Part shown: one piece after another, positions 1 to 64,000 of the stretch | Layout of the letters: the number at the start of each line of letters is the position of its first letter | Numbering within the stretch: the stretch's first letter is position 1 | From: Mytilus trossulus | Lineage: Eukaryota | Direction: 5' to 3' | DNA: 64,000 nucleotides | Assembly: GCF_036588685.1 (NCBI RefSeq) | Contig: NC_086378.1 | Span: 61,566,001 to 61,630,000 of the forward strand | Translations under genes and position numbers: made by a program | Notes under the pieces: model-generated | Seen by the model: the letters and a program-made list of their open reading frames with translations, nothing else | Databases searched by the model: none | What the model was told of the DNA's origin: nothing

Positions 1-2572
1 GTCGCAGACCACGAAAGCTAGTTTCGGAGCCATATCAAAACTGGAAAGACGCTATAACTGATTTAAAGCGACATGCATCATCCGAAACACATTTTAACTC
101 TATAGTAAGACTATCTGGGTTCCAAGAAACGTATATGAGACCAGAGTCTAGAATTGCAAATGCAAGGGGTGACACATTAATTGCGAAAAATCGACAGATT
201 TTGAAATCACTCATCAAATGTCTCGAGTTTTGTGGTAGGCGCGGATTGGCTCTTCGAGGCCATCGAGATGACGATAAAATCCAAGATAACACACAAGATT
301 ATAATATAGGTAACTATAAGGAACTAGTTAAGTTTCGCGCAGAGGCAGGTGACTCCATCTTGGATGACCATTTGAAACAATGTGCTAAAAATGCATCATA
401 TACGTCAAAAACTTCTCAAAATGAATTGTTAGCATGCATCAAGAGGTTTATCCAACAGACAATCGTTGATGAAGTAAAGGCTCAACCGCTTGGTCCACAT
501 TTCGGATATCAATGCGATGAGGTGTCGGATGCTAGTAACTGGGAACAACTCGGGATTGTTATACGATATCTTAGGGACGGTAGTCCAGTAGAAAAATTGC
601 TTGAATTTGTCCAAGCAGAAGAGACAACAGGCTCGGCACTTTGTGGTTTGATAGTAAAAGCTTTGACGGATGCTGGATTGGATATCCAGTTTTGTCGCGC
701 GCAGACCATGGATGGCGCTGGCAATATGTCTGGTAAGAATCTAGGTTGCGCGGCGCAGTTTACCCGACTGTCACCAAGGACAGTTTATCATTACTGCGCT
801 AGCCATAACCTCAATCTAGTACTATGCAAATGTTGCAATGTTCCAGAAATACAATTGATGTTAGATAGCTTAAAACAACTCGGGATATTTTTCAAGTATT
901 CTCCGAAACGGAGTCGATGTCTCGAAAAAGCTGTAGATGAGATAAATTCGAACAGGGATGTACAAAACAAAATAACAAAACAGAAATTTAAGGTCTTCTG
1001 TGAAACAAGATGGTGCGAAAAAATTACGACCCTCGGCAGCTTTTCTACCATGTACGAGCCAATCATATCTTGTTTGGAGGAAATTAGCTCTAACGTTGGA
1101 CGCACCTGGGACAAGAAAGCTGTTATTGACGCTAAAGGGCTACTTACAAAAATAACTGATTCTACTTTTATAGTTAGTTTCCAAACTGTCCACAACTTTT
1201 TTGGGTATGTTACAGGGTTGAGCAGAAAACTCCAAGGGTCTACACTCGATATTGTAGAAGGTTATAAAATGATTGATACCGTCAAAGCTTTAGTAAAAGC
1301 AACACGAGATGACGAAACGGAGTTTGACACCGTGTTTGAAAAAGCTACGGCAATGGCTGAAGTTGCCGATATTGGGGGTATCAAGGCTCCAAGACGATGT
1401 GGGCGCCAGACACAACGCAGTAATGTCCCTGCCGACAATGTTCAAGTTTATTACCGACGTGCAGTTTTTCTTCCATTTTTAGATTCTATGATTCAACAGT
1501 TCGAGATTCGGTTTGGTGAACGTGCTGTTTCAGTTGTAAGGGCATTGGCTCTAATCCCTAACAACATTCACCAAACCACAGATGAAGCAATCGACGACAT
1601 TATTAATTATTATGAAGTTGACATGCCATTTCCTGACTCATTTAGGCAAGAGTTTCGACTATGGAAAGAATTATGGCGTGTCCAGAATGAAAAACCGACT
1701 ACATTAACGTCTACTTTAACAGACCCAAGAGTGTGCAGGACGATCTTTCCTAACATCGTCAAACTCCTAGGTCTACTTTCATTGACAAGCGTCACGTCAA
1801 GTTCTACAGAAAGGGCAAACTCGTCCCTTAAATATATCAAAACCTTCTCGCGAAATACAATGGGAGAAGAACGTTTAAATGCCCTGTTGCTTTTATATGT
1901 ACACAAAAACATTAAACTTGACTACGAAAAAATTATTGACGATTTTTCTCGTAGAAATCCGAGGAAGATGCTTTTGGTCAATCCTATGGCTTAGCACTAG
2001 AAACTAAATAAAAAATGTTTTCTGTGGATTTATTTTTTAATGTAATGCATGAATAAAGTAAAACATCAGTTATATAAGTAGGTATAGTCAGATGCATCTT
2101 GGGTGTGCATCGCAAATTTGCGATGCATTCCTAAGATGCTAGTTGTGACCTATGACTTGGCTAGGGAGATTTTTCCATATAAAAAAGAAGATATGGTATG
2201 AATGCCAATGAGACAAATATCCATAAAATACCAAAAATTACACAAACATTAACAACTATAGGTCACCGTCCATGTCCACTTTTAAACGACAAATTTCACA
2301 TCAATTTTATGTACATAGCTTTTGATCCATTCAGTCAGTTGAATTTGTATAATAAACAATTAATGGGGAGAATACGACATCAAAAATGTCTAACCCATTT
2401 ACGTTTTCTATAAAACATACATGGTCCACGTCAGAAACCGTTAATTTGTACAATTTATACTTATTTTATGTTTTTAAGCCAAAAAAAAGGTCAAAAAAAA
2501 TTTTCGCCGCTCTCCGCTCGGCGAAGGTTGGGATCTACGCCCCCCCTTTCTTAAAACCTGGATCCGCCCCTG
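1..2572 (+). mobile_element. Autonomous hAT DNA transposon, right portion ending in TIR ...CCTGGATCCGCCCCTG
   Basis: Transposase ORF, AATAAA signals near 2007 and 2052, then terminus CCTGGATCCGCCCCTG ending at 2572. Related termini end at 6448, 20345 and 63898. Confidence 0.88.
3..1994 (+). CDS. hAT-superfamily transposase (TTF zinc finger end + DUF4371 + hAT dimerisation domain; P52rIPK/ZMYM1-like group), 5' end outside window
   Basis: The frame of ORF 135..1994 is open back to position 3 (RRPRKLVSEPYQNWKDAITDLKRHASSETH, TTF-type zinc-finger end). Motifs: GLALRGH, QCDEVSD (D1), QTMDGAGNM (D2), HYCASHNLNL (CxxH), ETRW, STERANSSLKYIKT..RNTMGEERLNALLLL (E and dimerisation domain). No stops or frameshifts. 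Confidence 0.95.
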   Translation, partial: RRPRKLVSEPYQNWKDAITDLKRHASSETHFNSIVRLSGFQETYMRPESRIANARGDTLIAKNRQILKSLIKCLEFCGRRGLALRGHRDDDKIQDNTQDYNIGNYKELVKFRAEAGDSILDDHLKQCAKNASYTSKTSQNELLACIKRFIQQTIVDEVKAQPLGPHFGYQCDEVSDASNWEQLGIVIRYLRDGSPVEKLLEFVQAEETTGSALCGLIVKALTDAGLDIQFCRAQTMDGAGNMSGKNLGCAAQFTRLSPRTVYHYCASHNLNLVLCKCCNVPEIQLMLDSLKQLGIFFKYSPKRSRCLEKAVDEINSNRDVQNKITKQKFKVFCETRWCEKITTLGSFSTMYEPIISCLEEISSNVGRTWDKKAVIDAKGLLTKITDSTFIVSFQTVHNFFGYVTGLSRKLQGSTLDIVEGYKMIDTVKALVKATRDDETEFDTVFEKATAMAEVADIGGIKAPRRCGRQTQRSNVPADNVQVYYRRAVFLPFLDSMIQQFEIRFGERAVSVVRALALIPNNIHQTTDEAIDDIINYYEVDMPFPDSFRQEFRLWKELWRVQNEKPTTLTSTLTDPRVCRTIFPNIVKLLGLLSLTSVTSSSTERANSSLKYIKTFSRNTMGEERLNALLLLYVHKNIKLDYEKIIDDFSRRNPRKMLLVNPMA

Positions 2573-3718
2573 AAGTCCTAGAGATCTTGGAAGAATAAGT
2601 AGAAGTTGAAAATGTGCACTCTCTTTCATAAATATTGATTTAAGAATTACTAAAATTTCAAAGTCTGTAAAAATGAGAAAAAAATCCTCAAACAATCCAG
2701 TAAAAGCAGATACACACATCTTCAGCATGTGTACAATCTTTCATAGAAGTTTTAGTATTTTGGTTGAAAACTCATACCGGTACTCTCTTTCATAAATTTT
2801 AGATGAATGACAATAAATTCCCAATGTAGAAAAAATTAGAAAGATTCCCCAAACAGTCTAATATTAGCTGGTGCAACTTCATCATGTTTACAATCTTTCT
2901 GTGAAGGATTTAGGTTTACAACTAGTACCTCTTTCATTTTTCTGAAATATTGACAAAAGTTCCCAAGCCTGAATAAATAAGAAAATATTCCTCAAACAGT
3001 CCATTATAGCAGGTGCACAACTTATATATGCAATCTTCATAAGAAAAACTTTATGTGTTGATTATTAAAATTACTTATCCTGACCCACATGTGTGGTACA
3101 TCAACAAATAAACCCGTTTTGAACTTCTTCCAACCTAGCCAATTATCTGTTCCATGACCACGTCTGCCAACAGGACCAATATGGTTAATAATAGAATAAT
3201 GGGTCAAATACAATTTTTGTTGCACCTGTGCTTGAATTTGCAGCATGCAAAACATAGTTATACTAATCTGGTTGCAGCAGCATAAACTATTTATTTAAAG
3301 GTTTATGTTTCAGAAGATAGAAGATGGATGCTACATACCTTCAATGAAGATACCTTATGTTACGAAATTTTTATCTGGCATTGTCCTTGACCTCATTTTC
3401 ATGGTTCAGTGAAGAAAAAAGGTTAAGTATAATACTCTCTTGTTATGAGTATTAGGATAACTATATTTTGTATATGGTTTCTTGCAAAGTCTACATGACC
3501 TTATTATTGGAATTCAGTGATCAAGATAAAAGTTACATGGTCAAGTCCATATGTCGGATATCATAGTATAAGCAATACATCAACTATATTTTGTCTATGG
3601 AATGACTGTTCATTGGACAATGCTAAGTTTTTGTGGATTGGTCTATTTCTCCGATACTTTTCTTAGATTTAAGCAATAGGGCCACTATATTTGGTTAATA
3701 TAATGCCATCTCGGGTGT

Positions 3719-4958
3719 ATATAAAATTGAGAATGGAAATGGGGAATGTGTCAAAGAGACAACAACCCGACCAAAATAAAAAAAAAACAACAGCAGAAGG
3801 TCACCAACAGGTCTTCAATGTAGCGAGAAATTCCCGCACCCGGAGGCGTCCTTCAGCTGGCCCCTAAACAAATATATACTAGTTCAGTGATAATGAACGC
3901 CATACTAATTTCCAAATTGTACACAAGAAACTAATATAAAAATAATACAAGACTAACAAAGGCCAGAGGCTCCTGACTTGGGACAGGCGCAAAAATGCGG
4001 CGGGGTTAAACATGTTTGTGAGATCTCAACCCTCCCCCTATACCTCTAACCAATGTAGAAAAATAAACGCATAACAATACGCACATTAAAATTCAGTTCA
4101 AGAGAAGTCCGAGTCTGATGTCAGAAGATGTAACCAAAGAAAATAAACAAAATGACAATAATACATAACAACAGACTACTAGCAGTTAACTGACATGCCA
4201 GCTCCAGACTTCAATTAAACTGACTGAAAGATTATGATTTCATCATATGAACCTCAGGCACAATCCTTCCCGTTAGGGGTTTAGTATCATACCATCATAA
4301 CATATATGAGAAGAACATAACCCGTGTCATGCCAACAACTGTTTTTAGAATAAATGTCTTTAGTTCCGACGCAAAGACCTTATCAGTGACTCAATATTAA
4401 CGCCAAAATATGCAATCTTTAATGACTTGACAACAGTATCGTAATTATATCCCTTCTTAATCAGTCTATTTAAAGGTTTTGTAAGTTTCTGAGGTGAATA
4501 CTGACACCTTTGTGCTTTATAAAGAATATTTCCATAAAAAACTGGATGTGAAATACCTGAACGTATAAAAAATCTGCATGTTGAGCTATATTTACGAATG
4601 ATGTCTTTATACCGATGATAAAATTTAGTAAAAGTTTTGACTAGTTTGTGATATTGAAAACCCTGGTGTAATAATTTTTCAGTAATACATAAATTTCTCT
4701 CGTTAAAATCTAAAACATTGTTACAAACACGAGCGAATCGTACAAGTTGAGATATATAAACACTGTAAGATGCAAGGGAACGTCACCATCTAAAAACGGA
4801 TAATTAACGATAGGAAATGAAAAATCATCCCTTTTATCATAAATTTTAGTATTCAGCTTTCCGTTAGTGTTATAGATATCAAGATCGAGGAAAGGGCAGT
4901 GGTCATTATTAGTATTAGCTTTATTTAAAGTAAGTTCAGCAGGATAAATTTCATTAAT
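3719..4958 (-). mobile_element. 5'-truncated Penelope-like retroelement (probably Naiad clade): RT C-terminus plus 3' UTR
   Basis: Minus-strand translation NEIYPAELTL..CPFLDLDI..TKIYDKRDDFSFPIVNYPFLDGDVP, frameshift near 4770, then SYSVYISQLVRFARVC..EKLLHQGFQYHKLVKTFTKFYHRY..RSLRRN* (stop ~4360). No C-terminal GIY-YIG domain. The 3' UTR recurs as a dispersed repeat elsewhere in the window. Confidence 0.85.
4244..4308 (-). promoter_or_regulatory. SECIS element (form 2) in the 3' UTR of the Penelope-like element
   Basis: Minus strand CAUAU-AUGUU-AUGAU-GGUAUGAU-ACU-AAA-CCC-CUAAC-GGG-AAGG-AUUGUGCC-UGAG-GUUC-AUAUG: helix 1, AUGA/UGA core, 8-bp helix 2, apical AAA and CCC/GGG mini-stem, ~50 nt after the ORF stop. 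Confidence 0.75.
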
Positions 4959-6293
4959 ACTAGAACACACCCGTGATATCGCGGGTCCATGACTGAATTA
5001 AAGTATTATATAACTATGCGCAAGCCTTATTTCAGTATTATTATTGTCATCTGATAAAGTCATGCTGATTATAAGATACACAGTTTTCTCTGTTAAAGTG
5101 TTTTCAAATCTTTCTGTTTGAACCCGTCGAACTTGAACTGTGATTAGTATTCGTTTTGTTATCTTAGAAAGTCTTGCTGGTTAAAATACTACAATAGGTA
5201 ACAATTTGGCAATGGTTGATGGAATTTAGTAGTGTCAACCCTGTGATTATGACCCGTGTAAATAACATAGTCTTAAATACACCGTTTGGTGGTGCTCCTG
5301 TCAGATGCGGTCAGTTATATTATAAGGGTATGGATCAATTGTGAGACATTCATGTCTGTCTGGTAGTGTTCATTGATCAATGATACTTTTCGAGATTTTG
5401 TCATCAAATCAGATACAAGAAACAATAGTTCAACTATGTTTGGTGTATAAAATGACTAATATGTACATGGCTGTTGTTTGCTCTATGGTCGGGAGGTTGT
5501 CGCTTTGACATATTCACCATTTCCTTTCTCAATTTTATGTCTGCCTAGCAGGGTACATATGACCTTGAACTCATTTTAATGGTTAAGTGGTTAATGTTAA
5601 GCTAGATTATTTATAACATACGGAGATACTTTAAAAGCAAACAAATTAAAAAGACAAGACCTAGAAATAAGTCAACATGGCCTAAATCATCTTTCGACCT
5701 TTTTTTATTTTGATAAAGTGAAATTTTAAATAGTAAACAGAATCCACAAGACAAGATAACTTAGGTGAAATTATCAAGTGTTTTGGTAAAACTATAGAGA
5801 TAGAGTGAAACTACAAATAGAAGAAAACATCAGAAAATACAAAATCGGCAGATTTTAGTGGTGGGTTTCGTGTTGCTTAGTCTTTAGTTTTCTATGTTGT
5901 GTACTGTTATTTGCCTGTTTGTCTTTTCTGTACATTGCTCGCGGTACGTTGATCTATCATCACCGCGCATTATTTTTCATTTATTAATACGTTTTCTTTA
6001 GGTTGTACCTTCTGGAAAGCCGTGGTGTTTATCGATGCTGATGACGAGATCACAACACATTAAAAACTTACAAAAGGCTTTACGAAATAAATAAACCTTT
6101 TACACGGAAATGAGACTACTATATTATAACACACATCTGTTATAGTAGTCTCAGCATATAATGATACTCAAAACATTAGTTTTCTGAATCACAATGGGCA
6201 AACTTGAATAATATAATAAGGAGACAACATCATTTATTATCAACGCTATCGAATGCCTGTAAGGACCTTAAAACATGTAAAGGTCTTGGTGTC

Positions 6294-6448
6294 CAGTGGC
6301 GGATCCAGAGGGGGGGGGGGGGGGTTCCGGGGGTGCGCACCCCCCTTTATTTTTGCCGATCAATGCATTTGTATCGGGACATATGTTTTGCACCCCCCTT
6401 TGCCCTGGGTTAGCACCCCCCTTTCGAAAATTCCTGCATCCGCCCCTG
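6294..6448. mobile_element. hAT-type MITE (155 bp) with 5-bp TSD GTGTC
   Basis: Ends CAGTGGCGGATCCAG / CTGCATCCGCCCCTG. GTGTC at 6289-6293 and 6449-6453. Confidence 0.88.
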
Positions 6449-7026
6449 GTGTCAACAACAAAAAAAAGCACTAGTCGTACATGAGTATGTTATTTGTCAG
6501 GAGCGTAACTTGGCATTTGTCGCTTTGCAACTGCAGCTCAATGATTCTCAATGTTTTTAGGCTATCATGGACATGTTTCCCAGAGCACGAACGTACAAAT
6601 TCGGAGTGCTAATGAGACAACTCTCCATCCAAGTCACAATTTGTAAAAGTAAACCAATATAGGTCAAAGTACGGTTATTATTGTCTGTAATATGAGGTAA
6701 GGATCATATTAATCCTGTCAGACAACATGATGATGTACAATATCATGCAATCATTCCATATATAAGAAAATGCCTGTACCAAGTCAAGAATATGACAGTT
6801 GTTTGATGTGTTTGAGCTTTTGGTTTTGCCATTTGAATAAGAACTTTCCTTTTTTATATTTCCCTTGGAGTTCAGTATTTTGGTTATTTTACTTTTTATA
6901 CTTGTGCTGCTGCTACTTATATCTAATTTTGGATTATCTAAACTTTTGACACAGAGAAATGCCTCACGTTTTGAAATTTTGGCGGTATGATGGAGATGTG
7001 ATGTTGAAATATAAAAAAAAGTAATA

Positions 7027-7221
7027 TTTACAGCCGATTCCATTGAGTGTGTAGGCAAAGGTATTATCTTTGGTTAGCTTGCTTACTAGCTGAACCTTGA
7101 AGTCATTATTAGGTAAGGGATACTATCCTCCTTTCGAAGTAGCCTAGTCTTACAAATAGATTGATTTGATATCTGTCAGACTACTACCTTTGCCTACACA
7201 CTCAATGCAATCGGCTATAAA
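7027..7221. mobile_element. MITE-like element with ~37-bp terminal inverted repeats
   Basis: TTTACAGCCGATTCCATTGAGTGTGTAGGCAAAGGTA is mirrored by TACCTTTGCCTACACACTCAATGCAATCGGCTATAAA. Confidence 0.7.
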
Positions 7222-7329
7222 CATGTACACTGCAAACCATTGAAAATCAAAGAATCACGACCGAAGATGCAGGGCTATTAAAGTAACCTCCATGATTCAT
7301 ATATGAAATGCTAATGCTTATGAAACTGC

Positions 7330-10300
7330 AATCAAACTCTTCGCTGAGCGCAGCCTGATACGACCATAGAGGTCGAATCCTGAACAGTTGGTGAAAGTTT
7401 GGACACAATATTCAAGCTTGATACGGTCTGACTTTTGATTGTGATCATATATTTGACATAGTATAGGTTTTTGACACAAAAATAACACTGAGCAATAAAC
7501 CGTGAAAATGAGGTCAAGATCAAATAAAATCTTGGCCACTGACGTATAGATCATAAAATATTTCCAAACATTTGAACACAAGTTATTGTTTGGAAACTAC
7601 AAACAAGAGTGTACACGCTGAAATGTCTCGCCTTCTTTATTAATTATTAATATTATGTTGATAGTCCTAAATATTAAGCTTTATTAAAAATGTCACATAA
7701 ACTTAACAATTTCATTAACCAAGAAAACTTAACAGTGACCAATGAACCATAAAAATGTGGTCAATGCAAGGTCAGATAAACCATGCCAGGTAGATTTGTG
7801 CAGCTAACAATTCTTCCATACAACATATATACTAGTAATATGTCGACCTATTCAGTGGTTATTATTTAAGAAAAACAGACCAAAACACAAAATCTTAACA
7901 CTGAAAAATTAACTGTGAAAATGAGGTCAAGGTCAAATAAAACCTGCTCTTTTGATATATATAGATTCTAAAATATTTGCATACACCAAACATAGTTGAC
8001 CTATAGCATTAAAGTATTAGAAAAAAAGACCAAAAAATCAAAAATTAACTTTGAGCACTAAACCATGAAAAAGAGGTCAAGGTTAGATGAAACCTGCAAA
8101 CTAGACATGTACACCGTACAATCATTCCATACACAAAACATAGTTGTGCTATTGCATGCAGTATAAGAAAAACAGACCAAAACACTAAAACTCAACACTG
8201 AACCGTTAAAATGAGGTCAAGGTCAAATACAAGCTTATCGACTGACATATAGATTATAAAAAGTTTCCATACACCAAACATAGTTGACCTATTGCATAAA
8301 GTATTAAAAAAAAGACAAAAACTCAAAAACTTAACTATTTTAAACTACTGAACCATGTAAATGAGGTCAAGGTCATATGACACCTGCCAGATGTGCATGT
8401 ACACCTTATAGTCTTTCCATATACAGAATACACTAGACCTACTGCTTATTGTATATCCTATATATGGACGTGACCACCATCGAAACTTAACCTTGTTCAC
8501 GGATCAATGAAATGAGGTCAAGGTCAAGTGAACACTGTCTGAAGGACACGAGGACATTGCAAGGTACGCACATACCAAATATAGTTATCCTATTACTTAA
8601 TAAAGAGAGAATTTAACATTAAAGTTAATCTTAACTTTGTTTCAAGTAGTCACTGAACCATGAAAATGAGGTCAATGACATTGGACAGACAGAAACTTCG
8701 TAACATAAGGCATCAATAAACAAAGTATGAAACTTCCAGGTCTTCCAACTTCTTAAATATAAAGCTCTGAAGAAGTTAGCTTATGCTGCCGCCGCCTCCA
8801 GATCACTTTCCTATTTCGAACTTTCTAAGACAAAAGTCGCAGGCTCTGCTCGATAAAAATGGTGATTTTTTTTTCTACTTAAAAATTACAAAACGTTTGG
8901 GGCAATCACCCTCAAACTCAATCCCAGCTTTCCCTTAGTGATATGGAACCTTGTGGTACACTTTCAAAGAGATCCATAAACTTATACACAAGCTATTGTT
9001 CGGGAACTAGAAAAAATTGCTTCGCTGAGCCTGAACAGTTTGGGCAAATTTGGACACAATATTCAAGCTTGATGCTATCTGAATATGGATTGTGATCAAA
9101 TTTTTGACATAGTATTGGTTTCCGACACAAAATAAATGTCAAGATGTTACAAATCTATTGCTTAATACTGTGCAATTAAAGATTCTTCTTAAATTAAAAA
9201 AAATTGAATTTTGAAAAATAATTTGAACCCCTAAACAAAAATTGGAACCCTCCAAACTTTAAAGAAAAACCTTGGAGCAATAACCCCCACACTAAATCCT
9301 ATCCTTTTCTTTGTAGTATGGAACCTTGCAGTACAATTTCAGAGAGATCCATACTCAAGTTATTGTCTCGAAACAAGAAGAAAAAAAAACTTGGTTTTGA
9401 CCCTTTTTTGGCCCCTAATTCCTGCATATATTGGGCAATTACCCATAACTCAATCCTAGCCTTCCTTTTGTAATAATCCCAGCCTTAATTTTGTGATATG
9501 GTACCTTGGGGTAAAATGTTAGAGAGAACAAGAAACTTTGTCCAGAAACTACAAAAATGCTTGTTTTTGGCCCTTAATTCCCAAACTGTAACCCATAACC
9601 CCCAAAATAAATCCAAACCTTCCACTTGTGGTACAATTTTCAAGCAATTTTAATAATTATATATATATACACAAGTTATTATCCTGACAGTAGAAAAATG
9701 CTTTTTGGTCCCTATTTGGCCCCCAATTCCGAACCGGTTGGGACCATCATCCCCAACCTTCCTAGTAAATTTAGAGATCCAGACTGAAACTTAAGTCCAA
9801 ATATGTCTTCAGACTACGCAGAAGACGACAACATACCATCATATGTATAAAAATGCTTGTTTTTTTACCCTAATTCCGCAACAGTTGAGGCAATTATCTC
9901 AAGAAATCAATCCCAGCCTTGCCATTGTGAAATGAAACCTTGTGTTACAATTTTAGAGCGACCCGTACACGTCTACAAAGGTTAATGTCTGGAAACTAGA
10001 CAAATGCTTCTTGTATTGCCCCTTATCCCTAAACATTTGAGGCAATCACTCCTAAACTCAATCCCAACCTTCTCTTTGTGATATAGAATCTTGTGGCACA
10101 ATTTTAGAGAGAACAATACACTTAAACACCAGTTGTTTTCTGGAAACTAGACAAATGCTTGTTTTTTGGCCCCTAATTCCTAAACTGTTGGTACCATAAC
10201 CCCTAAAATAAATCCCAACCTTCCTTTTGTGGTATTGAACCTTTAATATGATAAAATGTCATAGAGATCCATTAAGTTAAACTAAAGTAATGGTGCGTAA

Positions 10301-10360
10301 ACCTTTGGACGACGACATGATACCAATATACGACTTCAATTTCTTTTTGCAGTCATATAA
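7330..10360. repeat. Nested Helentron/HINE-like non-autonomous elements with two internal ~150-bp tandem arrays
   Basis: AAAATGAGGTCAAGGTCA recurs at roughly 150-bp spacing (~7505-8670) and GGCCCCTAATTCC-type units recur at ~9410-10170. Head TTCGCTGAGC..CTGAACAGTT..GGACACAATATTCAAGCTTGAT is duplicated (~7340, ~9022). Short terminal hairpins at ~8835 and ~10330. Family assignment is inference. Confidence 0.65.
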
Positions 10361-12090
10361 AGATATTATCGACTTTTCATATGTGGTTCCTTTTGAACTA
10401 ACCTAAAGTCCTAAACACAAAATTTCACTTGTAAACTCTAAAAAAGTTTCAAAGTCAGTGAACCATAATGATGGGGTGAGGCTATATAAACTCCATGGAA
10501 ATGCGACTTGCATATACCAATACAATATACCGGATATCATTGACCTGGAATTAGGTCTTTATGGCTTAAACTAATCTAATCAATCATTAACAAGTTAAAA
10601 ATACAAAACATGATTGAATTGGTGTATGTGTGTGTAATGATTGAGCCAAACAATCTCCAGGGATATGAGATGTGCCAATGCCAACACATCCATTGACCTT
10701 ACACCTCAGTGTTTACCATCAACTTGACCTCATTAACTTTAACATATTCTAATAATACAAAACATGACTGAAATTGGTGTATGTGTGTGTGTAGAGATAG
10801 AGCCAAACAATCTTCAAGGATATGAGATTGTAACATCCAGCTGCATACCAAATATCATTGATGGTGACCTACCACTATAGTTTCCCTGAAACTGACCTTA
10901 TCAAATTAATACATGTAATCTAAGAAAACTTTAAGAAGTCAATAGACCAAAGATAATCAGGTGCACTGAAACTATATCTTTTTGTCAAAGCAGATATTGT
11001 TTAACTCATTAATTGAAGTAGAGGAAACAGGAAATATTAGTCTTTTTGTCATTTTGACTGTCAGATGTTAGTCCTCCTTTTATTCCTTGATCTTGATGAT
11101 TAATTTCTGTACAAGTTGCATAGCAATGAATAAAAGTTAAAAAATAATTCATGTCAAAAAATCAGTTGTAACAGGTCAACAGTTTATATAAGGAGTTATA
11201 TAATGACATGTTTAACATGTTCTTTTAAAAAAAGGCAAAATATAGTCATAATAGTACGAGAATGATAACATTTTTTTATTTACAGAAACTTCAACTTGTA
11301 AACAGTGAATTTCAATATCAACACATCATAGATATAATTAAACAAACAATAAAAAGCCAACATAGACAATAAAAGGCCATACTAGCTGGATTTTGTACTT
11401 TGGATTTTCAAGCATTATTTAATGTTATTAATAAAGTTATCATCTTTTTAGCATGTACAATATTAAAATATCTACATCATTTATAAAGATCTAATATTAA
11501 TTCATTTGTCTATCAGTGTTCTGTATTTCAAATTTATTAGAGTTATTTCCCTTTTATATGAGTATTTTAGAACAATATTTGGGACTTTGTCCTTTCAATT
11601 CTTTTTATTATTTGTATTTTTGATTCAAACTTGTTTTTTTTTTTTTAAATATCCCAATTACATTTTTAACTGCTTTCTTTATACAGGTACACAACTAAAG
11701 CAGTTGAATTAATATCACGCCTCAATTATCCTTGCACAAAAAAATAATTCCAGAAAAGGAGAAAACTCTGTACAAACTTTAAAATATAAAAATCAGTTCT
11801 ACATATTTCAGATAAACAATTAAAAAGTTTTCCCCAATTTTTTTAAATCCAAGTTCATTGTCAATAAAACATGTTTTTTGTTCTTTTCTGAGATGTAAAA
11901 TCATAACTTATACCAATTTTAGCACATTTTGTGTGCAGACTTATGGAATCACTCATAAAATGCACATCTGACATTTTTCATTTCACATGAACAATACACA
12001 AGATACACACATAAAGACAAGAAGAACTTGCAAAACTTACACAAAAATGTAGAACTGTGAAAAAAAATAATAGAGCAACATTTATAAATA

Positions 12091-12292
12091 CTGTAAATTA
12101 ATTCAGAAATTATTGCATGCATTTATTATTGTTATTTTGTCATTATAGACTAATATGCAATTTTTATTTTTGCTAAAATGAGAAAAATTCTATTAAAGTT
12201 ATATAACTAAATTTCAAAATGCAAGTTTGAATTATTGCAATTATAACCCTGTTGCAATAAAAAAAACATCGCAATAATTTCTGAATTTACAG
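12091..12292. mobile_element. TA-flanked MITE (Tc1/mariner-like) in the presumed zinc-finger gene 3' UTR
   Basis: TA|CTGTAAATT(AATT)CAGAAATTATTGC ... GCAATAATTTCTGAATTTACAG|TA. Confidence 0.7.
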
Positions 12293-12771
12293 TAATTGAA
12301 TCTGATCATGAATACATACATTAACAAATATTAATTATATTTAATTTTGAGATGTCAAATTGTACCATGATCATACATTTGAAAAATGTAATGAAATCCT
12401 TGAAAAAAATACAAAATTTGGTAAAAATAATTTGCATGAAGGAGTGAATCTTGTGACTTTGAAATAAATAATACAGTACACACAATATAGTTCAGTTACT
12501 AGTAGTAAATTTGGTATTTAGTGAATCACTGTGAATCAGGGTACTGGTATAGAGATTAATAATTTGATAGAAGTTTGATTTGATGCCTGCCCTGTCTTTT
12601 TCATATATCAAAAACAACTGTTAACACTTGAAGTAATACATGTGAATGTACAGATAGAGATAAATTAAACCAAAACACCAGTCATGCCGGTATTCCCTGT
12701 GAAAAAAAACCCAAAACCCACATGTTTAACTTAATCACCATCAATGTTATTGTATAATACAGTATTGCTTA

Positions 12772-15648
12772 TTATTCTCTATTAACAACAATAATAATCT
12801 TCCCATCTGTTCCCGATTCTACATGAGCATTTGAAAATAACCTATTTAACCAATCAGCGTCTACAATAGTTTCTTCTGTTGTTATTTCTTCACCTCCTAA
12901 AATGCTTTCTTCAACATTTACTACCTCAGCAATTATTGTTTCCTCTTCTTTGGAGACAGGAATGTTCTCTGCTGAGATATGTTCCTGCTCATGCTCTTCT
13001 GTTATTACCTCAGCTATCATGTCTCCTTCATGCTCAACAGCATGAGCATCTAGTTTGGTTTGACTCGTAAAAACTTGACGACAGATGCTACAAATATACA
13101 AGCAGCTAAACTCCCTTTTATCCATTAATTCATCCAGGCTTTCAACAGTCTTGACATTAGGCATTACTTGCTTGGTGTAGTACACGTTTGGCTTAATTTG
13201 GCAAGCATTCAGCTTCCTGTGGCGCTGGAGCGAATTTAGTCTTGGGAAACACTTCTGACATAAATCACACTGATAAGGCATATCACCAGTATGCATGCGC
13301 ATGTGATCATTAAGAGCCTTTTGAGTGGCAAACATTTTAGAGCATTGATCACATGGTATAGATTTGACTTGCTCATGTCTTGCTAAGTGACGTGTCAAAT
13401 AGTACAGCAAAGCAAAGGATTTCCCACAAAATGTGCATTCATGCTTTTTAATTGATGAATGGATCTCTTCATGGATCTTCATGTATCCTTCTTGAGCAAA
13501 TCCTTTTCCACATGTACTACATACAAATGGCTTTTCCTTAGTGTGTGTTCTCTCATGGATACGTAGTAAGCATGGCTTAGTGAATTTCTTGTCACAATAA
13601 CTACAATGATGTCTGGGTTTGGCTAAGCCTTCGGCTGTGTGATTTTCTTTGATGTGACGAGACAGGTATATGTCACGGGAGTATTTCTTACCACATGTTT
13701 TGCATTCATGATTTCTTGATGTTGCAGGATCAGTGTGGGTCAGAATATGGCGCTGCAAATTAATTTTCTGATGAAAATTTCTTCCGCATGTTTCACAGAC
13801 AAACTTTTTGGGATTTGAGTGAAGTCTTTCATGAGCATTTAGGTATTTAACTGAAGAATAACATTTTCCACACTGCAAACATTTAAAAGGCTTCAATCCA
13901 ATATTTTCTCGCTGTTTCTTCCCAGGTTTTGGAATAGGTGTATTCTGATGGCGCTGCACATGTATCTTCAAGTAGCATTTCAAAGCAAATTTTTTGTGGC
14001 AAACATGACACTCATAATCTTTTGTCTTAGTATGAAGAAATTCATGGTTTATCCTGTTCATTCGTTGCGAGAACTTCTTCCCACAAATTCTGCATTCATA
14101 ACACTTTCCTTTAACATGACGTTCCATATGTTTCTGGAGGTAGAGACGTTTGGAGAATACTTTTCCACATTGACTACAAAGGTGGTGTTCAGGTTCTGGA
14201 AATATTCCCATCTTCTCATTTCTTTCTTTTTCATGTAACATTTTATGTCTGACTAAATAAGAGCTAAGGGCAAAGGCTTTACCGCATTCATCACAAATCT
14301 TGGCTTTCACTCCAGAATGTAATACTCTATGTTTTTCCATGTTGGATTTAGAGACAAATCCTTTGCCACATACATCACAAGGAAAAGGTCTTTCTCCAGT
14401 ATGTTTGACCTGGTGTCGGAGCAAGTGACTGGGTTTTGTGAAGACCTTTTGACAATCCTTACAAGGGTAAGTCCTTCCAACTTTTTTACGTCCTCTTTTA
14501 ACTGCAGGCTTTATTATTTCTATATCTTCATCCCTATCATTGGGTTTATAATCTTCATCTAGGTCATCATCATCTTCAGATTCTTCATTATAAACTGCTT
14601 TTGTTGCTGGAGTATTTACTTCCCCTACATGTACTGCTTCAGAAGTTATATCCATATCTTCCGGTGTCTCTGGGTGGTCTTCTTCTGTTATTGATTCAGT
14701 TACTCCTTCTTCAATGGTCACTGGACCTACTGTTTCTCCTGGTTCCAAGTCACTCACCTCCACCTTACAAATCTTAGCTGGCTTATTTAATCCAACTTTA
14801 GTACTGACTGAAGGCTTTGAGATCTCATTATAAACAGCCAGTTCCACTTCCATTTTTACATTTGACATATTCGGCATAATCTGCTCTTCCATGTCTTCAT
14901 AATCTATTGGTTCCTGTTTTATACTAGCTTCTAATATAATACTATTATCATTAGATGGAGACCATGCTCTTTTCTCCCTTCTGTTTCTTCTCGGTCTTCC
15001 TCTTTCATCAGTATCAGTCTGACTGTCAGAAATGGAATCTTCAGTCTGTTCATGTATTTTCTTTTGAACAGATTTTTTGTTCTTCACTGACCCAGTTGTT
15101 TGCTTGGCGCCTTTCTTTTCAATGCTTGTATTTATCTTTCTCTCAGCAAACAATTTTTTCCTTGCCTCCTTCATATCGGTAGGGACATTATTTACAGGCT
15201 TAAGCTTGCTTGCTTTATTTTCACTGCTTTCCACATTTGTGGCAACACTTTTCCTCGGTCTTCCCCTTTTTCTCTGTCCATCCCCTCCAGCAGACATCTC
15301 TGATTTGTTCTCTTTCGTTTTATCCACTTCATCACTACCTTCATTTTTCTCTACATTTACTTTCGAACCTTTTTTGCTCTTTTTCTCTTCACTTTCAATG
15401 ACATCTATAGACTTTCCAGCACTTCTTTGTGGTCTTCTACCAGGGAGAGATTTTGGCGATTGTACATCTTTAGTTTCAAGTTTAGTGTCTGTCTTGTTTG
15501 ATAACATTTGCAAATCATGCTGTGTTTTTAAATGTTTTGACAGAATTGCTGGTAAAGAAAATATTTTCTTACAAACAGGACATGCATGTTTATCTATTTT
15601 GGAGGATCTTCTGGTGTACTTTAGCAGATAAGAATTCTGTACAGACAT
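12772..15648 (-). CDS. C2H2 zinc-finger protein with AT-hooks (958 aa, ~16 fingers), CDS in a single exon
   Basis: One N-terminal finger, AT-hooks KRGRPRK and RGRPRR, SUMO-consensus IKQE/VKME, acidic region, 14 clustered fingers (TGERP/TKEKP/TGDMP linkers, last one C2HC) and one C-terminal finger. Strong acceptor TTTTTTTTATATTTGCAG ends at 15687, with an in-frame TAA 21 nt before the ATG. AATAAA at ~11275-11280. Confidence 0.95.
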   Translation of the reverse strand: MSVQNSYLLKYTRRSSKIDKHACPVCKKIFSLPAILSKHLKTQHDLQMLSNKTDTKLETKDVQSPKSLPGRRPQRSAGKSIDVIESEEKKSKKGSKVNVEKNEGSDEVDKTKENKSEMSAGGDGQRKRGRPRKSVATNVESSENKASKLKPVNNVPTDMKEARKKLFAERKINTSIEKKGAKQTTGSVKNKKSVQKKIHEQTEDSISDSQTDTDERGRPRRNRREKRAWSPSNDNSIILEASIKQEPIDYEDMEEQIMPNMSNVKMEVELAVYNEISKPSVSTKVGLNKPAKICKVEVSDLEPGETVGPVTIEEGVTESITEEDHPETPEDMDITSEAVHVGEVNTPATKAVYNEESEDDDDLDEDYKPNDRDEDIEIIKPAVKRGRKKVGRTYPCKDCQKVFTKPSHLLRHQVKHTGERPFPCDVCGKGFVSKSNMEKHRVLHSGVKAKICDECGKAFALSSYLVRHKMLHEKERNEKMGIFPEPEHHLCSQCGKVFSKRLYLQKHMERHVKGKCYECRICGKKFSQRMNRINHEFLHTKTKDYECHVCHKKFALKCYLKIHVQRHQNTPIPKPGKKQRENIGLKPFKCLQCGKCYSSVKYLNAHERLHSNPKKFVCETCGRNFHQKINLQRHILTHTDPATSRNHECKTCGKKYSRDIYLSRHIKENHTAEGLAKPRHHCSYCDKKFTKPCLLRIHERTHTKEKPFVCSTCGKGFAQEGYMKIHEEIHSSIKKHECTFCGKSFALLYYLTRHLARHEQVKSIPCDQCSKMFATQKALNDHMRMHTGDMPYQCDLCQKCFPRLNSLQRHRKLNACQIKPNVYYTKQVMPNVKTVESLDELMDKREFSCLYICSICRQVFTSQTKLDAHAVEHEGDMIAEVITEEHEQEHISAENIPVSKEEETIIAEVVNVEESILGGEEITTEETIVDADWLNRLFSNAHVESGTDGKIIIVVNRE

Positions 15649-18600
15649 TATGGCTTCTTTTAAGCATTAAAAGGAACCTTTTCTCTCTGCAAATATAAAA
15701 AAAAAATAACAGTTAAAGCATGAAACAGAATCGAAAATTTTGTTCAAGTTTAGATGGTTGTTTTTCTGAAATTGTTCAGTGTACGCTCAATTGTGTTGAT
15801 ATGTCTTTTGATTGAGTTAAGCCATTTCAATTGATATTATATAGTGTGTATTTCCAGCGATTTCTATGTTGTATACATAAAAATATACAGCATGTACAGT
15901 GTATTCCATTTTCTGGCTACATGTATGTTTCATGGCCAGAATAAGCACATACAATTTCTCAAACTAATTAGGTGTCAATACATTACTTGTAAATTTCAAT
16001 TGAAGCTGTGAAAATAAGTATTGATCTCTCAAATAATATTCAAAATGGTTTTTTTTATTTGTCCAAAACATTATATATATCATTTAAACAGTGTTCTCCC
16101 CAGGCCGTTTTAGCGCCACGATTTTCAGCGCTATCTCAATTTCCCGCTGTCCTTTTGCACTGACCACGTCGCTATATTTTTTTCCCGTATTTTTTCAAAT
16201 TTCCCGCTTATTTTTCTCTTCGGATCACGTGATTGACTGGTTTACGATTTTTTTAAAAATTATTTCCTTGTATTAAAGTAACTCCGCGGGACCAGTCTAA
16301 TAAATAAGTATTGATCTCTCAAATAATATTCAAAATGTTTTTTTTTATTTGTCCAAAACATTATATATCATGATTAAATTACCAGCCTTTTAACATGTTT
16401 AATCTATTCTTTGATCAATTTCTATTTCAATCCTATTCTTTTAACAATAAAAATAATTTTGGTCATGTTTGACTTACTTGTAGATCTCACTTTGCTAAGA
16501 ATTATTGTTTTATACAGTTTAAAAAAATGTATCTCTATCTATAGTAATATTCAAGATAATAACAAAAACTGCAAAATGTCCTTAAAATTACCAATTTAGG
16601 GGCAGCAACCCATGAAGGGGGTTGTCTGATTCATTTGAAAATTTCCAGACTGATAGATCATGACCTGATAAACAATTTTACCTCATGTCAGATTTGTTCT
16701 AAATGCTTTGATTTCAGAGATGCAAGCCAAAATGTAGATTTTACCCCTATGTTCTATTTTTTTGCCATGGTTGTCATCTTGGTAAGCAGACCAGTCATCA
16801 GACAAATATTTTTAACTACATACAGCAATGATGATTGTGTCAAAGTTTGGTTAAACTTGGTTTAGTAGTTTCAGAGAAGATTTTTGTAAAAGTTAATGAA
16901 CGACGACAGACACCAAGTGATGAGAAAAGCTCACTTCAATGGCCCTTTTGGGCAAGATGAGCTTAAAATAGAATTTGATCTATTTTTGTTCAAACTTTAA
17001 TCAAAGAGAAGTAGTGAAATAATAATTCTCTCTAAGTAGTCAGTATGGTACAAATTTGTCAAAATAAGCTATTGATAAAATAAACATTGATGATGAATTG
17101 TTATGCTTCAGTGCTTTCCTATATAACTTTAAGCAACCAAATTTTTCACACGAAAAGGGGGCCCGTGCAGCCCTGGATCCACCTATGCCTAAAGATATGT
17201 GTATGGGTTAAACAAATTATTTTCTTTTAAAACAAAGTGTATACAGTATTTATAGCCCCTTTTCTTTTTTAAATGTTTCGTATTAAAAGTTAGCTATTCA
17301 GTGATATGATATGAGCCACTCCAGGCAGGACACAGTATACGTAATTATTTTCTTTTGATTTTTTCTCGACAAATAGTGTGAACAGTACAACTTTTTTAAT
17401 CACACACCTTCAAATATATTTATTTATATTTTAAGAGTAAGATAGTATTTAGGTAGGGGAATGAAATCTCACATTAAAAAAATTGGGGTGATGTATTGGT
17501 ATTTAAAGGATTGATTTGGCCCTGTCCAAGTTCAAAAATGTCAAAAACTAGTATGAGGGGGGCAGAACCTTTTTTCTGGTGTTTTTTTCGGGATTGATCC
17601 TGTCAGGATCTGGGATTTCTATTTTCAAATTTTAGAATGTTGGGATTTAATTTTTTGAATTCAGGGCCTTGCATGGGATTTTATGCTTTTAAGCCCAGGA
17701 TTTCAGGATCAGAAAAAATGATTTTTCACCACTTTATTTTAAACAGAGAATTGTCATTTATATTTTGAATGAGAACTGACAGACTTTTTTTTTTTAAATT
17801 ACAATGTATTTCAAGTTTTGGCATAATTTGTCCTAAAAGTAGTACAAGTTAAGTCAACTCAATGTAAAACTCAATATGAGATAGCCCAGGGGCAAATTTA
17901 AATTTGAATTTATATTGTTTTAAAGAAATTCACACAAGAAATTAACTGCAGTGTAATTCCTTGTAATTTGGACATGGAAAAATATAATCCAATATTTATA
18001 ATGTATTTGTAGACAATGGTAGACAAATGGTAGATGTCACAACAAAAATATACAATACAAAGATGTACATTAACCTTACAACATGTTCATATCTTCCTAA
18101 ATATTTAGATAAAAATTAAACATTCACATGTATTCACCCATACCTGCCAACTATCACTATTTGCAGGGGTTTCCCCCATGGAGGCTCCTAATTGGAAATA
18201 GTTAGGGGTAACATGAATGACCGAATAACACCTTTTGATATTATCCATTAACACTTGTATAAACATGATAAATGACCGAATAACACTTAAAATTTTAATA
18301 TTAGCACATTTTGGTGACTTTTAAATATTGATTATTAAATAATAGTATATTATAAGTGTAGTTGATAACTTAAAAAGAATGTGTCCCTAGTACAAAGATG
18401 CCCCATCTGCATTATCATTTACTATGTTCAATGGAGCGAGAAAATTGGGTAAAAACTCTAATTTGGCATTGACATTAAAAAGATCATATCATAGCTTAGG
18501 GAACATGTGAACTAAGTTTCAAGTTAATCATTGTTAATTGGACTTTCACTTCATCAAAAACTACATCTACAGACAACTTTAACCTGAAGCGGGACAGATG

Positions 18601-18839
18601 AATGGATGGACAGACCCACACATCATAAAACATAATGCTCATAAATGAGCCATAAAAATGATTTACAGCAAGCAGATAAGTTCTAAAAGATTGTTATAAA
18701 TATAGTCAATAAGTGTAAATTGTACATCCATGGCATGGCTACCATGTCACATGGTTTATATATGCATTATCCTTGGTCACCATGTAACAATGATGTTGGA
18801 TGTAAACACTACATGTATATTTATAACAATCTTTGTGAA

Positions 18840-20792
18840 ATAACTAGTCAAATAATTATGATGTCTGACAAGGCTATTTTTATAATTTTAATTTTTTTCT
18901 GGGACGCCTTCCTGCGACTAACTAGTCCAAATAATTATGACGTCTGGCAAGGCTATTTTTTTTCTGGGATGCCATCCTACGACTATCTAGTCCAAATAAC
19001 TATGACGTCTGGCAAGGCTATTTAATTTTTTTTCTGGGACGCCTTCCTACGAAAATCACGCGCTTACCACAGCGTCAGGGGCGGATACAGGATTTGACGT
19101 TAGGGGGGGGGCAGAATAAAATCTCGCCGAGCGGAGCGAGGCGAAAAAAAATTTTTGAGGTTAAAATGATCAAAGTTATCATGGTTATTGAAATATTCTT
19201 CTACAGTGGGTGCAATGTAGATAAATATCTTGCCAAGCGAAGTGTGGCGAGAAACATTTGGGGTAAAATGAGCGAGGAATTAAAGTTTCAATCTAAAACT
19301 GCATAATTTAAATGACAATCTACATTAACCATATTTAACCAAAAATCTATTAGTTTCTGTTCATTGACTTCCTCTATATATTTACCAGAAAACGGGACTG
19401 AACAAAAGTAGAATAGAAACAATTCTGAGTACACAAACTGATTTTCCATATAAAAAAAGTGAGACGAAGCAAATGACGATAGCTCATCTGACCAATATAA
19501 GATATTGAAAACGAAAATTATTACTGGTACAATTTATTTGTCAACTAATAATACGTGTTTTTATTTTTGTTCTATTTTCGGAGGTCGAGCTAGACCTTTT
19601 ACATACTGTAAAACAAAACAAAATGGCCGCTAACCACTATTAAAAATCAAACTGAGATCCTTAAAAAATCATTGTGCTTATTTTCTTGGGATCCCGTGTA
19701 ATACAGTAGTACCTACGGGTTTGGGCGTTGACCATTTATGCATGCTTCGGCAAAATTAACATGTTGCAAGTGAGAATCATATATTGTCACAGACATATTA
19801 AATAATGAGTCAAATTAACAAACTAACCTCTCGCTTGAACCATAATCTTTATCTTTCCTTAAGAAAGAAACTAACTTAGACTGCTTTCTTGGTCGTGCCA
19901 TGATGAAATAACCAACCGGTTACCCAAATAGCGGGTAGGGCACTTCCACCTTCTTCGTGGGAAAGTGATGTAGGGATGTTTTTGAACTTCGATTATCAAA
20001 GAAATTGTTTATTAAAACTGCAACTACAATGTCACAATTGCTTTATTCTAACTGCTAAAAGCCTATGATATGTGTCATCAAACGCAGTACCGCGTTTGAC
20101 ACCTTCCTTTGAAGTGTAACATGTTTATAGAACTTAAATAAACAAAAGGTCAGTTGATTAGTAATCACGTTAAATGGTTCTGTTAAATTACTGTTTTATA
20201 TAGTAATACTTGTTTGAATGTTAAAACAGATTGAATGCAACGACATTAGCTTTCGTCGGATACTTTATTACGTCCGGACAACCTATGCTTTGCAAATTTT
20301 AGGGGGGGCGCACGCCCGCCACGCCCCCGCCTAAATCCGCCCCTGAGCGTTATCCAAAAATCCTGGGGAGAACACTGGCCCGGAGGCCTTTCTACACTAA
20401 CTAGTCCAGACGGCTGGCAAGGCTATTTTTTCTGGGACGACACCTTTCTACAACTAACTAGTACAAATAATTATGACGTCTGTCAAGGCTATTTTTTTTC
20501 TGGGATGCCTTCCTAGGACTAACTAGTCCAAATAATGATGACATCTGGCAAGGCTATTTTATTTTGTTTCTGGGACGCCTTCCTAGGACTAACTAGTCCA
20601 AATAATTATGACATCTGGCAAGGCTATTTTAATTTTTTTCTGGGACGCCTTTCTATCATGTCTATGACTAAATAGTACAAATAATTTTAAATGTCTGGCA
20701 AGGCTATTCTAATTTTTCTGGGACACTTTTTTTGTCATCCCAGAAAAATAAAAATAAAATAGCCTTGCCAGACGTCATAATTATTTGGACTA
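18840..20792. repeat. ~60-70-bp minisatellite array interrupted by transposon insertions, last copy inverted
   Basis: Unit ACTAGTCCAAATAATTATGACGTCTGGCAAGGCTATTTT..TTCTGGGACGCCTTCCTA at ~18843-19050 and ~20395-20725. Reverse-complement copy at ~20738-20792. Confidence 0.85.
19076..20345 (-). mobile_element. Non-autonomous hAT-type element (1270 bp) with 5-bp TSD AGCGT, retaining a probable transposase first exon
   Basis: Ends CAGGGGCGGATACAGG / CCTAAATCCGCCCCTG. AGCGT at 19071-19075 and 20346-20350. Internal exon-like 19901..19828 (-) encodes MARPRKQSKLVSFLRKDKDYGSSE followed by AG|GTTAGT. Confidence 0.85.
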
Positions 20793-21183
20793 AGAACTAA
20801 CCTGCTTTTTCCATATATGACATTGAAAAACAAATCAAAATACCAGTTGTTATACATTTTAAATCATTTATTTACATTTCAAGATAGACTTTTAAAATCA
20901 TAATTTTTAATGTTATAAGAGTAACAAGGAACTAGACACGAATACAGTTATGTACATTCTTGATGTAAAGTTAATATTTCCCATTTGAGTTCTTAGGTAC
21001 TTATCCTTATTTAAAAGTGTAATCACTGGTTTTTGGTCATGCACCGAGTCGTTGATGACCCAAAGAGGAAGAACCGAAGAAATTGTTAGGAACTTCTTGT
21101 CAATAATATAAACGCTGCTTTTTGTGTAGTTAATGCATTAAAAAGTGCTAAAATATCAAAAGCTATATAACATTTTCTATTAC

Positions 21184-21254
21184 AGCCAACGGAAAGTTGA
21201 TTTGTAGTTTGTAAAATTAATGGTTTTTTGACGTCTCATGCCAAACGCCGCCAT
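21184..21254 (-). other. Candidate first exon of the zinc-finger gene (ATGGCGGCG start, donor CT|GTAATA)
   Basis: Locally CpG-rich segment with ATGGCGGC (YY1-like motif common at housekeeping 5' ends), followed by a GT donor, on the same strand upstream of the 15687 acceptor. Confidence 0.5.
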
Positions 21255-21740
21255 GACAGAGACAAATGGACAATGACCGACGCGCCCAAATTGTTTATTT
21301 ACAGCAACTGTTTTGTCTGTTCTTTTACATATGTAGTCATACCAATATTGTTTAAATAAAATAATCAACTAACAGAATCATTAAAATTACCATAAATGAA
21401 ACCTGTATAATGAGTTGAGTATTTTCTTTGACGACATTAACTGCGTCCTTCCCAAAATCAAAACGAGGTAAGATCATCTGTGCGTTTGAATCAATCGAGT
21501 TACTTTTCCTTGACTTCTTCCCGCGAAAATTTAAAAGTGCATGAACTGATTTTTGTCTTTTAAAGGACAAATAAAACGTTATTTATTTCTTTGGTAGAAT
21601 TGATCTTCAATAATTGAAGGTCTTAGTAAAAGACCATTTGATAATAATGGGGTTTGGTTGAGAGGGGAGGAACAACCGACTCTTTACGGATTACCCATGT
21701 TCACGAGGCGGATTTTCTTTAGCTCTGACTAACTTTCAAA

Positions 21741-22116
21741 CACAGGTGCTTGAGGACAGGATCCTGTATGAGCCCCATATAGTCCCTCCCCCTTTTTTTA
21801 TCTTTTTTTTTTATCATAAATCTCAGATTTCTCGATATATATCACTTATTTGTACCATATATATACTAATATACCATATTTATACTCTAAATTATGAATG
21901 TTTACTATCAACGTGAATCTCGACTATAGAGATAGTCGAGATGCACGTTGATAGTAAACATGCATATTTAGAGTATAAATATGGTATATTAGTATATATA
22001 TGGTACAAATAAGTGATATATATCGAGAAATCTGAGATTTATAATAAAAAAAAATAAAAAAAAAGGGGGAGGGACTATATGGGGCTCATACAGGATCCTG
22101 TCCTCAAGCACCTGTG
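21741..22116. mobile_element. Foldback MITE, 376-bp near-perfect palindrome with 8-bp TSD CTTTCAAA
   Basis: CACAGGTGCTTGAGGACAGGATCCTG... mirrored to ...CAGGATCCTGTCCTCAAGCACCTGTG, arms ~185 bp. CTTTCAAA at 21733-21740 and 22117-22124. Confidence 0.95.
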
Positions 22117-23559
22117 CTTTCAAAGGCATATTTCCACACTAAGTCACAAATTTGACTTTAACTGATTCAAAACTTAGCAGTAAAAGTTAAAATTGTGAAT
22201 ATTAATTCTGAACTCCAAATTTTTCATCGGTAACAAGTTATCAAGAATTTTATAATCATTTTGAGTCTGTCGTCAGAACAAAGAAAACACATCGACTCCG
22301 AGAAACAATCCAAGTGTTATTTAAATTGGAGTTTGCAACTTTTTCTATTGACAGTTTCGTCCTCTCGGGGGGGGGGGGGGGGGGGGGGGGTCTTCAACTC
22401 AATATTTGAAATGATAGGCCGGTGCCGCTTGGTTTTCCATAAAATGCGATGTAGAAATGTTACCTTTTCCAATAGTGTTTGGGTCTCGTTTGTTGTGAAA
22501 TGTAACACAATGGAATGGAATACCAAGGTGCCAAAAGAGAGAAAATAGGTTGATGAAACACAGCCGGGAACACCAAGAAAGATGGCAGACGAAGTTATGG
22601 AAACTTTATTAACCTTATCATACATTGCTGATTGTTTTCCGAACCAATAATATTCACATATTTTCAAGCTTGAAAAGGTGACCTATTCCAGCGATATTTT
22701 GTATGCTGACATATTCTTATCGCTATCAACATGGAGCTTGACAAGACCGCACACGTTGACAATCTCTCACCACTCATGCATAACTTCTCAGTTTGCCGAG
22801 TTTTCAGACGGCTCAGGGCAGAAAAGGGAAGGTTCAATTTCCAGCAAACACTCGTCACTAGGAGAGTTAATAAGAGCAAAAGATTACGTCTAGCGTTTGG
22901 GTAAAAATTCCTAAAGTGCTTATATAACAGGTTGTTAAAGGGCATTGGGAAATACTTTCTATATATGTTTCTTTAATTTGTTTTTAAATAGTTAAATCGA
23001 GTTCCATATATATATATAAGGCTCGGCCGGACCTAAACGGGTCCAAGTGAAAATCGAACGGGACCTCTATTTTGTCATTTGTATCAACATATTAAAATTA
23101 TAAAACCAATGATTTAAAGATGACAGCCATTGACAACATTTTATCAAAATTTCCCACAAAAAAAGGGGGTGTGGGCCCATCCCACCCCTGGATCGGCCTA
23201 TGGATTTTCTTTTTGCAGAGTTAAGAGTACCAGAGTTCTTTATTTTATAAGTGGAATGTGTGGCCAAATGAGACAAAAATCCAACATCATAAAAGACAAC
23301 TGACCGACGTAAATGGTAGTGCTGAACTTAAAGTGCGATGTGAACCTTTACTCTTGGGGAAAGCCCCACTTTGACTTTGCGATGAACAACACCATATTCT
23401 TTAGTTATGTCAAGTTGGGGTTTTGTCAAATTCGTGTTCTGATCTTCTGTAATAAATTAACATATTGCTGTATATCTTTTTTTCCATTATCTACATGTCA
23501 ACAGTTCAATAATAGCTGACTGGATGTATAAACAAAAACATATAAAACAAAACACGACT

Positions 23560-23882
23560 AACCCCGGCGCATTTTTGCGCCTGTCCCAAGTCAGGAGCCT
23601 CTGGCCTTTGTTAGTATGGCATGTTTTCTTATTTTAGCTCATTTTTATGTTTTGAAGTTTAATATATGTGACGTCAATTTTCTCTGAACTAGTTTACAAT
23701 TATATTTAGGAACCAGCTGAGGACCACCTCTGGGTGCGTGATTTTCTCGCTGCGTTGACTTTGTTAGGGTTGTTGTCTGTTTGACATATTCCCAATTTCC
23801 ATTCTGAATTTTATTTTAACCGAATCTTTGGTTGGGTTTGTTGTCCCTTTGGAACATTTCTAATTTCCATTCTCAATTCTTT
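23560..23882 (+). repeat. Dispersed copy of the Penelope-like 3' UTR repeat (also ~5470-5538, ~28190-28322, ~33605-33820)
   Basis: GCGCCTGTCCCAAGTCAGGAGCCTCTGGCCTTTGTTAGT..CCATTCTCAATT is the reverse complement of ~3720-4000. Confidence 0.8.
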
Positions 23883-23894
23883 TCTTGTTTATTA

Positions 23895-24250
23895 TATATA
23901 TAGCAGTAGATGATGGTTATGATGAATGGCTGCATAACGTCCAGCGGGAAGTTGATATACATCCTGACACGAAAAGGACATGTTATCGTAATATGAATTA
24001 CTGCTAACCAGATATTTAACGCGCTTGTTCACAGGGTAATAGTCCACAGGAAGGCATGTCACTTTACCAGAACACATTCGGACTCGGCCAAGTCAACCAG
24101 AGTTTGCTCTTACTCCTATATAGATGCCGCGTGCTTAGCGGACCAGCATCACATACCAACTATAAAATCGTGGGCTGGATCTGGCCGAGGTTCGAACCAT
24201 CGACATCCGGCATTGCATGGAGGCGAAACACTACAACACTACTGAGGTGG
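23895..24250 (-). mobile_element. tRNA-derived SINE, probably MetaSINE/RUDI-type
   Basis: Minus strand has a tRNA-like head with B box GGTTCGAACC, then GGTATGTGATGCTGGTCCGCTAAGCACGCGGCAT..GGAGTAAGAGCAAA..TGGTTG, which resembles the Meta central domain as I recall it. Confidence 0.65.
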
Positions 24251-25339
24251 TATATATACATTACAGACCTAGCAGCTAGTATGAGATAAATTAAAACATA
24301 CTCAGTACTAAAGAAACGTATATTTTGTCACAATCATTAAAATGGTATGCAAAAATACAAATCAACATGGAATGAACATAGATATATGATGCAAAACAAT
24401 GTTTGATTAAAGAGAAACAAAGTGTACTATTAACAAATTTTGGTACAACACTGGGTGAAACAATACCATTAAGTTCAGTAATTGATTGAAGTCCAACCTT
24501 GCAGTATACCAGTAACACTATTGGTTTCTCATTTACAGATTATGATCTTACGAGAATCGGGCACCAAACAAAAATGATCGAGGGTAAATCTGAATTTCTT
24601 TTGATAAACATTTTGCCTATTAAGAAGGTTAGAATATTATGTATAAAATGATAGACACAAACGTTTCAGGTATTTTAATAGTTATGTTCCTTAGAATACG
24701 CATATCACGTAAAATCGTTGATAAATCAACTTAAACAACACGCTTGTCCAATATAAAAAAAGAGGAACAAAATGCATGCTGAAAAAACATCAGAAAACAC
24801 TGCTCTGTCATGATAAGATAATAACATTTCAATGGTATTTGCAAACGTACTTGTGATTTGAAAAATAAAACTTCATAACTATGATATGTTACTATTTTAC
24901 CCCGAAATGATGAACGTTCAGAAATTAAAGAAAATAGTTTCTTTGTTATTTTTCTCGTCTCATAACGGAAAATGATTGATGGTCCATGATATTTAGAAAT
25001 ATTAAAAACAAAATGATAAATCATTTTAGTAACGAATCACTTATACTGGGTTGGAATTTTTCGTGCCAGTGGGAAATAACTTAATCTTTTTCAACGAATT
25101 GTTTTTTTATCAGTTTGAAAGTAAAGATAGATTTAGATAGAATGTTTTTCAAAATCCCAATTCCATAATGCATTATTGATTGAAACAATCCATTCATAGA
25201 ACAATGTTTAAAAAATCACTTCGTTTTTTTGGTATCATAAATGATAACAGATAATTTTTAATGATACACCAAAAGAAAGGCATAAAAAATATAAGAAGTT
25301 AATTGCTTTGTACAGAATGTATACAGCTTTCATCAAACT

Positions 25340-28300
25340 TCACAAAATGAAGCACGTGTCATTTGATTTTGCTGCCAAAAGATTCAATCCCCATTCAGTA
25401 GGCGCTTCTTGAAGGTCACTCACGCAGCTGCTTGTTGCGTTTGGTGAGGCAACAGTATTGTCAGCTCCAGGCAGGATATTGTTAGAACCAGATCCACCTA
25501 TCCATTGGTAAAATCCTCTGTCGTTGTTAAATACAGTACCAACAAGAATATCATCATTGATATCTAAAACCAGACAAATATTATACATATATCACAATCT
25601 GATTAAAATACAGTTAGCCAGTGTCTACGCTTTGATAACACTCAATCCTACTTTCAGTTCTGACGGCTATTAAATCAACCAATGAAAGTTCTGCTTACAA
25701 ATTTCTACAGGTGTGCAACATTACGACAAAACCAAAGGATCCCAAAATGTCGTTAAAATACAAGGTAGAACGGAGCGTTGTCCGCGGATATTTGTAAGTA
25801 TGGACGCAGGATATGTATTTAAATTAAATTGTATAATTCACATTCTTCGCGATTTACAAACGAAAATATAGATTTTCTAAATTGGATTTCTATGTAGTTT
25901 CACTAGGAATATTAAAGGGGTTTCCAGTCTTATTTTTTGTGATCGAAGTTTTATTAGATTTTTTTCCCCTCTGTTTCGATAAAAAGGCTGGGCTCTTAAT
26001 CTCTGATACCCACCTCGGATTAATAGGTTTCAAACACTGTTTCAGTCACTATGCAAGTATTGTTAATTTTCACGAATAATATAAGTATACATAAATATAA
26101 TTCATATATTGAATACATATAATAATGTCAGATATTTAACGTGCGTTTTACTGTGTCATTTGGTAAATCGAGATTCGTTCACATCTAAATTACATATTTT
26201 GACAATGGTTCTCAATTCCCGTCCAGTATCAGTTTACCTTGAATCGTTCCGATTTTCTGAAAATACTCATCAACTTCGCTGGTACCGGCTTCCTGAAATT
26301 ATAAAGTATAATCATGGCTAATTATAGAACGAGGCAGAGACAATGTTCACAAGACGTAAATCATAAATCTTCGTTAGCATCGGAACCAAAACCTCTGAAA
26401 ATTAAAGCGTAATCTAACACACCAGTAGCGCAGATACAATACTATTAAACTAAATAAGTTATTGAAATCAAGTGGGAGTATTGAGATACAGTGTAGTTCT
26501 GAAAATTACTCTTTGAGTGTAGAAATCTCCTCTAAAGTTGTTTAGAGACATAACACAATATAAGATTCACCGATGAAATGCATAAATGCCGACAATTTGT
26601 TAAAAGTCTAACCCCACCTATAATATACTTCTCCGCTTATACTAAATCAACATTTCACTTACTAGTAAGTCACATGCTATACCAGTCACAAGATTCAAGA
26701 AATTGAAATACGCTATCTTCTGATTTTCATTTAAACGAAATAACAAACACTGATTAAATGTGGTTGCAAAATTTAAAGATTTTAAAGATTTAAATGTCTG
26801 AGAAAATGTAAAAAAGAGGGTCCATTTCTAACATTTTAAGGCTTTTCCGGAATTTGAAAATTGTTTGTAGATCTTTGTAGGCGTTTACATTATTAATTCA
26901 ACATGTCAAAGTAGGAACTTAATACAGCTTTTTTCATAGATCTAAAAGCCAAGAAGAAAATGTATTATTAAGTTTTCGAAGAACTTAGCAACACACATAA
27001 ACATTTAGTTTTCAAATTTCAAATACTATATCATAAATCAATATTGCTCTTAATAATTGATGAAATAAAACAAAAGCTTTGATGTCATCAATACTATAAT
27101 TTTTTTTTGATATTGACAAATATATTTGAGTTAACCATCATTGTTGATAAGCACATAAAACATGTGTCAATTTCACATTTTTTTTTAAATCAGATGTAGG
27201 CTAAGTTTTATGGAATGTTTGAATGATAACTCAATTATTTTACCAATTTTTCGAAAAGTCAAATTCGAATAACAAATATGACTGTCATGAACAAACGACA
27301 ACCACGGAGCCACATATACTTAATTTGAAACAGGCACATACAGAACATGTCGTGGTTGAACATGTTTATATTACCATACTGATAATGGAAATCGGGAATG
27401 TGTAAAAGGGAAAACAACTCGACCAAAGAGTCGACCAATATATTGCCCTATGATTATTTAATTCTTGTTAAGAAAGTTCGCTATTCAGTTTCAAAATAAA
27501 AGCTTTTCATAACACTAGTATATATTGATAGGGGACTAATAAAGAAACCAAAAGAGAGAAAATTAGCCATTTAAATTTTGGCGGGAAATGTCCCCCTTGC
27601 TTTTTCTTAGCTTTATCATTGACAAGTTTAAGTTCTCAAAAACTATTAATAAATAACAAAGATTTTATAAGAATTTTAGATGGCTTGTAATTAAACATGT
27701 AAAAGATCTATAAAAAAGGGGGATCAATGTGTATTTTTTAAAGGCATTCAATTCGATAAAACCAGAGCATTCCGAAAATCTGACAAAAAAAATCCAAAAC
27801 TTGACAAGCGAACATCCGATCTGCCTAAGCCTGAACGTAAACATCTACACATCAATTTGTATAAAAGATCAACCACACTGTATCAGCTTATAGTGGTTCT
27901 GTTAATATTTTTTTTAACAGAAAACTAATTCATATATTTTTAGATTTCCCAGTGAAATTTTCAAGGCCTGTTATTTTTTGGCGAAAAGTAGGTCACTAGA
28001 ACTAAAATTGATCTGTACGTTATCCATCATTATACACTAATGTTAAAGGCAAAATAAAAAAAAATGTCCTGACAACTGTTTAATTTCAAAAGCGAGCGGA
28101 CACAGAAAAGAGACATTAAATGCTCTGGCCACTAACACTTATACAAGCAGGAAAGGGGTACGCAGGTAAACTGTTATGTGACAAACAACTTTAGGGGTTA
28201 GCTGAAGGACGCCTCCGGGTGCTGGAATTTCTCGCCACATTGAAGACCTGTTGGTGACCTTCTGCTGTTATTTTTCTGTGGTCGATTTGTTGTCTCTTTG

Positions 28301-29713
28301 ACACATTACCCATTTCCATTCTTCTCTAATATCTGGATAAGTTGTGAATCGTAAATTTTTTTGCCACCTTTGGTAGGTATGTCAGATGCATACTAAGAAA
28401 ATAAGATTATCTGAGAGTAAGTTTTCAGGTAATATTAAAATGACTAGGATTACAAATAACGAACTTACTGGCTCCACAACTGTCCAGTTCACATCGAAAT
28501 AGCTTTGGAAGAAACAAGTCTTCTCTCCAGCTAATATAATCCATCCTTCAAAACATGTGTCCTGCAGTTCATCTGAAATAAATCTTGGTCTACAAACTGT
28601 TGTTTTATCGTTTCAAAATGACAAATATTAGAATATGAAAGTAGGAGATACCCAAGCTTTTATATCAATATCTTGTTATTCGTTTGCTTTTATTTCGATA
28701 TTCTAAGTTAACATGTAACACGTATTCTTTAAAACCCATGTTACGAGTTTTCTCTAAGTATTGGAGTTCGTACGTATGTGTTAAATTGCATTACACACCG
28801 TAATAGGATGAATCTTTCGTTCCATATGAGGCCTCTCTTGTCAACACACAATGTATCACTCCGTTTTTTCGTTATTTGTGTCTACATACCAGATGCATAA
28901 CACTTCATAATTTTTTATAAATTTTCTTTCTATGGTCTGTAAAGAGTTGGATATCTGACATATACTCAACAAATTATGTGATCTGTTGTTCTGAGTGTTA
29001 GTTGTGTCGTTTCCTATATTATTTATGCAATAACCATAATTTCTACAGATATTTGCAAGTGATCTTCAACATGTTCAAATTTATCGACAATCCTTGTTTG
29101 CATTTCGAGTTGTTATATTCTTGAGCACAATCATAAGGATATTAATCTCAAATAACCAAGCTAATAATTAAGTCTTTAAAAAATAGTAGTTTTTATAAAG
29201 CGGAGCTGCAGAAGTTTCACACAGAAAGACTTGATCTGTGCAGGCCTGTCATGTGATTTTAGTTATAATTTTATAAAAAGTAAAAATAAAGTTTTATCAC
29301 AGCGTACATTGAATTATATTTGAAAATCACAATAGTACTAATACGTCTTACTTAATATATACGATACACATTTATTTTTTTAAGGTTTAATCTAAATATA
29401 TAATTTACACATCTTGACCATTTTAGTTTCTTTCGATTATTTTTGTGGAAGGTATTTCCCTTCGAAGTATAAACGCATTAAAAAATCTATAGAACTTACT
29501 ACTACTTCCAACAGAGCTTGTTGTGCAATTTTCTGTGCATTTATTCTGAATTATAAAATGAATAATCATCATTAACAATATTCCCACTATATATCCGACC
29601 AGCATTGCAGCAAGGACATCTCTTTGTCGTATGCTCTTCTTCTTGGGATCTTCTGTTTTGCTTGGATCTTCCAAAGATCGAGACGTCTCACCAACTTTGT
29701 TAGTCCCCATCAT
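25340..29713 (-). CDS. Type II transmembrane C-type-lectin-like protein (~198 aa), degenerate, possibly a pseudogene
   Basis: Phase-compatible exons: 29713-29500 (tail + TM VLAAMLVGYIVGILLMMIIHFII), 28572-28469 (DTCFEGWIILAGEKTCFFQSYFDVNW, CTLD start), 26292-26238 (EAGTSEVDEYFQKIG), 25563-25340 (ILVG..GFYQWIGG..SCV..EWG). The expected terminal FCE lies in a shifted frame. Confidence 0.6.
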
Positions 29714-30386
29714 TCTCCTTTAAAACTTTCAAGAAATGTTCTAAAATACGTCTTTTCAAATAATAAATTATTCAAAGAAATCAATAATAAATAGTAGGAT
29801 TATATTACACAGTCGATTTCTTTCCAGGAATTAGAATCCCGTCTTTATAAAGGTATATTTAAAAATATGTAGAGTATAATAAAATTTCAAAACATATGAA
29901 ATTCTGTAAAATATCTTATTATTTAAACAAAAAAATGAACACAAATGCAAAAACATCTTTAGTTTTCCATACTGGGAATGAACAAAACGATTATATAACA
30001 TATCTTTTACAGTAAAGACGCTTCCGTAAACAAATGATAAAGCTAATACAAATTATCAAATATTGTAAAAACTTCATAATCGATTCTATCGACTTTGAAG
30101 CTGCTTAGTGTGATAGATTTGAATGAATAGATAAACAAGTCTTTAGGGTTCAAATTTTGTGTATATAAATTTGTGTGTTCAAAAATTGAACAATAAACAA
30201 TGTATATTCATAGTATATATTAAACATAGGATTTAATTCCTAAAAATTAACAGCAATGTAAAAATCTAAGAATCTAGAATGAATGTTAATGATACAATGA
30301 TTATAAGTATATAATTTTGATAACTAGCTTCATTTGTTTTCACAATTATGTACAACAACGATATAAGTCACTTTTGTGCAGGATAA

Positions 30387-33300
30387 TCAGTTTCTGTCAT
30401 AAGGAATCTGCTCATATTTACTGTCGGTCAGTGAATCTCTATTATGTCCTGTGTTTCCTTCATCTGCTTGCCCTGAAACAACACCATCAAAATCAGAATG
30501 TAAAACAAAGGAAATAGAAAATGTGTCTAAAAGACAACAACCCAACCAAAGAAGAAAGCATATATATATATATAATTACACACATTATAAAAGTAAAAAC
30601 TAACTCGAACAAAACATTCAAATTGACGTTTTCTTAAGACATCTTTACAATTTTGAAAGACCTACATTATAACAGGACTACTTTAGATACAACTCATCGC
30701 TGTATGTCCACCATTACAGGATATCACATCCGTACCCGTATAATTTGAATGTCGCATCAGAACACGTTTACTGCAATGTCTGATGCAATGCAAATGTGAT
30801 TGTTGTATGACGTCAATAGTTCAAGCATTTAAAAATCCTGGGTCAAGTGTTGCAGAATACAAAATAACATTAAGATTTACTGCCCGTTTGCATTTCAATT
30901 TGTTAAGTCATTATTTCATATCTTTTACCTCTATGTATTTCTGAACTGTAAATAAAACAGATATTCTATTCTACATGCAAATAAGATAGTTCATACTTAT
31001 ATTCGCAATGACCATTCCAACTTCTTCATAAAACTGGGTATCAATTCGTCGTCTGGATACGGTACTATACAGACTAAAATAATAGATCAAAACATGTTAA
31101 CATAAACATATTTTCAAAGACATTGAAATCTTACAGGATCAAATTCAAACAATGAGGGGATGATGATTTCAATGTAGAAGCCGTACTTAACTGGAAAATA
31201 CGGACACTTAAATAACGTTCTAAAGCATTTGAACTAACATATGTTTTTTGTTATTGTGCATACAAGTAACACTAGTTGCTAAATACTAGTTGTTATTTTG
31301 TGGATGGCTATAGTTTTATACTATTTTGCTCTTTGTCATGGTTTTTCGTTTGATTTGTGTGTTTTGATTGTCCCATTATTGTCTTCTTCCCCTTTTAAAT
31401 TGTTTTGATTTATAAGAAATTTTCAGATCTCGCGTTCAAAAACTGTGAGCATTGTTTGATACAATATTAGTTATATTTTTTTTCGGTTTTCTATCATAAC
31501 CACATTAAGAGATATTTGATTTTTCTATAATGACTTTAATTAGACTAAAAGGGAGCTGATAGAAATCATGTTCCTGTGATTGATTCAAATAGAAATATTC
31601 TAAAGTGGTTGTTTTAATATCATTTACGGTATCAGTTTTATTGCATACATTTTATAAAAGATGTGTGTTCTGAGAATTAAAATCTCTTCAGTGACGATCG
31701 CGGCCAAAAATTTGAAAATTCAATTGAAGATATACCTTCATTTAGAAGATTTGGTTATAATGCCAAATATTTGATAGTTTCTGTTAAATTTCATAATATT
31801 GTTTTGACACAGTATGATCATTACTTGATGTCTTGTTATGTCATTGAGATGGTACTGCTGACATGTACACATATCTTCTTTAACTCATATTGCTTCCAAA
31901 TACATATTTGTTTTATAAAATTATCTATAACATATAGTTACCTCTTTTTTATTTGCCAAAATTTGTCCTTTTTACCTATATATGAAATAAAATATTTTTT
32001 AAACACTTATGTACAATTCAGAGAAGTCACACATTAATATTTTGCTATGCACTACAATTTGATTACTGTTCGTAGATAAGGTAATTACATTATGAAATTA
32101 AAATAGCAATTCGATCTCTGCAAAGAGAAATAATGATAACGAATTTTCTATTTATAAAATGTATTACTAGTAACTATATTATTCAATGATCGTTTTTCAG
32201 TCTAATCAGAAACGACCCTTTCTTGATATTCTTAGAATTCCATTTGCGATTATTATGATGTTTGTAGAACAAAATTCATTTGAATAATTTTCAAAATCTT
32301 TAAAAAAAAAATTCTCATAATATTTGATATAATGATACAATGTTTTAGTTTCTATCTATGCTAAGGTTCTCTTTTTATATCCATAACATGTAATGTTGTA
32401 TTGTATATTATTTAGAATTGAGACTTTAACTATAATCAATACATTCTCGTTTCTATTTTATAAGAGTATGCATATTCTCAACATTTAGTTTTATGAAATC
32501 AATCGATAATACGACTAAGTTCTTAGTAGTTATATTCATAAAAAATAGTAGTTTAAAATAGAAATTTAAAAAGTTAAAAAAAAGCAGATAAAAACATATT
32601 ACATTTGGTCTCAAATGTAAAAAATATTAACACTGAAACATTATCCATGCTCTCAAAGCTTCGATATTATTCCTAACTGACCACTGAAACGATTTTCCTC
32701 ATCAAACTTGCAATATGTAAAAATGTCAATCTTTTGCTATTGTAAACTTTTTAAAAAGATTTAGAATTAAGACAGCAATTGTACCATGTAAGTAAAAGGT
32801 CTAAACAATGTAAAATACCAATAGCATGTGACAATCTGCAAATTATTTCGAGATATTCAGCATACAAAATGAATTGTGATCTTGTTTGTATATGAATGCC
32901 TATACAAAGTCTGGAAAATGACAGTTGTTGTCAATTCGTTTGGTGTGTTTTTATCATTTGATTTTGCAATTTGACACGGGACTTTCTGTTTTGGATGTTC
33001 TTCGGAGTTCAGTGTTTGTTATTTTTTTTATGGTACTAAATTATAAGCCTTGTATATTTCATAAATATGTTTTTACATACCCCTGGTTGCTTTGCATATT
33101 GTAATGATCAGTCCTGCTATGAAAATTCCTGTTGCTATTATCAGTGAAATTATTAACACTTTGCGGACTGTGTTATCTGATAAAAAGATAAACTATGTTG
33201 ATATTATCGAAAGATAACCAAATTTGCATTCATCGCATATCAAAAGAAAAAAATCAAAAATACTTTTAAAAGAAATCGAAAGAGATGTTCTGAAGTATAC

Positions 33301-36300
33301 ATTTATTAGTTTATTTATATTCGAACTCTTTAAAACTTATTAGAACGATTATACTTGATATGTTGAACACATTGAAATATCACTAAAAATGTGGACCGAA
33401 CAAGAATTACACCCCAAAAAGATTAAAGATACCAGTAATGTAAAACAAATCATGAGGAGTGTATGTTTACGACATAAAGATTGCACAAACTACTTATCAA
33501 CAATCAATGTAACAAATGCTACTTTATAGTTAGTTACTATATGTTTACTATATTTTTTAACATACAAGACTAAAAAAGGCCAAAGGTTAAAACTAAACTA
33601 TTACCTTTGGCCTTTTTTAGTCTTGTATGTTTATTTTTTTTAAATTTTGGTTCATTAATATGTTATGTAGTTTAGTATGACGTACATTTCACTGACTTAG
33701 CACACATGTTTACGTGTGGGTCATCTGCATTGAATACCCAATTGTGGTTATCTGCTGTTATCTTGTTTGGTCGGGTTGTTGTCTCTTTGACATATTCCCC
33801 ATTTTCATTCTTAATTTTATGATGCACAGATGAAAATAAGCCGATGTTTTTGTATGTTTTACTTAAAGAGTCACATGACAAACAGATAAACACTAACTCT
33901 CGTAAAACAAACTTTCGAAATCACCTCCCATATACTCACCATTCTCTTCAAAAGTATGGGATGTTGAGAAAAGTGCAGTTTTCACAGTCAGGCGGTATAC
34001 AGACGTATCCACATCACAACCTGGTTTCAGATGAAGTGTTGCAACCTTTGCTCTCACAGGAACTGCAATGTCATGCATATTTACATGACTAGTAGCTGCA
34101 CCGATATTTTGTCTCTGACGTTCTGATGAATGCAACAATCTTCCATTTTTATACCAAATAATTCTTGCTTTTTCATCCAAAGAATAAAATTGGACACTCA
34201 GTACACATTCTGCCTCTGAATGATCTTTTATAATAGAGCTGTTTACAATAACGGGTGGCCCTGAAACAAATAAGTTGGTTAATGCATTTAAGTTGCCAGG
34301 GTGCATAATTTCCTCAACTATTGACATCTGACACAAAACAGTAATCTTTTCAAGTTTAAGGTTCTTGTGATCTTTATAAATTAAAGACCGAAATAAGAAA
34401 AATGAAAAGAAAAAAAGACGAAAAGGTCCACTCTGGAATGTACTGTTCTTAAAAAGTTATTTCTCTTTAGAAAAAAATCAGTCATTTGTTTTAAACATAT
34501 ACTTTCTTGGTAATATATAATTTTAATGTTCAAATAATATATGTGCATACTTATGTATACTATGGAATCGTTTATTTTCGCCAGTACATATTTATTTGTG
34601 TAATGAAAATTCTTGAATATTTGATTTCAAGTATATATTTAAAAAACCTTGACTTTTACCCTAAATAATGTGTGTACTGCGTTTAACATTCAAATTTGTG
34701 GTTTTCGTAGACTTAAAAGTTATGAAAGGTACCAGTATTATAATTTAATACGCCAGACGCGCGTTTCGTCTACATAAGACTCATCCGTGACGCTCAGATC
34801 AAAATAGTTATAAAGCCGAACAACTACAAAGTTGAAGAGCACTTAGAGTTTTAGATACTGGTATTACCGTCTGATGTGCAATTTAACCGAATTTTTCAAA
34901 TTCCCGATCGTGACTTGTTCACTGAATATGAGTCCGAATGACATTTGAAGCATGTACAACAGGAGATCTACACAGTTTTGCTCTTTTTGGAGTTCATGTG
35001 ATTCCCTCATTTTTTGTTTGTTGCCTTAATTTGCCCCTTGGTAATCGATTTACCAGATTTGAACATCGGTAAACTACAAAATCCACGAATATTTGTATTT
35101 TTAGAATAATAATGAATCCACAGCATTTGCTTAATCAGAAACTCAGAAATCAGAATTTATTATGCATTTATAATAACGAATTTTAAAGAAAGGACAAAGA
35201 TGCATAAATATTAATTGGGATTTTAAGAAAATCTTCATACAAGGTTACACACTGGATATCAAAGATCTGTAACACATTTTAAGTGAAAATTGATTTAAAT
35301 CATATAATGATTATAACAATGATAAATATATGTATAATTTCAAATCAATTCAAAGATTGGCTGGATTTTAAAAAAAAACCAACATTATAGTAAATGCTGT
35401 TATCAATAGTTGCAAATAATATGTTTACTTCAATTTTTGATAACAAAGTTTAAACGTGCAGCAAGTAGCGCAACTGTAAATGTAAAATATTTAATAGTCT
35501 CTACCTTATTTTTTTTACAACAGGGGGCGTTAAATAGATTTGTAACTGCAATGACAACTTCCCAATAGTGATTAGTTTAAAAAAAACCCAACTTGGATAG
35601 AACTTATATTTGAGGGTCACTGACATATATTTTTACAATACTGTAAAGAAGAATGCAAATTATCTGAACGATTTTTCAGCTAAATTGAGAAATTCACATG
35701 TTTTACATTATCTAGCAACTTTACCTGACCATATCGGGAAATAGGTATTTAGTCGGATCTTAACACGTACTTGTGATTTAGTTAAAACCGGTTTGATATA
35801 AATATACGAAGAAATGTCGAAATGTTCAGGACTTAACTAAATCCGTATTTGGGTAGGATGGTGCAAGCATATGATTTTTATTGTGTCTTACACTTTGAGA
35901 AGCGAATAATCTTTAACTACTTTATTCAAATATTGTGTAAAAACGTAAATTTTGAGCTTTGAAAGTCAAGTGGCTCGAGCATTTTTCTGAGGAAGTTTTA
36001 AAAAATTGCAAATAAATATTTTTACAGTAGGTTAGCTTTCATTAGTCTTCACCATCTATAGATTAACAACTTTTGGTTATATTTTATAATTTAGAATCAT
36101 CATTGAAGGTGGAGGACGTTTGCGCAGTTAATTATTTATATTTATGTGCCATTTGTTTGCAAGAGTGACATTCCGTTGTATTATGTGTCAATTCGAAAAA
36201 GTTATGCGAGTATTTTCTCCCCTAAACAGGTGCATTATTTGATAATTAAGTTTACGTTTCTGATATCATTTTGAATAATTACAAAATGTATCAGTTCAAT

Positions 36301-39300
36301 ATATTTCAGTTTTTGTTATTGGTGTATCAAAAACATTGATGTACGATATATAATTTCATAAATTTGAAACGTTTAAAATGATTACATACCAATATAAAGA
36401 ACAGTTTATCATTTTTGAAAAAGACTATGAACGAAAAAAATCGAATTAATTATCTGCTCTTGATGATAGATTGATTGGCAAATGAACATGCGTTATCTAA
36501 TGGTAATCACAGAGTGGGACCGGCGAGCAATTTTTAATTGTAGCTTATGTAACGTTAAAACAATTTTTCACTATAAACGAATGTTACTTTATACAAATAT
36601 AAGGTCTTAGTTAGCTAAATCTACAAATTTATTAGATATTATGATTTTTTATTGCAATAGATTAATATTCTTCATTATCATTGACTATGTCTTTTCGAAA
36701 AAGGATAGTCTTTGATACTAGTAGATAGTTTTTTCAACTAGGCCAAATACGGGAGAAAACTATACTAATTATTTTATTTTAACTATAAAACGAATTCTGT
36801 GACTTTCCTTCATTTGTTTTCTTTTTATTTTCTTAAAATATATTATAACAGTCAATATTTTATATTCTATTTTTAAGTTAATAGCCTTATTCTTTTTATC
36901 AACCCAAAACTGATTTTCCTTGTATAATCGTTACAAATTCTGACTGTATGGCACAACCTTTTGATAAAAAAGCGCTATGACCAATATGTTCTTGACAAAT
37001 TCTTAATATTATCACGTCGATATTAACTTCATGTTTTATTTACTTGAGACCCCCTTTCCCCTCCCTATCTACCAATTTGTATATTAGAAATCTTCGATAA
37101 CCTGGCACACTAAGAAAGACGGTTGAATTAAAAACGGTTGTGTTCTTCCTTGAATCAGTAACGATGCACGAGTAATTTCCTATATCTTCATATGTACAGA
37201 ATGGTATATGAATAGAAGTCTGTTTCCCTGTTGAAACTCCATCTAATTGAGATATTTCTACATCATTATAATGGTGAAACCACTTTCCAAAGTAAAAAAC
37301 GTCTGGTAAGTTATGGTCTTCACAGGTGAGTTTTATCTCTGAATTACTTTCACACACGTTATTACTATGTGATACATTATGTCCTTTGTCTGAAAAAGGA
37401 AAGAAGGAACAAATAAAATTGTCAGATGAACAATCCAGAGCCTACTTTACAATAGAATATTTACAATTTGGGATATTCCGAATTGTGATAATTAAAATAA
37501 TGAAAAAAATCAGGAAGCTGATCGGACAAATAATCAATTGATGAAAATCAAAGCATACAACAAATTCTATAGACAAAAAATGAAAAGGATGAAAAAATTT
37601 GTCCTGCATTTTTTTTTAGTTGTAATCTCTGCCCTGCCTTTTTATTTAACACTCCATCCGGTCCTGCTTTTTTTTTTTAGTTTATCCTGACTTTTTTTAC
37701 ATAAATTGTCATCCTGCCTTTTTTTGCATGTGTCTCATCCTGCCTTTTTTTGCATGTGTCTCATCCTGCTATTTTTTTTTTACTCAAAACCCCTGTCCTG
37801 CCTATTTTTTTTTCAAATTTCATCCTAGCCCCAACCCATAAAAATCAAATGGTAGCTCCCTAAGTTATCAATTTTCAACATATTAGCAGGTATATATAAA
37901 TAACACCGAACGATCGTTCATGGGGATATATTAGAGGTGTTCTGTTTCTCTATGAGATGAAGACCATATCATAAAAGTACCAGCCATTCAATATTGTTGT
38001 TATTTTATTGTTTTTATGCACATTTTCTAGTGCAGCAACTGAACAACAATTTACCTTTATTGTTATGGTTTTACGAAATTAATTGTTAAATGTTATTTTA
38101 TTAAAATGAAACGAATGAATTTAAATATTAAAGAAGATGTTTTTTTGAATTTGACTTCCGATAAGTTAAACTTCAATAATAAATGTGGAAAACACATTTC
38201 TCGATTTCACGATAAGACCTATCAGAAAGCAAAAACCTAAGTCCTATGTAGAAAATTGGATACTTCTTTGTCAAAGTTATAATTGTTACACTCGGGTTAT
38301 TACCTGTTATACTTGGTAATTAGTAAAAACTTACATGGAACTATGTGAATCTGCAGTATCGACTCTTTATCAGATTCATTAGCACTACATCTACATTTTG
38401 TGCCATCATCCTTTATGTCGGCAACAAAACTAGCTTTAATAAAAGCAGCCTCGTTTTCAACATCCTGTCTCATACTTGTTATATTCTCACATGATAAGTC
38501 CAGATTGGTCCGTTCGGATTCGGTGATATCGTAGCATGTCATATATACCAGTTTACCATCTATGAACTGTTCATCCATTTTCATCATTGGTGACATTTTG
38601 AAAATAACCCCTACAAAAACGATTCTATTAAAAAAAGAGCGTAAAGTATTAATTAAAATAAATATGCTCAATACATTTTGCGAAAATATTAAAAGTCCAT
38701 TCGATTCTAAACGGGATGGCTATTACATGATTATATCTGCGATAATAATACGGTCAATGTCAAAATTGAACATGGTACTAGTAGTGATCAACATAAGCGT
38801 CCATGTCAATATCGTTTTGTAAAATAAAAAATGGTTGAAAAAAAAACTCCGGTATTGCCATCCTTCTTTCATTCCGTTTGTGTCATTGGTGGACTATATA
38901 CATACAGTAAAATGTGAAAACCAAGAGTTATAAGATAAACATGAACAGTATTTCCCCTTATACATTTATTCATAATTATACACGTTTCATCTAAAATACC
39001 TTGCATATCAAAGTAAAATTCTGCTGTAAATACACCATTTGATACAACCATTCCATAAATAGTGCTTGGCAGGCAATCCACAAGATGAATGTTTACTTCC
39101 TGTTTAGTGGTTGGTTTGTCTTTCCTGTCAGGAGCGTTACTATATAATATGCTTTGCAGAAATTCAATCTTTGTGTTGCTTTTCAACAATGACTTTATTT
39201 CTATTTCTGGGAAACTCTCGAACGTTGAGGTAAGCATGCACAGTGTACTGTTTACTTGTTTACTACGAATTTTCTTCAGAGAGATCGGTCCTGTTAATAA

Positions 39301-42300
39301 ATAAATGTAGATAGAATTGGATTAGATGTACAACAAATAAAAGATGTATAATGCGCTATGGTTTCAATGTGAAAAATCATTATAATGATTTGAATGATTG
39401 TCAAATGAGAAATTTGATTTTCATCAGGGAGCAACATATTGTTTCCTTTATATTCCTTAAGTTTCATGTCCTTTGTTTAAAAATTAGTCAGGTCTATTGT
39501 AAAGACCGAATTTTACAGTACTTTCTTTATTGTTTAAATAGTATGTATAAAGGTCAAATGTGGACGTACATATTTATATGTTTCAAACTTAATAAAAGTT
39601 TTCCGTTTGTAGAAAACATTTTACGTGCCTTTTACTTTTAACTCAGTCGATGCATTTGCTACCATGCTACCATGTTTCCTTTCATCAACGACGGTGCAAT
39701 AGTATGACCCTATGTCTGCGTAAGAGCTATTGCTGACTGTTAATACGGTTGTAATATTTGAGGTGATTGATCCTATAATTATCGTTTTCTCGTCTTTTCC
39801 ATTCATAAATTGCCAGTTCCCAAAGGCAAAGGGATGTTGTAAACCAGGTACATGGCATGTCAATGTTGTTGTGTTGCCAAAGATAGTTGTGTAAAAAGGT
39901 GATAACTCGAATGCTGGATCATCTTAGAAAAAGACAAGGCATGTTGTGAATCAGATAATCAATGTAAGTCATTCGCAAAATTTCTGCATTAACTATCGCT
40001 TCAGATGTTTTGTTCCATTACTGACGGATTGCAACATGCAAACAACTTCAAACGATTTTCGCTTTTTATCAGTTTATCACATGCACAATTGAACATAGCA
40101 ATTGTCTTAAATATATAAACATAATAAGGTTTTTTGGGGGTTAGGTTTGTGTTTATCGTAGCACACCTAAAATTATTCTGAAGTAAAAAAAAATGTCAAT
40201 TGCCTTTATTTTTCAAAAGGTCGATGTAGTTTGTTTTAGGAAAATATCTTCAAGTTTTATTCTACATCATAATCCATGTTGATGTTAAAGATAATTTGAT
40301 CGTGATCGTTTATAGGTTTTAAACTGCTTGAATATCAAAATTGCACAATAAAGACAGTTTATTCAATATCCATACATGTTTATTTTCACATGGAATTATT
40401 ATAACATGTATTGGTTATACTTACATTGGTTAATAACGAGTTGAATCTTAGAGGTCACATCGATGCTCATATCCTCCGATTGAGCTGTACACGTGCATTT
40501 TGTTCCATGTTTGTCTATACCAATAGTAACATTTAAATCAAGACAGGTAACATTGTCAATTTGTTGTGATACGTATTCACCATGGCACTGCAAGGATAGA
40601 TTAGTTCTAGGGCTGTCTACTTTTCCAATACAACACTTAAATTCAATATTTTCACCATCAACATATGGCCCAGGTGGTGATATGGTAGTGAAGTTGTCTG
40701 TATACATAGAAATAGAGCCACTCATAATAATGTTAATTATTGTTTAATCGATTTTATCTAGTTTATTTTTTAATTCAATATACCACGTCATGTTTGAAAT
40801 AACATTTGAAAATTCATCATCTGACTTTAAGTACAGATGATTGAACTTCATAATCATTTTTTTTTTTATCTGAACTTGAAGCTAATCAAGAAGTGGTTCA
40901 TCCAAACAATTACTGCTCGTTAATTGTGTTTATTCGATTTCCATTCGTATTTTAACATGAGTACGATCGCCCAACCCTCTTTGTAGAAGCGTCATTGCTT
41001 TAACACTCCATGACAGTTTTAAATTGTTTGTTTAAAACTACGAATTAACGTAATGCAAACATTCTATCTAATGAACAATATTTTATTAATGTCGAATACG
41101 CGCCAATATTTCATAAATAACGCAAACCTGAGTATATAACGGGATAGAATGTTGTTTCCTGCTCATAGTCATTTTGTGATTGAATAACTACACATGTACA
41201 AAGTGAATTCACCATGTGAGAGTCCATTCTCAAATAAAGGGTAGATTTAACAACTCTGTCTAAACCCATTTTCTCTGTTCCATTGTTACCATTGCAAGAA
41301 AATATCATTCTTGGAACTGGATTTCCCCCAATCGATTTACATGTAAGGTTAACCTCCTGTGTAAGGAAGAATGGACCTTCTGGTTTAATGGTGGGTTTAC
41401 TAGGAAAATCTATAAATTGATAAACTATAAAATTGAATAAACACGTATACACACAATCGTTTAAAATTCAGTATGAGGGAATATGGATGCATGATATTGA
41501 AGTTATTCTATCAAAATATTGTATATTGGATCAGAAGTTCGAAATAAACCGAAACAGCATAGAAAGTTAAGCAAAAAATTGCAATATGATAATGGACCAT
41601 AGGACCTTGCCTACTTAAACGTGTGGTCATTCCGATCGATCTGATTCAATTCAACTGTTTTTACAATAGTGTAATTCAGCAGTGACTTTCTAATTAGAAA
41701 AAAACAAATTAAATATACGCCGTTTTGATTTTCTTTGTTTTCATATTTGTTTGTTTTTGTAGTGATTAAGATAACAACACACTGTTGCATGCTGTATCCA
41801 CATTTTTGATATCTTTAACAAATATGTCTGTTCAAATATTGTTGTCAATATAATAGAGTTTTATGCGACTGCCATATAAGTGAGAAGTTTAGCTAGCCAT
41901 AAAACAAGTTATTATCCACCTTTTGATACATTCGGAAATGCACGTAGCAAGCTAGCAATATAACAGTTGTTTTTAATTCGTTTGATGTGTTTGAGCTTTG
42001 ACTTTGCCATATTAAAAGAAACTTCGCGTTTTGAATAAATTTTCAGTACGTTTTATTTTGTTCTACATCTTAAATTTATTGCGGCATATTGGGTTTGTCA
42101 TTTAAATACATAATGCTGGGTCCAGCCAACTTTTCCAGGATATACAATTGCAATATGTTACAGTTCCGTCGGATGTTCGATCCTATATTGAAAAATGTCA
42201 CGAAGCCAAAATAATGGAAAACCAAATCTTATTAAGGACACTAAAAGCTTATTTACCATTAAGGAAAACAACTAAAGAAAAATAGTTTTTCTAATTTTGT

Positions 42301-43432
42301 TTTGATAATAGCATTCCTGATAGTAACCAATATTTAAGAAGTTCATATATTGATCCTTTTTTTATGATGTTATACATTTTCTTACCTGATACTCTGATCG
42401 TGGTGGTTTTATTGATGACGTTTTCTGTAGACGACCGATATTTACAGATCATTTGTTGCTGACCAGTAACATGAACATTATGCACATTCAGTGTATACAA
42501 GCACTGATTCGAATTACATGAAAACACATATCCTGTTATTCTGTGTACAAATGTTTCATTGCATATTCCACTGAATAATTTTTCAGCATTCCCAAAAGAT
42601 AGCAGAACACTGCCAGTCTCATTGCATGGTCTAACAGAACAGATGAATGCAAGGTTACTTCCAGTATGAACTAAGGTGCCATTTTTTGGTGACAAATTTA
42701 GTTCATGCTGTTCCATGCCTAAAATAGTACAATAAGGTCATAATAAAGTAATAGAACAAATAAGTTTTATTTGCTCCAACGATAATTCATTTCTGGTATT
42801 ATTGACTTATCAATATTATAAGTGGCGTATGTGAGACTTAAACAAGACTAATAATCAACATTTTTGATTTTATACTGAAAACACTTTACTAAAAGGACAA
42901 TGATAGTATAATTTATTAACATGAGATTTGATAATGCTAATAAAGCTGTATTCCTAATACTGAATTATAGGACATATTCCCAGAGAGATTACCTTTGCTA
43001 ATTTCACGATATCGATAAATTCCTAAATATTCTTTTAGAATGATAATACTTAGAGGGGGAAAAATTGTAAAGTACATATGGTGGAGAGATTTTGTCTCCA
43101 AAAAACGCAAAATTAAAACAAAAACCACTGAAATATCTGTACTAGTTGTTGCGTTGTTAATTTTCCTCACCACAAACTTTGGGATTATGGCTATAATATA
43201 TGAAGTAAGATTCACAATTAATTATAATCGCTACGCTAATTATATGAACTAAGTGCTATCGCTATTACATATAATATCTTCAAATACTCATTTAAAACAC
43301 CTAGATTTATCAAATAACAACTGCTGACCCCGTTCACCCTGTCCACACTAAAAAGATATAAATGCACAAAACACAAGTAATTACAAACTTACCAATGATG
43401 AAGATAGCTGTTACTAGTATAATTAGCTTCAT
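30387..43432 (-). CDS. Type I membrane receptor, paralog A: signal peptide, 8 Ig-like domains, TM, ITIM-bearing tail (~896 aa, 13 exons)
   Basis: Exons 43432-43393 (MKLIILVTAIFII), 42718-42386, 41409-41128, 40697-40425, 39922-39629 (GC donor), 39290-39000, 38610-38335, 37389-37102, 34260-33940, 33176-33081 (TM VLIISLIIATGIFIAGLIITIC), 31975-31942, 31073-30997, 30472-30387. Domain exons are phase 1-1 and the total of 2691 nt is in frame. Ig signatures LTCKSIGGNP, FGNW..DIGSYYC, IIWYKNG. Confidence 0.85.
34751..34796 (-). ncRNA. Minimal type I hammerhead ribozyme motif (PLE-associated), core variant
   Basis: Minus strand GCGUCA-CGGAUGA-GUCU-UAUGU-AGAC-GAAA-CGCGCG-UC-UGGCGU. Stems I and II pair and stem III is a short palindrome. 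The core reads CGGAUGA instead of CUGAUGA. Confidence 0.7.
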
Positions 43433-43557
43433 AATCGTTTTTTTGTGTGAAAAGAAATACTTTGTCGGATCAGTTAAAGTCAGCGGTTTTGGTCTTACAT
43501 TTACATTTTCATGTGAATGTTAACATCCCGGAAATGATAGCATGTTTCAAATACCAA

Positions 43558-43655
43558 ATGAGGAAACTATGCCAGACTCAATTACATAAGGAAACGGGGT
43601 CAAACGGAACTCAACAAGCACCAATATGAATTGCTTTTATTTCCTTAATTTTATT
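43558..43655 (-). promoter_or_regulatory. Conserved upstream block of receptor A (paralogous to 62812-62880)
   Basis: GAGGAAACTA..GGTCAAACGGAACT..GCAC..ATG.ATT..TTTATTTCC.TAATT is shared by both paralogs ~130-210 bp upstream of the ATG. Confidence 0.6.
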
Positions 43656-44728
43656 CAATTTTGTATTTCATGTTTTTTATTTTCATTTTTGTTTATACAG
43701 ATTTATGTTCATTAGGAAGTTGCGATTCTGATTTTGAATAATCGCAACATCTGTTTGCTATTTCTATGGAATTTTTGGACAATTTCAGCTTTTTGTTTTA
43801 AATTCTTCTTAGAATACTGAAACGTATTTTTTTTTTATGGAAAAATATTAGTTAAATTGTATATGTAACATTCTATTAGAACATTTCAAATCCCTTTCAA
43901 ACACGTCATTATTGTATACTGAAACATTTTGATAATATATAATAATATTTGTCATTTGTATTATTTTAGCAAAGTTTTAACAAGTATGTATGTGTATAAA
44001 ATTGGTGTTGTCAAGTTTGTTATGGGAAACGTGATCCATTGACAACTCTCTTTACTTATTGGGTCCTTATTGGGTCCTTTTTCTTTTATATCAACAAGGG
44101 CATCCAAGTATAATTTGCTCTTACCTTACATAACGGTGTCTATTGATTTGAAAATTGCCTTGATGAACCTGTTCAACTAAGCCAAATGTACCAAGACAGA
44201 AATATTTCGTCAGTTAATATCTTTGGTTGAAAGTTGTTTGACATTTAGGGAAATTTGTAGTAATGGAGTATATCCTAAAAATAACGTTTTTGACCCGGCG
44301 GAAATTGAGACCTAAGCATATTGCATAATAATTCTTATATCATTTGTATATTAGCGAATACGTTTATATGATGGTCGAGAGGACTTCCGGAAATGGCTCT
44401 TGACGTTGTTTATTTTTCGAAAGTCGACATTGACAGAACTAATTTTTGTAACCAATGTAAACAAGATAGCGGCGACGATATCAGATATCCGGCTTGACGT
44501 TGCAAATATGTAGTTTTAATTCTCGTTTATTGGTTAGTTTAATATTAAACACAAACCATTCGTTTGAATAATAATATTAAGATGTTTTGTAGTTTATTTT
44601 CTATCGGATATAAAATTTCAGGGAGTAAATATTTTTCCAACAAATATATTCATGCATCGGTCAATTCAATGATACACATACTACTTTGGTTTGATAGAGG
44701 TTGATTTTTACTGTTTATATTTTTTTTT

Positions 44729-45205
44729 ATATGGGGACGAAGTCCCCAATAACAGTAGAAAAATAAAAAAAATTTAAAAAAACAATCGGAATAATTTCCC
44801 CGAATTTTTCATTGTTCTAAATGTACTAAAAATCGTTCAAACTTTTTTTTTGTCGCGTTTTTAATTTCCGGATCTGTGTAGAACGTAGAAATCTACTTCC
44901 TTCTTCCGGTCTTGTTGTCGTGAGACTTTGATTAGTATAGTTAAATATAGGAACTCAAGGAACACAATACCTATATTTCATTTTTAATCATTCTTTGTCT
45001 ATGATATGAATAAACGTTACCTGATATATTGCGTTTCTTTGTTTACATTGAGCATGACGTCAGAACTTAAATGACGTCACAAGTAAAATCCCTAACAACA
45101 GAACCAAAATCGGAAACGTTCTACGGTTTTTCTGTTTCCTTTTTTTAAACAAATATTTAAGTTTCAGACTTTGTCCCCATTCACAGGTAATGCCTGCCTC
45201 ATATT
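44729..45205 (+). mobile_element. HINE/DINE-1-like (Helentron-associated) non-autonomous element
   Basis: 5' palindrome GGGGAC-GAA-GTCCCC, subterminal inverted copy GACTTTGTCCCCAT (45167-45180), 3' hairpin CAGG-TAATG-CCTG, T-rich flanks. Confidence 0.6.
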
Positions 45206-45233
45206 ATTTTTTTTATCTCCAATTTTATAGCAT

Positions 45234-45405
45234 TATAAGGATTAAACGTCTTTTTAAATGAATCTATTGGTGTACAAACTGGACCAAGTCATTCACAACC
45301 ATAGCATAAAAGTCCGAAAATTTCTTTGGACTTTTATTTGTTTTGTGAGTGACTTGGTCGAGATAATACACCAATAAATTCTTTTAAAAAAGCGTTTAAT
45401 TCTAT
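45234..45405. mobile_element. Small degenerate foldback MITE
   Basis: ATTAAACG..ATTGGTGTA..GACCAAGTCA..AAAAGTCC mirrored by GGACTTTT..TGACTTGGTC..TACACCAAT..CGTTTAAT. Confidence 0.6.
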
Positions 45406-47879
45406 AAAATTTTAAAAAGTTGACCATAAGATGTATTTCTGCGCTTTTATGTTGTTGTGGCGATGTCTCATTTCCATAAACCTAATTCTCCATTTCTCCA
45501 TGAACTATTTTCCAAGTTTGAAAAAAATGGTCATATCATCTTTGACCTAATTAGGTCATTGTGCCCTGTAGACATTATTCAAGCATTTATCTGTATTGCT
45601 ATGTCTATTATTTAACACCACACCTGACACAGAAATATATTAGTTTTATCATTTACCACATTTGTAAGATCTGGAATAGAATCCCAGTTACGTACGTTAC
45701 CCACAAATGTAGTTCTTCAAAAAAATAGATATCAAACTTTTATCTAAACTGGTGTTATGTTATTATTACACAAGTTCTGAAAAATGAATGTAAATCTATT
45801 AAAAAAAGTAGGCTTACTAGTTTGAATTTCTGTAAGAAAATTGATTGATTTAAATGGAATCTGGCGTCAGTAAACAGAGTAAATTGCTTCAATTCTAACC
45901 TTTATTCTTCCCCGGAAGTAGACACCCGTTTGTCAGGAAAACAAAATTTTGCAACGGAATTCCGGTCATGGGGCACCGAGATTGTACTTCGAAAATTGCA
46001 AAACAAATGCAAAAGATGAACCAGAAGTCCAAAGGTGTTTTTCAAAATAATTAATTGAACAGCACCTTATGTATTTATTATTATTTTCAATGCGTTTCAA
46101 TGAGGCAAATAATTTAGTTCCCGTTCCATCTGTGACCGGAAAACCACCTAAATTAATATCTTCATTCCCTTTTCCTACGTACTGACGTTCAAGTATTTCG
46201 ACTTAATTTAATTTTGTTTAACACAAATCAAGATAACTGAAAGAGAATAATCGGAATCAAGCAAATAAGTAATAATGAACACAAAGGTAGTATATTGATA
46301 TCAACTCAAATTTGATACATTTATTTAAGAACTTAACGCTTCTTTTTGCAGTTTTATTTGGAAATAAAAGCATTTGAATAACATCTCAATGGTACCCGGG
46401 CAATTTAAATGCAATATTTGCGCATTTTGTACAGTTAACGTAACTTTGGTTATGATCAAAGACAAAAAAAATGAAATATGAAGCGCGAATACTAATTATG
46501 TGCAAGGTAAAAGAACGCTTCATAACCATACAAAGTTACTCAAAGAAACAATAATTACCATTTTACAAGAAAGTGTATACTATAAAGTGTATGTATCATG
46601 AACTACAAACATTTTGTCTTTATTAGACTATTTATTTAGTATGTTGATTGGATTTTTAAGTCGGTTGTGTTATATGTCTGTAACTAATGACTACTCAATT
46701 TTGTATGGTTCATTCTATTTATTATCACATAAACAACGTTAACAAGGAGATGTACGATAACATCCAATAAGACAACGACCCAAAGTTCTAATGAAGTGGA
46801 TATAGGCAATTATAGATAACAGTCAACAATGAGAAACAAACTTATACAGTATTGTCTGCTCAAAAATAAAAGAAATGTAACGGCTTAACTAATAACAAAA
46901 CATTGTTCGAAAAACATATAACACAGCTATCTATCGATATAACATAATTATAAACAAATGTCATACAAGTGAGAGGTTAAGCTATATATCAATTACTATA
47001 TGATAATTGTTATCAATTCGTTCCATTGGTTAATAAAGTATAATTTAGATTTCGGCAGTTTTTGTGGACATTGTCTTTTTAATTCAGTTTTTTAGCAGCC
47101 ATTCAAATCAATTTGACATTAGATGTTGGCTACATGAAACTAATATAAGATTTCATTTCACACAACACGTATTTCTGGAATATCCTAATTCTGATATACT
47201 CACGACATTTTTTTTTAAAACGAAATATTAAACGTATTTAACACATTTTTTTTTCTGCAACGAGTGATTTTAATACAGAAAACTAAAATTGAGATAAACA
47301 AGTAATAATTCATCAAAATTATTCATTGATTAGAGTTTTTAAGCAAATTATTAACGATTTAGATAGGGTTGTTTTTAACAAACTGTTAAAGGGATTTCAA
47401 ATTTAGTTATTATCGAAATGAAACAATGATGAAGTTATTGAAGGATATAGGCAAGTGGTTTATTACGTACCGACGTTCGTCAAAGACATTAATAACATTT
47501 TATATGAAAGGAAATAGTATCTAAAATACCTAATTTTCTCCAAAATGAATCCTTTCAAAAATATATTAGTAGTCATATTCCATAGTATAGTCTGAGGTCA
47601 TTTGCTGAGGTCATTTGATACAATAGTTTTTCTTGAGAGATTTGAGGACGGATGGAAGTATGAAAATATGTGCTATTTATTTTGAAGATAGAGAGGTAGA
47701 TGGGTAGCATGCAGGTATATTTGATTATATTGATGTCTATCTGATAATACCTGAACAAAATACATTAGAGTTATCTCTCTTTGCTTAAACTCTTTGAAAG
47801 GAAAATTTCTATGTTATTATATTTTAGGAAAAGATCTTTTCAAAGTAAAATACGAGTTGAAAACGTCATTTCCAAATTT

Positions 47880-47927
47880 ACGTCACTGATGAGTGTTTTT
47901 TCTTAGACAAAAAGCTCGTCTGGCGTA
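47880..47927 (+). ncRNA. Degenerate copy of the same hammerhead motif
   Basis: ACGTCA-CTGATGA-GTGT..AGAC-AAAA-AGCTCG-TC-TGGCGT. CUGAUGA is intact but GAAA has become AAAA. Confidence 0.55.
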
Positions 47928-48500
47928 CACAGTTTCAATCTCTGATGATCAGTTATTACTATCTATTATATACAATTTTTTTTGCGTCTTTGTTCAATTG
48001 ATTCGGAAGTTTGTTTGCATTTTTTGTAATCAGTTGTGGTGTATTGCTTCTGGATCCCAATTATTGTCATTTCAACTTACAGAAATTGTTTTTGTTGCTT
48101 TCCCAATTTTATAATTTTAACGGAACAACTGACATACAAGTAAATCTAGGCATAATCCTTGTGTATTCACCATTTCTTCGGGAAATGTCTGAACCAAATC
48201 AAGAATATGGCAATTGTTTTTCACTTGTTCCGTTATTGATTATGCTTTAATATGCCAGTTTTTATGGATTGCTACTTTTTGAGTTTTCCCGAAGCTTGTT
48301 ATTTTCGTAATACTTTTTAATAGTTACAAATATAATACAAAAATGCAGTTCCAGACTAATTTTTATCTTATAATAATAACAAGCTGATGAAAAAAACCTA
48401 TGCCAATTTAATATTAAATAGTTTAAATATACAATGAAAATAACTTTAAGTTTTACGATTGTGTACTGTATCAAAAGTTTTCATCGTTTTTCCAATATTT

Positions 48501-51500
48501 TCATTCTCTATCAAATGGTATCTGCTCATATTCATTTTCTGATATTGCATATCTATTTTGCCCTGTAGTTTCTTCATCTGCCTGTCCTGAAACGACCCCA
48601 CATAGACACATACAAATAATTTATAAGACAAAGAACGATTAAAACGCGTGTTTCTGGTGTGTCATTGTTCTCCTCTTATATTTGTTGAGTTTCCCTCAGT
48701 TTTAGATTGTAACCCGGATTTGTTTTTTCTCAACCGATTTATGATTTTCGAACATCGGTATACTTCTGAGTCCTTTAAGTCACATTTGTTAACATGATCA
48801 TAATGTTTGTTATATTACTGTATCCTTTTTGATTCACATTATTCAACGGTATATAAGAAAATATGAAAAATAGGAAAATATTGTCCTTTGTAGCGACAAA
48901 AATATAATTCTCTAAAAGAGGGGCGACTGATACCAGATCGACATGTCAAACTTATAGATCGATAATAAACTGACAACACCATGGCTATAGAAAGTGCTGC
49001 TTTTCCTATAACAATCTTAAACACAATATCTTTATGATATATTTGTACTCTATTATTCTGTTTAACATATTTCATAATTTAAAGAAACATGCCATATGTC
49101 ACTTCTTTATTTTTTTCATATTTAAGGGCATTGGATTTGTTTGCTGTCTCAATGACTTAAACCCAAGTTTTACTATTTCCTATCATTCATGGAACATTTA
49201 AAGAAACATTTAATATAGAAGCAACGATTTTTCAAATAACTGTTTATTAAGATGAAGATCTACATTGTACAAATACGAGCTCTTATTTGTTTGAAATCTT
49301 CAGATGAATACATCATATTTAATATAAAAAGTTTGATGACACGCGAAAGAACATAAATATCTCAGTAAGCGTTATATAAGGAATCATACTTAAATTCTCA
49401 ATAAACATATCAATTTCTTCATAAAACTGGGTATCAATTCGTCGTCCCACTACAGCATTACCAGTATATAGACTGAAACATTATATAGTACTGTAGTAGT
49501 TATTAGGGTTGTCATATCTTAGTTGTATTTCATATCTTATAATATTATGCTTAAATATGTGTCAGAGGCACGGTTCATGTATGTAAGTCATACACCTGTC
49601 CTACTTGCAAATTTACCGATTCTAAAAGCACCATCTGAGGCATCTGTGCTGATCGTGTTGTTATAACTATAGTTTTGTGTACAGTGTTTTATTGCATGCA
49701 TTTCGCTTTTGCTTTTAACTGTATATGTCTCTCTTTGACAAACGTCTCCTGGTTCACATTAACTACCTACTAATCTCATTAACATATAACAATATTCTCA
49801 ACTGAACAACACAAAGAAGTAATTGATTTTGAAAGCTGACTTTATGATGCTTTCTCACTGCAATGTGATTAGGAAGATAATTTATAATGGTTTTATTTTA
49901 CAAATATTTGCTGTAATAATCCGCTTGATATCATTTGAAATGAAGATATTTATTTATATCATGATTATTTAAAAGATCAGGATTTCAAATGCAAGTATCA
50001 TGGTCTTGTAATACTTTGTATTCATTCTTGATATGGAATTACCTTTTTTTGTTGAACCGGTATTTCTTTTTTCTTCCTTTATATGAAATAGATAAGTTAT
50101 AACACTCTGTATTGGTGTGATTAATGCTTACAATGTTATATAATGCAGTTTTAACAGTGTGCACAAATAGACATTTTTCGCTTAATAAATCATGGTATGA
50201 AGAAATATAATTACTGAGAAACTAGAAAGAAAAGTCGCGATACTGAACATTTCATTTCAATCCAAACATTTTAACTTCATTACAGTTTCTAAATCCAAAT
50301 ATTAAAATGCAATACTCTTTTTCAGTTTAAAACTTGAAAAGGCATCGAAAACTCGTGGTATGAAATAGGAAATCGTTGTAAAGATATACAAAACTTAGTG
50401 GACGTTTCAAAATTAACAAGTGTGGTAACATTTTGCGTCCTCAAGATAAGATATACTTTCTTTATTTAGTCAAGAAACAGCTACCAAAAATAAAGTATAG
50501 CAAATTGCAATACCCATTAGTCATTGTTGAAGGCTGTAAAGTGACCTTTTCATGTTAAGACCATCGTGCCATGCATATCACACCCCATATCCTCTTTTTC
50601 ATATCAAATTAATAATTATATTACTGCCTTACTACTGAATGCAAGTGATTTGTTTAGTTTGTGTGTAACTAATTAACTCCATATCAGTAAAGAGGAAAGA
50701 CAAACAAACAAACTACAGTAAAAAAAGGCCAACATAACAATCATAATTTTGATTTAGAATTTCGCCTTAGTATCTCCTTTGTCTTTTTTATTACTCAACA
50801 CAAGTTGCACTATATGGTATCTTTACCTTTCGGTTTAACACGAATAGTGATTTGACATACCTTTGGTTGCTCTACATATAATTATGATCAGTCCTGTAAT
50901 AACAATTCCTGTTGCTATAAGCAGTGACATTATTAACACTGTGTGTACTGTGTTATCTAGTATAGAAACAAGTATGAATATTCATTGAGCGGAATCTATA
51001 ATATTAACTTATAATAGTCAATAATCGATTTGAAAATATAACTGAACATATCATATATGTGTTTCTCGTTAATAAACGTAGGGAAATGCACTGCTATATC
51101 AATATGTAAAAAAATAAACAAATATATCCTTAGAGTATATTCGAATCATGATATTCATACACTGCTATCATAAATAGCTCTCACTCTGGTGATTAAAATG
51201 TGTGTCACATTTTGCGATGGCGCTGTTAGGATCCCTTCGAATTTAAAAGTCCATTACTATCTTCCTGACAGTTGATGTTCATTTGTGTCATTGTGTTTGG
51301 GCTTTTGATATTCAAAGTCTATCAAGGACTTTCCATTTTGAATTTTCCTCTGAGTTCGGTATTTTTGTTATTTTACTTTTCACATTAAAGGCAACAATAG
51401 TTTACCGATCTGATATGCCAAACGCCATTCGATGATCAAGGGTGTGTTACAGCTGCGATAATATGGGAATTTTAATGAAATGTTCATATAATTGATTTTT

Positions 51501-54500
51501 TAAAGTAGAAAGAAGAATAGAGATATGAAATGAGAAAAAAAGTTTCCTGAAAGAGCTTTTGAGCGAAGTTCGAACTCCAAACCTCAGTGTTGACTGGTTA
51601 GTGATAACAGTAAACAACTTAGACCACTGGGTCATGGATAATCAAGGAAGAGAAGCAAATAATACGTTGCTAATGTAGTTAAAAGTCGAAAAATTATAAT
51701 ATAAAATCTCCAATGCAGCAATCATACACTCACCTTCCTGTTCAAACGTATGAGAAGTTGAGAAATAATCTGTTTTCACAGTAAGGCGATACATAGACGT
51801 ATCGACATCACATACTGGTTTCAGTTGAAGCGTTGCAATTTTAGCTTTTACTGGAACGTCCTTGTTATGCATATTTACAATATGTGTGGTTGGTCTTACA
51901 TTTGGTCTTTGATTTTCTGATGAATGTAATAGTCTTCCATTCTTATACCAAGTAATTGTTGATATTTCATCAAAAGAATAAAATTCAACACTAAGTAAAC
52001 ATTCTGCTTTTGAATTATGCTTCACTATAGAGTTGTTAACAATAACAGGTGGACCTGAAATGAATAGATCGGTTGCTGATTTTATAAGCATTTGTCTGAT
52101 CGTCACGATACAGAACTGATTCAATAGTAAACGAATTACGTTTTAAACGGTCTTTTCGTCTAAACAATACAATAATATGTCATGTTCAGCATTTCAGTCA
52201 ATTCAGACGTATCAACTTTGGTAAATGCAATTCTATTTAGACAGTTCGACTGCAGTCAATTCGGTTCTGTTTGCAATTGGTAGCATTTCAGACAATTCAG
52301 TATACTGATGTGTACATAGGCAAATAACAGCTTCTGAAAGTTTTAACATGTTAATTGATGGAAAGCGTTATGTATGCAAAATGCTGTATTTACGACAGTA
52401 AATAAGTAAAACAAGTTGACGATGATAATCCCTCACATTTTTTGTTCAGATCAAATGACCGTTTGAGATCAAAATTGATTCAATAGTGTCGTAACGACCA
52501 ACTGTAATTTCGAAAGTATTTGTATACAACATTTAATTAAGATGCTATTGAGATTTGAAATAAAAGTTACACAGGTGTTTCACTTTAGCTGATAACAGCT
52601 TGGACTGTATTTAAATGTAAATAAACTCATCATAGATACCAGGACTAAAATTTGAATATACACCAGACGAGCGTTAATAGCATATGTATCTAAGGAAAAT
52701 GCAAAACGAAGTCCCATGTCAAATGACAAATTCAAAAGCTCCAACACATCAAACGAATAGAAAACATGTCTTAGTACAGTTATTTATTGGTGGTTTAAAC
52801 CTAGTAATCTTACAACCAGCGAAACCTTTTACTTGTATGACAGTTATATAGCGTTTAAGACATCGTTTTATCCCTGGTTTTATTTATGAATTCTCTTGAT
52901 GTCTAGATATCTTTTGGATGTTTTAGGGAAGTTGCAAAGTCGGTGTTATCAGTTTACTCACATGTTTAGTTTATTCAAATTTATAAATCAAACGTGTAGA
53001 TGTAGTTACCTGCATTTAAAATAATGTACAAGGCAAACAATATTAACAATTGTAAGTTTAAGAAACTCAATTAAACATATAAAGTCATATTCCATCTGCT
53101 CGATTTGTGTTCTTATGCCTTGCTGTTTTAATGTGTTTTTAGTTTTTATTACAATTGTAATTTTCTGAAGTGTTCATTTAGTTGATAAGTCATCTGGTAT
53201 GATGGTTTTAAACCAAGTTAAATCCACCATCTTCTACATTTGAAAATGCCTGTACAAAGTCAGGAATATGGCATTTCTTGTCCATTCGTTTTTTATGTGT
53301 TTTGTCATTTGATTTTGCAATACATTTTATCGCTAATCCCGGCTGACCCGGCCGCTTGAACTTTTGACGCAAACAACAATCACTTTTCCATTGTGGCGTC
53401 AGAAATTTTGTATTGTGACGTCAAATATTTACGGGAACCTATGTGATATCCAGCAATGGCGGACAGATAGCGATACGGTGTATGTGATAAGGGACTTTCC
53501 GATTTGTTTTCCTCTGAGTTTCAGTATTTTTGTAATTTTACTTTTTAGAAACAATTTACTATAAATTGAATACATTTATTTTGTTGAGTTAGTTTTCAAG
53601 TTTAAACTTCGACATGACCTTTTTGCACAGTTACTTTCAAAAGCGTTTATTACCATCAATTTATATATATATATTTTTTTTTTACCTGGTACACTTAGAA
53701 AAGTGGTTGAATAAAAAACCGTTGTGTTCTTTCGTATATCTGTTATGCTGCATGTATAGTTCCCTATATCTTCATATGTACAGAATGGTATATGGATAGA
53801 AGTCTGTTTCCCTGATGAAAGTCCAAATAATGGACGTATTTCAACATCATTATAGTGGTGAAACCACTTTCCAAAGTGAAAAACGTCTGATAAGTTATCG
53901 TCTTCACAGGTGAGTTTTATCTCTGAATTACTTTCACACACTTCCTTTCTATGTGATACATTATATCCTTTGTCTGAAAAGGCAAAAAGGGAGGGAACAC
54001 TGCAAACCAACTTATTTTTGCGACTACTTATTTGCGCGTTTAGCCTTTTCTAGGCCCCTTTGCTGCTCCTTAATGTCGTGTTTATTGCATTTACTGGATG
54101 TAGTTAAATCAGAAAAATGCAATTTATACATATTTGCAAAGATATTCTAGTTATTTTCTGCTCGCCTAATTCGCGAACTTAAATCGCACGCGATAATAAG
54201 TTGCTTTCCAGTACTCAAAATTAATTAAGAAAAAAAAATGTAGAAAAAGCTACGGAATTAAATCTAAAGATAAAGCTATATATTTATTACATATGTCTGT
54301 AAAATTTCATTAGTCAATTGTCTAATTCATCAAACCCAGATCTCTTTACAAATACCGATACACATATATACGAAGAATATTGATTATTGTTCTGATGATT
54401 GTTTGTGTCAAAATCTTAATTTCTTTAATCTAAATGTTGTCTTTTTGTTAAATTGAAAGTTCCAAAATGTAAGCAGAGATATACAAAGGGGACAATAAAA

Positions 54501-57500
54501 ATCAAGAAAACCACGGAATAAATGAACACCACAAAAATACAAACAGAAAGAAAAAGAAAAACATACAACTAAGACAGAGGGACGAATAAAAACTAAAACA
54601 GGGGATCAACACTTTAGATTGTTAATAGTTCATGTTCACCTAGTAAGGTCGTGTTAATCATTGCAAGGAAGGACTCAGCTGCAAGTCGCATTCAATAATG
54701 TGACAATCGAGGTCAAAAAGGACAAGATGTGGTAACAACAAGTGAAATATAACTGAGATCGTTTGTGACACTTAAATTCCATAGAGAATAAACAAAATCA
54801 TGATGACGTTCGTTTCGAAGGTTATTTCAAGTATATTATTTGAAACCATTAGTACACTAGATTCCTCATAAGTAATAACTCTCTTTCAAGAAAATCATAA
54901 AACCTCAACCCTAGAGAAGGGTATACACTGGGAGATATTTACTCAAAATGACTTCTTAGATGTAGCCGAAACATACAATTGTAAATGTTATTTATAATTT
55001 AACACATAAAACATTTTTTTAAAACTTTATTAACTTGTTGAAATGTCGAAATACCACACAGTCATTAAAACTATTACTGTCGTCAGAAATAGGTTTTTGG
55101 AAGGGCTCACTCTTTCGTTTTCAATGATGTTTTGAGTATACTGTTGTTTGTCTTTTGGTCTTGTATTCTGCCATGGTGTTTGTAGTTTATTTTCGCCTTA
55201 CAAGTTTGAAAGTCTCTTTAATAATTTTCGATTCCTCTTTTTGAACGTATTTCTTCTGTAACCTGCTTTGTCATATTTTGTTTCCATTGAATTATCTAAG
55301 AATAAAAGCAGCCAGAAATTTGAATTTAACGATATCATGGGTAAAGACATCGGAGACCAAAAGCGATATCTTCTATGAATTGGTCGATTTAAATTTCCTT
55401 CTTTTTTCCTGCATATGTTATTTATTAGGTTAAGATCATTAGAAGGTATATGCGAAGTATTCATTTTTTCTTGTATATGAAAATAAAACTTACAAGGGAA
55501 TATGTGAATTTTCAACATTGACTGGCTGTTCGATTTGTTAGAACTACATCTACATATAGTATCATCATCCTTTATGTCGGCCGTAAAAACATTTTTAATT
55601 AAAGTAGCATCGTCAATAACTTCCTGTTTTATGTAGGTTACATTGTCACATGATAAATCTAGACTACTTGCGTCTGACTGGATAATATCGTAACAAGAAA
55701 TTGATGCTTGTTCACCATCTATAAATTGTCCATCCATTTTTAACATGGGGGTTTTGTTAAACAGCTCCCCTGCAAAATTATTCATTGTATGTCAATTTTA
55801 TGACATAGATGTTCAACACACTTTGCAATGATATTAAGTTTCATTATTCAAATACATAAAAAGAATTCGTCTTATCATCATCTCCAAAAATACATTTCTA
55901 ATCAGTTGATCAGGAACCAAGCCAAAACTGAAAATTATGTTTATAAATTCTTTGCCTTTTATAATATTGTTTATTCAAGTATTACTGATAAGTCGTTTGG
56001 CCTCAAAGTGCGCGTCTCAAAAAATATTAAGCCAGACAACGATGATAAAAAAAATTATTGAACAACTTCAGCTTCCCTACAAATAGCGTTTTCTCAAAGA
56101 ACAATAAACATCCTACATCTGCAATGCTCTCATTTTTGTAAGATCTGTTTTACCATCCTTATGTTTAAAAAAAATATATCTATACAGTCATGATTTAGGA
56201 GGAAGATATACACGAACTCTTTTCCCCTAATACATTATTCCATATGCACATATATTGTGGAATTTTCATTATATACCTGTTTCATCAAAGTAAAATTTCT
56301 CTTCGATGACACCATTTGAAACAATCATTCCATTAACATTACTTGACAGGCAATCCATAAGGCTTATAACTCTTTTCTGTTTAGTTCTGAATTTCTCCAT
56401 TTCTTTCAAGACAGACCTGTTTAATGGACCCTGTTGAAATTTGACCTGTCTGTTATTTGTCCACAAAGACTCAATGCTTATGTCTTGCAAGCTTTCAAAA
56501 GTTACAGTAATCGAACACAGTGTGGCATTAACGTGTTTGGTATGAATTCTCTTCATAATAATTGGTCCTGTAATGAGACAATCTCTGTATAAAGATATAC
56601 ATAGTATATGACAAATAACAAATAAAAAGCGAGAATGTTCATCCACTTCCAAAGTCGTTATAGTACTAAATAAATTGATTGTATGATGGCTATACAAGAA
56701 CAAATACATGTATCTTATCATGTTTATATTTTTGATTTTGTCTTGTATGCATTATCAACCAAAAGATATAAATAAAATGTAAAATAATAACTTTCGAACT
56801 GCTAGGAAAATCCAAATCGGTAAGTCAATTAAATCAAATGTCAAAATCAAAAGCTCAAACACATCAAACGAATGGAAAACTACTGTAATATTTTTGACTT
56901 GGTACAGGAATTTTCTTTTCACCTGGTTTATCAGATACATAAACCTCTCACTTGTATGACAGTGACATACAATTTCTTTATATTGACAGCGACATAATGA
57001 TCCATTCATCGGTTGATTTCTAATATTTCGTAAATGAGTTTCTTTTTCAAGATTTTATTATTGTTTAGGTTTTTGTGGATTCTAATACTTGCGAGTCTTC
57101 AATGCAAGTCATGTGTTTGACTATGACATTGGAAATATTTCTGGTTTTCAGTAGAATATAACACTGAGTTCTTATAACCATTCTTGTATACTTTAATATT
57201 GTCAAATTTGGAGATACATAATATTACAAGTGTCCCTTTTAAACCTTAAAGAACAAATTATATTAATACATGCCTTGTACATATAATTCTGTCGATGCGT
57301 TTGCTATGATACTATTATTTTTCCTAACATCAACTACTGTGCAATAGTATATGCCCATTTTTTCGTAAGTGCTATTATTGACTGTTAAGAGTGTTGTTTC
57401 ATTTGATATAATTGACGATATGAGACTTTTCTCTTCTTTTCCATTCGTATATTCCCAGTGTCCAAAGGCAAAAGGGTATTGTAATACAGGTACACGACAT

Positions 57501-60500
57501 GCTAATGTTGTCGAGGTATCATAGACAACGTTGGTTATTGGGGATAACTCGAATGAAAAGTCATCTTAAAAACATAAAACATGTACGTTACAGAAACTTC
57601 AAGAAATCAAAAGAGTTTCCGCCTATGATTTCATTTCATACAGTAATTAAAATTATCACGGTTTCATATCTATTGCATTTGAAATTTCAATCAATAATCA
57701 AGATGTAAAACAACTTTGACAACTAAAGATTATTATACCTTTTTAAAAGTATGATATGCATATTTTAAGGATTGTTTGTTTAATAGAGATGCTGAAGATA
57801 CCAGAGGGAAATCCAAACTCTTTATTAGAAATGTGCCCCGAAAGAGTAAGCAGATCATGCTCCACATGTGGTACCCGACGTGGAGCGTTTATTAGTACGA
57901 ATCCAGTAATAAGTCTTACTCGGTAAGCGGTAAGAAACATTTGTGAAAAGGGCACGGATTTGTAGTTACTACATAAGGAACATAACCCTCTATCATCTGC
58001 GAAACAGATATTCCATAACGGCCAATCAACTGGTGAAGGCGTCCGTAAAATTCCCAATAGGATGATTTTAACTTCATCACTTGAAACTCTTGCTTTAGTA
58101 GCTTCTTTATGAACATCAGCCATCTATTATAGGAAATACAAGCCCAGGAATTTCGTATTGACAGGAGATATATTTTCCGTATGACGGCGCTGCTGGAATG
58201 TTACTGCATAGAAATGGAAAGTTAATAATTGGAAAGCTCAAAATTATCTCTTTTGTCATAAAGTTTTGTTTCCAACCGACCCTGGAGCTCATAGACAATT
58301 TTTATGTGTAATTCATGATATAAGGCAGACTTAATTGTATTTTTTTAATTTGAATTGCCGAATCTTTAAATTCGCATCTGGTGAGGTAGAATTGGCACCA
58401 TTTATATTAGATAAGGATTCATCTTTCTATAAAATGATTAACTCATAATACCTTCTAGTATTCACATGTGTAAATGCCTTAAAACAGATTTATATCAGTG
58501 ACTCTTTTTACAAAAAAATCGTAAAAGTAAATAAAGGCAACAGTAATTTCCCGCTTTTCGAAATTCAGCAATCGGTTGAGAAAAAAAAATATATTGGGGT
58601 TACAAACTAAAACTGAGGGAAACACATTAAATATAAGAGGAGAACAACGACATAAAAGAAACGAACTATAATATAACAATTGCCATTTTCATGACTCGGT
58701 ACAGGACATTTTAAGAAAAACAAGGTGGGTTGAACCTCCTTTTATGGCAATGTTAAATATAACATTAACATGACAAAATCACATGACAGACTAAAATCAC
58801 TCGTAAATTGTAACCATTTCATTTAATTTTTTTAATTTCAGACGTAAGATTTTTTTTGTTAAAAGAGCCAACTCTCGCAGAATAAAAAAATCATCCACTT
58901 ACAAGATTTGTGTCGATTAAAAATAAGGATCGTACTTACACATTTTCCATAGATTTCAGAATTTAATTTCTAATTTAAATAAATATCTTTACTTTAAAGG
59001 CATTGGCTATACTTACATTGGTTTATAACCAGTTGGAGCTCAGAGCTCATATCAAAACTCATATCCTTCGATTGAGTTGTACACGTGCATTTTGTTCTAT
59101 TCTGATCTATATCAATTGATACATTTAAATTTAAACAAGTAAAGTTGTCAATTTCTTGAGTAATGAGTTCTCCGTGGCACTGAAATGACAGAGTAGTGTA
59201 TGTACTGTTTTCTCTTTGAACACAACACTTGAAATCCACACTTTCTCCATCAACAAATGGACCAGGAGGTGTTATGGTTGTAAAGTTGTATGCATCATCT
59301 AACATGTCTAAATAGTAGGAGAGAAAATATATAACGTTATATATAACATATATGTAAAGACGACACTTGCGTCAAACGTACATCGTGTTAAAGCTGGTTT
59401 ATTTTGTGATTTAAGTGTCGATTCATATTTCAGCTTATATTAATTCCATTCCTTTCTTAATTAAATACAATATTCAAAAGCATAATTATATTTGTATTCC
59501 TTAAAATAAATTGTCATTTTATTTCTTAATAGCTACAAACTCAGATGGTATAGAAAAGAAATTATTTCAAAAATGAAATTTAAACAAGTGAAATGTTAGT
59601 ATGCTTCTGTCTTTTGATAATATAGCTTTTTATGGTCGATGTTTTGTCGAAACAGACTAAGATCTTTAGCCTTTACGGAATGTAAAAGTTATTGGTCATT
59701 GCATTTTGATCACCCCAAACATAAAATCGTCATTGGCTGAATTTGCATTGTTTTTAATGTTTTAACCAATCAAAATGTTTTGAAAATAGTTTCCCGTAAT
59801 GCTTCAGAGTTTAAAACACGTATTAACTCAGACGTGTTCTAGAGGTGTTATAGATCGTGCACATTGTGTTGGCACTTGTCCAAAGACCGTATACATATAT
59901 ATTGGTATCATAAAATTTGGATGTTACCTTTGATAAAAAAATCGTTCACGTTTGCAGTAGTTTTTCATAGACAAAATTGGAGATGTGGTATGATTGCCAT
60001 GTTTATTCACCAAAGTACATTTTCGTTATTTTTCAAATTGGGTTCAATGTTATGTTTTTTTCCTTGGTATATAAATAGAAAAGATACATCAAAGATACAA
60101 GGCTAATTAAACGCACAGATATTGTGAGTATTTCAAGCCAAACTTTTCGAAAGTTGTGTCAAATACGACCCTCACCATCTATGCCTGGGGTAGCAATATC
60201 TATAAACGTTAAAATATAAGTGCATATTTTTTTTTTCAAACCAAAATTGCGACTTCATGGCTGGTGATAATTTCGAGGTCGAAAAGTCATCCAGCAATTG
60301 ACTCTTTCCAGTGGTTGTAAAAGTCATCAAATTGCATATAGAAATATGATTTATGAAAACAATCCATCATTGACACTGCAATTAAAACAGCTGCACAATC
60401 ATAAATGATAAATTTACGTTTAAGTTATTGGTTTAATTATTCAGAATAAGAAGGATGTCAATATTCAAATGGAAACCCGCCGTCCGATTGAAGCTAAACG

Positions 60501-62675
60501 AAATGTATCGAGGACTATTGATATATACATGATATATAATCTAGCTCATAAGCTAACAGTCCACAAAAAGACAAACCCCCATAACCTATTGAACAAAACT
60601 AATAAGATTGAGAGTTTGTCTCTTCTTAATAATATTGGAGAAATAGTACTTACCTAAGACTCCAATGGTAGTGGATTTATTTAAAACATCTGCTGAGGCC
60701 GACAGATACGTACAAATCATTGGTCGTTTGTGATCGGTTATATCAACATCGTATACATTCAGGCTGTACAAGCACTGGACTGAATTGCATGAAAACTCAA
60801 ATCTTCTAGCTTTTATAATTGTTTCATTGCACAATCCACTGAATAATTGTTGAACAAGTCCGAACGATAACACCGCACTTCCGGTCTCATTGCATGGTAT
60901 AACAGAACACGTAAATGTCACATTTCTTCCGATCGGAACTATTGTTCCATCATTCGGTGATAAATCTAATTCAAGCTGTACCGTTCCTAAAACAACACTT
61001 TAATTTTAATAAATCTTTATAAATCTTTCATACATGTATGGTGTCTTCGCAAATAAATATTCATAAAATATTCCTAACGTTATTTTTGAAGTGATAACAA
61101 GATACTGTATAAACAAGGAAATAAAAGAGGGTATGGTGGGTGGTATTTTAAGGCACAACGAAGAGCATGACAGAAATTGTCGTTTATCGTCATTCCCTAC
61201 GCCTATATTACCCTGCTCTGTCGCTCCGTAATTCTCGTATCAAGAAATCAAAACGAGACCAGGCATAATCAGCGACGAGACCGATAATCTATACATGTTT
61301 GGTACAAATACATGCACAAATATGTTAAATAAATGGAAATAACACCAGTTATGCAGAAAGTTTTACATATATCAAATATTGACTTGTGTAAGAACTAAAA
61401 ATATTGCAAAAATTTCAACGTGTAAGATACTGCTAAATAGTACCCATGTATTCTCATAAGACAAGGATACAAAAAGAATAAAGACACCTTCAGCGACTAA
61501 AAACAAGAAGATAAGAAACTATTATCATACTTCTGCTTATAGACACTGTGAAAACTAATTTGAAGCTTTCAATAAAGTAAAACAACAACTTATCAAAATA
61601 TTTAAGGTCAGTGAGAGTAGGATAGTCATCGCCATTTTGAAAAGTTGGATTGACAATTTGCCTTTCCTACCTGGTTTTATGCAGTTCCTGGTAAGATGAC
61701 CTAATAAAAAAGATTCTGACATGTGCTGCACCTAAACTTACGAATTAGTCCTTCTGCACCTGAGACCTGATGAAAAACAGAGAGAATTGAATTTACTTCT
61801 GATCTTCAAAAAAGAGGGACGAAAGATACCTGACTCATAAATCGAAAATAAACTGACAGCGCCATGGCTAAAAGATACCAAACTCATAAATCGAAAATAA
61901 ACTGACAACGCCATGGCTAAAAATGAAAACACAAACAGACAAACAATAGTACGCACGACACAACATAGAAAACTAAAGAATAAGCAAAACGATCACAATT
62001 GATGAAACGTGCAAAAAGTACTCGTGCCTATCAAGTCGGTCTAAACAATATTTTATTTTGAATTATGCACATTACACTATAAAGAGGGTGGTAAAGGGGG
62101 TGCTTGCACGGAAAAAACGTGAAATAAGACAGAATTTCTGTCATGAACGTTGCACGAAAAAATAAAGACTTTGATGAGAACCTTTTGTGACTGAGTCACT
62201 GTCTTCATGTATGTGTAAACTCTCTGTTGTTCTAGAAAACTTCAAAATCGATAAGGAACAACATCAAGGGCCTTTCCGCTTTATCAAAAAATAAAATTGA
62301 ATCCATTTTTTCTGGACGATCCCTACCAAGGGTGAATTTTATTTAAAAATACGGAGCACGCAAAATAAGCATTTGAAAATCGCGATGCACGTTAAATTAA
62401 ATAAGCAGAACACGTGTCTTGCACGACTGAACGTCAAATAAAAAAGTAAAAACACGTTGAACGTTAAATAAAAAACGGCGATCACGTTGCACGAAAATAA
62501 CCCTTTACCACCCTCTATATAAATACACCTTAAAAAATAGGATTCAGAAACGAGCAACAAGTGTTTATATATTGTCTTCTTTTCAAGTTACTGCTAACTT
62601 ACCTGTGAGGAATAAAGCTGTCAGTATCAAATAACTCACACCAGTATCTCTGTTTGACTCACTATGTCTGATCAT
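48501..62675 (-). CDS. Type I membrane receptor, paralog B: signal peptide, 7 Ig-like domains, TM, tyrosine-motif tail (~820 aa, 12 exons)
   Basis: Exons 62675-62603, 60986-60654, 59307-59017, 57564-57274 (GC donor, not in ORF track), 56567-56277, 55769-55494, 53973-53686, 52054-51734, 50956-50861 (TM), 50076-50043, 49472-49390, 48586-48501. Total 2463 nt in frame. Eight exon lengths are identical to paralog A (333, 291, 276, 288, 321, 96, 34, 86). Confidence 0.85.
57830..58290 (-). mobile_element. Degraded fragment of a second Penelope-like (Naiad-type) RT family in an intron of receptor B
   Basis: GRLETKLYDKRDNF / SFPIINFPFLCSNIPAAPSYGKYIS / EFYGRLHQLIGRY across several frameshifts, same motifs as at 4360-4958. 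Confidence 0.75.
62083..62516. mobile_element. MITE with 16-bp TIRs in intron 1 of receptor B
   Basis: AGAGGGTGGTAAAGGG / CCCTTTACCACCCTCT in TA-rich flanks, with internal GCACG repeats. Confidence 0.7.
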
Positions 62676-62811
62676 TTTACGTTAGCAGTTTTAATCATGC
62701 ATGTACTGTTCACGTTGATATATATATATTTCTTTCCAGAAAATAATATTTACACGTAATAACAATTTTACTGATAGAGGAATCGGAATCTATTTTCAAT
62801 GTTCAATACAC

Positions 62812-62880
62812 GAGGAAACTAGGTCAAACGGAACTGAAAAGGCACTAAAATGTATTCTGCATTTATTTCCGTAATTCAAT
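62812..62880 (-). promoter_or_regulatory. Conserved upstream block of receptor B
   Basis: GAGGAAACTAGGTCAAACGGAACTGAAAAGGCACTAAAATGTATTCTGCATTTATTTCCGTAATT matches 43558-43655. Confidence 0.6.
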
Positions 62881-63339
62881 TTAGCGTTTCCTTTATTTTT
62901 TTTCATTTTTAATTGATTAAATTCATTTGTTTATAATTATTTAAGGATACTCGTGTTCTCTTGGTTTTTTTTAGACATTCTGAAAAATATCATACTTTTA
63001 TGTAAAATAAATTAATAAATTATAGTACAAAAAGCTGAGTCTTTAGAACAGTTCATCGATAACTAGAACTATCATAGTGTATATGTCGTGTACATTTTAT
63101 ATAATTGTACAAGTAATAACCTGTACAAATTTTGTGGAGAAAAAGATAATAACTTGTACAACTCATTATCTTTCGTATTTTTCAAAACTTATATTGTGTT
63201 TGTTTTTTTCTGTTTTTATTTTCAAGTGTTTATCAGTATTGTTTTTGAAATGTTAGAAGTTTACAGTTGAACGAAGGACACAAAGTAATACCATAATCTC
63301 ACATGACACCTTATGCAAATTTAGCTAAACAGCTAGATG

Positions 63340-63898
63340 CAGTGGCTTATTCAAAGCCCTGACTGCAACCGGCCTACTGGGTGTGGCCTATATGACTCCA
63401 TGTGTCGACCGCTATTCACAACTTCATTTTCGTTTCCGATTCATTCGTAGCCTTTTGGTTGATTTGTATCCCACGCTTCCATTGTTGAGTGAAACATTTC
63501 AACCAAACATTTCAATGGATAGAAAGTTCTTTTTTTTACTTTGTGTCGGTCGTATTGTAAATTTTATTGAATAGCCGTATATATTGTTCACAACAAGAAA
63601 TCTGTAAAATTATGCTAACTATAACCATACAACAAACGGGAATTTTATATGTCCATTTTTCCTGACAAATTCCACTTCAAATATATTAAAAAGTACATAG
63701 CTTTGGATCCATTCAATCATTTTATAATAGACAACCAATGTAGAGAATACGGCACCAAAAATGTCCAACCCCTACACTTTAACTAAAATGCACTTTACAC
63801 TTATTTTATGTTTTGTAGCCAAAAAAAAGGTCCCAAAAACATTTAAAAGAAATTTAGGACTTCGCCCCCCACTTTCCAAAATCCTGGATCCGCCCCTG
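63340..63898 (+). mobile_element. Non-autonomous relative of the hAT element at 1-2572
   Basis: 63650-63898 aligns by eye with 2273-2572 (GTACATAGCTTT.GATCCATTCA, GAGAATACG.CA.CAAAAATGTC, GCCAAAAAAAAGGTC, CCTGGATCCGCCCCTG). Degenerate left end CAGTGGC. Flanks AGATG / CGATG. Confidence 0.75.
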
Positions 63899-64000
63899 CG
63901 ATGCCACGTAAATACTAACATCTTGTGCAAGGTGACATGCTCGTTAAAAGCAAGTTAAGTTAAGGGGTTCTGGCAGTGCATGATCCACTTGTATGCTCCA

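What the first reader, a model, noticed from the sequence alone, without database searches (positions are those of the whole stretch)
4244..4308. SECIS hairpin in a retroelement 3' UTR: selenoprotein-encoding transposon family
Seen: a form-2 SECIS-like fold ~50 nt after the stop of a Penelope-like RT ORF that lacks a C-terminal endonuclease. Established: Naiad Penelope-like elements have an N-terminal GIY-YIG, and some are reported to encode selenoproteins through a 3' SECIS. Inference: full-length copies should have in-frame UGA codons, and truncated copies spread SECIS elements that could allow UGA recoding if they land in host 3' UTRs.
Basis: partly seen in the sequence, partly recalled or inferred. 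Interest (0 to 1): 0.7.

Follow-up and report, generated by a model that had tools for sequence, protein, structure and literature searches.

The report
Selenocysteine signal in mussel Naiad transposon
This selenocysteine-insertion-type RNA hairpin sits in the tail of a broken copy of a very common jumping gene of a likely mussel; intact copies carry four in-frame UGA "stop" codons at conserved cysteine positions and likely use the hairpin to read them as selenocysteine, a trick already published for related clam and spider elements.

Summary
Confirmed. Window 4244-4308 (minus strand) matches the eukaryotic SECIS model (30.7 bits, cut-off 35), 51 nt behind the stop codon of a dead, 5'-truncated Naiad Penelope-like copy (3721-4959). 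Full-length copies encode a 1002-aa endonuclease-RT interrupted by four TGA (28/31, 28/31, 31/31, 43/43 copies), all at cysteine columns of homologues; dN/dS is about 0.1 or lower in every segment. The upper helix covaries at 10 of 10 pairs across 16 relatives; a co-resident all-Cys Naiad family has no SECIS (0/26 loci). The genome has two tRNA-Sec genes and about 2,800 copies of this hairpin. Selenoprotein Naiads and the idea of SECIS donation to host genes are published (Craig 2021, clams and spiders); I found no mussel case in print. Additions: a second family here with five TGA, including a site not in that paper; one broad UGA-bearing clade that includes a clam-like element; site turnover; one apparent reversion to all-Cys. 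Sec incorporation is inferred, not measured. Host 3' UTR capture is untested; this copy carries a minority core variant (70 vs 2,772). The scan already found this family on other DNA of this genome. New member of a known kind.

The parts
3721..4959 (-). 5'-truncated, dead copy of a selenoprotein-type Naiad Penelope-like retrotransposon (about codons 809-1008 of the full frame plus 3' UTR); none of the four TGA sites is included
   Evidence: 97% over 1247 columns to full-length copy L109; 40 of 40 scored genome copies 97-100%
4360..4959 (-). Remnant of the RT/C-terminal coding region, broken by a 4-nt deletion near 4772; TAA stop at 4362-4360
   Evidence: ORFs 4710-4997 and 4360-4782 in two frames; alignment to L109
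4244..4308 (-). Form-2 SECIS-type hairpin, 51 nt behind the stop codon
   Evidence: RF00031 30.7 bits; fold; covariation across relatives
4294..4298 (-). 5' side of the SECIS core (AUGAU)
   Evidence: sequence; U12, G13, A14 invariant in 16 of 16 aligned hairpins
4257..4293 (-). Helix II (4293-4284 with 4266-4257), unpaired AAA (4282-4280) and apical mini-helix (4279-4277 with 4271-4269)
4253..4256 (-). 3' side of the core, UGAG in this copy; a minority variant (family majority UGAU)
   Evidence: 70 vs 2,772 pattern matches; 11 of 66 typed loci carry it, all on one subfamily background
3721..4243 (-). Rest of the 3' UTR; in full-length tandem copies the same stretch, hairpin included, also stands upstream of the ORF as a pseudo-LTR; no hammerhead matched
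   Evidence: L033 carries two SECIS matches, 1292-1356 and 5308-5372

Best explanation
The hairpin is a SECIS-type element in the 3' UTR of a Naiad retrotransposon whose full-length copies carry four in-frame UGA codons at conserved cysteine positions, and it likely makes ribosomes read these as selenocysteine so that the whole endonuclease-reverse transcriptase is made. Shown: hairpin, its position, the four UGA, purifying selection on all segments, host tRNA-Sec genes. Inferred: the host SECIS-binding protein and Sec elongation factor act on the element's RNA; three Sec residues stand in for cysteines of the two Zn-finger-like motifs and the site before GIY-YIG, one lies after the DKA motif; failed recoding gives a truncated protein without RT, so mobility would depend on selenium supply. 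Copying starts at the 3' end and usually stops early, which scatters SECIS-bearing tails. The window copy is such a passenger: it encodes nothing and most likely does nothing here.
For: TGA at frame positions 61, 92, 103, 528 in 28/31, 28/31 (3 TAA), 31/31 and 43/43 distinct copies, while every other position has a stop in at most 2 copies. The same columns hold Cys in 96/98, 103/108, 108/110 and 114/119 non-gap homologues. Between two subfamilies (pS 0.14-0.28) dN/dS is 0.03, 0, 0.10 and 0.12 in the four segments and all four TGA are kept. With TGA read through, AlphaFold gives a confident 1002-aa model (pLDDT 88) whose best structural matches are telomerase RTs. RF00031 matches in 11 of 12 loci of this family (the twelfth is interrupted just behind the stop) and 0 of 11 loci of a co-resident all-Cys Naiad family; own model R1: 0 of 26 such loci. 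Helix II: 10 of 10 pairs with two-sided change, 94% of cells paired in 16 hairpins; slid controls 36-53%. Two tRNA-Sec(TCA) genes in G000. Positions 92, 103 and 528 are those reported for clam Naiad_Mmer and Naiad_Scon (PMC8557442 section 8 and supplement).
Against: No direct evidence of Sec incorporation. The window hairpin scores below the Rfam cut-off and has a non-consensus last core base. 14 of the 16 hairpins in the covariation set were picked by a descriptor that demands at least 8 of 10 pairs, so pairing is inflated; the apical mini-helix is only 70% paired. Three metagenome loci with TGA and 3' sequence (L218, L225, L228) gave no R1 match at E <= 1 (L225 18 bits). The all-Cys control is one family, not 26 independent cases. 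Pfam found neither GIY-YIG nor RT in P0001 itself; the domain call rests on motifs, homologues' precomputed Pfam and fold. RNA reads are from another organism and mostly reflect passive transcription of 3' tails on both strands.
Confidence: 0.9

Rival explanations
1. The UGA codons are passed by another route (leaky near-cognate read-through as Cys/Trp/Arg, or A-to-I editing to UGG), and the hairpin is a kink-turn protein-binding site with another job in transposition.
For: A sheared GA core is also a kink-turn; the hairpin is present in pseudo-LTR position upstream of the ORF too; two of four UGA are followed by C.
Against: The codons sit only at Cys columns, never TAG/TAA as the fixed state; the contexts share no common read-through motif; the hairpin keeps the AUGA-helix-AAA-GA spacing of a SECIS and is absent from the all-Cys family. 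Four leaky steps in series would give almost no full-length protein (inference).
Confidence: 0.05
2. The family is non-autonomous: the TGA are inherited nonsense changes in a dead master copy that is mobilised in trans by the co-resident all-Cys Naiad, and the hairpin is a relic.
For: An intact all-Cys Naiad family with 1056-aa open frames lives in the same genome; Cys codons are one change from TGA.
Against: dN/dS near 0.1 downstream of every TGA between subfamilies; a second family 62% identical keeps four of the same TGA plus one more; relatives down to about 40% identity stop at the same columns (60 of 120 end at 527, 16 of 120 at 390).
Confidence: 0.02
3. The family is a selenoprotein element, but this particular copy has been exapted as the SECIS of a host transcript (the upstream zinc-finger gene on the same strand).
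For: Same strand as the C2H2 zinc-finger ORF at 12772-15666; thin sense-strand RNA coverage continues behind its stop (2-6x at 10502-11865).
Against: 8.5 kb from the stop; the 964-aa frame has no in-frame TGA and ends in TAA; zero coverage at 3000-3340; reads are from another organism that may lack the insertion. Upstream exons of that gene were not examined.
Confidence: 0.03

Closest known systems
Naiad_Mmer (Mercenaria mercenaria) and Naiad_Scon (Sinonovacula constricta), selenoprotein-encoding Naiads of clams; Craig et al. 2021, PMC8557442
   Same: N-terminal GIY-YIG + C-terminal RT, DKA and CxC motifs; UGA at the Cys before GIY-YIG, the first Cys of CCHH and the Cys after DKA; SECIS behind the stop. 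P0231, by eye nearly identical to the visible part of Naiad_Mmer, falls in the same clade.
   Different: A fourth UGA at the second Cys of the CX2-5CxxC motif (Cys in both clam families; reported only for spider Naiad_Sdum); hairpin 51 nt behind the stop instead of 1-21 nt; predicted form 2 instead of the reported type I; about 40% identical protein in the region compared (P0231); host is a mussel. A second family here adds a UGA at the first Cys of the CxC linker, a site the paper does not list.
Naiad_Mgal / Naiad_Mcor, the published Mytilus Naiads (PMC8557442 supplement)
   Same: Same clade of elements and same host genus; the co-resident family L110-L139 matches their visible N-terminal sequence by eye.
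   Different: All-Cys, no SECIS, 37% identical to the window's family; the paper lists no selenoprotein Naiad for mussels.
Naiad_Sdum / Naiad_Smim (Stegodyphus spiders), PMC8557442
   Same: Multiple UGA and a SECIS; Sdum also uses the second Cys of the CX2-5CxxC motif.
   Different: Reported as an independent origin with reduced IFD; they do not use the CCHH site. Their sequences were not in my trees, so the relationship was not tested.
Eukaryotic SECIS, Rfam RF00031 / SECISearch3 definition (PMC3753652, PMC2761289)
   Same: AUGA and GA core, about 10-bp helix II above the core, apical AAA, type 2 mini-helix.
   Different: Window copy 30.7 bits, under the 35-bit cut-off (other copies 30-43); last core base G instead of A/U in this copy.

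Membership tests
Naiad Penelope-like elements | Single ORF with N-terminal GIY-YIG endonuclease and C-terminal RT | tested here: met
   1002-aa frame with IIYLLT..IQYVGETG near the N-terminus and YLDD in the RT; homologues carry PF01541 and PF00078; model matches TERT folds. Pfam on P0001 itself found neither.
Naiad Penelope-like elements | CX2-5CxxC motif, CCHH motif, KR-rich block, CxC linker, DKA motif | tested here: met
   All present in P0001/P0324 with U in place of three EN cysteines (definitions)
Naiad Penelope-like elements | 5' truncation, partial tandems forming pseudo-LTRs, 3.4-4.4 kb body, high copy number | tested here: met
   Variable 5' ends; L033 tandem with a unit of about 4.0 kb; about 2,800 hairpin matches
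Naiad Penelope-like elements | No canonical hammerhead ribozyme | tested here: met
   No hammerhead match at E <= 10 in L109, L033, L213, L193
Naiad Penelope-like elements | Placement inside the published Naiad phylogeny | tested here: inconclusive
   Published sequences were visible only as cut text and were not entered; placement rests on database relatives that resemble Naiad_Mmer and Naiad_Mgal by eye
Selenoprotein-encoding Naiads | Fixed in-frame UGA at conserved Cys positions | tested here: met
Selenoprotein-encoding Naiads | SECIS immediately behind the ORF | tested here: met
Selenoprotein-encoding Naiads | Host has Sec machinery | tested here: met
   Two tRNA-Sec(TCA) genes; SBP2 and eEFSec genes were not searched
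Eukaryotic SECIS (RF00031) | Score over the Rfam gathering cut-off (35 bits) | tested here: not met
   Window copy 30.7 bits; four other copies of the family pass at 40-43 bits
Eukaryotic SECIS (RF00031) | Core UGAN/KGAW, helix II, apical AAR | tested here: inconclusive
   Met by the family majority (UGAU/UGAU); window copy has UGAU/UGAG
Eukaryotic SECIS (RF00031) | Directs Sec insertion / binds SBP2; SECISearch3 grade | not testable with these tools
   Needs a reporter or binding assay; SECISearch3 is not available here

The most novel reading that the evidence does not exclude
Selenoprotein Naiads are not four oddities but one old, wide lineage of marine-invertebrate elements in which Sec sites are gained, swapped and lost, whose mobility is gated by host selenium; in mussels their thousands of scattered SECIS tails have already given at least one host gene UGA recoding (a new selenoprotein or a stop-codon read-through isoform). 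The lineage part is supported here; the selenium gating and host capture are untested.
Probability: 0.15. Interest if true: 0.8.

Novelty: new member of a known kind. Interest (0 to 1): 0.42.

Why it matters
It extends the only described class of selenoprotein-encoding transposons from clams and spiders to mussels, where two young, abundant families (four and five UGA) sit beside an all-Cys family in one genome: a ready comparison for asking what Sec does for a transposon and whether selenium supply controls transposition. About 2,800 near-identical SECIS copies make the open question of how genes acquire a SECIS (raised in PMC8557442) directly countable in annotated mussel transcriptomes. In practice these elements look like stop-riddled pseudogenes and will swamp SECIS-first selenoprotein searches in mussels: all 4 genome-wide RF00031 matches returned were transposon copies.

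Tried and rejected
Folding energy as evidence: z -0.86 and -1.12, uninformative. Pfam on the window remnants and on P0001: no RT or GIY-YIG match. Profile search of PDB sequences: 0 matches. Pfam scan of alignment A3: over the size limit, not repeated. Run search: no RNA holder listed on record. Reads of organism D on full-length copy L080: coverage along the whole ORF, sense-biased in the 5' half in X22 (about 3-7 fold), mixed in X21 and X24; reads only 85-99% alike, and the four TGA places were not among the 40 difference rows shown of 571, so editing was not tested. Reads on window 3000-13200: cannot place this copy in a host transcript. dN/dS against the second family: synonymous sites saturated in three of four segments, only the 0.15 for 104-527 is usable. 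Weak snoR09, snoZ266 and miRNA Rfam matches are far below cut-off and were dismissed. L033, the first full-length copy read, has TTA at position 61 and so shows only three TGA; it is a minority (3 of 31). No protein-complex job was sent. Not in print as far as searched: (PMC open-licence and bioRxiv only); Repbase/Dfam entries and subscription journals could not be searched.

Full report
Observation. It has AUGA, a 10-pair helix with one mismatch, unpaired AAA, a 3-bp apical mini-helix and a 3' GA, and begins 51 nt behind the TAA at 4362-4360. Its folding energy alone is not remarkable.

What it belongs to. The stretch 3721-4959 is 97% identical to the 3' end of a dispersed repeat. It covers about the last 200 codons, has a 4-nt deletion near 4772, and lacks the 5' two thirds of the element. 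An exact 45-base core occurs 1,264 times in the 1.3-Gb genome; a 33-place pattern that admits the main subfamily variants occurs 2,772 times with the 3' core UGAU and 70 times with the window's UGAG; reversed-pattern controls gave 0. The UGAG copies examined (11 of 66 typed loci) share one subfamily background, so the variant was probably copied from one source (inference). The host is inferred to be a Mytilus mussel: a co-resident family matches the visible part of Naiad_Mgal/Naiad_Mcor in the supplement of PMC8557442 by eye.

Full-length copies. Read with TGA as a residue, they give one frame of 1008 codons (1002 from the first Met) with a GIY-YIG-type endonuclease, KR-rich block, CxC linker, DKA motif and RT. 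TGA stands at frame positions 61, 92, 103 and 528 in 28 of 31 (3 TTA), 28 of 31 (3 TAA), 31 of 31 and 43 of 43 distinct copies; any other position has a stop in at most 2 copies (copies were the best-scoring ones, not a random draw). In a second sample all 74 of 74 scored copies had at least one TGA inside the RT-side match. Among 120 homologues the four columns hold Cys in 96 of 98, 103 of 108, 108 of 110 and 114 of 119 rows with a residue. Between two subfamilies with pS 0.14-0.28, dN/dS is 0.03, 0, 0.10 and 0.12 for the segments before, between and after the TGA codons, all four of which are kept (the partner L213 is a metagenome contig, 93% identical in protein). AlphaFold gives a confident model (mean pLDDT 88) whose best matches are telomerase RTs, as expected for a Penelope-like element.

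Link between UGA and hairpin. RF00031 matched 11 of 12 loci of this family (the twelfth is interrupted right behind the stop) and 0 of 11 loci of the co-resident all-Cys family. A second family in the same genome, 62% identical, has five TGA: positions 61, 92, 103, 391 and 528 in 16, 19, 19, 18 and 20 of 20 loci, and its own hairpin 143 nt behind the stop (RF00031 29.3 bits, z -3.6, folded without the mini-helix). A metagenome scan gave 65 loci; 16 distinct hairpins, including the window's, align with invariant UGA, AA and GA, and helix II shows two-sided change at 10 of 10 pairs with 94% of cells paired, against 36-53% for slid controls. Caveat: 14 of the 16 were picked by a descriptor that demands pairing (background 2 other sites in 128 kb), and the mini-helix is only 70% paired. 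A model built from them matched 20 of 44 further metagenome loci at E <= 1, at or near the ORF end where that end was mapped (several are near-identical to training rows; several misses lack a 3' end; L218, L225 and L228 have TGA and 3' sequence but no match), 0 of 26 all-Cys loci (one family), and only this site in the window. The genome holds two tRNA-Sec genes.

Breadth of the lineage. Of 120 shorter database relatives, 60 end exactly before position 528 and 16 exactly before 391 (some of the 60 are fragments of this same family), and several translated with W show it at 61, 92, 103, 391 or 528. In a 187-row tree all rows that stop at these sites or carry W at several of them form one clade of 70 rows (SH-aLRT 99; two outside rows have a single W). 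The clade holds P0231, by eye nearly identical to Naiad_Mmer. Sister families of the window's family carry a stop at 391 and Cys at 528, so sites turn over. One all-Cys cluster (P0146) nests among stop-bearing families; in a 30-row tree chosen after seeing the first, the clade has support 100/99 and excluding P0146 is rejected (p-AU 0.0002). With all-Cys outgroups this reads as reversion, but I have only the predicted protein, not its DNA, and hosts are unnamed.

Mechanism. Shown: hairpin, position, fixed UGA at Cys columns, selection on the whole frame, tRNA-Sec. From established knowledge of eukaryotic Sec insertion (recalled; PMC2761289 passages): a 3' UTR SECIS binds SBP2 and recruits the Sec elongation factor. 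Inferred: the element's RNA is recoded four times to give the full endonuclease-RT; otherwise translation ends before the RT, so activity would track selenium. Copying from the 3' end with early termination spreads the hairpin. The window copy is a passenger. It is on the same strand as a C2H2 zinc-finger ORF 8.5 kb away that has no in-frame TGA and ends in TAA; RNA reads from another organism do not show whether the copy is transcribed with it.

Comparison with what is known. Craig et al. 2021 (PMC8557442; I saw the abstract, sections 6, 7 and 8 whole, passages of others including section 16, and search hits in the supplement, where sequences were cut at about 400 letters and figures were not visible) describe four selenoprotein Naiads, two clams and two spiders, and propose SECIS donation to host genes. 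This family works like them and meets the sequence tests for membership. It differs in host, in a fourth site known only from a spider family, in spacing and in predicted SECIS form. PMC3753652 and PMC2761289 were seen as passages, bioRxiv 10.64898/2026.07.22.740005 as passages with no mention of SECIS; the other papers only as search listings. Four searches found no mussel selenoprotein Naiad in print. Earlier notes of this scan, read after my own reading was formed, report the same family from other pieces of this genome; they are not independent support.

Verdict. Real, well supported, and a new member of a known kind. Interest 0.42: the concept and the donation hypothesis are published; the added value is the mussel case with an internal all-Cys control, the five-UGA family, the breadth and turnover of Sec sites, and a copy number that makes host capture countable.

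Noticed in passing
L191-L210 (e.g. L193, G000:C6:19977600-19982700): Second selenoprotein-type Naiad family in the same genome, 62% identical, with five TGA including the first Cys of the CxC linker, and its own SECIS-type hairpin 143 nt behind the stop.
   Followed up: yes
P0146/P0004 cluster: All-Cys family nested inside the UGA-bearing clade: apparent reversion from Sec to Cys; DNA not available to check codons or SECIS loss.
   Followed up: partly
L233, L231, L225, L228, L220, L246, L242/L243, L238: Metagenome relatives with other UGA sets: only position 528 (L233), 103+528 (L231), 92+528 (L225), and extra TGA at 393, 318, 440, 928 or 575; single contigs, so some may be copy-specific breaks.
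   Followed up: partly
L246:1787-1847: A related family's hairpin also has a UGAG 3' core, so the window's variant may be tolerated.
   Followed up: no
window 3-1994 (+): Intact-looking 663-aa hAT transposase-like frame (DUF4371, Dimer_Tnp_hAT), open at the window start.
   Followed up: partly
window 12772-15666 (-): Single large exon of a multi-C2H2 zinc-finger gene, transcribed in organism D.
   Followed up: partly
window 7433-10501: Arrays of about 150-nt repeats with strongly one-sided RNA coverage (minus-strand RNA) in three stranded runs.
   Followed up: no
window 5486-5538, 23550-23886, 28190-28322, 33766-33820; 6759-6898, 32895-33028, 41706-42008, 51266-51383, 53210-53318, 56756-56992: Short 3'-end fragments related to the Sec family (first group) and stretches similar to the all-Cys Naiad locus L114 (second group); none includes the hairpin.
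   Followed up: partly
window about 33900-42700 and 51650-61000 (-): Tandem duplication, 17-18 kb spacing, 71-84% identity, of a multi-exon gene with immunoglobulin-like-looking exons (by eye; Pfam gave no match for two exons).
   Followed up: no
L110:452-515 and 4722-4785; L228:4555-4618; L248:2415-2464: Weak twister-P1 matches (22-24 bits, cut-off 67) in the tails of other Naiad families; none in the window's family.
   Followed up: no
P0311: A database protein named 'sulfotransferase 1A1-like [Mytilus edulis]' contains 54 residues 85% identical to this element's endonuclease region: exon capture or a gene-model error.
   Followed up: no
G000:C10:63843916 onward and 64461689 onward: Tandem arrays of about 0.9-kb units each holding tRNA genes (tRNA-Ser and tRNA-Cys in the neighbouring locus L176).
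   Followed up: no

Follow-up and report, generated by a model that had tools for sequence, protein, structure and literature searches.

Two co-oriented genes for receptors with many immunoglobulin (Ig)-like domains, on the minus strand of a 64,000-nucleotide stretch of Mytilus trossulus DNA (the window), raise the question whether this mussel possesses a paired receptor system in which one member inhibits and the other does not, as the first-pass annotation of the locus proposed. The window contains two intact tandem paralogs: gene A (30387-43432, minus strand; 13 exons, 896 aa, 8 Ig-like domains) and gene B (48501-62675, minus strand; 12 exons, 820 aa, 7 Ig-like domains, without the Ig2 exon). 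They are a real, uncharacterised, Mytilus-restricted receptor pair, and probably represent anciently duplicated tandem genes of the Ig superfamily (IgSF) with a split in signalling, not an inhibitory/activating pair of the vertebrate style. Their exons are modelled as follows.

43393-43432, minus strand: gene A exon 1, start codon and signal peptide (ATG, hydrophobic run, phase-1 GTAAGT donor; N-terminus matches M. edulis P0139).
42386-42718, minus strand: gene A Ig1 exon, encoding a cryptic N-terminal domain that is V-set-like and has 6 Cys (AF2 and Foldseek; without a Pfam match).
41128-41409, minus strand: gene A Ig2 exon (C2-set), missing in B (weak C2-set_2 match on the exon, above threshold in full-length P0132).
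40425-40697, minus strand: gene A Ig3 exon (77% nucleotide identity with the B block; phase 1-1).
39629-39922, minus strand: gene A Ig4 exon with GC donor (Pfam Ig_3, V-set and ig; frame kept by the GC donor only; junction as in RefSeq P0139).
39000-39290, minus strand: gene A Ig5 exon (alignment with B5; phase-1 donor).
38335-38610, minus strand: gene A Ig6 exon (A/B conserved block and frame).
37102-37389, minus strand: gene A Ig7 exon, the most conserved domain between the paralogs (86% nucleotide and 81% amino acid identity with B; Pfam Ig_3).
33940-34260, minus strand: gene A Ig8 exon, membrane-proximal (covered by a transcript contig, spliced to the TM exon).
33081-33176, minus strand: gene A transmembrane (TM) exon (top hydrophobic 19-mer, uncharged; both splice sides in the contig).
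31942-31975, minus strand: gene A cyt1, 34-nt basic mini-exon (conserved with B; both junctions in the transcript contig).
30997-31073, minus strand: gene A cyt2 exon, SLYSTV and RRIDTQFYEEV (model and transcript).
30387-30472, minus strand: gene A cyt3 exon, SKYEQIPYDRN and stop (model and transcript).
62603-62675, minus strand: gene B exon 1, start codon and signal peptide (N-terminus matches M. galloprovincialis P0135).
60654-60986, minus strand: gene B Ig1 exon (72% nucleotide identity with A1; 57% amino acid identity in the own-genome search).
59017-59307, minus strand: gene B Ig3 exon, joined straight to Ig1 (the Ig1-Ig3 junction is also in P0135 and P0136).
57274-57564, minus strand: gene B Ig4 exon with GC donor (gene model).
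56277-56567, minus strand: gene B Ig5 exon (gene model).
55494-55769, minus strand: gene B Ig6 exon (A/B conserved block and frame).
53686-53973, minus strand: gene B Ig7 exon (A/B conserved block).
51734-52054, minus strand: gene B Ig8 exon (A/B conserved block).
50861-50956, minus strand: gene B TM exon, uncharged (gene model).
50043-50076, minus strand: gene B cyt1, 34-nt mini-exon (model; like peptide in M. californianus P0136).
49390-49472, minus strand: gene B cyt2 exon, SLYTGN and RRIDTQFYEEI (gene model).
48501-48586, minus strand: gene B cyt3 exon, NRYAIS, ENEYEQIPFDRE and stop (gene model).

Comparison of one half of the window with the other by blastn yielded 11 collinear conserved blocks of 66-89% nucleotide identity, and a sensitive search picked up the conserved 34-nt mini-exon, which encodes '..KK' preceding SLY and, placed after the TM exon and before the SLY exon, corrects the phase there; a direct join of these two exons was rejected because their phases clash and the alternative frame runs into stops. 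Both models then read through free of stops, using AG/GT borders and, after Ig4 in each, a GC donor assigned from the frame and from RefSeq models of other species, with which the protein junction agrees; the GT donor at this position (cut between AC and GT) was rejected because it breaks the frame in A and B, which the conserved GC donor restores. Every Ig exon is of phase 1-1. The earlier description of co-oriented paralogs stands, and that of matching exon structure stands except for the extra C2-set exon of A; no degenerate Ig2 exon was found in the gene B intron by blastn and tblastn, and Ig2 is also missing from the B-type proteins of M. californianus and M. galloprovincialis. The tails comprise 65-67 residues (67 in B), encoded by three small exons each. 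The tail peptides quoted in the first-pass annotation are present on the minus strand where it had placed them, as is its 6-nt indel in the exon of the first motif (cyt2, 77 nt in A versus 83 nt in B).

Transcript evidence comes from one small sequencing run of uncertain type, counted as RNA because its contigs are spliced, and covers only the 3' part of gene A. A spliced contig of 2640 nt, a length compatible with the 8-Ig model, runs through Ig8, TM, cyt1 and cyt2, and another links cyt2 with cyt3, every border falling precisely where the model places it, so that four tail junctions of A are confirmed, the mini-exon included, and the splicing supports the tail reading frame originally given for A over an alternative one. 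M. trossulus RefSeq gives only the C-terminal 471 aa of A (XP_063443248.1, an exact suffix of the model), and the M. edulis protein XP_071174012.1 (894 aa) aligns collinearly with the entire model at 88% identity. No full-length B was found in the M. edulis-complex RefSeq sets examined, where gene B has just partial entries for M. edulis and M. galloprovincialis (P0003, P0135); the M. californianus RefSeq set has four isoforms of the B ortholog. The model of A is complete and transcript-supported and that of B coherent, both being corrected relative to RefSeq.

Membership of the immunoglobulin superfamily is established by Pfam matches above threshold to Ig_3, ig, V-set, I-set and C2-set_2 in the full-length homologs P0132 and P0133; full-length searches were queried with the database proteins P0001, P0132 and P0136, and exons were searched separately. 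Pfam finds nothing in the Ig1 exon of A, and its V-set profile does not recognise Ig1. The AF2 model of Ig1 (pLDDT 85) has VHH, VNAR, TCR-V, TIGIT and Dpr IG1 as its best Foldseek matches (TM 0.56-0.72), and on this modelling Ig1 is predicted to be a V-set fold. The AlphaFold model of full-length P0132, built on a 6-sequence alignment, is unusable (pLDDT 27.5), which restricts fold-level support beyond Pfam to Ig1. Pfam detects no FN3 domain in any exon or in the full-length homologs. Outside Mytilus-like proteins, matches are at most 36% identical and confined to single Ig domains; the best PDB sequence matches by phmmer are NCAM2 (E 1.5e-5) and contactin, and 1:1 orthology to a known adhesion molecule was not detected. 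Structure-based Atlas neighbours are VCAM and MCAM, and language-model neighbours are CD22/Siglec-like clusters (score 0.94-0.96), a lead only. With the tail region as query, the database yielded no further protein family bearing an A- or B-type tail. The TM segments of both proteins contain zero charged residues, as the first-pass annotation had read them.

The Ig1, Ig7, Ig8, cyt2 and cyt3 exons each occur in exactly two copies in the 1.3-Gb genome of M. trossulus, and the family has only two genes there. A-type and B-type orthologs were found among M. edulis, M. galloprovincialis, M. coruscus and M. californianus; in the last of these, LOC numbers that follow one another on a single 122-Mb contig suggest that A and B are adjacent. 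Between the paralogs of M. trossulus, dN is 0.235 and dS 0.739 (ratio 0.32), a dS which implies that the duplication is old, and the per-domain dN/dS of about 0.3 throughout indicates, at the level of sequence comparison, that both genes are under purifying selection. The Ig7 domain is 81-88% identical between paralogs within a species versus 79-81% between orthologs, which hints that one module of the ectodomain has been homogenised.

The cytoplasmic tails are 91-95% identical between orthologs of A and 85% identical between the B proteins of M. trossulus and M. californianus, as against ectodomain identities of 75-89%; between paralogs the tail is 58% and the ectodomain 61% identical. The tail difference must therefore be old and maintained, and per-exon identities split cyt1 and cyt2 cleanly into an A type and a B type. 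The evolutionary signature is unusually clear, with a fast ectodomain and slow tails that are nevertheless distinct between paralogs, which makes the pair a convenient natural experiment in the divergence of tyrosine-motif tails after duplication in an invertebrate. All five species have YEEV and S[KN]YEQI in their A-type tails, and four of the five have SLYSTV, the proximal motif of M. californianus A reading SLNSTV, with Asn in place of Tyr. B-type tails have ENEYEQI in all three species seen and SLYT[GS]N with YEEI in both full tails. The two best-conserved motifs, YEE[V/I] and YEQI, are thus common to both types. About 30 contiguous invariant residues surround YEEV in A-type tails, far more than a four-residue motif, which suggests a larger docking surface.

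The ITIM pattern [SIVL]xYxx[IVL] matches twice in A (SLYSTV and SKYEQI) and nowhere in B, as had been claimed for the M. trossulus genes, although the proximal A tyrosine is missing in M. californianus. By a post hoc estimate, 5.1% of tyrosines in 135 IgSF proteins fit this pattern, giving p ~0.015 for two of four tyrosines. Two differences between A and B are fixed across species, Ser versus Asn at position -2 of the distal motif and Val versus Asn at +3 of the proximal motif; the comparison, made without an outgroup, fits loss of the ITIMs in B as well as gain in A. The broken first motif of B, its changed -2 residue and its YEEI in place of YEEV, all noted in the first-pass annotation, are accordingly differences fixed in the lineages, but YEEV and YEEI are near-equivalent, conservative alternatives as ligands of Src-type SH2 domains, and Ser is the weakest residue that the ITIM consensus allows at -2. 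The pattern of identities, in which tails exceed ectodomains between orthologs but fall below them between paralogs, fits functional divergence of the two tails.

The explanation favoured here, held with somewhat better than even confidence, is that A and B are old Mytilus-restricted tandem duplicates that have divided their signalling and do not form a vertebrate-style inhibitory/activating pair. Each product is a type I membrane protein, heavily N-glycosylated, comprising a signal peptide, a V-set-like N-terminal domain, further Ig-like domains (7 in A, 6 in B), an uncharged TM helix and the tail, and both may serve as cell-surface recognition or adhesion receptors that signal by phosphorylation of tail tyrosines. 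By vertebrate specificities, from which the SH2-ligand assignments are taken, RRIDTQFYEE[V/I] and EYEQIP[F/Y]DR belong to the pY-E-E/Q-[I/V] class that Src-family-type SH2 domains favour, and Src-family kinases or comparable SH2 proteins are therefore the probable partners of both tails. In the A lineage, where one or two sites conform to the ITIM consensus (SxYxx[V/I]), phosphatases of the SHP or SHIP type may be recruited as well, and the B lineage would use conserved tyrosines of its own, in SLYT[GS]N and NRY[AT]x[ST]; the pair would then exemplify subfunctionalisation of signalling. The tails provide defined peptides for SH2-binding tests.

A rather unlikely alternative is that A and B are adhesion or scavenger-type proteins whose tyrosine motifs are not of the immunoreceptor kind but YxxPhi sorting signals for endocytosis through AP-2 or, as in nephrin, Nck/Crk-type docking sites for remodelling of actin, with the tail differences merely tuning trafficking. 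The endocytic YxxPhi signal fits all three A motifs (YSTV, YEEV and YEQI) and two B motifs (YEEI and YEQI), many Ig domains with a TM helix and a short tail are the layout of a cell adhesion molecule, and the NCAM2 and contactin matches and VCAM and MCAM neighbours point the same way; but the invariance around YEEV exceeds what a four-residue motif would need, FN3 is absent, and a best E-value of 1.5e-5 falls short of orthology to any named adhesion molecule.

Distinctly unlikely is the paired system itself, in which A would be inhibitory (two ITIMs recruiting SHP or SHIP), B non-inhibitory or activating (YEEI recruiting Src kinases), and the two would act in self/non-self recognition or immune regulation. 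The distribution of ITIM-consensus motifs, the differences fixed at -2 and +3, the divergence of the tails after duplication followed by their conservation, the likeness of Ig7 and, as a lead, the CD22/Siglec-like neighbours all speak for it. Against these stand ectodomains that are just 61% identical and differ by one whole domain at a dS of 0.74, tails that are both long and homologous, with neither a truncated tail nor a charged TM residue in either protein, the Asn of M. californianus A, the reliance of both ITIMs on Ser at -2, the near-equivalence of YEEV and YEEI, a total of two genes without an expanded cluster, and a species comparison that fits loss of the ITIMs in B as well as gain in A. 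The case for this reading of A and B is weak, and the pair alone does not demonstrate an invertebrate counterpart of vertebrate paired receptors.

It is likewise distinctly unlikely that A and B form an ancient, stably kept two-gene antagonistic module with overlapping ligands and opposite outputs, in which Ig7-Ig8 would be kept similar, perhaps by gene conversion, for overlapping ligand recognition, A would signal to SHP/SHIP through SxYxx[V/I], and B would engage adaptors or Src-family kinases by way of YEEI and tyrosines of its own; if true, this would be a paired receptor without an ITAM adaptor, evolved independently of vertebrates. Very improbable is a gene B that has become redundant or is decaying, with a neutrally drifting tail, for although it has one Ig exon fewer, is partly annotated in two species and the transcript contigs are those of A, it retains an 820-aa ORF free of interruptions, good splice sites, a dN/dS of about 0.3 in all domains, a tail 85% conserved between M. 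trossulus and M. californianus, and four RefSeq isoforms in the latter.

As old duplicates with divided signalling, A and B can be set beside several known systems. In vertebrate paired receptors the ectodomains are near-identical, the activating partner combines a short tail with a charged TM residue through which it binds DAP12 or FcRgamma, and the genes form a fast-expanding, often polymorphic multigene cluster. The Mytilus genes resemble the KIR, LILR, SIRP and Siglec pairs as tandem IgSF paralogs, one with the ITIM consensus and one without, whose tail difference has been kept; they differ in ectodomain identity (61%, with Ig7 alone at 81%), in the additional Ig domain of A, in the 67-aa B tail that is homologous to that of A, in their uncharged TM segments and in being two genes only. 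With a dS of 0.74 besides, the analogy to these pairs drawn in the first-pass annotation is not supported. CD22 and other Siglecs share with A and B an N-terminal domain that is V-set-like (in the Mytilus proteins, according to the model), a C2-type string, a TM helix and multiple tyrosine motifs in the tail, but no Siglec is among the PDB phmmer matches, Mytilus Ig1 is without a Pfam V-set match, and the sialic-acid-binding Arg of the Siglec V-set was not identified in it.

Members of the nephrin family have a membrane-proximal FN3 domain, and the YDEV and YDQV motifs of nephrin bind Nck after phosphorylation by Src-family kinases. Nephrin, Sns and SYG-2 are comparable to the Mytilus pair in their approximately 8 Ig domains and acidic YxxV/I tail motifs, but FN3 is absent from the pair and similarity beyond generic Ig is not significant. 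Bivalves have hundreds of lineage-specific IgSF genes, of which few have known roles, and a literature search for Mytilus and ITIM found nothing on the A/B family. The Hydractinia Alr genes form a highly polymorphic cluster of at least 41 genes encoding 1-3 Ig domains and an Fn3-like spacer (10.1101/2022.03.04.482883). They too are invertebrate IgSF genes with divergent Ig domains missed by Pfam and a single exon per domain, and further points of resemblance are alternative splicing that leaves out the TM-encoding exon and, in certain tails, ITIM or ITAM motifs; the proposed analogy is not supported, the Mytilus family having exactly two members with 7-8 Ig domains.

The suggestion of an undescribed molluscan receptor family holds for the pair itself, which is uncharacterised, but not for its kind, ITIM-bearing IgSF receptors being already known from oyster (PMC11841013). 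CgNCAM1 is such a receptor, which binds the phosphatase SHIP2 and damps inflammatory gene expression (PMC11841013); CgIgIT (J Immunol 2020) and CgSiglec-1 (Dev Comp Immunol 2016) are others, as cited in PMC11841013. The Mytilus pair differs from the oyster receptors in its 7-8 Ig domains without FN3 and its family-unique tail, and sequence orthology is undetectable. The likeness lies in a type I membrane topology and several Ig domains, common to all these bivalve proteins, and in the cytoplasmic [SIVL]xYxx[IVL] motif of the oyster receptors, of which A has two and B none; the binding of SHIP2 by oyster ITIM-bearing IgSF receptors shows that such pathways work in bivalves (PMC11841013).

The tandem, paralogous multi-Ig receptor genes A and B both lie on the minus strand, and the tail peptides quoted in the first-pass annotation are found on that strand at the positions claimed for them. 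Comparison of one half of the region with the other by blastn yielded 11 collinear blocks of 66-89% identity, separated by unalignable introns. Gene models were built from the block borders, with AG acceptors and GT donors at every site except one, the donor that follows Ig4; the Ig exons are numbered Ig1-Ig8 in protein order and are followed by a transmembrane (TM) exon and three cytoplasmic-tail exons (cyt1-cyt3).

30387-43432, minus strand: gene A, 13 exons, 896 amino acids, open throughout
48501-62675, minus strand: gene B, 12 exons, 820 amino acids, open throughout
39623-39628, minus strand: GC donor after Ig4 of gene A (gcacgt), placed by reading frame
57268-57273, minus strand: GC donor after Ig4 of gene B (gcatgt), placed by reading frame

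The intron after Ig4 appears to be of the GC-AG type in both paralogs because use of the adjacent GT would disrupt the frame in each, and the resulting Ig4/Ig5 protein junction is consistent with the RefSeq models of M. edulis and M. californianus. The TM exon cannot be spliced straight to the SLY exon (cyt2), because the former ends in phase 1 and the latter starts in phase 2; between them, a sensitive search uncovered a 34-nt exon (cyt1) that is conserved in the two genes and flanked by good splice sites. This exon brings the frame back and is the source of the previously quoted basic stretch with its terminal KK. The gene models are improved by this analysis. Each protein has a signal peptide, 23 N-glycosylation sequons and one hydrophobic TM segment, which is free of charged residues in both A and B, as had been claimed. 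All Ig exons are phase 1-1 in both genes. The paralogs had been said to match in exon structure, and they do so except that A has an additional C2-set exon (Ig2) with no counterpart in B, nor in the B-type proteins (orthologs of B) of M. californianus and M. galloprovincialis. The 5' exon and approximately 400 nt upstream of it are also alignable (43374-43803 in A and 62584-63008 in B, 62% identity over 456 nt) and may represent a common promoter or 5' UTR.

Words of the A tail region are present in one public sequencing run only, and its contigs were aligned to the 3' part of gene A (30300-34300). A 2640-nt contig is spliced from Ig8 to TM (33940/33176), from TM to cyt1 (33081/31975) and from cyt1 to cyt2 (31942/31073), and a second contig joins cyt2 to cyt3, with one synonymous variant letter at 30997, the final base of cyt2. 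All four A-tail junctions are identical to the model borders, and thus the tail frame read for A in the first-pass annotation is the transcribed one. The assignment of the run to RNA was a guess, but the splicing of its contigs shows that it contains RNA. Upstream of Ig8 the 2640-nt contig extends for approximately 2111 nt, in keeping with the 2077 nt of coding sequence that the eight-Ig model has there and the addition of a short 5' UTR. In searches of the M. trossulus genome, no further copy of these exons appeared that might be a retrocopy.

The M. trossulus protein XP_063443248.1 (471 amino acids) matches the C-terminal end of model A exactly (residues 426-896), beginning at an internal methionine within Ig5, and the RefSeq annotation of A is thus limited to its 3' half. 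The M. edulis protein XP_071174012.1 (894 amino acids) is collinear with the entire model at 88% identity and has the same Ig4/Ig5 junction. In M. californianus the A-type ortholog is LOC127702452 (896 amino acids) and the B-type ortholog LOC127702451 (isoforms of 808-1033 amino acids), and their consecutive gene numbers suggest that the two genes are neighbours in that species too. A full-length annotated gene B protein was not found for M. trossulus, M. edulis or M. galloprovincialis in searches that used individual exons and, as full-length queries, database proteins rather than the joined models. Because the exons from Ig1 to TM are phase 1-1 and the combined length of cyt1 and cyt2 is divisible by three, exons can be skipped without loss of frame: the TM exon is skipped, joining Ig8 to cyt1, in predicted isoforms of M. 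californianus (X2) and M. galloprovincialis (VDH93348), and cyt1 and cyt2 are skipped, joining TM to cyt3, in the predicted M. edulis protein CAG2228609. Soluble or tail-shortened receptors are therefore possible, although no such form is seen in the RNA contigs and these predictions may be either real forms or annotation artefacts.

Two further open frames were recognized in the window.

3-1991, plus strand: 663-amino-acid open frame that extends past the window start and encodes DUF4371 and a hAT C-terminal dimerisation domain; by its domains, a hAT-type transposase or domesticated derivative
12775-15666, minus strand: 964-amino-acid uninterrupted open frame with at least eight C2H2 zinc fingers (Pfam E 3e-60); by its domains, a gene for a zinc-finger protein, located upstream of the receptor pair

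In the introns of A, the summed contig depth of the sequencing run reaches approximately 9400, with many loose ends, at 33650-33917 and 32846-32979, suggesting that an abundant repeat or a fragment of a transposable element lies there. A 77-nt piece of an A intron (32895-32970) reappears in an intron of B (53245-53321) with 84% identity.

Single exons gave weak Ig matches in Pfam, or none in the case of four exons, and full-length homologs matched Ig_3, ig, V-set, I-set and C2-set_2 above threshold; neither FN3 nor any other non-Ig domain was found by Pfam in the exons or the full-length homologs. The N-terminal exon, Ig1, has six cysteines and zero Pfam matches, and its structure model (pLDDT 85) is closest to V-set domains (nanobodies, shark VNAR, TCR V, TIGIT and Dpr IG1; TM 0.56-0.72); the full-length structure model is unusable (pLDDT 27.5). 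The nearest solved proteins by sequence are NCAM2 and contactin (best E 1.5e-5), a generic Ig similarity, and the language-model neighbours are CD22/Siglec-like clusters, an architectural resemblance only.

As far as can be seen from sequence searches, the family consists of two genes confined to Mytilus and close relatives. Ig1, Ig7, Ig8, cyt2 and cyt3 are each present in two copies in the 1.30-Gb genome, those of A and B, and the next-best genomic matches to Ig7 do not exceed 37% identity. When Ig7 was used in an exhaustive HMMER search, only two named Mytilus proteins (M. coruscus and M. edulis) and two unnamed single-exon fragments (52-60% identity) ranked above the generic Ig matches, and a protein search with the TM segment plus tail did not find the tail outside A-type and B-type proteins.

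The shared Ig domains of A and B differ with dN 0.235 and dS 0.739 (ratio 0.32, alike in every domain), which makes the duplication an old one, with purifying selection acting on both copies. M. californianus and the M. edulis complex each have the two types, placing the split before the sampled Mytilus radiation.

Amino acid identity of tails and ectodomains
A orthologs: tail 91-95%, ectodomain 75-89%
B orthologs (M. trossulus versus M. californianus): tail 85%, ectodomain 77%
A versus B paralogs: tail 58%, ectodomain 61%

The cyt1 and cyt2 exons separate cleanly by type (per-exon identity 82-100% within and 45-65% between types). This tail pattern is the one expected if tail function diverged early after the duplication and then came under constraint. 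Ig7 (37102-37389 in A, 53686-53973 in B) is 86% identical in nucleotides between paralogs, with dS 0.31 compared with 0.66-1.16 in other exons, and paralogs of one species share 81-88% of its amino acids, compared with 79-81% for the orthologs of M. trossulus and M. californianus. This suggests that Ig7 is very strongly constrained or has undergone some gene conversion. The Ig7-Ig8 unit is tandemly duplicated in the M. californianus B ortholog.

The tail of A contains two ITIM-pattern matches and that of B none, in agreement with the first-pass annotation; because the pattern fits approximately 5% of tyrosines in comparable proteins, two matches among four tyrosines have a post hoc p of approximately 0.015, a figure that is not negligible. 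All five A-type tails have S[KN]YEQI as the distal motif, and all three B-type tails have NEYEQI. At the proximal site, four of the five A-types have SLYSTV and that of M. californianus has SLNSTV, which contains no tyrosine; B-types have SLYT[GS]N there and, in addition, a further conserved tyrosine (NRY[AT]x[ST]). The emphasized difference between YEEV in A and YEEI in B is fixed across species, but is a conservative one in the established specificity of Src-type SH2 ligands. FYEE[V/I], which is common to both paralogs, sits in the longest invariant stretches, and EYEQIP[F/Y]DR is likewise common; the 26 residues between YEE[V/I] and YEQI are too many for a canonical ITAM (6-12).

On balance, A and B are probably a pair of surface receptors that signal through phosphotyrosine and have subfunctionalised, in which both tails would dock Src-type SH2 proteins through their common acidic YxxI/V motifs and A may additionally recruit SHP or SHIP. 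There is a lesser chance that they are adhesion or scavenger molecules with tyrosines that act in YxxPhi sorting or as docking sites for Nck/Crk. The antagonistic pair originally proposed is improbable. That B is a drifting duplicate, despite purifying selection on both copies, is very improbable.

The earlier interpretation is partly supported, in that the tails are real, conserved and distinct, whereas a vertebrate-type paired receptor system is not supported, all three hallmarks tested being absent: vertebrate paired receptors have near-identical ectodomains, unlike the 61% identity of A and B; their activating member combines a short tail with a charged TM residue, neither of which is seen in this pair; and they form a multigene cluster rather than only two genes. 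A belongs to the class of IgSF receptors with an ITIM-consensus tail, and such receptors have already been documented functionally in oysters, where CgNCAM1 binds SHIP2 (PMC11841013, which also cites CgIgIT and CgSiglec-1). The proposed analogy with Hydractinia Alr is not supported, Alr being a large polymorphic cluster of other architecture, but the two systems are alike in their cryptic Ig domains, one exon per domain and TM-skipping isoforms (predicted in Mytilus).
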